Positions 1 through 64,000 of a stretch of DNA of 64,000 nt are shown piece by piece; positions within the stretch are counted from its first letter, which is position 1, and every line of letters starts with the position of its first letter. Where the stretch lies: assembly GCA_043228905.1 (NCBI GenBank), contig JBHGNT010000011.1:2976001-3040000 (forward strand), read 5' to 3'. The stretch comes from Azolla caroliniana (Eukaryota > Plantae > Polypodiophyta). The notes below the pieces were generated by a model. The model saw nothing but the letters and a program-made list of their open reading frames with translations. It did not search any database and had not been told where the DNA came from. The translations under genes and the position numbers were made by a program.

Positions 1-672
1 GAAAATAAGGGGGGGGTGGCATGTGTGGAATTATTAAGAATGGAGAGGGGGGCATGGGCGGAGTGTGTGAAAATATTAGGGGGTGTTGGGGCTATATTAG
101 AGATTGGGGGAGGGGTAAGACCTTAATTATACAAAGTTTTGGGGGGAAACTTAGGGTGAGGATCATTACAAAAAGGGGGCATGGGGTTAAATAGGGGAAT
201 ATTGGAAAGTAACGGGGGGGGGGGGGGGGGGGGTATACAAAGAATTAGTAGAAAGTGTGGGGGGAGGGTTTTGAGAGTGAGTGGGGTATGGGTGTGGTGG
301 CCATGAATAAGGAAAGGGAGTTGGGCTCTTGGTGTGTAAAAGGGATGGGTTGTGTTGTTGCCCCAACGTAGGAGGGAAAGAAAATTGAGGGGGAAAGGAG
401 GGATGAGAGGTCTCGAGGGGCTGAGTATACAGAGGAGGGCTGAGGAGCAGAGGAGGAAGGTGAGAATGGGGGAGATGGACTCTATTGTAATCGAATGTAT
501 GACTAGAGGCCATACCCTCGTTGTAGCCCGCCTGTGCATTAATCCTGTCGGACTGATGTTGGTTGTGTTGGGCCGACGAGAATCGAGGAGGTGTGGTCGT
601 TGAGTGGAGGCTATGGATCAGAGATGGAGGTGCTCTGTGTGCAGCATGTGGCCAAGCATGCATATAGTGGTC

Positions 673-880
673 GATGTCTCTGTTGCCGCCAAAAAGTGAT
701 GATGGTGGTCGTTGATGGAGATCTTGTGGTGGATGATTATAGCCGTTGATGTCTCTATTGCCGCTGTTAAGTGATGATGGTGGTCGTTGATGGAGATCTT
801 GTGGTGGATGATTATAGCCGTTGATGTCTCTATTGCCGCCGAAAGTTGATGATGGAGGTTGTTGATGGAGATCTTGCGGC
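673..880. repeat. 75-bp tandem repeat, about 3 copies
   Basis: GATGTCTC recurs at 673, 748 and 823; encodes HPPQDLHQRPPSS...GNRDINGYN units on the minus strand. Confidence 0.85.
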
Positions 881-1159
881 GGATGATGCGAAGGACCTGT
901 ACGAAGGGAAGCATGAGTGGTAAAGTTGGAGTTCGGGTTATGGTGAGGGTAGGTCGAGTTTGTGCTCGGGCCTACCGAAAGCTCGTTGGATCTATAGAAA
1001 AGTACTCTTGGGTTTCGATGGTTGAGGTTGTGAGGATATGGGTTCATGCTAACTTCATTATTATTTATGTTGCAGATGAATTGAGGATGGTTGCGGTGCT
1101 TGGATGATCCGCGGTGAATTTGTGGTGGAGGAGGCTTCGGGTTTGTTATTTGAGGCCAA

Positions 1160-1345
1160 GGGTTAGGGTTTGTGTTAGTGTTAGTTTTTAGGTTGGGAAT
1201 TGTTTTAGAGTTAGGGTTGGGATTAGGGTTGGGGTTTGTTCTCAAGTTAGGGTTAGGGTTATGGTTTGTTCTCATGTTAGAGTTAGGGTTTGTTCTCAAG
1301 TTAGGGTTAGGGTTAGGGTTTGTTCTCAAGTTAGGGTTAGGGTTT
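1160..1345 (+). repeat. Degenerate (TTAGGG)n-containing minisatellite
   Basis: Runs of GGGTTA hexamers interspersed with TTTGTTCTCAAG. Confidence 0.85.
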
Positions 1346-1671
1346 CCCCTTATCACCATATCCCACTCACTCATCTGTCTTATCACCCTATCAATCTTCC
1401 TATCACCAACTCATTTCCCCCTTTATCACCACCCCCCCTATCATCAAGATCTTCCACCTTAAATCCTTACAACCTTCCATCTATTTACACTCTTATTACA
1501 CCCCACTCACTATGATTATACTTTCCCTCTTTCTCCTCCCTTCCCCATTCTCAACATCCTATATAAACCACCATTTGTATTTTCATGACCTTTTGCACTG
1601 ATGAGCTCTAAGCGAGCGAAACTAGTTTGCTACATAAGGACTTTCCTTTCATTTTAATGAAAACTTCTTGA

Positions 1672-1674
<3 letters not shown>
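1346..1674 (+). mobile_element. Probable pseudo-LTR (pLTR) of a Penelope-like retroelement
   Basis: C-rich tract, TATATAAA at about 1560, hammerhead core at 1595-1630, then an A-rich motif; this order is typical of PLE pLTRs; orientation opposite to the adjacent C-rich ORF. Confidence 0.5.
1595..1630 (+). ncRNA. Minimal type I hammerhead ribozyme
   Basis: GCA-CTGATGA-GCTC(TAAGC)GAGC-GAAA-CTAG-TT-TGC: complete core, 4-bp stem II, palindromic stem III ACTAGT, GUU cleavage triplet, stem I GCA/TGC. Confidence 0.85.

Positions 1675-1702
<28 letters not shown>
1675..1702. repeat. (TG)n microsatellite
   Basis: Direct reading. Confidence 0.95.
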
Positions 1703-1789
1703 CTTAGAATCTCTTCTTTTACTATTACATTATCTACTATATCACAAAGTCACCCGCACTCCTTGCTACAACCGAATGGTTAATAACAG

Positions 1790-2410
1790 ATAAATATGAG
1801 CCAAAATAGGAGCTGATGTAAATGCCATCTTAAGACCCTCAAAAGCCATGTTTGTGCCTTTAGACCAAACGAACGATTGTCCCTTCCTAGTGAGTTGTGT
1901 GAGAGGCAGAACAAGCTTTGAGTAATCCTATATAAACTTGCGGTAGAAATTGGCAAAGCCTAAAAAGCATTGCACATCTTGAAACGAACGCGGAGTCTGC
2001 CACTCTACCGTTGTTTTGACCTTAGCTGGATCCATGGAGATGCCTTTTGAGGAAATGACATAGCCCAGAAATTCTACCTGGTTGCACTCGAAACTACATT
2101 TTTCTTGCTTTGCATAAAGACCATGTTCTCGAAGTTGTTTTAGTACTAACAGTACATGAGAATCATGCTCTTCTTAGGTCTTCGAATAAACAAGTAGATC
2201 ATCCAAATAGATGATCAAACAAACATCCAAGAGATCTCGGAATATATCATTTGCCATGTGTTGGAAGACTGTTGGCGCATTAGTGAGGCCAAATGACATG
2301 ACCATATACTTGAAGCGCCCATATCTGGTGCAAAACATGGTCTTCCATTCATCTCCTAGTCGGATTCATACGAGGTTATATGCTCCTCGTAAGTCAATCT
2401 TTGTGAAGAA
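1790..2410 (-). pseudogene. Ty3/gypsy reverse transcriptase fragment, inverted relative to the downstream pol
   Basis: Minus strand reads [12 protein letters not shown]...[11 protein letters not shown]...[11 protein letters not shown]...FLGFANFYRKFI...APILAH, with stops. Confidence 0.9.
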
Positions 2411-4750
2411 CCCCACCGAAATCAACTATGAAATTCATGATAAGGAGCTATTAGCAATTGTGGACTCTTTTACGCAATGGAGGCATTTTCTAGAGGGATC
2501 TTCTCATCAAGTCACCGTATTTAGTGATCACAAAAACCTTGCCTACTTTTAGAATGCTCCTGTGTTAAATCGATGTCAAGCTCGGTGGGCCCAATTCCTC
2601 ATTCGTTTTGACTTCAAATTTACATATCGTCCGGGGAAGCAACAAGGGAAGGCAAATGCATTATCATGACGCTCGTATCTAGCACCGCGTTTTGGCGAGC
2701 CAACTTTCGATAACCAAAAGCAAGTAATCCTGGGACCAACACAACTGCAAGGACCGTAGCGCAGGTCTTCGGAATGCCCTTGGATTCCCACGTTATCGAT
2801 ACCATACGTGAGGACTTGAAGACAGATGCTTTCACCCAAGCCATTCTAGCACAAATTGATCCCTCTTGAGCATCTTGTTCACAGTCGCAACAACCAGGTA
2901 CGGACTATTGACAATTCGAATGTCATGATGGATTACTATTCTTTAAGAAACTCTTGTATGTTCCTAATGGTTCTTGTCGCCTTCGATAGTCCAAAACTGT
3001 CATGACACATATACTGTTGGGCATTTTGGTAGTACTAAAACATTAGATTTAGTACAACGATAATTTTGGTGACCCCATATGCGACAATTTGTCGAAGATT
3101 TTGTTCGGATTTGTGATACATGTTGTAGAGAGAAAATGCCAAGGCATGATCCATATGGTTTATTAGAACTATTACCAATTCCAAGCAAGCTGTGGCAATC
3201 CATTGCTCTAGATTTCATCATAGATCTTCTGGTCTCTAAGGGATTCGATGCAATCTTAACAGTAGTAGATCGATATACGAAGATGACCCATTTTCTGCCA
3301 TGTACTAAGGAGATCTCTAGTGAGGAAATCACCGAAATTGTCATGCGTGAAGTATGTCGGCATCATGGCCTTCCCGATAGTATCATTAGAGACTGTGGAC
3401 CCCAGTTCGTCTCGAAATTCTGGAAGCACCTCTTTGAAATGCTCAAGGTCACTTGTAACCTCTCCTTTGGCTACTGTCATGATGACACTTACATACGATT
3501 TGGGTTTACAGGGAATCAAACCCACAACCTTGTTATATATGTGTCGAGTTCTTAACCATTGTAATGATATATTTATGTGTAAAGAATTTATAAACTATAT
3601 AGAATATCGTAAAGTATTCTAGAGTACTCTATGTTCTAGAATGTTCTAGAATATTCGAGAGTGCTCTATTGTCTCAAACGTTCTAGAATATTCTAGCATA
3701 ATCTTTATTCTAAGATTTTCTAGAATACCCTATTAAGACTTATAAATATGCATCTAATAATAAGGGATGAACCAATTTGGTTCAACGCCATTCTAGAGCT
3801 CCCTTGTTGTTTATTGTATTCCACCTTCTAGTGCAATACATTATCTTTACAATATACTCTCTCTCTCTCTCTCTCTAAGTCTTGATAGCTACCACCCGCA
3901 AACAGATGGCCAAGTAGAACGAACAAATCAAATGCTAGAGCAGTATCTTCGGTGCTTTCTAAGTTATCATCAAGATGACGGGGTGGATATTCTCCACTTT
4001 GTCGAATTTGCGTATCATAACTCTGTCCACTCATCGACAAAGGTTACACCATTTTATGCTTATACGGGATGTCACCCCCGGTGGTGTGTATTTGAAACAC
4101 CAGAGTTACCCACAAATCCTTGCGTAGAGGATCGTTTGGAGCAGTTACGCAAGATACAAGCAGATTTATCTAGAGATCTACAGCAAGCTCAACAAACACA
4201 CAAGGTTTACGCTGATCGTCATCAGCTTCCATCTAGTTTTAACATTGGAGATCGGGTATGGCTACTTCTACGACACATCAAGACTACTCGCCCATGCGAG
4301 AAGTTGGATTATCGGCGATTAGGTCCTTTCCGTATTATCAGAAAAATTAATGATGTCGCTTTTCGTCTCGATCTACCTCCACAACTTTGGATACATCCGG
4401 TGTTTCATAGTTCTCTCCTCGAACCCTATCAAGACAACACCATCCCAAGTCGTATTAAAAAACCTCCACCCCCGATCGAGCTTGAAGATGGACCTGAGTA
4501 CGAGGTTGCCACCATCCTCGATTCCAAGATTGTTCGCAACAAGCTCTACTATTTAGTCGATTGGCTAGGATATAGTCCCCGCGAGCGTACTTGTGAACCA
4601 ATAGAGAATGTAACCAATGCTCGTGCCCTTCTTGAAGACTTCCATCGTCAATATCCAAAGAAACCATGTCCTCAATCCAAAACGACTTGTGACACTCGTC
4701 GTTTTAAAGGGGGGGATGGTGTCATGATATGGCAAGACTCAAACCCATGA
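2411..4750 (+). pseudogene. Chromovirus (Tcn1-like) RNase H-integrase-chromodomain, decayed
   Basis: [15 protein letters not shown] (RNase H), GHFG..C..C, ALDFI, HPQTDGQ, GPF motif, chromodomain EYEVATILDS..LYYLVDWLGY; PPT AAAGGGGGGGATGG at about 4706-4719. Confidence 0.9.
3475..3887 (+). mobile_element. Solo LTR inserted in the chromovirus integrase
   Basis: TGTCATGA...CTTGATA flanked by the 5-bp TSD GCTAC (3470-3474 / 3888-3892); removing it restores GY-HPQTDGQ; resembles the host LTR at 4720. Confidence 0.9.
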
Positions 4751-4930
4751 CCTTATGTTAAATCGGTCGAGCTCTTGACCATTGGACTATATGTTGTAAT
4801 ACAAAGGATATTATTTTCATTTAAGTTTTACTATAGAAAATTGATGTATATTCCCGATTTCTCTGGAACATTCTAGAAACTTCAAGAGTACCCCTAAGAA
4901 GATTCTAGAAACTTCAAGAGTTCGGATTCT
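4720..4930 (+). mobile_element. Truncated 3' LTR of the chromovirus
   Basis: Starts TGTCATGA directly after the PPT; similar to the solo LTR at 3475. Confidence 0.75.
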
Positions 4931-4934
4931 TCGA

Positions 4935-7036
4935 TCGACTCGATAGGTCGATTGGTCTTTGTTGAGCCATTTGTGTCAGGAGTTTTGTTAGGTGACCCGC
5001 CCCCAAGTCGGGATTTCGGTGGTGTCACATTGTCCTCCCCTATTAAATTTGTCGACTCGGTTCTGTTTCCTACTTGCATCTTGTTGACTTTGCCTGCTTC
5101 GACTCTTGTCGAATTGGCTTTGTCGTTGATGGCTTTGTCTTCGAGTTCGACTAGTGGGCTTCCTACCGATTCGGAGTCGGTAGGTATGTTGTTGGCTTGG
5201 TCGAGTTCGACTGTTTGTCGAATCTCTGAGTCAGCTTGGTGGGTCAGTTCTTCTATGACAACTTTGTCTTCTTCAAAGGATACCTTCTTACCAACTGTTC
5301 TCTGCTAGTTCCGCTGAGAGAAGATATAGTCTTCATTGAAGACTACGTCATTGCTCCGTATCAGTCTTCAGTTCTCAGGGTCCCATAACCTGTAGCCAAA
5401 TTCTCCATCGGTTCCATAACCGAGAAATATGCATTTTGTTGCATGGGGTGCCAATTTTGACCTTTTATCCCTAGGGATGAACGCGTAGGCTTTGCATCCG
5501 AATATACAGAGCCTATCGTCGGTCGGCTGTTTGCTTGACCATAGTGCATGTGGCAGTTCGAGCCTGATTGCTCTTGACAGTGCCAAATTTATCAGGTATA
5601 CTGTCGTCTGCAATGCTTCTGCCTAGAATTCTAGCTTCAGTCTGGCTTCCTAGAGCATTGCTGTCACCCTCTTCTGGATCATTCTGTTGATCCGTTCTGC
5701 CACTCCATTTGGCATGGGTTTGTAGGGAACGGTCTTTTGATGTCGAATCCCTTTGTTGGACAAGTACTGCTTGAAGGCTCTGGAGGTATATTCGCCTCCG
5801 TTGTCGGATCAGAGTGTCTTCACTCTGTGTCCCGACCGGTTCTCCACTTTAGATATCCACCGAGTGAAGATCTCGAGCGCTTCCTCTTAGAACCTTCCGT
5901 GTACAATCATCTACAAAGGTGATGAAGTACCGGGAGCCTCCTAGTGATCGCTCTAGCATGGGCCCACATATGTTTGTGTGCACGAGCTCTAGGGGTTCTC
6001 GTACCATCTCTTAGTGGAGAGAGTGCGGACTTCGGGTCTGTTTCCTGTATCGACAATGCTCGCAGAAGTCTGTCTTTGCTTGGAGTTTCGGGATGTAGCC
6101 TACCGACATCAACTGATCAAGTTCGGCTTGAGACATATGGCCAAGTCGATCATGCCATAGGTTTGGGTCAGTCTTTTCGGCTATGTTCACGACCCCTTCT
6201 GGATTGATCGCCATCATTGGGTACAAGTTATTGTACTTGTGCCCAGCTCCTATCTTCCGGTTTCCTCGGCCGATCATCCATACCGAATCACTTAGAGTCG
6301 TTTTGTACCCGTCTTCAGCTAGCATGCCGATGGAGACCAGACTCCTTTTCAGATCAGGTATGTGTCGAACTCAGTGTAGGGTTATTGTGTTGTCGTTTGG
6401 CAATTTGACGGGAACCTCTCCGCTCCCTGCTATTCTGCACTCCTGCTCGTTTCCTAGTTAGATTGTGCTGTTGGCATCGGTTGAATAGTTTGAAAACCAT
6501 TCAATGTTCAGGGTTACGTGGAATGTGGCACCGGAATCCAGTAACCACGTGTGTGCATCCTATGCACTGTAGAGGACTTCTCCGATCACTGAATCCTCTA
6601 AGGAGAGAATCTCTCCTGATCGGGTGTTGGCAACATTGATTTGATTTCCTGTAGGAGAGTGGTCCGAGCCGGGTCGTCCTCGATTCCGCTCAAATCGCCG
6701 ACCACTCTCTTTTCTGTTGATTGACCAGCAATCGAAAACATTGTGGACAACTTTTCTGTAGTGTGTGCAAAATTCTCCTGATCGACCCATTCTCGACTTC
6801 GACCGCTGTCAGTCTCCCCTTGATTTTGATCGGTTGGTATTCTGACCGGTTCTGTTGGCTTGTTCTCTCGTTTGACTTTGTCGGTCGAACGACTCGGTCG
6901 AGTGATGGGCTTTTGTCGATTCATCGATGGTAAGTCCCATCGATTTTCGCCGAATGTCCTTGGTGAGGACTTGACCGATCGTCTCATCCAGATTTAGGAA
7001 TAATCAATGGCCTCGACTTGTCTTCGAATAATTAGT
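4935..7036 (-). pseudogene. Ty1/copia gag-protease-integrase remnant (RT/RH and 3' LTR lost); 5' end continues at 30299
   Basis: WLLDSGATFHV protease, LWHDRLGH..CEHC, KCIFLGYG..GYRLWDP; gag N-terminus rejoins across element A as PKFDGKNFALWKEMM*DV|LIIRRQVEAI. Confidence 0.85.
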
Positions 7037-8268
7037 ACGTTGTCGTGTTATTACGCGTGCGTGTGTGAAATAAGGCGGGACCACGGGGGCCCTGAACCGA
7101 GGAGCAAGAGAGACAAGAGGAAGTGAGGAGCGCGAAAGTGCGAGGGCTGCTAGACCTATCAGCAACCGGCGACACTTACCAGCTTATTGGACCACCAACG
7201 CGTATACTGACTCAATCAAAGAGCACACTCGAGAGAGATGAAAGAAGAGACTCCCTGAACACAGATAACACAGGTCAGCGGAAACAAGAGATCCTATTAC
7301 AATAACAGTGGCAATTACAACGGTTGCAACCCCGTAGAGAATGATGACAGAGGAAGAGAGAGCTCGGTTCCCAATCCGACAACACCTCCTCTTTCCCTTC
7401 CCAAAACGTAATACCCTTCTCCTATTCCCCTTCCCTTTTATAGGTCGCTGAGGAGGCCCTTACATCAAAACATGTCAACATTATTCTCTGTCCCTTCGGA
7501 CAGATATACACATCAATTTCCTAATAAATTGTCACACCTAGTATATTTACATCAGCCGTCCTATTCCTAGTTATGTACAATGTATCAATTCGCGCACACT
7601 CGTGCAAGGGCGGGTTCACTCCTTTAATTCCTTGATTCCTCTTCGGGCCGGTTTTCTTCACGACATCCACCCCCACCAAACCGTGCATCCACCGGTATGC
7701 GCCAAACACTAATAATCGCTGGAGAAGATCGGCCCGTAATCATCCGTCACTTCCCAAATCCTCGTCTGCTCTGAACCGGTCGTCGTCGTCGATCACGCTT
7801 CCCGGATCCGGCTCGTCCTCATGCCGCTTCTTGAATGTCTTGATCCGCGTCCTGGCTACCGACATTGTTAATCGCATCCCATTGAGCTCTGCAAGATGAT
7901 ACATACCGTTGTCATTCACGCTCATTATGGCGTAGGGCCCAAACCTCCTCCTTGTGAATTTGCGCGTTGCATTGTGCTGGTTGTTGAGGCTGTTGTCATA
8001 CACCAACACCCAGTCTCCTTCCTCGATCTTCTTTGGCCGTAGCCGGTGCGTTCGGTCATACTGATACCGATGGTTCTTTTGAATTATTTGCCGCCTATTC
8101 TACTCCAACATCCTCGAGATTTGGAAAGCAAAGTATTATGGATGAGGAAGAACCCTGGCAATAGACATGTATGGACTTGGAGAGAGGCCTATTCTAGGTC
8201 GTCTCGACTATTCTGGTGATAAAACAAGGTAAAGAGACCCGCAACCTCTTCGTACCAAGCTAGGTAAT

Positions 8269-8341
8269 CAGGAGAAAAGGGATTCGAACCCTTAACCTTT
8301 GGTTTTGGAGACCATTGTTCTACCATTGGAACTATTCTCCT
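8269..8341 (-). tRNA. trnW-CCA: tRNA-Trp(CCA), native plant-mitochondrial type (NUMT copy)
   Basis: AGGAGAATAGTTCCAATGGTAGAACAATGGTCTCCAAAACCAAAGGTTAAGGGTTCGAATCCCTTTTCTCCTG folds as a cloverleaf with a CCA anticodon. Confidence 0.93.
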
Positions 8342-9047
8342 GAAATTAAATAATTACTTACGAGCCGGATGGTTACTTTGCCTTTATTCCTTGGCGTTGA
8401 ACCGTGCGGCTTCATCAAGCAAGCAAGCAAGCAAGAACGCGGTTCATGCGGAAGAAGCGGTTCATCGTGCTTGCTTCATGTGGATTTCTAGGCCTTCATG
8501 CGGTGATATACAACGGCAGCAAGCAAGCAAGCAAGCAAGCATGAAGGCCGATATCGTCGTTCTTTGGCTTCATCTGGCCGGGCTGGGCCGGGCCGCCGCC
8601 CCTATGTATTTGATGAATCCTGTCCCGCAGTTTATGTTAAGACAGTGTGCGAGGGGCGCATATAGTCAGCTGCTCACAACCAACCTACTTTCGTCTTGAA
8701 ATGCCTTCTTAAGGCACTTTCCTCTCACTAGGTGAAAAGAAAGGAGTTTGCAGAAACGAATTGGAAAGGACCTCAAAGAAAGCAGCAAACCAATAGTACG
8801 CTAATTTACTTGGTCCTATCGATTTCTCACGTTAATAATAACCAAACGTGAAGTGGCCCGGTTAAGGTAGGGTTGTAGCGCCTGAAATTGCCTACCTCTA
8901 TGTATGAAGAAGATAATGAACCAAATGTCATCTAGCAACGCCATACCACTTAAATGAGATTAAGGTTTGGCTCCGACACTCCAACATGCCGACCGAGAAT
9001 TCCCAGAGAACAACACCATTCTATGAAACATTCAAGGAAGGTTTGTG

Positions 9048-9121
9048 TGCACCAAAGGGGACTTGAACCTCTAACCACTTGGTTCGAAGCTAGGTACTCT
9101 ATCCGATTGAGCTATCGGTGT
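9048..9121 (-). tRNA. trnR-UCG: tRNA-Arg(UCG), bacterial/chlamydial-like, decayed copy
   Basis: ACACCGATAGCTCAATCGGATAGAGTACCTAGCTTCGAACCAAGTGGTTAGAGGTTCAAGTCCCCTTTGGTGCA; TCG anticodon; acceptor and anticodon stem mismatches are G-to-A type. Confidence 0.85.
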
Positions 9122-11339
9122 TGCCTGCTGCTTTCAGAACACACTTTCCCTATCTATCTTTGGTAGGCGATTTGTTGGTTTCTGGAGCACAGCTTGTTTA
9201 GCAGGTGGATCCAGAGTGCCAAAGAAAAGAAGAGCGGTTTTCCGCTTCTTCCGCCGGCCACAGGTCAGCCTCTGAGGGCGCATCCCGGGCTTGTCCATGT
9301 CAACGCTATAGGTGACTTGTTCAGGAGGCAGCTTTTCTTTTCGGGCTGGTCCTCGTGGATGGTTCTCTAACCTTCCACACACTGTTAAGGAATGACCTAG
9401 TCATGTAATAGGGTCTCTTAAAGGAAATTATGCGGGTAGGTACTTGCACATCATAGAGGGCACGCACGCACGCACGGGTGTTGAGACTTTGCCAACCCAG
9501 CCCAGCCCAGCCCAGCCAACATGGGTGCTGCTTTCGCGCTCCTCTGCAGCAACAGAAGGCCATTCTGTTAATGAAAGCGGCGAGTCATGGCACGATGAAC
9601 TGCTTCATCGAAAAGCGTTAGTGAAAAGTACAGCGTGCAGCTGGAATATTATTATTATTCGTTACTCATTTCATGACTGAAGCGCCAGCCAAAAAAACAA
9701 AACAAACAAAAAACTAGCACCTTTGAAAACAAAAGTGGTAGGGCCAGGAAGCCACCTGGCAATAGGAAAGTGCACGAATCAAGATACGGCCTCTCCTCAT
9801 TACGAAGAACCGGCAGATTCAGGTACCTTGCCGGCCAAGTGAAGTGGTAGCTTGCCTAAGGTAGGTTCCTGTTCTTACAAGGGGTCTTTCGGGCTTTTGA
9901 CAATGAATTTTCGAGGATTCTAGGGATAACATTGTTGAGTGAACACTGGACGTTGACATTTATAGGAAGGTACTACTTTGGGCGATCTTCAACAAAGTTG
10001 TGCTAATAGGCCTTCAAGCAAGTAGGAACCTATATGTCGATAAGGTTTGTGCCTTGTTTAGGGATAGGTATCCGCTCTTGAAAATCTCCACCCATCATAG
10101 TGCCCCCTCGTCCGTTACTTTGCCTCAGTGCTCTCCTGCCCCCGTAACATTATGAAAGGGTTGAGAACAACAACGGCGACGGTATAGCAAGAGAAAGCTA
10201 GAGAGAAAGGGCTATGGGAATGTGAAGGACTCCCTTCATTGAAAAAGAAAGTGTCGATTGTCTATTCTTTAGGCACTTGCGGGAGACTAATCTCTCCTAG
10301 AGAACACGTGTGGGAAGTATTCGTTTCTAATAATCCCAAAGTCTTTAAGGTTTTGACCATTTTGTGTAACCATTAGGATGCTCCGAAAACACTAGAGTAC
10401 AGGAAGGAAACACTGGTGTCAAAGCATTCTTTGGGAACTACATCTTGTTCTTCCTAGATGGATGATTTGCCCCGTTTGATGCCGTCGTGTGAAAGTTGTT
10501 TTCATGATTTAGGAATTCAACTGATTTTAGGTAATCCATCTTTATGTGGCACGACATGAAAGGTGCTATGAAAAACACGTAACCGACCAAATTACGTGAA
10601 ATGGATAAATCAATCTGGTTAGGGCATTCTTCGGGGGTCGGACTACCATTAGTCCATATTTCCATGAATGAGATCTCTCGCATTTCCACACCATTCTCAA
10701 ACGGATGGACACTATAATTTACGTTTCGGTGGTACGGATTAATCGTAGTTCGAACCCTACCAAGCAATATCTAGTTTCTTGCGCTCTGGGAGCTAATAAT
10801 CAAACCGCTACCCAACAAGACAGCTACTATTTTGTTGAAGAAAAAAAAGTAGTTATCTTTTTATTTCTTCAACAAAAGAATATCTATTCATTGAACCAGA
10901 CTGGTTGCTGCGAGTCACACACCCATATCAAAATCTTTTAGGGGATTATTCGCACAATTTAACTACCTTTTTGACCATAATCGATCCAACTACTCGAGAA
11001 ATTAGAATTGGGTAGCTACTGAGTAGAATGCTACTACAACCCCAAAAGTGTTTGTTTCTCTTCCAGCTTTTCCTAGTTTAAGTACTAGGATTTGAAACTC
11101 AGATAGATTTAAGATTCTCTCTACTTAGTCAGGAGAGATCTTTGTGGGACTCTCCCCATGATCGGGTTTAAGAGGCTTCGTGAAACCCTACTTATATACA
11201 TACCCAATCGGGTTCTTTATGAGTCTAAAGCATTACGGTTTTTAGGACGCATACATTCCCCCCGCACCCAAATACAAAAAAATTACCCATAAAAAAAGAA
11301 CTATTTTATGGCTCAACCGTCGGGGTAAAAAAATGATCC

Positions 11340-11701
11340 AAAGGGAGGAGATATAGTCAAAATTGTAACAAGTTAAGATCCTATACCTTTTAGATTAGAG
11401 TTCGCAAGCGCATCAGCGATGAAGTGATACACGATGTATGGGATAAGAGATAATTCAAGAAGCTTCCTCATTAATTTATTAGGCTGACTTGGGTCATAAG
11501 CCACTCCACGAAATCATTGTTTTCTGTGTTCCTCTATAAGATCCCCCTCCTTTGAGGAAGAGGTACTCAAATTACTAGGAAATACAAAACTTTATAAAAG
11601 TGAAATTCTTGTGGAGTAATATACCTAAAGATTCGCTCGAGCCGTATGAGAAGAAACTCTCATGTTCGATTCTGATGGGGGGATAGAATGTCCATCCCAA
11701 T
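11340..11701 (+). ncRNA. 3' part of the plastid petD group II intron (5' boundary uncertain)
   Basis: Domain V GAGCCGTATGAGAAGAAACTCTCATGTTCGATTC and domain VI ending ...CCCAAT immediately before exon 2. Confidence 0.75.
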
Positions 11702-12182
11702 AACAAAGAAACCTGACCTGAATGATCCTGTTTTGAGAGTGAAATTAGCTAAGGGTACGGGACACAACTATTACGGAGAACCCGCTTGGCCCAACGATCT
11801 TTTACATATATTTCCTGTCGTAATCTTAGGAACAAATGCTTGTATCGTGGGTTTAGCAGTTCTAGAACCATCAATGATTGGTGAACCGGCAAATCCTTTT
11901 GCAACTCCTTTGGAAATATCACCTGAGTGGTATTTTTTTCCCGTGTTCCAAATACTCCGTACAATTCCGAATAAATTATTAGGTGTACTTTTGATGGCAG
12001 CCGTACCCGCAGGTTTGTTAACAGTATCCTTCATTGAGAATGTTAATAAATTTCAAAATCCGTTTCGACGTCTGGTAGCTACAACAGTTTTTGTTATTGG
12101 TACTGCGGTTGCTGTTTGGTTAGGCATAGGAGCAACTCTACCAATTGATGGATCTTTAACTTTTGGATTATTTCAAAATTAG
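11702..12182 (+). pseudogene. petD: Plastid petD exon 2 (cytochrome b6f subunit IV), unedited genomic copy
   Basis: [48 protein letters not shown]; exon 1 not found. Confidence 0.95.
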
Positions 12183-12216
12183 AACCCTACTAGTTCATTG
12201 ACATGCACACAAAAAA

Positions 12217-12254
12217 TCTAGGGAGTGATTGTTACACCACAACATCTCCCTAGA
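12217..12254 (+). terminator. Plastid-type 3' inverted repeat stem-loop after petD
   Basis: TCTAGGGAG...CTCCCTAGA. Confidence 0.7.
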
Positions 12255-13288
12255 CTTGTTGTTTTTTTATAAGCAACTACTAAAATTTCGAAATGGTTCG
12301 ATTATTTATTCTATTTCTTATTTGACAACTAATTATACGTATACGACGACCAAAGCCGCATAACCGCTTTTTTCTGCATCCCCTTCTTGTCTGTCTATGC
12401 AAAAAAAAAATCACTACTTAGCCGCTTTCATTATTGATAAAGAGCCACAACGGGCAAGCAATGGGCTGGCCCACAACACCACAACACAAGGAGTACGATT
12501 CTGAGAAAAGACCTTTTATTCCTAATCCACGTTGTCGTGTTATTACGCAAGTGCGTGGAGAACAAGGCGAAACCACTGGGGTCTTGGACCGAGGAATAGG
12601 TGAGAAAAGGGAGAGAGAGAGACACACTCACACACGGATAGACAAAGAAGAGCGTAGGAGCGCAGCCCAACAACACAAGAGACACCAGTTGGGCAGGAGA
12701 TAGAGTATAAGAACGCGTATATAAATATATGTATGCAGATGACTCGAACGGTTACAGCCGATCAGGTCGGCGAGACGGGTGCCGACACCTGATCACCCAC
12801 ACACACAGGGGAGCAAGATGGAGATTCTGTCGGAAGCACACGGGCGTTCCACGGAACAGAATCAGCCTCTCGAGAACCTGCGCAAAGAAAGCTATGGAGA
12901 ACGACAGAGGAGAAGAGCTCGGTCCCAGTCCGACAGCACTTCGTCCCCTCTCCCCCTAGTGCCCCCCTCTCTCCCCGTCTCCCTCTCTTTTATAGCTCAA
13001 GGAGGGAGACCGTTTTCACCTGTTTACATCACATTAATTCTCTGTCCTTTCGGACAGAGATACTCCTCGATTCTCCCTATAGAATATTGCTACCTAGGAT
13101 TTGACTTTTGTGCCTACCTATCTAGTATACAACAAGGGGCGTGCCCACGTGTAAGGGCCGATTCACACACGCTATACACGGTTTGCACCTGGGGACGGTT
13201 TTCTTCACGACATCCGCCCCCACCTAACCGCGCATCCACCGGTATGCGCCAAAATTGGGTTCCTATTGGAGAAAACCGGTCCTTGCTT

Positions 13289-16200
13289 TTATTCCTCGTT
13301 TACCGGTTCGTTGCTGTCCATGCCCCCTAGCTCCGGCTCACCGTCGTGTTGTTTCTTGAACGCTTTGATCCTCTTCCCTGCTACCGGTATCGCCATTCTC
13401 GTATTGTCGAGCTCCGCGAGATGGTACGTCCCATTGTCATTGGTGCCTGTTACCACATAAGGCCCGAACACCCTCTTCGCAAACTTCCGCGTGGCCCTGT
13501 GCTGATTGTCGAGGCTGTTGTCGTAGACTAGCACCCAGTCGCCTTCCTCGATCTTCCTTGGCCGGAGCCGGTGTGTTCGGTCAAACCGGGCTTTGTTCCT
13601 TATCCTCACTACCCGAAGTTTCTCCGCGGCTCGCTCTACGTCCTCCGGCCTCCGCTCGAGCTGTCGAATCCGCGCCGCCAATAGTTCCTCCCGGCTCATC
13701 TCATCCCTCTAGTCCACCGTGGCCCACGAGGAAATCGTTCTCTCTGTTGGCATGATCGGCTTCTGTCCGAACATAAGCTCTGCCGGCATGAACTCGGTTA
13801 CCGAACTGTGCGTAGTCCAGTCCGCCCACAAGGCATATGGTAGCAGCCTTGGCCAGTTCCTGACTTGGCCTCCGCACGCCCGTACTAGTGCTTTGACAAT
13901 CGGCCCGTGTCCACGCTCTACCTTCCCGTTCGCCTCCGGATTGTACGCTGTGGTGAGCGAAAGTTTGACTCCTAGCTGGTCGAACAACTCTTTGGCCTCT
14001 TCTGCATCCAACTCACCACGGTCAGCCACGATCTTCCCTACGCACCCGTATCGACATACCACGTCCTCAATCAAAAACCGGCACACGGCTGCAGTCGTCT
14101 TGTTCTGCAAGGCTCGGCCTTCAACCTGGTTTGTTAGATCCTCCCGAGCCAGCACCAGATACCGCATTTGTCCTATCCCCATTGGCATCGTCACCAAATC
14201 CACCATCCACTTGAAGTGGACGGTCGGAGGGTAGGTCGGGTGAAGCTCGTCCCGGTGTCGTATCATGGAGTGCACCTGACAGCTTTCGCAAGTCGTCACG
14301 AACCGATGCACGTCCCGGTATAGTCCCGACCACCAGTACTTCCCCTTTAGCTTTTTGAACGTGGCCCACGTTCCACGGTATCCAGCCCAAGGACTATCGT
14401 GGTACGCCGCCAGCAAACCCTCCTGTTCCTCCTTCTTTGCCACCCCTTGGAGCGGGATGTCGTTCCTCTTCTTCGGGTGCTTCCATATGTACCCCTCCCG
14501 GAGGAAGAATCGGTATGCTTTCTTCTGAATCCAGTTGGCCTCATCCCTTGTCCATGCCGCGTCCGGTGTCATTGTTTTCAGGAACCCGCCGATCTGCAAC
14601 CACACCCCGTTGTACTTGCTCTCGTCAAAATCCTTAAGCGTTGGAGAGCATTCCCTGCCGGCTGTTACGTAAGCCGCCTCGAAGAAGTCCACGCTGACTT
14701 CCTCATCCTCTTAAACCATGCCGCCCTCGTTTTCGAACCTCGCCCTTGAAAGCATGTCGGCCATGGCATTGTCTTTCCCGGAAATGTGTCGTATTTCCGG
14801 ATTCAGGGACTTGATGTACGCTAATCACCTGAGCATTGCCAGGTCCGGCGTTGCACATCCGGAAACCATGCCAAGAATCGGCAGGCAGTCCGTCTCGATA
14901 ATTACCTCTGTCCCGATCAGGTAGTCTTTAACGGCCTTTAACGCCGAAACGATACCCCAAAGCTCGTGTTTAACCTGGGCGTATCCTCGTTGTCGCTTGT
15001 TGAGGACCTTCGCGCCGAACCGGATCGGAAAACGCATGCCGTCCTCGTCCTCTTGGTTGACGACCCATCCGATCCCGGTCGGACTCGTGTCTACCATTAC
15101 GCAAATTGGAGTGCTCTTTCCATAGACAACCTTTCGGAGCGCCGGAGCCGCGGTAAGTGCTTCCTTCATCTTCTGGACAGACTCTGTATGCTCGTCTCTC
15201 CACTCGAATTTTCGCCCCTTTTTCAGCAACCCGTATAACGGCTCCACGACGTGGGCGTAATGCGGGATCCATATGTGGTAGAACGCACATGCTCCCAAGA
15301 ACCTCCGAACCTCCGTGATCGAGCTACAGTCGGGCTTCATCGCGGAGATGGCTTCTACCTTAGCCGGAGACGGTTTCCGGCCGTACGGCCCGCATAGGTG
15401 TTCGACGACCATGATCTCTGATTGCCCGAAGGCCGATTTTCCCCCAGCGAAGGTGAGCCTCGCGCCCTCTAACCTCTGCAGCACCCTTTCGCAGTCATCT
15501 ATGTGCATCACCACGAATTTCCGGCACTCGTCCGCTCCGATCGTCTCGTCCTTTTCCTCCACCGGGCATCCCTTGATCGGGACGTCGTCCAGAAACGGCA
15601 TGGTGATGTCCGGGATACAATCCCTCAGCACCTTGTTCATTGCGTTCACCATGTGAGCCACCAAGTTCGTCCCTCCTTGCGGTAGGGTACACATCCGTAC
15701 TAGGCCGAGAGGAGTTCGCATTGTCGTGATGTCTCTGCTCTCTATGGCTAGCTGGAACTGATCGTACCCCGAGTAGAGATCATTGACTGAGTAAATTAAC
15801 CTTTCGGCGAAGGCCTCCGCGAACTCGTCTATTGTCGGTCCGACTCCTGCGTTCCGAATGGTCACCTTGTTGACCGGCTGCAGGTCTTGAATAAAGCGCA
15901 GCGTGCCATCCTTCTTCGGCACGGTAAACCACCGATTCGAGTATGGGGCACTCGACGGTTCGAGGATGCCCATCTCCACCCTTTGCTTTAGGAGCTCCAT
16001 CAACTTCGGGATGTGAGCTCTTGGCACCGGAATCGGCTTGAGATTCCACGGTACATGCGGCACCGTGAAGATCACCATTGGTTCGACAACTGTCGAGTCT
16101 ACGCACCTGATCTCCTCCGGTGAGAATGCGAAAGCCTTCCCGTGCCTCCTAAGCATTCTTCGAAACCGGTCCTCCTTCGCCGGCAGTAGGAAGCCGTCCC

Positions 16201-16752
16201 CACCGACCTTGAGCTCCCGTAGCGTTATGTCGGTGAACCGGTGCCCTATGCCGGCCGGATTCCGTAAACTTGGGTCCGACGCGACCCCCTTTATCCGCTC
16301 CTCGCTGCCCTCCGGCAAGGGTGTCGTGACTGGCCTCACCTTCCGGTCCACAGTCTTGTATTTCGTATCCACTTGGGCCGTCCGATCCGACCCGATCCTT
16401 CTTTCGAAGTCCGCGATGACTTCGTACATTTCTATCGACCCCACCGGAACGGTCCGGTCTTCTCTAAGGTCTTCACCGATCACCTTTCGTAGTTCGCCCA
16501 AGGTGTCGTCAAAAGAGACCGCCTCAACGGCTCCGTTGATGTTCTCGTCGGGGAAGAGGACTCTGCATCCCCTGAGCCGCTCCTCCGCTCGCTTCCTCTC
16601 CCTACCGCTGACGCTGGTTATAGTACAACCTCCGCTATCGGAGAGCCAAAATTTCCTACCTATGGTACAGGTCTTCTTTGCTATCGTACACTTGTGGGGT
16701 TTTCCCGGAGTGTCCGGACTATCACGGCCCCACACCTTGATAGCCCTCTCTA
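13289..16752 (-). pseudogene. Element B pol (RT-RNase H-integrase), several stops
   Basis: LPQGGTN, PFLDD, TDCLP, H..W..C..C, VADRGE, YNPEANGKVER, FGPY. Confidence 0.92.
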
Positions 16753-18876
16753 AAAATCCTCTCGGCTTTCGCCCCCGAGGGTCTCACGGTTCCGCTCACG
16801 GTTCGGTCTCACCGTCAGGAACTGGACCGAGTGGCGCTCATCCTGGCTCTTGACCCTTGCATAAGCCGAGCCGTTGTCCAACAACTTGGTCTCCATCCGT
16901 GCTGCCGTGATGTGCAGTTCTCCTAGTATAACCGGATGTGAGGACGTCTCCTGCACGAAGAAGTGTTGGTCAATCTCGACATCGCCGATCTTTACTCGTA
17001 CATTCGGGCAGGCTCCATGCAATTCTTCGGTGGCACGCGTCGCTGCTCATATTTTCCACCCGTGCTTGGTGTTGATCGGCCATTTCCCCTTCTTATAGAA
17101 GTCCATGGACATCAAATTGATTTCTGAACTGTGGTCCACTAACGCCACCACCGGTTCATGAACATCTCCGATCTTCATGGGGGTCTCCGTGGTCGCTCTA
17201 GCCTAGTGCGGCCTCCAATAGTGGCTCTCCGCCAACTCGTCTTATAGCGCCATGTCCTCTATGTGCGTCGTCTGCACCTCCACCGGCTTCTCCGGTTCTG
17301 TCTCCGTCGACAGCCTCTTCCTCTTCACCAAATCTACGATGGAGTCGTGGAACTCCTTCTTGGCGATCCCGAGCACTTCCCTCAGCAACAGTTCCACCTT
17401 GCTGTCGAGGATTCGTTCTTCCAGGACCTTTCGCAGGTCCGTGGATCTTTCGATTTCTGTGCCCAGCCGGTACCCGCCCCTCTTGGGATTATCTTGGGCG
17501 CCGGATACACCGGTCTCATTCCGTCTTTGCCCGAATCGAGTTTCATATCGTTGCGAGGGCCCGGCCCCTCCGGTTTTCCCTACCCGCTTGTCCTCCACCA
17601 GAGCCTCGTAGTTTTGACAAGCGGCTTCGACGAAGCCCGTCTTTTCTTCCACCGGGTCACTCCACCCGGTTACCTCCCAGACCCGTCTTTCCTCACAGTC
17701 CGCCTCTTCTTTCTTTAGTCGTGCGCCAGCGAGGCCTTCTAGCATCGTCGGCCAGAACCCGGCATTGTTCGTCTTCAGGGCCTCGCCACCTCCGACCCGA
17801 ATACCAGCTGACGCCGAGTAGTGGACGGTCTCCGCGTGACGAGCCGCCGCCTCCTCCATCAGCCTTTTCATACCCCCTCGCCCGACGTTCAGGTCCAGGG
17901 GCCTTCGGGTTTCACTGGCGTGCACCCGACCGTTCCACAGGTACACCACGTTGCTTCTCATCGCCTCGACGAAGTCCCCGCAGTCCTTCCGGATGTGGCC
18001 AACTGCGTCACACCACATGCACCTGTTTCTAGCCAGAGTTCGTCGGTCACGGCCCTGTTCACTACTGTCCCTCCGTGCCTGGGCGATCTGGAGGTCCTTT
18101 ACCATCTGCGTCAGTTCCTCCAGAGCTGCTCCCCCGGACGAGCCCTTGACCATGCCGGTCGAAGCCAATCCGGTCTCGAGCCAATCTTGGGTCTCTTCCC
18201 TTCGCGTTGGTGGTGTTGGCTCGAGCTTCCTTGCTGTGACAGAGCTCGCCCCTGTCGATCCTTTGGCAACCCATTCCTGCCATTTGTCGAAACAGCCACA
18301 GACCCTTTTCACCACGGCCCAGTCGGCCGTCAGCCTGTCATCAGTCTCCAATAGGAGGCCTACCTGCTCCCGATCCCGCTCATCAACTGACTTAACAAAC
18401 AATAGGACACAACTTGTGTCCAGAACGGTCCGGTCAAGCACCGAGAGGCGCGTGAAGCGTTCCTCAAACTCCCGGAGGAGCACCGACGCGTTCCTTCCTT
18501 TGTCGGGGGTCTCCACCCACTCCATGAAGTCCCGCTTCGAAAGTCGAAGCGCATCTTCAAGCTCGTATTTTTCGAGGAGCCAACCCTCGAACTCCTCCCA
18601 GGTCCGGCTCTCGGCCCGTACCTCGAGCACCTCCGTATGGATGCCCGACATTGCCACTCGAGGGAACCCGGCTAGACGCCTCTCTTCTGGAATGTCCCTC
18701 ATTACCATCTCAACCCGGTAGGATGCCAAGTAGCTCGTGGCATCCTTCCCACTAAACCGGCCGATCGTACCGACAACCGTCTCGATAGCCCTATCAAGGG
18801 CGCCGGTGCCTTCGCGCGCACTCACTATACGGTCCACAGCCGAAGCCATGGCTTCTGCGAGGTCTGACCCCCTCAT
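16750..18876 (-). pseudogene. Element B gag-protease ORF (internal stops)
   Basis: MRGSDLAEAM..., zinc knuckle CMWCDAVGHIRKDC, protease region, ends REDF*. Confidence 0.88.
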
Positions 18877-19599
18877 CTTCTACTCCTCTACCGCCTGTTC
18901 ACGTCGGGTTCACCAAATATGTGGCGTTATTACACGCGTGCGTGGAGAACAAGGCGGGACCACTGGGGTCTTGGACTGAGGAATAGGTGAGAAAAGGGAG
19001 AGAGAGAGACACGCTCACACACGGATAGACAAAGAAGCGCGCGGGAGCGCAACCCAACAACACAAGAGACACAAGTTGGGCAGGAGATAGAGTATAAGAA
19101 CGCGTATATAAATATATGTATGCAGATGACTCAAACGGTTACAGCCGATTAGGTCGGTGAGACGGGTGCCGACGCCTGGTCACCCACGCACACAGGGGAG
19201 CAAGATGGAGATTCTGTCGGAAGCACACGGGCGTTCCACGGAGCAGAATCAGCCTCTCGAGAACCTACGCAAAGAAAGCTATGGAGAACGACAGAGGAGA
19301 AGAGCTCGGTCCCAGTCCGACAGCACTTCGTCCCCTCTCCCCCTAGCGCCCCCCTCTCCCCCCGTCTCCCTCTCTTTTATAGCTCAAGGAGGGAGACCGT
19401 TTTCACCCGTTTACATCACATTAATTCTCTGTCCTTTTGGACAGAGATACTCCTCGATTCTCCCTATAGAATATTGCTACCTAGGATTTGACTTTTGTGC
19501 CTACCTATCTAGTATACAACAAGGGGCGTGCCCACGTGTAAGGGCCGGTTCACACACGCTATACACGGATTGCGCTTGGGGACGGTTTTCTTCACGACA

Positions 19600-19773
19600 A
19601 CGCGCACCTTGCTACTGGGTAATTCTGCAGCGAAACGGTCCCACGAAGCTTTTGAAACCTGATCTACGGATTTTTGTCCAAAACTCTTTAGTTTAAGCAA
19701 ATCATCCCGACTATAGTTAAGTAAATCATTTAGTGTATGTATCTCATCCCGTTTAAGACAATTAAAAGCCCTA
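19600..19773 (-). pseudogene. rpoA: Plastid rpoA 3' fragment (last codons and stop at 12522-12532, across element B)
   Basis: RAFNCLKRDEIHTLNDLLNYSRDDLLKLKSFGQKSVDQV...LPSSKVR|VD*; convergent with petD as in plastomes. Confidence 0.88.
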
Positions 19774-19898
19774 GTAGGCAGTGAATCAGGTTGAAAGTCA
19801 AAGGCGCCAGCTCAACTGGCGGAATGCCTTCAAAACCAATTTACTCGAGTGGGACAGAGGGGAGTGGAATTTCGTGTGTAGGGATAAAATCCGGAGAT
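19774..19898 (+). rRNA. rrn18: Mitochondrial small-subunit rRNA fragment (pseudo)
   Basis: GTAGGC..GAATCAGGTTGAAAGT..TGGCGGAATG..AAACCAATT..GAGTGGAATTTCGTGTGTAGGG..AAATCCGGAGAT matches plant mitochondrial rrn18 as I recall it. Confidence 0.8.
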
Positions 19899-20142
19899 AG
19901 GCATTTCAAGACGAAAGCAGGTTGGTTGTGAGTAGCTGACTATATGCGCCCCTCGCACACTGTCGTAGCATAAACTGCGGGACGGGATTCATCAAATAAA
20001 TAGGGGCGGCAGCCCAGCCCGGCCCGGCCGGATGAAGTCGGCCAAAAGGCAGGCACAAGCCAAAGAATAACGATATCGGCCTTCATGCTTGCTTTCTTGC
20101 TTGCTTCATGTGGATTTCTAGGCCTTCATGCGGTGATATACA

Positions 20143-20295
20143 ACAGCAACCTCTGTATTCATCATTGCTTTCATCGCAGCTCCTCCTGTAGATATTGATG
20201 GTATTCACAAACCCGTCTCTGGTTCCTTGCGTTACGGAAACAACATCATCTTTGGTGCTATCATTCTGACTTTTGCAGCTATCGGGTTACACTTC
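20143..20295 (+). pseudogene. psbA: Plastid psbA (D1) internal fragment
   Basis: [48 protein letters not shown]. Confidence 0.92.
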
Positions 20296-20316
20296 TGCAG
20301 CTATTGGTGCTATCAT

Positions 20317-21389
20317 ATATAAGGTAGAGCAAAAGATATTATCTTTGTTTCTATGTGTGGAGCATAGAGAGTTCAAGGTAACTTGAACTAAGAGTAGAGG
20401 TGGGCTAGCTACTCGTAAAGGGTTTTAGCCAACCAAAACCGGACCGGCGATGGAGCCGGTGATTCGACGCCAGTGAGACACCGGCAATCCGACGGCAATC
20501 CGGCGACGGCACCGATATCCGACGGCAACCGACGTCGGTGAGACGACGGCAATCTGGCGTCGGTGAGACGATGACATCCGGCAGCGGCACTGATATCCGA
20601 CGGCAACCGGCGTCGGTGAGACGACGGCATCCGGCGAGGCACCGGTAACCGACAGCATCCGACGTCGGTGAGACGACGACATCCGGCAGCGGCACCGATA
20701 TCTGATGGCAACCGGCGTTGGTGAGACGACAGCATCCGGCGAGGCACCAGTAACCGACAGCATCCGGTGAGGCACCGGTAACCGACAGCATCCGATGAAC
20801 CGGCGTCCGGTGACTAGATAAATAAATATATAAATATATATACATATGCAAGGAGGGCAAGTAAGGATTCGAACCTTGCACCTCCAGTTAGGAGTCAATT
20901 GGCTTACCATTAAGCCATGCCATTTAGTTGAATTTATATTTCTATCATTGTACTTTTACATATAAATTCTCATACATGAGAGCTAAAATGAGTGACATGG
21001 TTATCATGCACCACATGTAATACATAAGCGCCAAATGGCAAACATGCATTTTATGCATGTCTTGTACCCTCACATGCATCATATGCATGAGAGCATCTAT
21101 AAAAGAAGGAGGGGGGAGGAGAAAAAACACGTTTTTTTTGGGGTTATGAAATTAAGAAGAAGAGATTCGTTATCAAATTGATCGTGTAACATGTTTCTTA
21201 AATCTAAAGATAAAAGTTCAATCAATCTCTCTCAATCGTTGAATCTCAACTTCTCTCTTTCCCAATCTATCTTAAGTACTTTCTCGCTAAAGCTTGCGCG
21301 AAAAGCTCGTACCGACTTTGAATCCTTCCAGTCCAGAACCTTGGCGGTTCCGCCTCACGATCCGCGCGTAGTGACGGATCTTCACGACA
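20317..21389 (-). mobile_element. Truncated LTR (element D) of the same gypsy lineage inserted in element A pol; contains a GC-rich tandem array (20440-20815)
   Basis: Ends CTTCACGACA like the LTRs of A and B, followed by CCGT and resumption of the host pol; left end lost at the NUMT junction. Confidence 0.7.
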
Positions 21390-24382
21390 CCGTAGAGTGG
21401 TTCCGCGACATGTGCATAGTGCGGAACCCAGATGTGATAGAACGCACTCGCGGCCAAGAACCTTCGGACCTTTGTAACTGATCTGCATTCGTCCTTCATC
21501 ACGGAGATAGCCTCCACCTTTGTCGGAGATGGTTTCTAGCCGTAAGGCCCGCACAAGTGCCCGACTACCAGGATCTCCAACTGCCCGAAAGCTGACTTCT
21601 CTCTGGAGAAGGTGAGCCGCGCGTTCTCAAGCCTTTGTAGCACCTTCTCGCAGTCTTTGATGTGGTTCGCAACAAACCTCCGGCAACCATCCGGTGGAAC
21701 CGACTCATCCTTCTCTTCCACCGGACATCCCTTTATTGGTATGTCGTCCAAAAACGGCATGGTGATGTTTGGGATGCAGTCCCTTAGCACTTTGTTCATA
21801 GCATTCACCATATGAGCCACCGAGTTGGTCCCTCCTTGCAGCATGGTACACATCCGCACTAGGCCGAGAGGAGTTCGCATCGTCATAATATCCCTGCTCT
21901 CCACGGCTAGTTGGAACTAGTCGTACCCCGAGTATAGATCCCCGACCGAATAGATCGACCTTCCGGCGAATGCCTCTGCAAACTCGTCAATGGTCAGCAT
22001 GATACTTGCATTTTGAATGGTCACTTTATTAACCGGTTGCAGGTCCTAAATGAAGCACAACATGTCGTTCTTCTTTGGCACCATAAACTACCGGTTCGAA
22101 TATGGGGCACTCGATGGCTCGAGGATGCCCATTTCTACCTTCTGTTTTAGCAGCTTCACCAACTCCGGGATGTGAGCTCTAAGTACCGGAATTGGCTTGA
22201 GATTCCACGGCACATGCGGTACCGTGAAGATCACCATTGGTTCCACGATCGTCGAGTCCACGCACCCGATCTCCCCCGACGCAAACGCGAAGGCCTTCCC
22301 GTGCCTTCCGAGCATTCCCCGAAACCTCTCCTCCTCCACTAGCAGTAGGAAGCCACCCCCACCGACCTTGAGCTCCCGTAGCATTATTTCGGTGAACCGG
22401 TGTCCTATGCTGGCCGGATTCCGCAAACTTGGGTCCCATGCGACCCCCTTTATTCGTTCCTCACTGCCCTCCGGCAAGGGTGCCACGACTGGCCTCACCT
22501 TCCAGTCCACATTCTTATACCTTGTATCCACGCAGGCCGTTCGATCTGACCTGACCCTTTCCCCGAAGTCAGCAATGACTTCGTACATTCCCACCAAGTT
22601 AACCGGAATCATCCGCTCTTCACTGAGGCCTTCTTCGATCACCTTCCCGATTTCCCCGAGGGTGTCATCGAAAGAGACCGCTTCCACGGTGCCACTAATT
22701 TCCTCATTTGGGACGAGGACTCTGCATGTCCTGAGTAGTTCCTCTACCCGCTTCTTCTCCCGGCCGTTGATGCTGGCTATAGTACAACCTCCGTTATCAG
22801 AGAACCAAAATTTCCTACCTATGGTACAGGTGTGGGGATCTTCCGGGGTGTCTGGACTATCACGGCCCTACACCTTGATAGCCCACTCTAAAAATCCCCT
22901 CGTTCGCCACTGCTGAGGGTTTCATGGTTCCGCTCATGGTTCGGTCGTACGGTCAGGAATTGGATGGAGTGCCGTCCATCTTGGCTCTTTACGCATGTGT
23001 ATGCCGAACCGTTATCCAACACCCTTGTCTCCATACGCGCTGCCATAATGTATGGCTCGCCGAGTATCACTAGGTGCGAGGACGTCTCCTACACAAAAAA
23101 GTGTCGATCGATCTCGACGTCGCCGATCTTGACATGTACATTCGGGCACGCCCTGTGCAGCTCCTCCGTAGCGCGGGTCGCCGCGTGTATTTTCCAGCCG
23201 TGCTTGGTGTTGATCGACCACCTCCCCTTTCTATAGAAGTCCATGACATCAGGTTGACCTCCGAGCCGTGGTCTATCAATGCCACCATAGGCTCCTAGAC
23301 ATCCCCGATCCGAACAGGGGTCTCTGTAGTGGCCCTGGCCCAGTGCGACCTCGAATAGTGGCTTTCCGCCAACTCGTCTTCCAGGGCCTTGAATTCCAGG
23401 TGCATGGTTCGCACCTCCATTGGTTTCTCTGGTTCCGGCTCCGTCGAGAGCCGTTTCCACTTCACCAAGTCCACGATCGAATCGTGGAACTCCTTGGCGA
23501 TCCCGAGAACCTCCCTCAGCGACAACTCCACCTTGCTGTCGAGGATCCGTTCTTCAAGGACCTTTCGTAAGTCTGTTGACCTCTCGATCTCCGTGCTCAG
23601 CCAGTAACCGGCCCGCTTCGTTTTGTCGGGTACGCCGAGGTTACCATCATCGTTTTGCTTCTGCTTGAACCGGGTCTTGTACTGTTGTGAGGGCCTGGCA
23701 CCTCCGGCCTTTCCCGCGCGCTTGTCTTCTACCAGAACATCGTAGTTCTAGCACGCGGTGTCGCGAAAATACGACGAGGATACGTGAACGTTGAGGCAAG
23801 ACCCCGGGGCCTTTGTCTAGACGATATCAAATTCGTGTATTTATATACTAAGAATTAACCGAAATGAGAAAGATTAACAAATTTCATTAATAAAAGGGAA
23901 AGAAAGATTACAATCAATCCCAAGATTGGGATTACAAAAGTTTATCTTATGGAGATGATTAGAATAATAGATTAGAGGAAATAAGAGATTATGATTCTTG
24001 AGTGATATGGCTTTGACAAGGAATTTTGGATTTTGAGAGATTGCTTCCGTATGGAAATTATGGTTTACTTGAGAGATCGCTTCCGTAGGGAAGATTAGGG
24101 TTATTGGCTTCGATAAGATAAGAGAGCTCCCCAAAGAAAAGGAAAAAAAATAATTTAGATATTATGGAGAGTATGGCAGTATAGGAAAAAAAATGGAATT
24201 ATATATGGAGTTCCTCGTTGATCATATGCCTCCACTTTTAGTTGCATAGCTTTTCTTTTCGTTGAATCTATTTTTAGTTGCATGGCTTTTTCTTTAGTTG
24301 CATGCGACCATCCACTTGACCTTTACTTTAGTTTGTTGCATGATCCAATCTTTCGTCTGTCCGCGTCCAACCTTGTCCTGTA

Positions 24383-24767
24383 GCCGGTTCCATTTTGCTT
24401 GCCGGTCATTTCCAGTTCCGATTTTGCTTGCCAGCCGGTTCCGGTTCCGGTTTTGCTTGCCAGACGGTTCCGGTTTTGCTTACCGGCCGGTTCCGGTTTT
24501 GCTTACCGGCCGGTTTCCGGTTTTGCTTGCCGGCCGGTTCCGGTTCTGGTTTTGCTTGCTGGCCGGTTCCAATTTTGCTTACCAGCCGGTTTCCGGTTTT
24601 GCTTGCCAGCCGGTTTCCGGCTTGCATACCCATTCCGGTTCCGGTTTGCTTGCCAGCCGGTTCCGGTTTTGCATACCAGCCGGTTTCCGGATTGCATACC
24701 GGCCGGTTTCCGAATTTGCTTATCGGCCCCGTTTTGCGGATTTGCTTACCGGCCGGTTTCCGGTTTT
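24383..24767. repeat. CCGGTT/TTGCTT satellite inside the element C LTR (second copy about 27660-28105)
   Basis: Dense CCGGTT(T)CCGGTTTTGCTT(A/G) units; array length differs between the two LTRs. Confidence 0.9.
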
Positions 24768-25412
24768 AGGGAATTTGGCCACCATCATCCATCAAGACAA
24801 AGTGGCCAAAGTGCTCTTAGCACAAATGAAAAATGAGGGAGCTCAAGGTGTTTATATAGCCAAGGCCTCAACTTTCCTATCTGTGTGGGATAGTTCTAAT
24901 TTCCCTATCTTCTCAAACTTTATTTTCTCATAACTTGATATGTATTTCTCCATTTTGTATATAGTAAAAAACGTTTTGAAGCTCTTGAGTATATCCATCT
25001 TTCTATAATACTCTACTAATCTAATGTATAATAATTATTTCATTATTTTTTTACATAGTGTGTGAAGATTCACACGACATTCACCCCCACCAAACCTACA
25101 CATCCACCGGTATGTGTCAATTGTGTTATTGAGTTGTATCCTCCTAGTTGAAATCTTTAATCCTTGTCGTAATATTTTCTTTCCTTCATAAGCTAACTAT
25201 CTATGATAGAGATTGACCTTGAACCAACTCGTTGGTTCCTTATCTTTCTTCTTCCAATGCCACCATGACCATTCTTTCCACCATAACCATGGAGACCATC
25301 CAAACCACCAAATCCTTTGTCTGAGCTTTGCATTGCCATATTTGGTTTTCATGTCCTCTTTTGCCTTCCTGAAGCATAACCCTTCATGCATCATGCAAGT
25401 GCTACCTTTATT

Positions 25413-26624
25413 TCAACCATCGCCATGGTTAACACAATTTAGTCTTCCTTCTTTCATCAATCTAGGTTTGTCTTCATTAGACCTCACTTGAACATTGACT
25501 TTGACTACTCCTTGTAGCCCATGCTTCAAGTCCACGCTCACTTTCAAAATCTGGGATGACCACATTTCATGTTTCCCACATCCACCTTTTTCATGGTATG
25601 CTCTCGTGTGACAGTTGACCATTGTTTGTTTGATCTTTACACTAGAATCCCCTTTTGAGTCAGAGCATGGGATCATATCTCGCGGAATACCCTTAGACTT
25701 CACTTGGCTCGCTTGGCCATTGTCATGCACCATTGTGCTTTGTTTGACCTCTTCATCGTATATATCAACATTGACCTTCACTTCCTCATTACCACCTTCC
25801 ATCTCTTGGGTCTTTATTTGGTTCGGGTATGTCTCTTCGGTGATGGCCCTTTCTCCACTGACCGATATGTTCCCGTCTACCATTGCCCAAATATCTTGAA
25901 ATAGTGGGGAAGAAGTCTCGGCACACTTGCCATCCTCCTTCATTGTGTTGTCCATAGCCACCTCCATCTCTAATTCGTTATTTGTGGCCATCTCTTCAAA
26001 TTCATCGGCCTCGTACCCATTGACCTTCTCAATCGAGCAATCCTCGATTATTCTTCCCTCTTCTTTGCATGTGTTAGTTTTGGCCTTCACTTCTTCGCTC
26101 ATCATTTGCTTCAGTTTTTGCTCCTTTTGAAGCTTCTCTTCAGCCTCAACTTGCGCCTTTAAGTTCTCGAATGCCTCTTCCATCAAGACTTCTATGTCGA
26201 GTATTATTGAACCTTCCCTCTTCGAGTTTTCTTCTTTAGGTGGTAGTTTGTAGTTGCTTCCCGTCCTCTTTTCACCATCCCTAGTACGTTGTGTTGTCAC
26301 CGATGAGAATCTTGCCTTCCTCTCATCGTGAAGTCGACATACTCTTTCCACTTTCGTCCAATCTTCTGTGAGGCCATTTGCACCATCGTCATCTTCAAGT
26401 CAGATTCCAATGGCATTCCTTTCCTTCCGGTCTATCGATTTCACAAACATTAGCACTTTTTCCACCCCCACCAATATTTGATCCCGCTCCGAGAGTTGTG
26501 CAAAGCGACACTCGAACTCAACGAAAGCATGCATGGCACTTTGGTGGGTCTTTAATGATGATACCCATTGATCGAACTTGTATAGTTTGCATCTCTTCGG
26601 CTCTTTGTATCTATATGCCTCCAT
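25413..26624 (-). pseudogene. Element C gag-like ORF with a Glu/Lys-rich tail (one internal stop at 26400)
   Basis: EFECRFAQLSERDQILV..KVLMFVKSIDRKER..GLTEDWTKVERVC aligns to EFEERFARLSALDRTIL..RVLLFVKSVDERDR..GLTTDWAAVKRVC of the autonomous gag. Confidence 0.8.
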
Positions 26625-29600
26625 GAGATATCCTCCTACCGCCTCGTTTCACGTCGGGTTCACCAAAGATGTCGCGAAAATACGACGAGGATACGTGAAC
26701 ATTGAGGCAAGACCCCGGGGCCTTTGTCTAGAGGATATCAAATTCGTGTATTTATATACTAAGAATTACCCGAAATGAGAAAGATTAACAAATTTCATTA
26801 ATAAAAGGGAAAGAAAGATTACAATCAATCCCAAGATTGGGATTACAAAAGTTTATCTTATGGAGATGATTAGAGTAATAGATTAGAGGAAATAAGAGAT
26901 TATGATTCTTGAGTGATATGGCTTTGACAAGGAATTTTGGATTTTGAGAGATTGCTTCCGTATGGAAATTATGGTTTACTTGAGAGATCGCTTCCGTAGG
27001 GAAGATTAGGGTGTTCGTTTCACATCGGGTTCACCAAAGATGTCGTGAAAATTCGACGAGGATACGTGAACGTTGAGGCAAGACCCCGGGGCCTTTGTCT
27101 AGACGATATCAAATTCGTGTATTTATATACTAAGAATTAACCGAAATGAGAAAGATTAACAAATTTCATTAATAAAAGGGAAAAAAAGATTACAATCAAT
27201 CCCAAGATTGGGATTACAAAAGTTTATCTTATGGAGATGATTAGAATAATAGATTAGAGGAAATAAGAGATTATGATTCTTGAGTGATATGGCTTTGACA
27301 AGGAATTTTGGATTTTGAGAGATTGCTTCTGTATAGAAATTATGGTTTACTTGAGAGATCGCTTCCGTAGGGAAGATTAGGGTTATTGGCTTCGATAAGA
27401 TAAGAGAGCTCCCCAAAGAAAAGGAAAAAAAATAATTTAGATAATATGGAGAGTATGACAGTATAGGAAAAAAAATGGAATTATATATGGAGTTCCTCGT
27501 TGATCATATGCCTCCCATTTTAGTTGCATAGCTTTTCTTTTCGTTGAATCTATTTTTAGTTGCATGGCTTTTTCTTTAGTTGCATGCGACCATCCACTTG
27601 ACCTTTACTTTAGTTTGTTGCATGATCCAATCTTTCGTCTGTCCGCGTCCAACCTCGTCCGGTAGCCGGTTCCATATTGCTTGCCGGTCGTTTCCGATTC
27701 CGATTTTGCTTGCCGGCCGGTTCCGGTTTTCTTGCCAGTTCCGGTTCCGGTTTTGCTTGCCGGCCGGTTCCGGTTTGCTTGCCGGTTCCGGTTTTGCTTG
27801 CCGGCCGGTTCCGGTTTTGCTTACCGGCCGGTTTCCGGTTTTGCTTGCCGGCCGGTTCTGGTTTGCTTGCCGGTTCCGGTTTCGGTTTTGCTTGCCGACC
27901 GGTTCCGGTTTTGCTTACCGGCCAGTTTCCGATTTTGCTTACCAGCCGGTTTCCGGTTTGCATACCCGTTCCGGTTTCGGTTTGTTTGCCGGCCGGTTCC
28001 GGTTTTGCATACCAGCCCCGTTTTCCGGATTTGCTTACCAGCCGGTTTCCGGATTGCATACCGGCCCCGTTTTGCGGATTTGCTTACCAGCCGGTTTCCG
28101 ATTTTAGGGAATTTGGCCACCATCATCCATCAAGACAAAGTGGCCAAAGTGCTCTTAGCACAAATGAAAAATGAGCGAGCTCAAGGTGTTTATATAGCCA
28201 GGGCCTTAACTTTCCTATCTGTGTGGGATAGTTCTAATTTCCCTATCTTCTCAAACTTTATTTTCTCATAACTTGATATGTATTTCTCCATTTTGTATAT
28301 AGTAAAAAACGTTTTGAAGCTCTTGAGTATATCCATCTTTCTATAATACTCTACTAATCTAATCTATAATAATTATTTCATTATTTTTTTACATAGTGTG
28401 TGAAGATTCACACGACATGCTTCCATGAGACCGGTCTTCTCCTCAACCGGATCGTCCCATCCAGTGACCTCCCAAACCCGCTGCTTTGCGCGACTCGCTT
28501 CCTCCTTCTTCAGTCGTGCGCCAGAGAGGCCTCCTAGCACCGAGGGCCAGAAGCCAAAATCCTTCGCTTTCCGGTCTTCGTCACCTCCCACCCGGATTCC
28601 GGCCGATGCCGAATAAAGGACCGCCTCCACATGGCGCGCCTCCGCTTCTTCCATTAGCTGCTTCATCCCACCACGCCCGAAATTTTTCTACACGGCTCTC
28701 CGAGTATCACCAGCATGCACCCGTCCGTTCCATAGGTACACCACATTACCCTCGAGGGCTTCGGGAAACTCCACGCAGTGTCGCCGGTTGTGCCCGACTG
28801 CGTCGCACCACATACACCGTTGTCCAGCCGGTGGCCTTCGGTTGCATGGCTGCCCTCCACTGTCTCTCTGGGCCTGCGCGATTTGCAGGTCACGCACCAT
28901 TTGTGTCAGCTCCTCATGAGCCACTCCCCCGGATGGGCCCTTGACCGCTCCGGTCGACGCTGGGGGCCAGTTTCAATCCAATCTTGGGTTTCCTCCCTTC
29001 GTGCTTGCGAAGGTTCATCGAACTTCCTTGCCGGGGTGGGTCCCATCACTGACAACTTCTCGTCGCCCCACTCTCGCCGTTTGTCGAAGTGGCTGCAGAC
29101 CCCTTTGACCTCGGCCCAATCGGTCGTCAGCCCATCATCTATCTCCAGCAAGAGACCCACCTGGACCCTATCCCGCATGTCCACTGATTTGACAAACAAT
29201 AGGACACGACTCATGTCTAGCACGGTCCTGTCTAGCGTTGAGAGCCGTGTGAAGCGTTCTTCAAACTCCGGTAGGAGCGTCGACGTATTCCTCCCCTTCC
29301 CAGGGTTTCCACCCACTCCATGAAGTTCCCCTTCGATAACCGAAGCGCATCATCAAGCCCGTACCTCTCGAGAAGCCGTGCTTCGAATTCGCCCCAGGTC
29401 TGGCATCCAGCCTATACCTCGAGCACCTCTGCATGGATGCCCGGTGTCGCCACCCGAGGGAACCCAGCCAGAAGCCTATCCTCCGGAAATGTCTCTCATC
29501 ACTATCTCGGCCCGGTAGGCCACCAAATAGCTTGTGGCATCTTTCCCACCGAATCGACCTATCATGCCAACAATTACTTCAATGGCCCTGTCGAGGGCGC

Positions 29601-30298
29601 TTGTGCCCTCGCGAGCACTTACTATCCGATCAACTGCTGCCGCCATGGCTTCGGCAAGTTCCGATCCCCTCATCTTCAACTCCTCTGCCGCCTGGTTTCA
29701 CGTCGAGTTCACCAAATATGTCACGTTATTACATGTGCGTGTGTGAAAAAAGGCAGGACCGCGGGGGCCCTGAACTGAGGAGCAAGAGAGACAAGAGGAA
29801 GTGAGGAGCGCGATAGTGTGAGGGCTGCTAGACCTATCAGCAACTGGCGACACTTACCAGATGATTGGACCACCAACGCGTATACCGACTCAATCAAAGA
29901 GCACACTCGAGAGAGATGAAAGATGAGACTCCCTAAACACAAATAACACGGGTTGGCGGAAACAAGAGAATGATGACAGAGGAAGAGAGAGCTCGGTTCC
30001 CAATCCGACAACACGTCCACCTTCTCTTCCCAAAACATAATACCCTTCTCCTATTCCCCTTGCCTTTTATAGGTCGTTGAGGAGGCCATTACATCAAAAC
30101 ACGTCGACATTATTCTCTGTCCCTTCGGACAGTGATACGCATCGATTTCCTAATAAATTGTCACACCTAGTATATTTACATCAGCCGTCCTATTCCTAGT
30201 TATGTACAATGTATCAATTTGCACACACCCGTGCAAGGGTGGGTTCACTCCATTAATTTCTTGATTCCTCTTCGGGCCGGTTTTCTTCACGACAACGT

Positions 30299-30745
30299 CC
30301 TACATCATCTCCTTCCATAGGGCAAAGTTTTTGCCGTCGAATTTTGGATCTCAACTCCTATACCAGATGTTGATGCCATGATTCTTTCGGAAGTGAGATT
30401 TACTAACCTGGTCTTTTCTTTCAGCCTTTTCTGTTGTCTATTGTCGAGTAGCAGATCAACTCCGATACCAGTTGAAGCGTAAGTGTATGCAAAAACGTAT
30501 GAGGATCTATCTTAGTTCTTCCTTAGAAGACAACGTAGAAAGAGAGGCAAAGATATACATAGTTTTTAGTTTTAATGGAAGCTATATTATGTTCTCTATC
30601 TCTCTCTCTCTCTCCGAGATTTGATATACCATATATGATCTAGTAGTTTTTCTCTCGCACTTTACAATGTTAGGTTATCGCTTAACTACAAAGCCCTAAC
30701 TATATATACAAGTTCACACTAGGATACAAAGTGGAAGGAGTCATA
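30299..30745 (-). mobile_element. 5' end of the old copia (gag start, Met-type PBS at about 30461-30470, partial 5' LTR)
   Basis: PKFDGKNFALWKE; minus-strand TGGTATCGGA; AT-rich LTR-like sequence with (CT)n. Confidence 0.7.
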
Positions 30746-30748
30746 CTT

Positions 30749-31087
30749 TTATGCCAACAGTTGAAGCTTTCTTGCGGTTCTGTTGGCCACGAAAATCTCT
30801 TGTAGATTCTCCCACGCTTCCTTTGACGTCACGACTTCTCGAATATAGCCGAACATGTGGTCATGAACACATGTTGCCAAGCAATACATCACTCGGCTTG
30901 CCGCTTGCTCCCATGTTGAGTAGTCGACGTCTTTCGGGTCGGGTCGATTTTCTTGTGCTCCTTTGATGTAACTCCAATATCCTTGACCGACAAGGTATTG
31001 GTGCATCTTGTACTCCCAAGATGCAAAGTTGTTTTGATCCAACTTCTTGCTAGGGAGAGCGCTCCCCATTTGAGTATTTATTGTCAA
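30749..31087 (-). pseudogene. Separate Ty1/copia gag N-terminal fragment
   Basis: KKLDQNNFASWEYKMHQYLVGQGYWSYI..SKEAWENLQEIF. Confidence 0.8.
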
Positions 31088-31951
31088 TGAAGCTTTCTTT
31101 CTTCTTTTCCTTCTCTCTCGAACACGAGTTATTTAGTTGCACTACGATAGCGATGAGTCAGTTGGGATGTTGCACCCGAAACTCAAGGATTTCTCCTTGA
31201 AGCTCCATGCTAGAATTTATCTTTTTTTATTGTTCTTTTCTTCATCATCATCTTCTCCACTACACACTTGTTATCTTCGGGTTTTATTTTCTTTTTCTTG
31301 TTTATGACTTCTTTCTGAAAAAATACCATTGTTGTAATCTTTTACTCCAAAAACTTGTAATCCCTCTTTTATAAAGGGATTTTGTTTCTTAATCTAGTGT
31401 TTTTTATTATGAAATCTCCATATTTTCTGAACTAATTAGCACCATGCAACAAATTTATTGCAAAAGCATGCATTTTCTATCGATTAAGTTAATGTCCACG
31501 AGTGGAAACCTTGAAAGGCCAGCATCAATCCTTTTTATGTTATTGCAACATATAAATAGTTTGGTCTGTTTTCCATAGGCTAGAAATATAAATACATTAT
31601 GTAAACTCGTCGGTAGGTAGAATAGTAGGTGAGGAAATAGGTAGAACTAGAAATAGTCGAGTTTTTAGCCCTCACAATTAGCCGATGGCTTGGCTTTGTC
31701 TAAAGAGGAAAACTATATAAACCAAGATCTGCATACCTCAATGGGGGAATTATCTAGAACATTTTAGCAAGATTAATACCGTAGCATTGAGCTCTGAACA
31801 AACTGTTTCCCGTCGAGAGATGTGTACTGTAATCATTGTGAGCTTTATCATTTAATATAAGTTCCGCTCTTACTATTCTTTAATCTGTGTATTCTCCCCG
31901 TACTCGTAAACCGAGCTACGTTTATGCCTAACGGGTTGTAGCCCGTGTACG

Positions 31952-34900
31952 TGTTGGGAACAAGGCCGTGTCGATGTGTAGGATCAAACACCATTCGATT
32001 AGGGTTGAATACCTGCGTATGACAGTTTCTGAGGTCGTGCACAGAGATGGAGAGAAAGAGAGAGAGAGAGAGAGACAGAGGCACAAAAGACTCTTTATTC
32101 ATAAGAAAATAATACAACACCCCAACCCTACAAAGAGGTTACTAGGTCACTTTATATAGTGACCGACTTAGGGCAACTACCCTTTACGCTAATTACACAA
32201 ATGGCCCAAACTAGAGCTATACAAGGGATAGTGTGAATACGTCCATTATACACTTGTATTCGACACTCCCCCGTAATGGGCGTATACATGGGTTATCTAA
32301 GATTACAGGTATGAACCTAGGTTCTCGGACATATCAGTTTTGTTCGAGTCGGCAGGGTCCGAAGGCAGAAGACCGGACTGGTCGGGTCGGAAGAGTTGAA
32401 GCCGATCATTAAGGAACTGATGTCGGTTGTCGGAAACCATCCTGCGCTGTGTCCGGCTCTAACCGGACTGGTTTGTCGTTACGCCCATCTGATGCCGAAG
32501 GGACCGAAAGCGGTCTGCCGAAAGACACTTGGTCATTCCATCTGCGACATTGTCGGTTGTGGATATTTTCTCTAGACCGATTTTCCCTGAAATGACGCAG
32601 TCCCGAACGAAGTGATATCGAACGTCGATATGTTTGGAGGCGTTGTGGTGAACCGGATTTCTCGACAAGGCAATAGCACCTTGACTGTCGCTGTAGACAA
32701 CTGGAGCCGAGTCATGGTCGACTTGCCGAAACGTGTGCGCCAGCCGGCCGAGCCACAAAGCTTCTTTTGCAGCGTCGGACGCAGCTACATATTCTGCTTT
32801 AGTCGTTGAGGTCGCTGTGCACTCTTGAAGTTTCGACTTCCACGAAATTGCTCCATTGCCGAATTTGAAGCAGTATCCGGTTGTTGATTTCCGACTGTCT
32901 ATACAGCCGGCGAAGTCCGAGTCGGTGTAACCGACTACGCCTGAGGTTGAGTTCGGACCGAAAAGAATGTCGTGATCTTTTGTACCAGCCAGATATTTGA
33001 ACACATGCTTGACTGCGTTCCAATGCGATCGGCCAGGATTGTGCATAAATCTGCTAACGACTCCTACGGCATGAGAAATATCAGGCCGTGTCGCGACCAT
33101 CAGGTACATGAGGGAGCCGACTGCCGGTGCATATGGTACCGACTTCATATCTTCCCCCTCCGAACCGGATGTCGGGCAGTCTCGCTGAGAGAGCCGAAGA
33201 TTCATGGGGAGCGGGGTTGAAGCAGATTTGGCTGATTTCATGTTGAAGCGTTCCAAGACACGTCCGATATAGTCGGTTTGAGACAAAAAAAGATGTCGTT
33301 TATCGCGATGCCGACTAATCTTCATGCCAAGTATGTGTCGTGCCGGACCGAGGTCCTTCATGGCAAACTTCAACCGCAGTTGCCGAATGAGATCGGCAAG
33401 TTCGCCCGCGTGGCGTCCAGAGATTAGCATGTCGCCCACGTAAATGATGAGGAAGATGGGTGACCCATCTTGAGCTGTGTTGGTAAAAAGACAATGGTCC
33501 TCATCACTTTTTGAGAAGCCGATCGATTGGATGAAGTCATCGAACTTCTTGTACCATTGTCGCGGTGCCTGTTTGAGGCCGTATAGACTCTTCCTGAGTC
33601 GGCAGACTAGATGTTCTTGGCCAGTGGCCACGAAGCCTTTTGGCTGCTCCATATAAATTTCCTCTTCAAGATCACCATGGAGGAAGGCTGTTTTGACATC
33701 TAGCTGAATCAGCTCCAGGTTGTCGGCTGCCACTACGCCGAGTAGAAAACGAAGGGTTGTCATTTTCACCACTGGTGAAAAAATCTCGTCGAAGTCGACG
33801 CCATATTCTTGTCGGAAGCCCTTCGCAACTAATCTGGCCTTGTACTTTGGGGTGGTCGAATCAGACGTCTCTTTTAGTCGATAAACCCACTTGCAAGGAA
33901 GAGCACGTCGATTCTTAGGTAGTTCGACCAGATCCCAAGTCTTGTTTGCCCGAATGGAGTGCATTTCCGACTCCATCGCCAGATGCCAGGTGGCTGAATC
34001 GACAGATGTCGATGCTTCTTCGTAAGACGTCGGTTCGCCGACGTCGGTGAAGAAAATTCCAGGAGAATACCTCTCCGGTGGTTGCGACAGTCTCTCGGAT
34101 CGTCGAGGTATGATTGGACTGGTCGCATCGGGTATCGAGGTCGGATGGTCCGAAAGCGAATTATTCTGCTGTGCCGAGTCGGAGTTATCCGAGTCGGTAG
34201 TGGAAGGTTCAGCTACCCGTGAAGCTGACCGTGTGTTAAGAGCGGGGCCTTCTTGAAGGGTCGGCACATCGGAAAATGTTACCCTTCGGACTTCGATCGG
34301 TTTTTCAACTGATGGATTCATAGCCGACTCGTTGAACACAACGTCTGAACTTCGAACGATTTGTCTGCGTTCGGGGTCCCAGAGTCGGTATCCCATTTCG
34401 CCATCTGATCCATATCCCAGGAAAATGCATTTCCTGGACCGAGGTGCAAGTTTTCGGCGATCATCTTTCGGAATAAGGGCGTATGCCTCGCATCCGAAGA
34501 TCCTCAGCTTGTCGTAATTCGGCTTACTGCCGATCCATAGTTCCTGAGGAATTTGAAGTCCTAGAGGTCTGCTTGGCGACATATTGATTATGTGTACTGC
34601 CGTGAGTAGAGCCTCTGCCCAGAAGCCATCCGACAGTCCGGAGTGTTGGAGCATGGAAACTATCCGTTCTTGGATTGTCCGATTCATTCGTTCTGCAATC
34701 CCGTTTTGCTCCGGACTGTGTGGTGCCGTAAATTCACGTCGGATGCCGCGTTGTCGGCAGAATTTGACGAATTCTTCTGATTTGAACTCTCCCCCATTGT
34801 CGGTCCGAAAGCATTTCAGTTTTCGGTCGGTTTGATTTTCTACCATAGCGAGCCAATCGGAGAAGATCGAGAAGACACGATCTTTGGTGCGAATTGGATA

Positions 34901-37479
34901 AGCCCACACCTTTTGAGTCGAATCGTCAATAAAACTGACGAAGTAAGAGGCACCGCCGAGAGACTGATGCGGCATTGGGCCACAGACGTCCGAGTGGACT
35001 AAATCGAGAGGTCTCGTTTCTCTTGGTGCTGATGTCGGGTGTGATGCGGCTGCTTGTTTGCCATACTGGCAATGTTCGCAGAATTGACGGTCCGAGAAGG
35101 AGAGTTTAGGGATGTATCCGACTCTAGATAGGTGCGTGATGCCGGCCTTGCTGAGGTGTCCTAATCTTCTGTGCCATAGTGATGACACAAGAATATCCAC
35201 CAAAAACAGGTTACCCTCTCTGAGCGTAACATGTAACGGATACAGTGAGTGTATCTTGGGTCCTCTAGCAAGCAGGAGGTTCCCCCTGTGGAGTGTCCAC
35301 CCTCCCGAAGAAAAACCGGCACGAATGCCGTCTTCATCTAGTTGTCCGACTGAGATCAATGGCCTTGAGAGCTCAGGTACATGTCGGACATTGTGAAGTA
35401 CAAGTGTAGAGCCACCTACAAGGTTGAGCTCTACGGTGCCGATTCCAATGATGTCACAGTGTTGCGAGTTGCCGACTCGAACTGAGTCGGAGTGACGGAT
35501 CGTATATTGCCGAAATTGGGATCGATGAGGAGTCACGTGAAATGACGCGCCTGAATCTAAGAGCCATGTGCTCGATTCTTCAGTCGTGAACAGAACTTCT
35601 GATCCGACTGGATTTTCGATTGATAGTATATTCGGGTCGTTTGGTAGTACATCGGCTGAGAAGCTGACGTAATTGATCTCCTCATGCCGGCCACTCTTCT
35701 TGTCTGATTTCTGAGACTTGTCGTTCTTGTTCTTGAGTGTGCGGCAGTCGGCTTTGATATGTCCGGGTTTCTTGCAATAGTTGCAGATTCGATTATCCCG
35801 TGACTGGCTCCGTCTTCGCTGATTGTTCGGCTGCCGTGAGGAATCTCTTCCTCGTATGTTCGATCGGTCTGTCGAACCTTGTACTACGTAAGCGTCGTCT
35901 GTTGAGTCTTTGGCGAAAGACTTTCTCCGAGCTGCTTCGGTCAGGATTGCGCTCGTGACTTCGGAGTATTTAACAGCCGTGGTTGACGCGTTGCACACGG
36001 TTGTGACGAAAGTTTCCCAGGATGAGGGAAGGCTGCTCATGAGTATCATTGCTCTGAGTTCATCCTCGATTGCCGTCCCCTGAGATGAGATTTGGGAGCT
36101 TATGCTTTCGTACTCATTGAGATGTGCTTGAACCGAATCGGATTCTTTCATCCGCAAGTTGTAGAGGCGCCGGATCAGAAACATCTTAGTTGCAGAGACC
36201 TTCTTTTCGTAGGTGTCCGACAGTGTTTTCCACAGTTCGAATGCTGTCGTACACGATTGCACCGTAAAGTATACCGATTCCGATAGGTGCATCCGAATCG
36301 TGGCGCGGACGATTCTGTCCAGCTTCTGCCACTCAATTGGTTTGTATCCTTCTAGAGGTTCTTCATTTTCGATGGGATCGATTTGCCCCTTAACTATGAG
36401 ATAGTCCTGCATTTGCTCCTTCCAGAAGTTGAAGTTCGATCCATCGAACTTTCGTAGACTCATTTCTGACGAGCCAGATGTGGATGCCATCAAATTTGGT
36501 TTCGGTTGACGAAGCTCGGTTCGGAGTCGACTATGAACCTCGTTGGAGTGCAGCCGATTGGCTCACCCGATATCGTTCTAGTCGGATTTGAACCCGAGTC
36601 GGTTCGGCTTCGGATATATGTATTGTTGAACTTGCTCGAATTGACTCCGGTAACTTGAGGGACAGAACCGACTGGTCTTCCCGAGTGTTGCCGAGTGGGA
36701 GTGAGCCCGGTTCGCTTCCGAATATATATGCCAAATACCGATTATTGAAACCGATTGTCTGGACCGATTCTGCTTCGGGTGGCTGCAGCGACGAGAGAGA
36801 CGGATCCAACTGATCCTCCCGAATGTCGATCAGCCGGATGAAACACGAATTTGGGTTGTTGTCCTTGAAGTCGTCGTTGTGCAGGAAGCCCACCTCAAGC
36901 AGTTACGATCAGGGAAGTAGAGTACAGCCGACTGGCTTACTCCGAGTGATGATCTAACGCAGCGAGATTCAAGCTTGTGTTTGCCTACTTTCTTCTCTGT
37001 TTCTTCGAATGACGCAAGAGGCCGAATGCTTTGCAGACTAGGATGAAGCGAAAGGCCGAATACTGTGCAGGCTGTGATGAAGCGAAGAACCGAATGCTGT
37101 GCAGGCTGAGACGACGGCCGACAGTGGGATGAAGGACCGAATACTGTGCAGGCTCTGATACCAGATGTTGGGAACAAGGCCGTGTCGATGTGTAGGATCA
37201 AACACCATTCGATTAGGGTTGAATACCTGCGTATGACAGTTTCTGAGGTCGTGCACAGAGATGGAGAGAAAGAGAGAGAGAGAGAGAGACAGAGGCACAA
37301 AAGACTCTTTATTCATAAGAAAATAATACAACACCCCAACCCTACAAAGAGGTTACTAGGTCACTTTATATAGTGACCGACTTAGGGCAACTACCCTTTA
37401 CGCTAATTACACAAATGGCCCAAACTAGAGCTATACAAGGGATAGTGTGAATACGTCCATTATACACTTGTATTCGACA
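31952..37479 (-). mobile_element. Young Ty1/copia element; 314-bp LTRs 31952-32265 and 37166-37479
   Basis: LTRs appear identical; TSD GTACG; PBS TGGTATCAGAGC (tRNA-iMet); PPT GGGGGAG; inserted in the 5' LTR of E. Confidence 0.97.
32459..36493 (-). CDS. Copia gag-pol polyprotein (1344 aa), open but with YVGD and STTKAE substitutions
   Basis: CNYCKKPGHIKADC, WLLDSGAS, HHCC, TDNGGEF, RT and RNase H in copia order. Confidence 0.95.
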   Translation of the reverse strand: MMASTSGSSEMSLRKFDGSNFNFWKEQMQDYLIVKGQIDPIENEEPLEGYKPIEWQKLDRIVRATIRMHLSESVYFTVQSCTTAFELWKTLSDTYEKKVSATKMFLIRRLYNLRMKESDSVQAHLNEYESISSQISSQGTAIEDELRAMILMSSLPSSWETFVTTVCNASTTAVKYSEVTSAILTEAARRKSFAKDSTDDAYVVQGSTDRSNIRGRDSSRQPNNQRRRSQSRDNRICNYCKKPGHIKADCRTLKNKNDKSQKSDKKSGRHEEINYVSFSADVLPNDPNILSIENPVGSEVLFTTEESSTWLLDSGASFHVTPHRSQFRQYTIRHSDSVRVGNSQHCDIIGIGTVELNLVGGSTLVLHNVRHVPELSRPLISVGQLDEDGIRAGFSSGGWTLHRGNLLLARGPKIHSLYPLHVTLREGNLFLVDILVSSLWHRRLGHLSKAGITHLSRVGYIPKLSFSDRQFCEHCQYGKQAAASHPTSAPRETRPLDLVHSDVCGPMPHQSLGGASYFVSFIDDSTQKVWAYPIRTKDRVFSIFSDWLAMVENQTDRKLKCFRTDNGGEFKSEEFVKFCRQRGIRREFTAPHSPEQNGIAERMNRTIQERIVSMLQHSGLSDGFWAEALLTAVHIINMSPSRPLGLQIPQELWIGSKPNYDKLRIFGCEAYALIPKDDRRKLAPRSRKCIFLGYGSDGEMGYRLWDPERRQIVRSSDVVFNESAMNPSVEKPIEVRRVTFSDVPTLQEGPALNTRSASRVAEPSTTDSDNSDSAQQNNSLSDHPTSIPDATSPIIPRRSERLSQPPERYSPGIFFTDVGEPTSYEEASTSVDSATWHLAMESEMHSIRANKTWDLVELPKNRRALPCKWVYRLKETSDSTTPKYKARLVAKGFRQEYGVDFDEIFSPVVKMTTLRFLLGVVAADNLELIQLDVKTAFLHGDLEEEIYMEQPKGFVATGQEHLVCRLRKSLYGLKQAPRQWYKKFDDFIQSIGFSKSDEDHCLFTNTAQDGSPIFLIIYVGDMLISGRHAGELADLIRQLRLKFAMKDLGPARHILGMKISRHRDKRHLFLSQTDYIGRVLERFNMKSAKSASTPLPMNLRLSQRDCPTSGSEGEDMKSVPYAPAVGSLMYLMVATRPDISHAVGVVSRFMHNPGRSHWNAVKHVFKYLAGTKDHDILFGPNSTSGVVGYTDSDFAGCIDSRKSTTGYCFKFGNGAISWKSKLQECTATSTTKAEYVAASDAAKEALWLGRLAHTFRQVDHDSAPVVYSDSQGAIALSRNPVHHNASKHIDVRYHFVRDCVISGKIGLEKISTTDNVADGMTKCLSADRFRSLRHQMGVTTNQSG

Positions 37480-40400
37480 GTACGCTCCTCGTTCTTCTAT
37501 CGTCTTTTCAGTGTAGAAGAGGCTTCCACGTAACACGATCCCTTGATACCGATAGCCTGTGAGCTCATCGAAGGAATTTTCCCCAGAAACGGGTAACACA
37601 ATTTGGCACGCCGGGTGGGATTGTAAGGTCATAGCGAACTACGTAGGAGGCAAACCCTAGCCGCCATTACAGCGCCCAATCGCATCATGCGGTCTAGGCC
37701 ACCTGCCCAAAGCCCTGAGCTAGTCGAAGGAACTTCCAACTCGGCGGTCACTGATAAATCTTTCCAGGAACTATCGGAGGCTCACCAGTTGCAATCCTCG
37801 CCACCCGATAACCAGTCGCGAGTTGATTCCGCACCGACCTCCCCGCCGAGCCCTCCAGAGGTCACCCAACCTGACCCGAACCCTTTTCTGACTTTACCTA
37901 AGGACCCGGATCTCTATACCATGCCTTACTCTTACCCACGATATACCGACGGCCCCGACACGGAATCACACACCCGTGCTTTCGTGTCCACATGGCAGGC
38001 CAACCACTCGACACAGCGGTTATTGGCTGCCGAAATCGAGGCCTCCAAAATCGCGGAATTTGCTTTATTCCTCGATGGCCCGACTACTCGATGGTACTCC
38101 CGCCTCGACATGGGGGAGGTCACAACGTTCTAGGACGTCCGGACAAAGTTTCTAGAATTATTTCATCGCCAAGCTCCGAAGCATGAACTACTTCGATAGT
38201 TCTTTTCCCTAAGCCAAGAACCTCACGAGACGGTCGCCCAGTTCACGATCCGGTTTCAGGATCTCTACCGACAACTGGCCGACAATGTCTTCGCCCATCA
38301 CATTCTTGATACCTTCCTGTCCAGCCTACGGGAGCCTCTACAAATGACTCTTGCACTTACAAATTTCTCTAACTAGACAATCGAGCAAGTCATCGCATGC
38401 GTCCTCGCCATCGATCGGACACAGCATGACACGGTTTTCTCCATGGGCTCTTTGCAAAGCTCCCTTGCTCAGGAGGACAATCGTTTCCAACAAGCCCTCC
38501 AATGCACAACCTGCTCAGGCTCAAGCCATCTGGCTCTCGAGTGCCCTCACTGGCCACATTGCCCAATATGTCAGTCCTGAGCTCACACGATCGAACAATG
38601 TGAGTACAACATGCTCAACCGCACAACGACGGCTCCGGTTCGCCAGATCGAGCTGCACAATACATACTCCTGATAGGATGAACGCCAGTCATACCGACAT
38701 TGGGCAAACGAGCGACCACGATCCCCGGATCGCCAGCGCCACGATGACGACTACCACCGCAACGACGACCGGTACCGCCACGACAATCGCAAGAGATCAG
38801 ACGACCGTAGTGACCAGTACCATGACGACCAATATAGAGCAAATGATGAGTATGATCGGTATTAAGACGACCGGGATGACTGGTACGATCAACAGTATTC
38901 ACGAAATGATAGAAGAAATTCTTATAGAGGTTCGCGGAACAATCGACGGCAGAACGACAATCGTCGTCGGGACCCCCCTCCAAACGTCCCGCACAACGCA
39001 CCATGGGCCAACACGCCTACACAAGCGGTCAAGAACCACTCACAACCTTTCCCACACACTGAGCACGGTGACACAAGCAACTCGGCATCCGTTACCTGCT
39101 TTAAGTGTAACCAACCCGGCCACAATGCTACCCAATGCCCAACCACGGACCGCGGCAAGGCCCCAACTGTGAATACTATTATGGCCGACGTTCAACACGT
39201 CACTACACGTAGCAAGACCCAAGCCAGCCAATGGCAAGAACAAGAAGACGTCCGACAAGCAGCCAAGGACTGGATTGAGACCGCCAATAAAAGCAATGTG
39301 GCACGAATGCACACAGAGATGTAGGACGCGACCATCGGCGCACCACCGGCCGCAGGACCATCCACCGCGGTAGAAGATGACCATTTGTGGGAAGCCCTTA
39401 CAAGCGCTAGGATCTCGCTGCCATTACATAAGCTTTTACCACTCATGTCGCACTTTCGAGATACCTTGGCTACGCTCATGGCTAACGACAAATCGGTCGC
39501 ACCCCCTGTTAACCTGACAGAGCCATGGACGGGCCCACCCCTCATGGATTCCCAGAATTCAGCCATGAAAATCATGATTAAAGGACGCGACCTTCATGGG
39601 TGCATAATCGACGGTGGCTCCGGCATGAATGTCATCAGCGAGGCCACATGTCACACCGTCGGCCTAAACCAATGGGAACCTTACCCCTTTTGGCTTCAGA
39701 TGGTCGATACGTGATCAGTTCGCCTCATCGGGTTAATCCGCCACCTTGATTTCACGTTAGGCGGCCACATGTTCACTATCTCGGCAGTCGTGTTACGCCT
39801 TGAAGCTCCGGGCGCTTACCCAATGCTGCTTGGCCGACCCTAGCTGAGCCCAAGAAATATAAAACAACATTGGCAATGGAATATGATCTCTTTCCGCCGG
39901 GGGAAGTCCAAGGTACGGGTAATAACAAAAGAACGCCTAACCACGCCCCACAACACTACACCCTTATATGTGGAAGGGGTACACATGCTCAATGGCTTAG
40001 CCGACGAAGATCACCCCACTATCATACCCCTCTTCGAAATAAACGCCATTTCGGGTTTCGGCACACCACTAGACGAGGATGTCACGGCAGATTCTCTTCC
40101 CCAAGACGAAGCCGATTCCACAACTATCGCACAACTACGACAAGCTCGGGATGCGTTCGAACGAGAACTCGCCATCTCCCAGCGAGTCAAAGCATCAACG
40201 CTCGAGTCACTAAACCTCGGCTCAGACGAGAACCCGTGTACACTACAAATCGCTAATAACTTACCAGCAGAAGAACGGTCAGCCCTGATACGCCTGCTCA
40301 CAGAGTATCAAGATGTATTCGCATGGTCTTACACTAATATGAAGGGATTGGATCCCCAATTTTACCAACACCAAGTACACCTCCTGCCAGACACTCGGCT

Positions 40401-41227
40401 GATCCAACGACGGTACCGTATGAACCCTAACTACGCAGCTAAGGTCAAAGAGGAAATCGACAAAATCCTTCGAGTAGGCTTTATACGCCCAGTAAAAAGA
40501 GCCACATGGTTAAGCCCAATCGTCGTCGTCCCCCAAAAAAACGGGAAAATCCGTTGTCGTGAAGAAAACCGTCCACAAGTAGAATCGGTGCACAGGAGCG
40601 TAGGAACCGGCTCTTCTCGAATGTTGTCCATAGAAGATCCTAGGCGGGTAGATTCGGTGGATAGGAAGTAAAGGGGAAATGGCTCCTTCCTTGCCTATAA
40701 AAAGGAGGGAGACGAGAAGGGGGAGGGATCGCGGAGAGTCGAGGACGAAGTGTTGTCGGTTTGCGTGCGAAGGCTTCTCTCTCTCTCTCTAGTTCGCAAA
40801 CTCCATAGCTTCCTTCTGTGCAGGTTTCGGGAGGCTCGCGCTGCTTTGAGGAACGCCCGAGTGCTTCCGGTAGCACCTCCAACCTGCTCCTGTCTTTCTA
40901 TGCGTTTACGAACAGACATCGGCATCTGTTCGCCGGCCTGTTCGGTTGTAACCGACTTCGTGTTTTTGTTGCTTCCGTGTTCTTGTTGTTGTCTTTGTTA
41001 ATACATACATATATTCGTGTCTCTCTGTGTCGTTGTCCCACTCGCGTCTTTGTGTCGAAGGGCCGTGTCCCTGTGAATCTACGCTCGCACGTAGTGGGTC
41101 TCTTGTCCTTTCTCTCTTGCTCTTCGGTACAGAACCCCTGAGATCCCGCCTCATTCCACGCATCCACGAGGAAAACCTCGACATCTTTGGTGAACCTAAC
41201 GTGAAGGAGGCGGCAGAAGAGCAGAAG

Positions 41228-43354
41228 ATGAAAGGGTCGGATCTTGCAGAGGCCATGGCTTCGGCCGTGGATCGGATACTAAGCGCACGCGAGGGCTCCG
41301 GCGCCCTCGACAGAGCCATTGAGGTGGTCGTCGGTACGATCGGCCGGTTCAGCGGAAAGGATGCCACGAAGTATTTGGCGTCCTACGGGGTAGAAATGTT
41401 GATGCGGGACATTCCGGAAGAGAGGCGTCTTGCCGGGTTTCCTCGAGTGGCGATGCCGAGCATCCATGCGGAGGTGCTCGAGGTGCGGGCGGAGAGCCGT
41501 ACCTAGGAGGAGTTCGAAGGCCGACTCCTGGAAAAATATGGGCTGGACGACGCGCTCCGGCTTTCGAAACGAGACTTCATGGAATGGGTGGAGTCCCCCG
41601 GCAAGGGAAGAAACGCGTCGGCACTCCTCCGGGAGTTCGAAGAACGCTTTGCGCGCCTTTCGGCGCTTGACCGAACCATTCTAGATACGAGCCGGGTCCT
41701 ACTGTTCGTCAAGTCGGTGGACGAGCGGGACCGGAATCAAGTCGGCTCCTTGCTGGAAACCGAAGACGGGCTGACGACCGACTGGGCAGCGGTTAAGAGA
41801 GTCTGTGGCCGTTTCGACAAACGGCGAGAATGGGCTGATATCGGGGCGGCCGGTGCGCGGTCTGTCACAGCAAGGAGGCTTGAACCGGCACCGCAAGGGC
41901 GAAGGGAAGAAACCCGGGAATGGCTCGAAACCGGCCCGGCTTCGACCGGCATGGTCAGTGGCTCGTCCGGAGGAGCAGCGCTGGAGGAGTTGACGCAGGC
42001 GATAAAGGATCTCCAGATCGCCCAGACTCGAAGGGAAGGCGGCGAACCGGCTCGTGACCGACGGCCGGCAGCAGGGAACAGGTGCATGTGGTGCGACGAG
42101 GTCGGCCACATTCGGAAGGACTGCGGCGATTTCGCAGAAGCGTTGAGGAACCGGGTGGTGTACTTGTGGGAAGGCCGGGTGCACGCCAACGACGCCAGAA
42201 GGGCCCTAAACCGAAACGACGGACGAGGAGGTATGAAGAGACTGATGGAAGAGGCAGCGGCCCAACACGTGGAGGCCATCCACTACTCGGCGTCGGCCGA
42301 CATTCGGGTCAGGGGCAGCGAGGCCCGAAAGGAGGGCAAAGACGGATTCTGGTCGGCAATGCTGGAAGGTCTTGCCGGCGCACGGCTAAGGAAAGACGAA
42401 ACAGACCGTGCTGAGAGACGGGTCCGGGAAATAACCGGGTGGAGCGATCCGTTCAAGGAGAAGATGGGCTTCGTAGAAGCCGCCTGCCGGAACTACGAGG
42501 CTCTGGTAGAAGACAATCGAGTGGGGAAAGCCGGAGCGGCCGGGCTCTCACAACGGTACGAGACCCAATTCGGGCAACGACGGAACGATGCCGGTGGGTC
42601 CAGCTCGCAAGATAACCCCAGGAAGGGCGGATACCGACTGGGGACAGAAATAGAAAGGACTACGGACCTACGAAAGGTCCTGGAAGAACGGATCCTCGAC
42701 AGCAAAGTGGAGCTGTCATTACGGGAGGTGCTAGGGATCGCCAAGAAGGAGTTCCACGACTCCATTGTGGACTTGGTGAAACGGAAGAGGCTGTCGACGG
42801 AGACAGAACCGGAGAGACCGGTGGAGGTGCGGACGACGCACATCGACGACTCGGCGCTGGCAGATGAGTGGGCGGAGAGCCACTATTCGAGGCCACACTG
42901 GGCCCGAGCGACCATGGAGACCCCAGTAAAGATCGGAGATGTTCAGGAACCGGTGGTGGCACTGGTGGACCACGGTTCGGAAATAAACCTAATGTCCATG
43001 GACTTCTATAAGAAGGGAAAGTGGCCGATCAACAGCAGGCACGGGTGGAAGATACGGGCGGCGACGCGCGCCACCGAGGAACTACACGGGGCCTGCCCGA
43101 ATGTGCGAGTAAAGATCGGCGACGTCGAGATTGACCAGCACTTCTTCGTACAGGAGACGTCCTCGCATCCGGTCATATTAGGGGAACCATACATCACGGC
43201 GGCGAGAATGGAGACCAAGGTGCTAGACAACGGTTCGGCCTATGCGAGGGTCAAAAGCCAGGACGGGCGCCATTCGGTCCAATTTCTGACGGTGCGACCG
43301 AACCACGAGCGAAACCGTGAATCCCTCGGTGGCGAGAACCGGGAGGATTTTTAG
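41228..43354 (+). pseudogene. Element F gag-protease (premature TAG at 41504)
   Basis: MKGSDLAEAM..., CMWCDEVGHIRKDC, LVDHGSEINLM, ends REDF*. Confidence 0.9.
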
Positions 43355-46300
43355 AGAGGGCTGCCAAGGCGTGGGGCCGAGACAGTCCGGACACTCGGAA
43401 AAGACCCCACGACTGTACGATAGGTAGGAAATTTTGCTTCTCCAACAACGGAGGGTGTATGATAGTCGGCATCGTCGGCCGAGAAAAGACAAGGGCGGAA
43501 GTGCGACTTCGAGCGTGTGGAGTTCTCGGCCCGGACGAGGAAATCAGCGGAGCCGTGGAGGCGGTCTCCTTCGACGACACCTTGGGAATGCTGAGGAAGG
43601 TAGCCGGAGAAGACCTTAACGAAGACCGGACGATACCGGTATGTTCCGAAGAGATGTACGAAGTCATCGCGAACTTCAGTCGGGGGCTCGGGTCGGATCG
43701 GACGGCCCGAGTTAGCATGAAGTACAAGACTGTGGACCGGAAGGTAAGGCCAGTCGCGGCACCCTTGCCGGAGGGCAGCGGGTCCCGAATCAGAGGGGTG
43801 GCGTCGGACCCCAGTTTACGAGATCCGGCCTGCATAGGACACACCTTCACCGACGGGACGCTCCGGGAGCTCAAGATCGGTGGGGGCGGGTTCCTACTGC
43901 CGGCGGAGGAAGACCGGTTTCGGAGAATGCTCGGAAGGCACAGGAAAGCCTTCGCATTCTCACCGGAAGAGATCGGGTGCGTAGACCCGACAATCGTGGA
44001 GCCGATGGTGATATTCACGGTACCGCATTTGCCGTGGAATCTCAAGCCGATTCCGGTACCGAGAGCTCACATCCCGAAGTTGATGGAGCTATTGAGGCAG
44101 AAAGTAGATATGGGCATTCTTGAACCGTCGAGTGCCCCATACTCGAACCGATGGTTTACCGTACCGAAGAAAAACGGAACATTGCGCTTTATTCAGGACC
44201 TGCAGCCAGTCAACAGAGTGACCATTCGGAACGCAGGAATCGGACCGACCATAGACGAGTTCGCAGAGGCCTTCGCTGGAAGGTCGATTTACTCGGTTGG
44301 TGATCTGTACTCGAGGTACGACCAGTTCCAGCTAGCCGTGGAGAGCAGGGACATTACGACGATGCGAACTCCCCTCGGCCTAGTGCGAATGTGTACCCTG
44401 CCACAAGGAGGGACCAACTCGGTAGCCCACATGGTGAATGCAATGAACAAGGTGCTGAGGGATTGCATCCCAGACATCACCATGCCGTTTTTAGACGACA
44501 TCCCGATCAAGGGGTGCCCGGTGGAGGAGAAGGGCGAGACAGTCGGGCCGGACGGATGCCGGCGATTCGTGGCGACACACATCGACGACTGTGAGAAGGT
44601 GCTACAAAGGCTAGAGGATGCGAGGTTCACCTTCTCCGGGGAGAAATCGGCCTTCGGGCAATCGGAAATCCTGGTGGTCGGACACCTATGTGGACCTTAT
44701 GGCCGGAAGCCGTCTCCGGCAAAGGTAGAAGCCATCTCCGCGATGAAGACCGATTGTAGCTCGGTTACGGAAGTTCGGAGGTTCCTGGGGGCATGCGAGT
44801 TCTACCACATATGGATCCCGCATTACGCCCACGTGGCGGAGCTGCTATACGGGTTGCTGAAGAAAGGGCGAAATTTCGAGTGGCGAGTCGAGCACACGGA
44901 GACGGTCCGGAAGCTGAAGGAAGCTCTTGCGGCAGCACCGGCGCTCCGGAAGGCTGTCTACGAGAAGTGTACCCCGGTATACATAACGGTGGATACGAGT
45001 CCGACCGGGATCGGATGGGTCGTCAACCAAGAAGACGAGGACGACATTCGGTTCCCGATCCGATTCGGCGCGAAGGTCCTCAGTGAGCGACAGTGAGGGT
45101 ACGCCCAGGTTAAACGCGAACTCTGGGGTATCGTTTCGGCAGTAAAGGCCGACAAAGACTACCTGATCGGGACAAAAGTGATTATCGAGACGGATTGCCT
45201 ACCAATTCTCGGCATGGTTTCCGGATGCGCGACACCGGACCTGGCGATGCTCAGGTGGATAGCGTACATCAAGTCCCTGGACCTGGAAATACGGCACATT
45301 TCCGGAAAGGACAACGCCATGGCCGACATGCTTTCGAGGGCGAGGTTTGATGACGAGGGCGGCATGGTTTTGGAGGACGAAGAAGTCGGCGTGGACTTCT
45401 TCGAGGTAGCGTACGTGACGACCGATGGGACGAGCACTCCGGCACTTAACGACTTCGACGAGAGCAAGTACGACGGCAAGTGGCTCCAGATCGGTGGATT
45501 TTTGAGGACGATGACGCCGGATGCGTCGTGGACGAAGGACGAGGCCAACCGGATCCGGAAGAAAGCTTACCGATTCTTTCTCCGGGACGGATTCTTATGG
45601 AAGCACTCGAGGAAGAGGAACGGCGTCCCGCTCCGGATGGTGGCGATGAAGGAAGAACAGGAGGAGCTGTTGACGGCCTACCACGACAGCCCTTGGGCTG
45701 GGACACCGTGGAACGTGGGCCACGTTCGAGAAGATAAAGGGGAAGTACTGGTGGCCGGGACTGTACCGAGATGTGCATCGGTTCGTGACAACTTGCGAGA
45801 GCTGTCAGATGCACTCCGTGGTCCGACACCGGGACGAGCTTCACCCTACGTACCCTCCGACCATCCACTTCAAATGGATGGTAGACCTGGTAACGATGCC
45901 GATGGGAGTAGGACAGATGCGGTATTTGGTCCTGGCTCGGGAAGATCTGACAAACCAGGTAGAAGGCCGGGCCCTTCAGAACAAAACGACCACGGCCGTA
46001 TGTCGGTTCCTGATCGAGGACGTGATATGCCGGTACGGGTGCGTCGGGAAGATCGTGGCTGATCGCGGGGAGTTGGACGCCGAAGAGGCCGAGGAGCTGT
46101 TCGATCGGCTAGGAGTCAAGCTCTCGCTTACCACTGCGTATAATCCGGAGGCGAATGGGAAGGCGGAGCGCGGTCACGGACCGATCATCAAGGCGTTAGT
46201 TCGGGCATGCGGAGGTCAAGTCGGGAACTGGTCGCGGCTGTTGCCTTACGCGTTGTGGGCGGACCGAACTACGCACAGTTCGGTAACCGGATTCATGCCG

Positions 46301-46808
46301 GCAGAGCTCATGTTTGGGAAAAAGCCGATCATGCCGATGGAACGTACGATCTCCTCGTGGGCAACCATGGACTGGAGAGACGAGATGAGCCAGGAGGAAC
46401 TGCTGGCGGCGCGTATACGATAGCTCGAGCGAAGACCGGAGGACGTGGAGCATGCTTCGGGAAGCAAGGATGAGGAACAAAGTCCGGTTCGACCGGACGC
46501 ACCGGCTCCGACCGAAGAAGATCGAGGAAGGCGACTGGGTGCTAGTCTACGACAGCAGCCTCGACAACCAACATCGAGCGACACGGAAGTTCGCAAGAAG
46601 GTGGTTCGGGCCTTACGTGGTACAAAGCGCCACCGACAACGGGACGTACCATCTGGCGGAACTCGACGGCACGAGAATGGTGATACCAGTAGCTGGGAAG
46701 CGGATCAAAGCGTTCAAGAAGCGTCATGATGACGAGCCGGATCCGGTTGGCCTGAACCGCGACGACGAACGATCCGAAACCGAGGAAGAACCGACGGGCG
46801 GGGAATGA
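43351..46808 (+). pseudogene. Element F pol in the -1 frame (stop at 45094, later frameshifts)
   Basis: PFLDD RT, RNase H and integrase motifs as in B. Confidence 0.92.
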
Positions 46809-49800
46809 AGGCTGGACCAGTTTTCTCCGTCCCGACTCAATTTGGCGCATGCCGGTGGATGCGCAGTTAGGTGGGGGCGAAGGTCGTGAAGAAAACCGTC
46901 CACAAGCAGAATCGGTGCACAGGAGCGTAGGAACCGGCTCTTCTCGAATGTTGTCCATAGAAGATCCTAGGCGGGTAAATTCGGTGGGTAGGAAGTAAAG
47001 GGGAAACGGCTCCTTCCTTGCCTATAAAAAGGAGGGAGACGAGAAGGGGGAGGGATCGCGGAGAGTCGAGGACGAAGTGCTTTCGGTTTGCGTGCGAAGG
47101 CTTCTCTCTCTCTCTCTGGTTCGCAAACTCCATAGCTTCCTTCTGTGCAGGTTTCGGGAGGCTCGCGCTGCTCTAAGGAACGCCCGAGTGCTTCCGGCAA
47201 CACCTCCAACCTGCTCATGTCTTTCTGTGCATTTACGAACAGGCATCGGCATCTGTTCGCCGGCCTGTTCGGTTGTAACCGACTTCGTGTTTTTGTTGCT
47301 TCCGTGTTCTTGTTGTTGTCTTTGTTAATACATACATACATTCATGTCTCTCTGTGTCGTTGTCCCACTCGCGTCTTTGTGTCGAAGGGCCGTGTCCCTG
47401 TGAATCTACGCTCGCACGTAGTGGGTCTCTTGTCCTTTCTCTCTTGCTCTTCGGTACAGGACCCCTGAGGTCCCGCCTCATTCCACGCATCCACGAGGAA
47501 AACCTCGACACAGTGTTTGCGTTGATTACCGCAAACTCAATGCCGCGACAATCACGGATGGGTTTCCTCTTCCGTTCAAGGATAGTGTCCTCGACACGGT
47601 GGCTGGTCATGAATGCTACAATTTCCTCGATGGGTTCAATGGCTATAATCAAATCAGAATGCACCCAGACGATCAGGAGAAAACGGTGTTTGTCACGGAA
47701 TGGGGTGTTTTCGTGGCCGAGGTAATGATGTTGGGATTAAAAACGGCCCCGGCCACATTCCAACACTTCATCACAAAGATTTTCAACGAGTATATCCTGG
47801 CGTTCATGCAAGTGTTCCTCGACGACTTTGCCGTGTATAGCCAGCGGCTGGAGCATATGACCCAGCTACGCCTCCGTCTCGAGCGATCTCGACACGCTCG
47901 GTTGAGCTTAAATCCGGCAAAATGCGTGTTCTTGGTGACAAGCGGCAACCTGCTCAGGCACATAGTCAGCCAGGAAGGTATCGCCATGGACCCGGATAAA
48001 GTGCATACCATTCTGAATGCTCCCGCGCCCTCTACCGCTAAGGCTCTCAGCCGATTCCTCGGCCAAATTAGATGGCATAGCCGGATGTTATGACACCTGG
48101 CCGATTTCGCGACTCTGCACACAGTGGTGCATAGACTCCCATTTCAGTGGTCTTCAATAGAAGACGAAGAGTACCAAGCCTTGAAGTTAATGCTCTCCCA
48201 TGCCCCTGTGGTACAGCCACCAGTTTGGTCGGAACCTTTTCACATCTTCGTAGACGCATCAGATATAGCCATCGGCAGCATGCTCATGCAGCGCACACCA
48301 CCAAATTGGTACCGGCCAGTGTATTACACTAGCTGACGACTCTCGGCCGCGGAAAAGAACTATTCAACAACTGAACGTGAGGCCCTCGGTGTGGTTTACA
48401 GCATCAACAAATTCCGGCATTACCTCTTGGGCCGGAACTTCACATTCCACATCGATCACTCGGCCCTCCTCTACTTGGTTAATAAGCAGGCCCTCATAGG
48501 TCGCCTAGCCTGATGGATGCTCTTGCTACAAGAGTTTGACATTCAGATACAGCACCGGCCCGGCGTTCAACACGTCGTAACTGACTACCTTAGCCACCTC
48601 GAGTCAGGCAAACCAGCCGAGTCCACGTACGATGATCTACCCGACACCACCCTTTTCAGTCTCGCAACGGTGCTAGACGAAAATGAGGATGAATGGATCG
48701 TAGAGATGACCCATTTTCTCAACACCGGCCTTCCTCCTGACCACTTGACCCTCAACGCTCGGAAACGACTAGTTGTCAGGAGCCGAAACTTTTGTCTCGT
48801 CTCCGACACCCTCTACCACAAAGGCTCGGACGACATCTGGCGCCGTGCAATCCGTCAATTCGAGAAATCCGCAATCCTCCAGGAGGCACATGATGGAATC
48901 ATGGGGGGACATTATGCTAGAGAGGCCACAACAAGAAAAATATGGCAAAGTGGCTTATGGTGGCCCACAACAAAAAAAGATGCTCATGAATTCTGTCGAC
49001 AATGCGATCTGTGTTAAAACATGGGAAAACCAACCGAGCAAGCCTGGATGCCGCACAAACCCATTCTTCCATTAGAGGCATTTCAAAAGTGAGGGTTAGA
49101 TTTTGTAGGACCTTTCAAACCAGCCGCGGCCCGGCACAGGTAATAAATACATCATCGTGGCCACGGACTATTGCACAAAATGGGTAGAGGCTAAGGCACT
49201 ACGGGACAACACAGCTGTGTCCACGGCAAAATTCGTATACGAACATCTATGGTGCCAATATGGATGCCCAATCGAGCTCATTAGTGACCAAGGCGGGCAT
49301 TTTATAAACCACATAATTCGCGACCTCACTACACACTACGCTGTCGTACATAAGAAAAGTACGTCGTACTATCCACAGGCAAACGGATTGGCGGAGTCTA
49401 CTAATAAAAATTTTCAAACAATCCTGAAAAAGATCGTCAATGAGAACCGCACCGCTTGGGATGACAAGCTCCAGAGTGCATTATGGGCGTATCGCACCAC
49501 ATTCAAAACTAGCATTCAGTCTACACCCTTTCGGATGGCCTTTGGTTTGGAAGCAGTCATGCCGATCGAGTTCCAAGTTCCGAGTCTCCGAGTTTAGGTT
49601 AAGGAAAGGCTCCCCGAGGCCCAATCAGAGCAATATCGGCTCGAACAACTCCTTGAACTCGGCGAACAACGGGTGGCCAGCATGGCTCACCTGGAAGAAT
49701 GCCAACGACAACGCAAAGCATTCGTCGATTGACACTGGAATGGTACGAAGAAAGCACTTACCATCGGCAAACTAGTGTTGGTCTTCCAAACACAACTCGG

Positions 49801-52800
49801 TGCTATGCCGGGGAAATTATGATTCTGATGGACAGGCCCCTTCTGGATAATTGACGAGTTTAACGGCACATTCCAACTTGGCACACTTGCCGGAGACATC
49901 ATCAAGAGCTGGGTAAATGGCTTCCGACTTTGACCTTACCACGGGAAGACCCCAGTTAATCCTTTCGCCGAGACCAACGGCATAGACCAGTTCACGGACG
50001 ACGCCTCGAAGGAGGCGAGTAAAATAATGACCTACCCACCAAATGTATATAGTTTGAATGGTTTTTAGTAGTTAAATTAGCCTTACCTAAAACTACCTAA
50101 CTAATCACCCCAAATCACGAGATTTTCTTAGGCGCACCAACTAGTCACTGTCACTTTAAAATAGAATATTTAAGGAGCATGCACACCAGACATAACACTC
50201 CTGGGATGCGTGGCCATAATACCTTATTATGGTAGCCACGACCAAGAATCTCAAGGATCTTCTCCCTGCACAAAACCCTAGGCAATCACATAAAAGAAAC
50301 CACCCCACACACAACACACCCACTGACACAGACGTGTTCTTGCCTTCACCGCCTTCAAGCTCCCAAGCTCTCTCTCGTTCTCATCGCCCCTACAAACCGG
50401 CCCCCTCTCACCCTCGTAGCCCCTACACAAAACAACAGTGTCCTCCCCAACCATCTTCTTCCCGCTCTCTGTCTCGCCCTCGTCTCATTGCTTCCCCCCA
50501 CGCCTCCTGGCAGCAAACCTTCACGTCCATCATGCCTCTAGCAACATCGCAGGAAACCCGTTCTTGGCTACAACAACGAGGACTGGGTGGGTACTTACGG
50601 GTCATGGACGCCCCAGCACACCCTAACGCCCCAGCAATAGCACGCAGAATCCACCCTGACACAGTAACCAACAACATGATTTGTGTTGCTCTGGAACTTG
50701 CGCGAGGCGGAGACCATGAGGTCGAAATCCCCCCCCCCCCACTCGACCCTCAAGGAGTATTTTGGGATGTATTCGATGTTGGGTAAACCTTACCGCACTT
50801 ACGGAGGGCCAAACAAGGCTTTTGGGGAGATCGCTCGGATTTTGATGGAATACGCCTTTGTGCATACAAATCCCACGATTATGCCATAGAATAAAGCTGC
50901 CATCATCATCCAGGCATATGAACGTGACAAAATCGATTGGGGAATCATCACCAGCGAAGGAGTCCTTGCGGCGCTCGAATCTTTTCAAACCGGTAAGCGA
51001 TTGTTGCCTATGATTAATCATTTCCTCACAGTCCTCTACCCCCCTCCTTCGGTTTCCCCTCGTCGCATCCTTACGTCCCCACCACCACCACGAAAACAAC
51101 GAGAGAAGATTGTGGGGTTAACCTAGAAAGAATGGGAAGACCTCTCGCCTTCTCCACCTCCCTCAGCCGTTCGGAACATTACTTCCGCCTCGGCACCACC
51201 CCCAACAAGAACACAGAAGCAACGGGCGTTAACAGTGACCCGTGTTGAATGGGACGAGGCCGAGGAGCCCATCACTGAGGATGTCACCATACGCCAGAAA
51301 ACACCAAGGACATCGCTGCCCTCTCCACAACCGAGCCCACGCCCCACAAACCAACAACCCTTGGGCATACGACAACAAAAGAGGAAACAAGTCGAGGAGC
51401 CAACACCACCAGCCCCGGACTCACAGGATCAGCCGCAAAAAAGATGTCGCATCAATCGAGAGTCAACCATAGAAATCGAGGGCACCCATCATCAGAAATC
51501 AAAAGAGGCCAGCCCGACGTCCACGACCATGGTACCAGCGGAGTCCTGGCTCCAAGTCGGTAGGATCGAGCATGGACAAACCACGTAGATATCAGAGGAG
51601 GAAGTCCTCGGTTACAAAGATCTCCCCGCAGAGGCATACGAGTTCAATGCACTACTTCGACTGGGCACAACATATGAGTTAATGGATTTCCTCGCGCGCG
51701 CCCAAGTAGCTGCCACTACTCGTATGGCCGAGTAACACGTGGAAACAAAGATGATCCAACGTGCTCTAATGGGAGAAATCGAACCTCACGAGGATCGAGC
51801 CTTACAAAAGATAGGGCGGAAGAAGCAAGCACAGAATGCTTCTCTCATCATGGAGCAACAAGATCTAAACATGGCCTTAGTTGAGGCATATCAAAATCTG
51901 CACCACACTACTCAGGCAGCCAAGGACATGGCCCGACGTATCAAAACGGCGCATCAACAAGCCAAACAGGCTACCGAGCTATGGCAAGCCGCCGAGGAGA
52001 AATTGGCGTCATTGGAGCAACAACATCAAGAACAGTCGCCCTTAAGCCTCCCTGCGCCGAGTAACGATGTCTCACAAACCCCTCTTCCGAACCCGAGCCT
52101 GAGTGTTGCGGTTTTCGAAGCACACAAAGACAACACAGCTCACCCCAGGGTAGCCATGGTCGATGCAAGCACAATGACGGAATTGGTACAGACAAGCGAG
52201 CCATCATCACGGGCAGATATACGCCCACACCCCCAAACCAGCCACGCCTCCACGCAAACGCCACCACCACCTATCATCATGGAATGATCTACACAGACGG
52301 ATAAAGAACCCACTCCCCGAATCCAGCAAGTGGTGACCCAGACAAGGCCTCCCCTTCAGGACTACCGAGAGGAGCTTGAGGCCCAGATCGCTCTAGCCGA
52401 GTTAGCAGAACAGAACCACAACAACATTCTTGGCCAACTATGAGAACAAGCCACAGGCCATGAAGCTGACCTCAAGCGACTGCTTGCTGAAAGCTCGGCC
52501 GCACTCAAAGAACAAGAAAGAGAGGTGATGACCCTTCAAGTCTTTATCACCGAGGCCAAAGAACGTTTCATCAAAGAAGCAGAGCGGAATAGCCAATGGG
52601 AACGCGAGCTATTCGCAAACAACCAAGAATTACGACGTCATCAAAGGGCATTACAAGTATTGGCAAACGAACACATGCAGAAGTGGAGGATCTCGGAAGA
52701 GCAAATGGCGAAAATTTCCGATGCGTATCACCAATTGCAAACAGAGCACATCGCCGTCAGAGAACGACATCGGGACGCTTGGAGACAGGACATGGACGAA

Positions 52801-53610
52801 ACTGTAGCTCAACTCACCAAACGTTATGAGCAGACAATCACGTTGATCACCGAAAAAGCAAAAGATAATCAAGCTACTTTAGCGCTCCTCGTCCGCAAAA
52901 GCCAAGAAGACGCCAAGGCCGCAAGGGAGGAAGTGGAAGTTCACCGAGCTAGCATTGGCATGGACGATACTAAAATCAAGATCTTGATCAATGAGTATCG
53001 CCAGCAATTCACCAAGAAGATCGAGGAAACGCTTGACCGTGTCTAGCAGGAGTGGTCAACCCAAGCCGCGGAACTACACATACTACGCGCGGACGCCGAG
53101 AACCGACGGAAGGAGGATCGAGGGTTTTGTTGAAATTCCGTGCTCGGCCACAACCGAGGAACAGGATCGATTCGCAGAAAACGGGAAATACAAGAATGCA
53201 CGAAGAACAACAGAGAGAAGAGCACACAGGATGTTTACGTGGAAAACCCTAAATGGGAAAAAAACCACGGGAGTCCTCTAACTCCAACTATCACTATACA
53301 CAGAGATGTACAATGGTGAGGCTACAAGGCAACAACCTTGAGCTCGCTGTCCTCGCCACAGGCGGCGGTATTACACAGAGGCGTCGACCTCTTCCTTCCT
53401 CTTTCTCTCTCTCACTCTCGCTCGGCTGCTCTCACTTCGCTCCCTCTTCGTGGAAAACAGAAAATGAGCAACAACATCAAACTGTTTGCCCTAAGTCATA
53501 TTTATACACATATGACTTTTGGGCTATTTACAAATATAGCCTCAAGGGCTCTTGGCAAACATATTCACAAATATGTCCCCGCATCCGGATCTCTCTCCGG
53601 GTACATTCGT

Positions 53611-53740
53611 CATCCGGCTCCGTAACCGGGGTCTTCAGCATCCGGCTCCGTAACCGGGGTCTTCATCATCCGGCTCTGTAACCGGGGTCTTCATCATCCG
53701 GCTCCGTAACCGGGGTCTTCATCATCCGGCTCCGTAACCG
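53611..53740. repeat. 28-bp tandem repeat in the copia LTR (also about 58403-58532)
   Basis: CATCCGGCTCCGTAACCGGGGTCTTCAT, between 4 and 5 copies. Confidence 0.92.
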
Positions 53741-53811
53741 CAACCGGGCTTGCCGTCATTCATCTCCGGACATCCCATCCGGAGGGACCGAAATCCCAAC
53801 AAACTCCCCCT

Positions 53812-56800
53812 TCACTTCGGCATGGGATGTCTCTCCAATCCGACTCTCTTCCGGCACGCTCCCAGCTTGTCGGGTGTGAGCACTTTGGTCAGCATATCCG
53901 ACCCGTTCTCGTCCGTGTGGACCTTCGTCAGCGCGAACTCCTTGTCTTCTATCCTTTCCCGGATCCAGTGATATCTTCGCTGGATGTGCTTCGTCCGGGA
54001 GTGATAGGCCGCGTTCTTCGCAAGGTGGATGGCACTCTGACTGTCGCAGTAGAGTCGGTACTCCTCCTGCTGGATACCCAGCTCTCTAATGAAGTCCTTC
54101 ATCCATATTATTTCTTTGCCGGCTTCAACAGCCGCCATGTACTCCGCCTCCGTGGTTGACAACGCAACCGTCTTCTGCAGCCTCGACTGCCACGAAACAG
54201 CTCCCCCTGCATACGTCATCACATACCCTGATGTGGACCGGCTGGTATCTGCATCAGCCGACATATCAGAATCAGTAAAGCCTTCGAGTTCGGGCTTACC
54301 GGAGCCGAATCGGAGGCACACGTTTGCCGTGCCCTTCAGGTATCGGAGTATCCACTTGACCGCGTTCCAGTGCTCTTTGCCGGGATTGCTCATGTACCGG
54401 CTCACCACTCCGACTGCATATCCGATGTCCGGTCTCGTACATACCATGGCGTACATCAAGCTCCCGACGGCTGAGGCATATGGTACTTTCATCATATCCT
54501 CCTTTTCAGCCTTTGTCTTGGGGCTTTGCTTGCTGGACAGCTTGCAGTTTGCCGGGAGGGTCGATCCGACCGGTCTTGCCTCCGACATGTTGAACCGGTG
54601 AAGCACCTTCGTCACGTACTTCTCCTGTGACAGCCACAACTGCTTCTTCTTCCGGTCCCGGATGATGTGCATCCCTAGTATTTGCCTCGCCGGACCCAAG
54701 TCCTTCATTGAGAAGGTTCGGTGAAGAGCCTTCTTCAGCATCCGTATCTTGACCTGGTCCCGTCCGACGATCAACATGTCGTCCACGTACAGGAGGAGTA
54801 TTAGGAAGTCTCCTCCTTCAAACTTCTTCACAAACACGCAGTGGTCGGACTGCGTTTTGAGGTACCCTTCGTCGGTCATGAAGGAGTCGAACTTCCGGTA
54901 CCATTGCCGGGGAGCCTGCTTCAGTCCGTAAAGGCTCTTCTTCAACCGGCATACCAGGTGCTCCTTCCCTTTCTTCTCGAATCCTTCCGGTTGCTGCATG
55001 TAGATTTCTTCTTCGAGGTCACCGTGAAGGAATGCTGTCTTCACGTCCATCTGTTCTACCTCGAGGTCCATGCTTGCCGCTATGCTCAGCACCGTCCGGA
55101 TGGAGGTCATCTTCACTACCGGGGCAAATATCTCGTCGAAGTCGACGCCCTTCTTTTGCTGGAACCCCTTCACCACGATCCTGGCTTTGTATCTCGTGGG
55201 GTTTCCGGCATCTCCCGGTTTCAGCTTGAACACCCACTTGTTTCGAAGTGCCCGCTTTCCTTTCGGCAACTCCACAAGTTCATATGTGTGGTTCTCATGC
55301 AGGGAATCCATCTCGTCCTGCATGGCACTCAACCACCTGCGGCTCTGGGTGTCATGCTTTGCTTCTTCAAAGCTCTCCGGCTCCCCCTCGTCGGTTAGCA
55401 GCATGTGCTCTGGTTCCGGAAATCTCCGGGGGGCTCTCCTCTCTCTTAGAGGATATCTCCGTTCGGGAGCTTCGGTAACCGGTTCTTCCGATTCTTCTTC
55501 TTCATCCGAATCCATTTCGGGATCGGGGCCGGTTCCGGTATCATTTTCATCTTCTTCGGCCGGTTCTGTTTCTTCACCGTCTTCGGCCGGATCCTCGAGT
55601 GTTAACCGGTCCCTTGCCGGTCGGGACTGCTCCTCGTAGAGTTGATCCTCACCGATCGACTTGGAGCTCTTCATCTTCTTCTCCGACTCCCAGTCGGCGA
55701 GTGTCTTGTCCTCCATGAAGATGATGTCTCGACTCCTGAATATCTTCTTGTCGACCGGGTCCCATACTCGGTAGCCGAACTCGTCGTCGCCGTAACCGAG
55801 GAATATGCATGGCCGGGTCTTAGGATCTAGCTTTCCTCTCCGGTCCTTTGCCACATGCACGTATGCGAGACACCCGAACACCTTCAGATGCCGGTAGGAC
55901 ACTTCCTTACCGGTCCACACTCTCTGCGGCGTGTCTCCGTCCAAAGGAACTGAGGGTGATCTGTTTATCACATATGTCGCCGTCGACATTGCCTCAGCCC
56001 AAAACCCCTTGGGTAATTTCGCATGCGCCAGCATACTCCGGACCCGCTCCATTATGGTCCGGTTCATCCTCTCGGCCAGCCCGTTCAGTTCCGGCGTCTT
56101 CGGCACAGTAAACTCGAGCCGGATTCCCTTCGAGCGACAGTACTCCTGGAACTGCCCCCGGTATTCCCCTCCGTTATCCGCTCGTATCGCTTTCAGCTTC
56201 TTGCCGGATTCCCTTTCCACTCTCGCGTGGAGTTCTTTGAAGACGCACAACACTTGGTCCTTTGTCTTCAACGGTGCCGTCCACAGCTTCCGGCTATGAT
56301 CATCGATGAATGTTACGAAGTACTGGGCTCCGCCATGTGACTTCGTCTCTACCTGACACACGTCAGTGTGCACCAACTCCAATGGTGCGCTACGTCTCGT
56401 CGGTGGCCTTGAGTGGAAGGAGGTTCGGTTCTGCTTACCGGCCAGGCAATCGGTGCACTTCTCCAGGTGCACATGCTTCACTGGGATAAGGTTGTCTTCT
56501 GCAAGCCTCTTCATCCCCTTCTCACTCATGTGGCACAGTCTCTTGTGCCACAGCTCACCGGCAGTGTCGGCTGCCACATTCAGCTCTTCCAGACATAGCC
56601 GGGAATTCATCAGGTACAGTGTGTTGACCTTCCGGGCCCGAGCCACTATCAGGCTCCCCTTGCTGAACTTCATGACACCGTTCCGGATGCTACCCGTGTA
56701 GCCTTCATCATCTAGCCTCCCGGCCGAGATCAGGTTCAATCGGACCTCCGGAACGTGTCGCACATCCTTCAACAGCATCTTGCATCCGGTTGATGTCATC

Positions 56801-57888
56801 AGCCACACGTCTCCTATGCCGGCTATCCGGCACGTACCTTCATTTCCCATCCGGACACAGCCGTGCTCACCGGCTGTGTAGGATGAGAAGTATTTCTTCT
56901 CCGGGGTCAGGTGGAACGACGCTCCGGAATCGACCACCCAGGTCATCTCTACACCGGCAAGGTTCAGCTCCCTCTCTTCGGTAATAAGCATTATCTCTTC
57001 TTCACTTGCCGCAAGTGCCGTCGTTCCTTTCCGGTCCTGCCCTCGCCGATCCGGACCTCTCCGGTCCGTGGCTCCCCGGTATGCACCGTTTCTCTCCGGT
57101 GATTTCTTCGAATCGGTGTCGTCGGCTCCGTTGTCCTTTCGGTAATGCCGACAATTCTTCCGGAAGTGCCCCGGCTTCCCACAGTGGAAGCATGTTGGCC
57201 TTCCTCTTGACTGCGACCGGGTCCCCGACTTCTCCCGTCTTTGCGGACTCCGGTTCCACTGTCTTCCCCGATCCGATTCGGTAAACAGCATCTTCGGGTC
57301 GGAGGCCGGTTCCTTATCTCTCCGACGCGCTTCTTCATTCAGAATACTTGTCTTTACCGTTTGTAGGGACAAGTTATCTTCGATGCAGGAGGTGCTGAGA
57401 GTCACCACCAAGTTCTCCCAACTGTCCGGCAATGTACACATCAGGATGATGGCTTGCATTGCATCCTCCAACGGGAACTTGATCGCCGCAAGCTGGTTCA
57501 CGAATCCCATGAACGTGCTTACGTGTTCCACCATACTCTCGCCGTCCCGGTACTTGAGGTTCACTATCTTCCTCATCAGGGAGGTCCGGTTCAACGCATT
57601 CTTCCTCTCATAGAGGCCCGACAGCTTCTTCCACATCTCATAGGCGTTCGTATCGTTCGCCACATGTTGCAGGACACTTACATCGACATATTGCCGGATC
57701 GTCGCTACGGCTTTCCGGTTCAGGAGCTTCCACTCCGACTCAAGTACCCCTTTCGGTATTTCCGACCTGTCAATCGGTTCGTACAGGTCCCGAACAATCA
57801 GAAGATCCTCCATCTTGATCTTCCAGTCGGCGTAATTCTGTGCATTCAGCACCATCATCATCGGCTGCCCGCTGCCGCCGCCTTCCAT
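53812..57888 (-). CDS. Copia gag-pol polyprotein (about 1358 aa from MEGGGSGQ), catalytic motifs intact
   Basis: CFHCGKPGHFRKNC, VVDSGAS, ADNGGEY, YVDD, TDSD/STTEAE/CDSQ; first ATG after the PBS is at 57888. Confidence 0.96.
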   Translation of the reverse strand: MEGGGSGQPMMMVLNAQNYADWKIKMEDLLIVRDLYEPIDRSEIPKGVLESEWKLLNRKAVATIRQYVDVSVLQHVANDTNAYEMWKKLSGLYERKNALNRTSLMRKIVNLKYRDGESMVEHVSTFMGFVNQLAAIKFPLEDAMQAIILMCTLPDSWENLVVTLSTSCIEDNLSLQTVKTSILNEEARRRDKEPASDPKMLFTESDRGRQWNRSPQRREKSGTRSQSRGRPTCFHCGKPGHFRKNCRHYRKDNGADDTDSKKSPERNGAYRGATDRRGPDRRGQDRKGTTALAASEEEIMLITEERELNLAGVEMTWVVDSGASFHLTPEKKYFSSYTAGEHGCVRMGNEGTCRIAGIGDVWLMTSTGCKMLLKDVRHVPEVRLNLISAGRLDDEGYTGSIRNGVMKFSKGSLIVARARKVNTLYLMNSRLCLEELNVAADTAGELWHKRLCHMSEKGMKRLAEDNLIPVKHVHLEKCTDCLAGKQNRTSFHSRPPTRRSAPLELVHTDVCQVETKSHGGAQYFVTFIDDHSRKLWTAPLKTKDQVLCVFKELHARVERESGKKLKAIRADNGGEYRGQFQEYCRSKGIRLEFTVPKTPELNGLAERMNRTIMERVRSMLAHAKLPKGFWAEAMSTATYVINRSPSVPLDGDTPQRVWTGKEVSYRHLKVFGCLAYVHVAKDRRGKLDPKTRPCIFLGYGDDEFGYRVWDPVDKKIFRSRDIIFMEDKTLADWESEKKMKSSKSIGEDQLYEEQSRPARDRLTLEDPAEDGEETEPAEEDENDTGTGPDPEMDSDEEEESEEPVTEAPERRYPLRERRAPRRFPEPEHMLLTDEGEPESFEEAKHDTQSRRWLSAMQDEMDSLHENHTYELVELPKGKRALRNKWVFKLKPGDAGNPTRYKARIVVKGFQQKKGVDFDEIFAPVVKMTSIRTVLSIAASMDLEVEQMDVKTAFLHGDLEEEIYMQQPEGFEKKGKEHLVCRLKKSLYGLKQAPRQWYRKFDSFMTDEGYLKTQSDHCVFVKKFEGGDFLILLLYVDDMLIVGRDQVKIRMLKKALHRTFSMKDLGPARQILGMHIIRDRKKKQLWLSQEKYVTKVLHRFNMSEARPVGSTLPANCKLSSKQSPKTKAEKEDMMKVPYASAVGSLMYAMVCTRPDIGYAVGVVSRYMSNPGKEHWNAVKWILRYLKGTANVCLRFGSGKPELEGFTDSDMSADADTSRSTSGYVMTYAGGAVSWQSRLQKTVALSTTEAEYMAAVEAGKEIIWMKDFIRELGIQQEEYRLYCDSQSAIHLAKNAAYHSRTKHIQRRYHWIRERIEDKEFALTKVHTDENGSDMLTKVLTPDKLGACRKRVGLERHPMPK

Positions 57889-60800
57889 TTTCTGTGTTAC
57901 CGTCGCTCTGATACCAGTTTGTTGAAATTCCGTGCTCGGCCACAACCGAGGAACAGGATCGATTCGCAGAAAACGGGAAATACAAGAATGCACGAAGAAC
58001 AACAGAGAGAAGAGCACACAGGATGTTTACGTGGAAAACCCTAAATGGGAAAAAAACCACGGGAGTCCTCTAACTCCAACTATCACTATACACAGAGATG
58101 TACAATGGTGAGGCTACAAGGCAACAACCTTGAGCTCGCTGTCCTCGCCACAGGCGGCGGTATTACACAGAGGCGTCGACCTCTTCCTTCCTCTTTCTCT
58201 CTCTCACTCTCGCTCGGCTGCTCTCACTTCGCTCCCTCTTCGTGGAAAACAGAAAATGAGCAACAACATCAAACTGTTTGCCCTAAGTCATATTTATACA
58301 CATATGACTTTTGGGCTATTTACAAATATAGCCTCAAGGGCTCTTGGCAAACATATTCACAAATATGTCCCCGCATCCGGATCTCTCTCCGGGTACATTC
58401 GTCATCCGGCTCCGTAACCGGGGTCTTCAGCATCCGGCTCCGTAACCGGGGTCTTCATCATCCGGCTCCGTAACCGGGGTCTTCATCATCCGGCTCCGTA
58501 ACCGGGGTCTTCATCATCCGGCTCCGTAACCGCAACCGGGCTTGCCGTCATTCATCTCCGGACATCCCATCCGGAGGGACCGAAATCCCAACAGGTTTTA
58601 CAAAATGGATGACACCAGCATCCAAACCCTCCGTGAAGACTTGATTGAGGAATATCATACCTTAGCAACATCCCACACCGTGGCCTTCGAGCAACTTCTA
58701 GAGGAATTCAACAACGATCTAATGGTGTTTCGTTTAGAAGCCAAAGCTTACGAGGAGGAACGCCTAGCTACTGGGACTAACAGAGCTCCCATGACCAATG
58801 AGCAAGAACCCGAGCCACCCACAACGGAAGCTAGATAGGAGGAACCTGCCCCTACAGATCCCCACATCCCAACCGAGCCACAAACTACAACAGAGAGCAG
58901 CACACAGGATGACACAGCCATCCCCGACTCGGCAACAAAACCTCCACCACCAACCCCACCTTTTGAGCAGCCAGACCAACCCCACGCCCCCGAGGATATC
59001 CTCGGCATATTAGAAGAGGAGTAAAATAAACCCATAAGCCCTTGTATAAATGAGAAACTTTTGTAATTTGTTTTGTTTTTGCCAAACCCGTGGTTATCCC
59101 TCCACATTGTGAACCATGGGTCTGACGGACAAAGTCTTGTCCCATAGGCGTGCCAGGTGTTGTCCATAGGTCAGAAATATAAATACATTATGTAAACTCG
59201 CCGGTAGGTAGAATAGTAGGTGAGGAAATAGGTAGAACTAGAAATAGTCGAGTTTTTAGCCCTCACAATCAGCCGATGGCTTGGCTCTATCTAAAGAGGA
59301 AAACTATATAAACCAAGATCTACATACCTCAATGGGGGAATTATCCAGAACATTTTAGCAAGATTAATAGCGTAGCATTGAGCTCTGCACAAACTGTTTC
59401 CGGCCAAGAGCCGTGTACTGTAATCACTGTGAGCTTTGTCATTTAATATAAGTTCCACTCTTACTATTCTTTTATCTGTGTATTCTCCCCGTACTCGTAA
59501 ACCGAGCTACGTTTATGCCTAACGGGTTCTAGCCCGTGTACGCTCCTCGTTCTTCTATCGTCTTCTCAGTGTAGAAGAGGCTTCCACGTAACACGATCCC
59601 TTGATACCGATAGCCTGTGAGCTCATCGAAGGTGTTTTCCCCAGAAACGGGTAACATGGTCTTCATTCAAACTAACTTTCACTAGTATGAAAACAAGTTC
59701 ACCTTGTTCTGGATGGTTTCAATTGTCATTTTGATGTTGTGTGTGATATGCATATAGGAGAAAAGTGTTTGAAATTTGAGTTTATGATAGGTTAGTATTA
59801 TGATCAAAGAGGTAGCAAGGACCAATTGAATGTTCTCAAATCAATTTAAAAAAGATATAGCTCAATTGATAAGAGCTAACTCTTGGGATAATAAGATGTA
59901 AGGAACTCGAACCAAAATTTTAAAGGAAAAGGGATTGAAGGTGCTCATTTTCAAGCTTGGACAATTATCTCATTGGATGAGGAACTACAACCCTAACAAG
60001 CCAAGTTAGAGGATTAGATGCTTGCCTAAAAGCATTAAAAGGGAACCTAGAACTTTATGGGGCTGAGTTAAAGGATTAGAAACCCTCTTCATAGCATTCT
60101 TCGAGAAGTTGGGACTTCAACAAGTTGAGTTTGGCACACTGGAAGCTTGTGTGAAACCATCAAACGAGAACTTCTATTTTTAACATGTCAAGGTTGAAGA
60201 TTTGAAACTCTCCTCAAACTAACAAATGAAAACATAACACTTCAATAGGTCAATTCCAAGGATTAGAAACTCTCGGAAAATAATCAAGTGAAAACCTAGA
60301 GCTGAAACGGGTAGAGTCACAAAATTAAAAGTGTTGGGCTACAAAGAGCTCTCCTCATAAGATTGGAGTTGACTTCAAGACCTTGAGGTGAAGGATTATA
60401 AGCTTGTCTTCAGAACATCTGCTCCGAGTATTAGGAGGTCTTCTTCAGAGAATCGAATGAGGACTTGGAATTGTAACGAGGCGAACCAAACGATTTAGAA
60501 GATCTTTGAAAAGGGCAGCAAACAAAAGATCAGATAATTAGAAGAGGCGAAGCCTCGTGCTTAGTTAGAGAGATCAGACAAGTATTCGGGGCTTTAGCAG
60601 GCTTGACTTGGGTCTGGCTTTACTTTTTTTGACTCTTCTAGGCATTGACCCCACCTTGACTTGACTTGGATTGACTTGACTTGACCAAACCAAATTGAGT
60701 CTTCATGCTTTCTAAAATCTATAAGTTTGAAGCTTTTCTTTTTTACTTGGTCCACTTAGTTTGCGTTTGCGTTTGCGTTTGCGTTTTGTTCTTCTCCATC

Positions 60801-61984
60801 AAAACTCGAAAGCGATCAGAAGAACAACTCTTGTGGTTAGGGCAAATCAACGCAGGGCTTCTTCTTCTCTGTCTCTGAAAAGGTATTTCTTTCTCCCTAC
60901 CCGCTGTCTCTTCTTTCATTATCTGAAATTTCCATGGTTTCTTCGGATCTACGGAAGATCTTCCCAGAAATTGGGTTTCCTTCATAAAAACAGGGTACCC
61001 GAGATCTTCATAGCTATAACTCTGTTATTTCTCGGCAAAATCCCTGTGGATTTTAGAATTGACCCCTTAATTCCTGTTGATATTGGCAAAAGGATGAGAA
61101 ATCTCATAGGTTTTAGGTTAAATCTGTGAAACGAGATCCTCTGGTTCTCCTTCTTAAACATGGTCTTGAACCTTCTCTGGTCTCTGCTTGAGTTTTTTCA
61201 ATGTATTATTCCCTTTATTATCTGTGGAGGGTCTTGACTAGTGATAGCCTTCTTCTTGGCTTTCTAATTATTTATTATATGGACAATTCCCCTTTTTAAT
61301 GAAGGTTCTTGACTATTGACCACGGTGTTCTTGACTATTCCCTTTTTAAAAATGTCGGGGTTCCTTATGATTCCCTTAGCCATTTAGGATCTTGGACTCT
61401 TAATTTGATATAATATTGACTTTTGCTATGTATGGGTCCTGATTATTCCCTCTGATGAAGAGTATTGAATCTTGACCAACTTCTTGATTGATTCTTGACC
61501 AAATTTTGTCTGGCTTCTAGTATGTCTGGGATCAGATTGCCCCACTCTGATGCAAGTTCTTGCGCGACTTCGGCATTCTTCCTTTGTATAAAGTGATATG
61601 CTGATGCTGAGCATGGATTTGGATTGGGATGAGATTCGGCCATAGTCATATTGTGATGATATATAGTTAAAATTTTCTTTTTATAGGCTTTTGACTATGT
61701 AGCAATCTAGAGAGGGATGTATATAGTTTGATTTTTCCTTCATTTTGAGGTTTCAGCCATAGCCCAGTATGGTAGTATTGGGATTAGTAAGGGATCCATT
61801 TGCTATTCGTGGCAACTGAGGTGAATTTAATTCCTCCCAACCTTTGCCTTAAAGAGGAAGGGCTGGAACCACTGGGCCAATACAGTGCAGTAAGTTCAAG
61901 GCAAGTGGAATTATTAAGGGCAACAGTGATTTGCATCTAACCAGTTATTCTTTATGTCTGGTTGTAGAGCAAAATAAGCGATAA

Positions 61985-62575
61985 ATGTCATCAAGAATGC
62001 ATTCGAAACCTGGGCGGGGATGGGAGAGGGGTTCTTCAGGCAGTAGAAGATACCCTGGAGGAGAAAGAGGTCCATCCCCACCGAAAGAGCATTTTCGTCG
62101 AAGAGATATAGGAGTCTCTCCTGAAAGATCAAAGAGAGGTAAATGGGAATCATCATCACCATCAAAGAAGAATCACATCATTGGGTCACCGAGTCGAATA
62201 TCACAAAGAAGGGGTTTTGACATACCTCCGAGATCATCATTCGGAAGGGAGGCGAGCTCACCAAAAACAAGGAGCAGCTTCTTCAATGGTGATGAGTTTC
62301 GTGTCAATTCCTCTCGTCAGGAAGGGCGCAGAGAAGGGCCAGGATTAGTCTTTCTATGCAACTCTTCGACAATGAGGGATTGCTTCCATTTTCGTGTTTT
62401 GGGTCTTCCCATAGCTCAACAAGACATTGTGAAACGAGTTGTTCCTGGAACAAAACTATTCTTGTTTAATGTCGAATTAAAGGAGCTGTATGGTGTGTTT
62501 GAGGCGGCGTCACATGGTGGAGTAAATCTCGTACCAGAGGCGTTTCAAGGTTCCAGAGAAGCGTACACTGCCCAG
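61985..62575 (+). CDS. DCD (development and cell death) domain protein, coding exon 1
   Basis: Arg/Ser-rich N-terminus then GLVFLCNSSTMRDCF..LGLP..VVPGTKLFLFN..LYGVFEAASHGG.NL.PEAF..AQ; GT donor at 62576, phase 0. Confidence 0.9.
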
Positions 62576-62727
62576 GTCATTACTTCTCTCTTGGTTATAT
62601 CGGTCCTTTTTTTTCTTTTGTATAAATAGTACAAGAATGCAGTTGTCTCCATGTCATGTCTATGTCATATGAACTCCAGTCTTCTTAGTGTAATGTCCTA
62701 TTGTGGGTATTGTATAACAGAAAATAA

Positions 62728-62930
62728 TTAAGGGCAAACATCAGCCCCCCCCCCCCCCCCTAACATTCCGTATAATTGATTAGAATACCCCTAAGTTTTC
62801 AAATACTACAAGAATTCTGTATGTAATATATATTGCTTTCTAGAGGAGGGTATTCTGATCATTTATAAAAATTTAAGGGTGATATAGTAAATATTCAATC
62901 TCTTTGGGGTACTTTGGTGTCTTCACCTAA
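62728..62930. mobile_element. Possible degenerate MITE in the intron
   Basis: Inverted pair TGATTAGAATACCCCT / AGGGGTATTCTGATCA and weak outer TIRs bounded by TTA/TAA. Confidence 0.4.
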
Positions 62931-62998
62931 AAATAAGAAAACTCATCATGAAGCAAATTATGACATATCGATGCCTGTTCTGTCTTGTGTCACACCAG

Positions 62999-63115
62999 GT
63001 ACGATTCTCTATATTTAGGGATTGTTTGCCATTGGCTGACCACAAAACCCGAGATGTGCTTAAAGATAACTTTAGTCTGAAGGGAAAGTTTGACTGTCAG
63101 CTCTCAGCCAATCAG
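62999..63115 (+). CDS. DCD domain protein, coding exon 2
   Basis: AG|VRFSIFRDCLPLADHKTRDVLKDNFSLKGKFDCQLSANQ|GT continues the DCD domain. Confidence 0.88.
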
Positions 63116-63220
63116 GTATAAAATTCAACTGGAAAATTTGGCTAGGATTATTATTATTGGCCAGGCTAGATTCGAGTCACGAATTATTGGTTCTAACCCT
63201 TCAAATACTTCTTTATTCAG

Positions 63221-64000
63221 GTAGATAGAATTATAGAGTTATTTTCACAAACTGAGAGCCGTCTGCCTCAACAACACATGGAAAGACCAAGTTTAGAGGG
63301 GGTTTATATGCCCACATCGTATTTACACGAGAATCTGTTTCCTGAATCTCACCTTCTTATAAACAAGTCTTTGGCAGATGCTGTTCGTGCTGATCCAGGT
63401 GCAGTATTAGCACACGGTGTAATAGATGAAGTGGATCAATTAGCATTTAAGTATCTACAAAATGATCCTGGATATGCTGCAATTCGACTAGATCCGGTGA
63501 ATACAAGCTTGTTATCGACATCTTCGAGAAAACGATCCATGGACCAAAATTTTCCAGGTTCTAATTTGCACCCACAATTCGGGTCATTTCCAGACTCAAG
63601 GATATCTTTAACAGATAAAAATGAGAAGGATAATAACTTGAATAATGATGGAGGAAGAACTTTAAATGAGGGTCTATCGAGTTCTAATTCTAATGAAAGA
63701 GGGTTGCTACGGCATCCTGGAATGCCACCGCATCAACTCAGCGGTGGTATGTATAATGGGCCTGTGCCAGGCCCCATCTCTGGCTCTGGTGGTGACCCCC
63801 TTATACCTTTCCATGGCATGCAAGGACATCCCCATATGATTCGGCCACCCCCAATATCAATGAATATGAACCAGACATTGATAGAGAACAATCAACGACG
63901 GGGAAAAAACCTGAGTAACCACATTCATGTCAGCAACCGACATGGTGGTAATCGTCATCAAGGGAAGTCAATGAAAAATAAGCCCAAATTTCCTCCTACT
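63221..64000 (+). CDS. DCD domain protein, coding exon 3 (runs off the window)
   Basis: TTATTCAG|VDRIIELF ends the domain; the frame continues as a Gly/Pro/Asn/His-rich region. Confidence 0.82.

What the first reader, a model, noticed from the sequence alone, without database searches (positions are those of the whole stretch)
7037..47514. Gypsy lineage that appears to target CpG with a 4-bp target duplication
Seen: five independent insertions of one lineage (TGTCG...CGACA termini; tRNA-Trp PBS wherever it is preserved) are each flanked by a CpG-centred 4-mer. A: ACGT/ACGT (7037, 30295). B: ACGT/ACGC (12529, 19600). D: CCGT (21390). C: GCGG (23755; right copy damaged). F: CCGT/CAGT (40551, 47511). 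Removing 4 bp restores the host frame for B (rpoA) and F (KIR-VCVDY). The other LTR elements here have ordinary 5-bp TSDs (GCTAC, TGGTC, GTACG, GGTTT). Established: plant LTR elements mostly make 5-bp TSDs with weak preference. Inference: this integrase, which has no visible chromodomain, selects NCGN sites, possibly methylated CpG, steering the family into silenced repeats. The frequent TSD mismatches may reflect unusual gap repair.
Basis: partly seen in the sequence, partly recalled or inferred. Interest (0 to 1): 0.85.

Follow-up and report, generated by a model that had tools for sequence, protein, structure and literature searches.

The report
Fern Phygy-like retrotransposon inserting at CpG
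A family of jumping genes in what is likely a water-fern genome inserts almost only at CG pairs and copies four bases of the target, but this habit is already published for the moss Phygy lineage, to which the family likely belongs, and nothing here shows that it senses methylation.

Summary
A, B and F have 4-bp CpG-centred duplications; B's uninterrupted plastid site proves 4 bp and target ACGC. C and D are one-sided. In related metagenome contigs 76 of 79 unique LTR-flank junctions are NCGN against 3.4% background. ACGT is favoured and TCGA never used. Neumann et al. 2019 (PMC6317226) list for Phygy: 4-bp TSD 100% NCGN, tRNA-Trp primer, no extra domain. Each of these three traits is met here. 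Phylogenetic membership could not be tested because no labelled Phygy protein was available. The host is likely a Salviniales fern; relatives occur in Riccia and Adiantum. The likely mechanism is a 4-bp-stagger integrase that bends DNA at a central CG step and reads it by sequence. Methyl sensing is untested. 'Unusual gap repair' is unsupported: B's mismatch is a later C-to-T change. The scan noted an NCGN pattern earlier in a fungal genome (e1-10582392).

The parts
7041..7665 (-). Element A 3' LTR; TSD copy ACGT at 7037-7040; PPT follows at 7666
29719..30294 (-). Element A 5' LTR; PBS at about 29697-29714; TSD copy ACGT at 30295-30298; host is a broken copia element
21390..29718 (-). Element A internal gag-PR-RT remnant, interrupted by C at 23759-28417; about 1.65 kb of RH/INT is missing between 8061 and 21390
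12533..19599 (-). Element B, 7067 bp, LTRs 12533-13212 and 18920-19599 (95.6% alike), gag-PR then RT-RH-INT, inserted in a nuclear copy of plastid petD-rpoA; TSD ACGT/ACGC, target ACGC
13289..14710 (-). B integrase (broken by stops): H2C2 finger, DDE core with DRGEL, SH3-like C-terminal domain with QHxxxRKF loop and GPY motif, short acidic tail, no chromodomain
20314..21389 (-). D: left-truncated piece of a high-copy repeat with an LTR-like terminus abutting host CCGT at 21390-21393; one junction only
23759..28417 (-). Element C: LTRs 23759-25079 and 27041-28417, extra partial LTR plus PBS 26670-27040, no pol domains found; left flank GCGG, right copy mostly lost
40555..47510 (+). Element F, 6956 bp, LTRs 40555-41183 and 46882-47510 (97% alike), PBS at 41188, gag-PR 41507-43354, pol 43321-46808 broken; TSD CCGT/CAGT in the RT of another Gypsy

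Best explanation
These are nested copies of a non-chromovirus Ty3/gypsy retrotransposon family with a tRNA-Trp-type primer site, likely a fern branch of the Phygy lineage, which leaves a 4-bp duplication and inserts almost only at VCGB sites (mostly ACGT), likely because its integrase bends the target at a central CG step and reads those bases by sequence. Shown: 4-bp duplication, CG centre, avoidance of T first and A last, no chromodomain, no archaeal RNase H. Inferred: the sharp central bend and the T/A edge rule come from the shared intasome geometry of 4-bp integrases. The choice of CG over the other flexible steps (TA, CA, TG) comes from base contacts, with the near-invariant DRGEL helix start and the basic QHxxxRKF loop before GPY as candidates. 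Because young transposon DNA here holds about four times more CG than neighbouring non-transposon DNA, a pure sequence preference would already favour nesting in repeats without reading methylation. TSD mismatches are later mutations.
For: Empty-site joint gives 4 bp. 76 of 79 unique flanks are NCGN against 512 of 15068 background positions. 13 of 15 junctions at the other LTR end are NCGN. CG is 76 of 77 YR centres used, though only 1546 of 10806 YR steps in the flanks; T-first/A-last 5 of 76 against 60% expected; TCGA 0 against 10.4 expected; ACGT 33 against 4.5. Phygy row: 186 elements, 4 bp 100% NCGN, Trp 81%, no extra domain. Serrao 2015 (PMC4422553): 4-bp integrases select a central YR step and disfavour T/A at the TSD edges; Ala188 and Arg329 of PFV contact bases. 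DRGEL in 56 of 67 homologues where the motif was matched, with Glu aligned to the PFV Ala188 position. CG per kb is 67-94 in elements against 19 in 59700-64000.
Against: No labelled Phygy protein was available, so clade membership is untested. B and F (7067, 6956 bp) fall below the Phygy range 7656-9968, and Phygy was described as specific to P. patens. The 79 sites come from one series of short-read assemblies of a related host (LTR matches about 67-94% alike where longer than the pattern), and the search pattern demanded intact CpGs in the LTR end, which favours young copies. Of 8 contigs with flank on both sides of one LTR, 3 match exactly at 4 bp, 2 have one mismatch and 3 do not match (chimeric assembly assumed). 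No data here separate sequence reading from methyl reading. The CTD gave no useful structure match, so the loop's role is conjecture.
Confidence: 0.78

Rival explanations
1. The integrase prefers methylated CpG (5mC eases unstacking or is contacted directly), steering the family into silenced repeats without a chromodomain.
For: All five window insertions sit in repeats or an organelle-derived insert; 27 of 78 outside flanks match transposon DNA or proteins of the window; the elements show CG and CHG decay; only CG among the YR steps is used. [quoted passage not shown]
Against: Methylation alone would not predict 0 TCGA sites against 10.4 expected. A CGCG target occurs among Drosophila errantiviruses, in a host with almost no CpG methylation (recalled). 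There is no genome background for the 27 of 78. Only 1 of 79 flanks shows a CG-to-TG decayed centre, although the set is biased to young copies.
Confidence: 0.15
2. The family is not Phygy but a separate non-chromovirus clade of seed-free plants (or a TatI relative that lost its aRH) that has the same CG-centred 4-bp specificity.
For: Shorter than the Phygy range; no P. patens name among the 120 pol and 120 integrase hits listed; TatI also has 4 bp and tRNA-Trp.
Against: Three independent Phygy traits coincide; no aRH in Pfam scans or in homologue annotations, and a median of only 111 residues between RH and the zinc finger in 67 homologues; Phygy is reported from a liverwort (PMC12885004), and this clade has liverwort and fern members.
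Confidence: 0.17
3. The pattern is chance, or an artefact of CG-rich nested repeats and boundary picking.
For: The window is CG-rich (o/e 0.95); C and D are one-sided.
Against: 76 of 79 outside junctions in flanks of 43% GC with CpG o/e 0.74, p about 1e-107; the empty site fixes the boundary.
Confidence: 0.01

Closest known systems
Phygy, non-chromovirus Ty3/gypsy clade of Physcomitrium patens (Neumann et al. 2019, PMC6317226; passages and supplementary table 5 read)
   Same: 4-bp TSD with NCGN motif, tRNA-Trp PBS, no chromodomain or aRH, polyprotein filling nearly all of the internal region
   Different: Host here is likely a Salviniales fern; elements about 7.0 kb against 7.66-9.97 kb; motif resolved here to VCGB with ACGT favoured; tree placement untested
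TatI (OTA superclade; same table)
   Same: 4-bp TSD, tRNA-Trp PBS
   Different: TatI carries an archaeal RNase H in 100% of elements; none found here; no NCGN preference is listed for it
Ginger1 DNA transposons (Bao et al. 2010, PMC2836005; passages read)
   Same: Gypsy-type integrase with H2C2, DDE, GPY/F; 4-bp CG-centred TSD (CCGG 75%, CCGT/ACGG 24%); TGT termini
   Different: DNA transposons with TIRs in animals; CCGG is their main site but is under-used here (2 against 5.4 expected)
Drosophila errantiviruses with TATA, CGCG or ATAT targets (review PMC5408687; passages read)
   Same: LTR elements with sequence-specific palindromic 4-base targets, one class CG-rich
   Different: Env-bearing insect lineage with AGT/AnT termini; CGCG is not NCGN
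Prototype foamy virus and other 4-bp-TSD retroviral intasomes (Serrao et al. 2015, PMC4422553; abstract, passages and section 14 read)
   Same: 4-bp stagger, central YR step, T/A disfavoured at TSD edges; best PDB sequence match of this integrase (E 3e-17)
   Different: Their preference is weak and any YR serves; they have a small neutral residue where this clade has Glu

Membership tests
Ty3/gypsy LTR retrotransposon | LTRs, PBS, PPT and order gag-PR-RT-RH-INT | tested here: met
Phygy | Clusters with P. patens Phygy in RT/RH/INT trees (the primary definition) | not testable with these tools
   The REXdb FASTA supplement is too large to read; no P. patens-named hit; the tree (quick method, 115 rows) has only Riccia and Adiantum labels
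Phygy | 4-bp TSD | tested here: met
Phygy | NCGN target motif | tested here: met
   76 of 79 unique junctions; 13 of 15 at the other end
Phygy | tRNA-Trp PBS | tested here: met
   4 of 4 window elements with a 5' LTR; 16 of 18 match to a printed human tRNA-Trp complement; the host's own tRNA gene was not found
Phygy | No extra domain (chromodomain or aRH), no extra ORF | tested here: met
   Pfam finds Chromo in another element at 3797-4747 but not in B or F; median tail 67 residues after GPY in 75 homologues
Phygy | Size 7656-9968 bp (descriptive; the paper calls size insignificant for classification) | tested here: not met
   7067 and 6956 bp; remark
TatI | Archaeal RNase H in the polyprotein | tested here: not met
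Chromovirus | Chromodomain at the integrase C-terminus | tested here: not met
Selgy | tRNA-Ala PBS, 4.4-6.7 kb | tested here: not met
Methyl-CpG-guided integrase (hypothetical) | Preference for methylated over unmethylated CpG | not testable with these tools
   no methylation data or assay available

The most novel reading that the evidence does not exclude
Phygy-like elements form one clade across mosses, liverworts and ferns whose integrase has kept near-absolute CpG specificity and reads 5-methyl-CpG directly through its DRGEL helix and basic GPY-proximal loop, a chromodomain-free route into silenced DNA.
Probability: 0.12. Interest if true: 0.65.

Novelty: new member of a known kind. Interest (0 to 1): 0.22.

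Why it matters
The headline (plant Gypsy with a 4-bp NCGN TSD) is in print for moss Phygy, so it is not a discovery. What is added is modest: the trait in a likely fern host, which I did not find in print (searches), a finer motif (VCGB, ACGT favoured, TCGA unused), and candidate specificity residues. If the integrase proved to read methyl-CpG, it would show a direct DNA-mark route to heterochromatin targeting and offer a CpG-specific integrase. The family is a good substrate for that test.

Tried and rejected
No whole genome is held, so no genome-wide census. A labelled Phygy reference was sought without success: homologue searches, cluster members of 10 hits, the ESM Atlas (generic Gypsy RT clusters only), a paper search for DUF4100 (0 papers; its link to Physcomitrella is only recalled), and the REXdb FASTA and element table (too large; they may bear on membership). 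The P. patens TE paper PMC7466625 has no TSD or Phygy mention. GingerRoot (PMC6839031) has a 6-bp non-specific TSD and was rejected as a parallel. A host tRNA-Trp gene was not found in viral or prokaryote collections. The integrase CTD matched no solved structure usefully. A YPYY-like motif regex matched only 12 of 239 proteins and mostly lacked the proline position: inconclusive. Loose ends at 13945, 15099 and others proved to be divergent sequence or other elements. Laying reads on D gave no flank consensus at its end. The idea that D's end is just host RT sequence was considered; host-type contigs diverge at 21390 and repeat depth rises there, so it was rejected. The careful tree did not finish; the quick tree was used and its outgroup is on a very long branch. 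No fold or complex job was run.
Full report
Observation. The window is a stack of nested LTR elements. A (LTRs 7041-7665, 29719-30294) has ACGT on both sides, B (12533-19599) has ACGT/ACGC, and F (40555-47510) has CCGT/CAGT; none extends to five bases. C has GCGG on the left, at the place where B and F carry GCGG in the homologous gag, but only two letters of a right copy. D is a left-truncated piece (20314-21389) of a high-copy repeat, with one junction at host CCGT and only 11 terminal bases in common with A/B/F. So three of the five insertions show a TSD and two are one-sided. The four 5-bp control TSDs are all present as pairs.

TSD length. B lies in a nuclear copy of plastid petD-rpoA. 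Laying contigs of four public runs on B gave a joint 12528 to 19600 in 4 of 4 runs at depth 936-3742. It skips 7071 bases, the 7067-bp element plus 4, and shows that the target was ACGC. The left copy ACGT is therefore a later C-to-T change in a CTG context. LTR pairs of A, B, C, F differ by transitions at 52 of 348 CG, 23 of 251 CHG and 28 of 916 CHH cytosines, the ordinary decay of methylated DNA. No special gap repair is needed; F's C-to-A mismatch is assumed to be a point mutation. Reading each side separately, the host frames of F and A are in register with a 4-bp duplication.

Target preference beyond the window. No genome is held. I dropped 6 loci whose likeness ends with the pattern, 30 preceded by the PPT (internal junctions) and 5 duplicates, leaving 79 unique flank junctions. 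76 of 79 end in NCGN; the background is 512 CG in 15068 flank positions (3.4%), binomial p about 1e-107. The exceptions are ATGG, CCTT and ATCT. At the other LTR end 13 of 15 flank junctions begin with NCGN. Of 8 contigs with flank on both sides of one LTR, 3 match exactly at four bases and not five, 2 have one mismatch and 3 do not match, probably chimeric contigs. The three joints shown from B's LTR end into B's interior land on ACGT, GCGC and GCGT (short sides, weak). Caveats: the loci come from one series of assemblies of a related host, and the pattern favours young copies.

The motif is finer than NCGN. First base A 49, C 17, G 9, T 1; last base T 50, G 12, C 10, A 4, a symmetric VCGB. 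ACGT is used 33 times against 4.5 expected from CG contexts in the flanks, TCGA 0 against 10.4, and T-first or A-last sites 5 of 76 against 60%. CG is 76 of 77 YR centres used, but only 1546 of 10806 YR steps available.

What it is. B and F encode gag (weak DUF4100 hit)-PR and, in an overlapping frame, RT-RH-INT with H2C2, rve and SH3-like domains; both are broken by stops or shifts. Pfam finds no chromodomain, although it finds one in another element of the window. Homologues have a median 67 residues after GPY (75 proteins) and 111 between RH and the zinc finger (67 proteins), leaving no room for a chromodomain or an aRH there (239 proteins examined). The PBS follows a 4-base spacer in A, B, C, F. 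B's matches 16 of 18 bases of a printed human tRNA-Trp complement (10.1101/400127, one passage) and is the exact complement of the plant small RNA listed as miR894 (PMC5846777, passages). The rpoA fragment's best named hits are Pilularia (82%) and Marsilea (78%), then other ferns, so the host is likely a Salviniales fern. Named pol relatives are from Riccia (liverwort) and Adiantum (fern), 54-71% identical over the RT core, in one broad clade with many unnamed sequences (quick tree, 114 of 122 candidates kept plus B).

What is known. Neumann et al. [quoted passage not shown] Jedlicka et al. 2019 (PMC6911290, passages) also find 4-bp TSDs most common in Phygy, and GC-rich centres in 4-bp TSDs overall. 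Phygy is named in a liverwort genome (PMC12885004, passages). Three further papers only list the name. The three diagnostic traits are met; size is a little short; the defining tree placement could not be tested, since no labelled Phygy protein turned up. TatI shares 4 bp and Trp but has aRH, which is absent here. I found no paper describing NCGN targeting in a fern (listings only, and the library lacks most subscription papers).

How it likely works. Serrao et al. 2015 (PMC4422553; abstract, passages, section 14) report that integrases with a 4-bp stagger bend target DNA sharply at a central YR step and disfavour T and A at the TSD edges, because thymine's methyl may clash at the joining site. 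That accounts for the V and B of VCGB and for a YR centre. Exclusive use of CG must come from something more. The integrase's best solved relative is PFV integrase. Where PFV has the base-contacting Ala188 and retroviruses have small neutral residues, this clade has Glu in a DRGEL motif (56 of 67 matched homologues), and a conserved QHxxxRKF loop precedes GPY. These are candidates for base reading; this step is inference. Ginger1 transposases (PMC2836005, passages) and a CGCG-targeting errantivirus group (PMC5408687, passages) show that Gypsy-type integrases reach CG-centred specificity elsewhere. CG density is 67-94 per kb in the window's elements and 19 per kb in its non-transposon end, so sequence preference alone would favour nesting. 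Methyl sensing remains possible: 27 of 78 outside flanks match window transposons, but there is no background to judge this by, and TCGA avoidance is not what methylation alone predicts.

Verdict. The feature is real and well supported, and is most likely a fern member of the Phygy kind, whose NCGN 4-bp targeting is published. Added here: a likely fern host, the VCGB/ACGT refinement, empty-site proof and candidate residues. Interest 0.22.

Noticed in passing
window 8061-12528 and 19600-20313: Organelle-derived insert inside element A: two tRNA genes (8269-8341, 9048-9121), petD with its group II intron end, the 3' end of rpoA, and an inverted pair 8521-8706 / 19899-20106. The petD reading has residues that look like unedited fern plastid codons.
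   Followed up: partly
window 26670-27040: Element C carries a tandem duplicate of the end of its 5' LTR plus PBS, so two primer sites; its 1.3-kb LTRs hold a short tandem array, and no pol domain was found between them: likely a non-autonomous derivative.
   Followed up: no
window 18897-18914 (B PBS; also A, C, F): The PBS is the exact complement of the abundant plant small RNA annotated as miR894, likely a tRNA-Trp 3' fragment that could silence these elements. The spacer between LTR and PBS is 4 bases in the window and 3 or 4 in related loci.
   Followed up: partly
window 32462-36562 and 53815-58026: Two copia elements with intact 1367- and 1404-residue ORFs and LTRs 100% and 99.9% alike, so very recent; the sister LTR at 59158-59656 preserves the empty GTACG site.
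   Followed up: no
window 20314-21389: D belongs to a very high-copy repeat with a GC-rich tandem array (about 20460-20810) and a tRNA-like stretch near 20860; its family is unidentified.
   Followed up: partly
window about 42960-43010 (F protease) and 44490-44510 (F RT): Catalytic motifs read DHGS in the protease and FLDD in RT, instead of the usual DSG/DTG and YxDD (usual forms recalled).
   Followed up: no
window 1132-1350: Degenerate TTAGGG-like telomere-type repeats near the window start.
   Followed up: no
window 61985-62629: Host gene fragment with a DCD (development and cell death) domain in CG-poor DNA.
   Followed up: no
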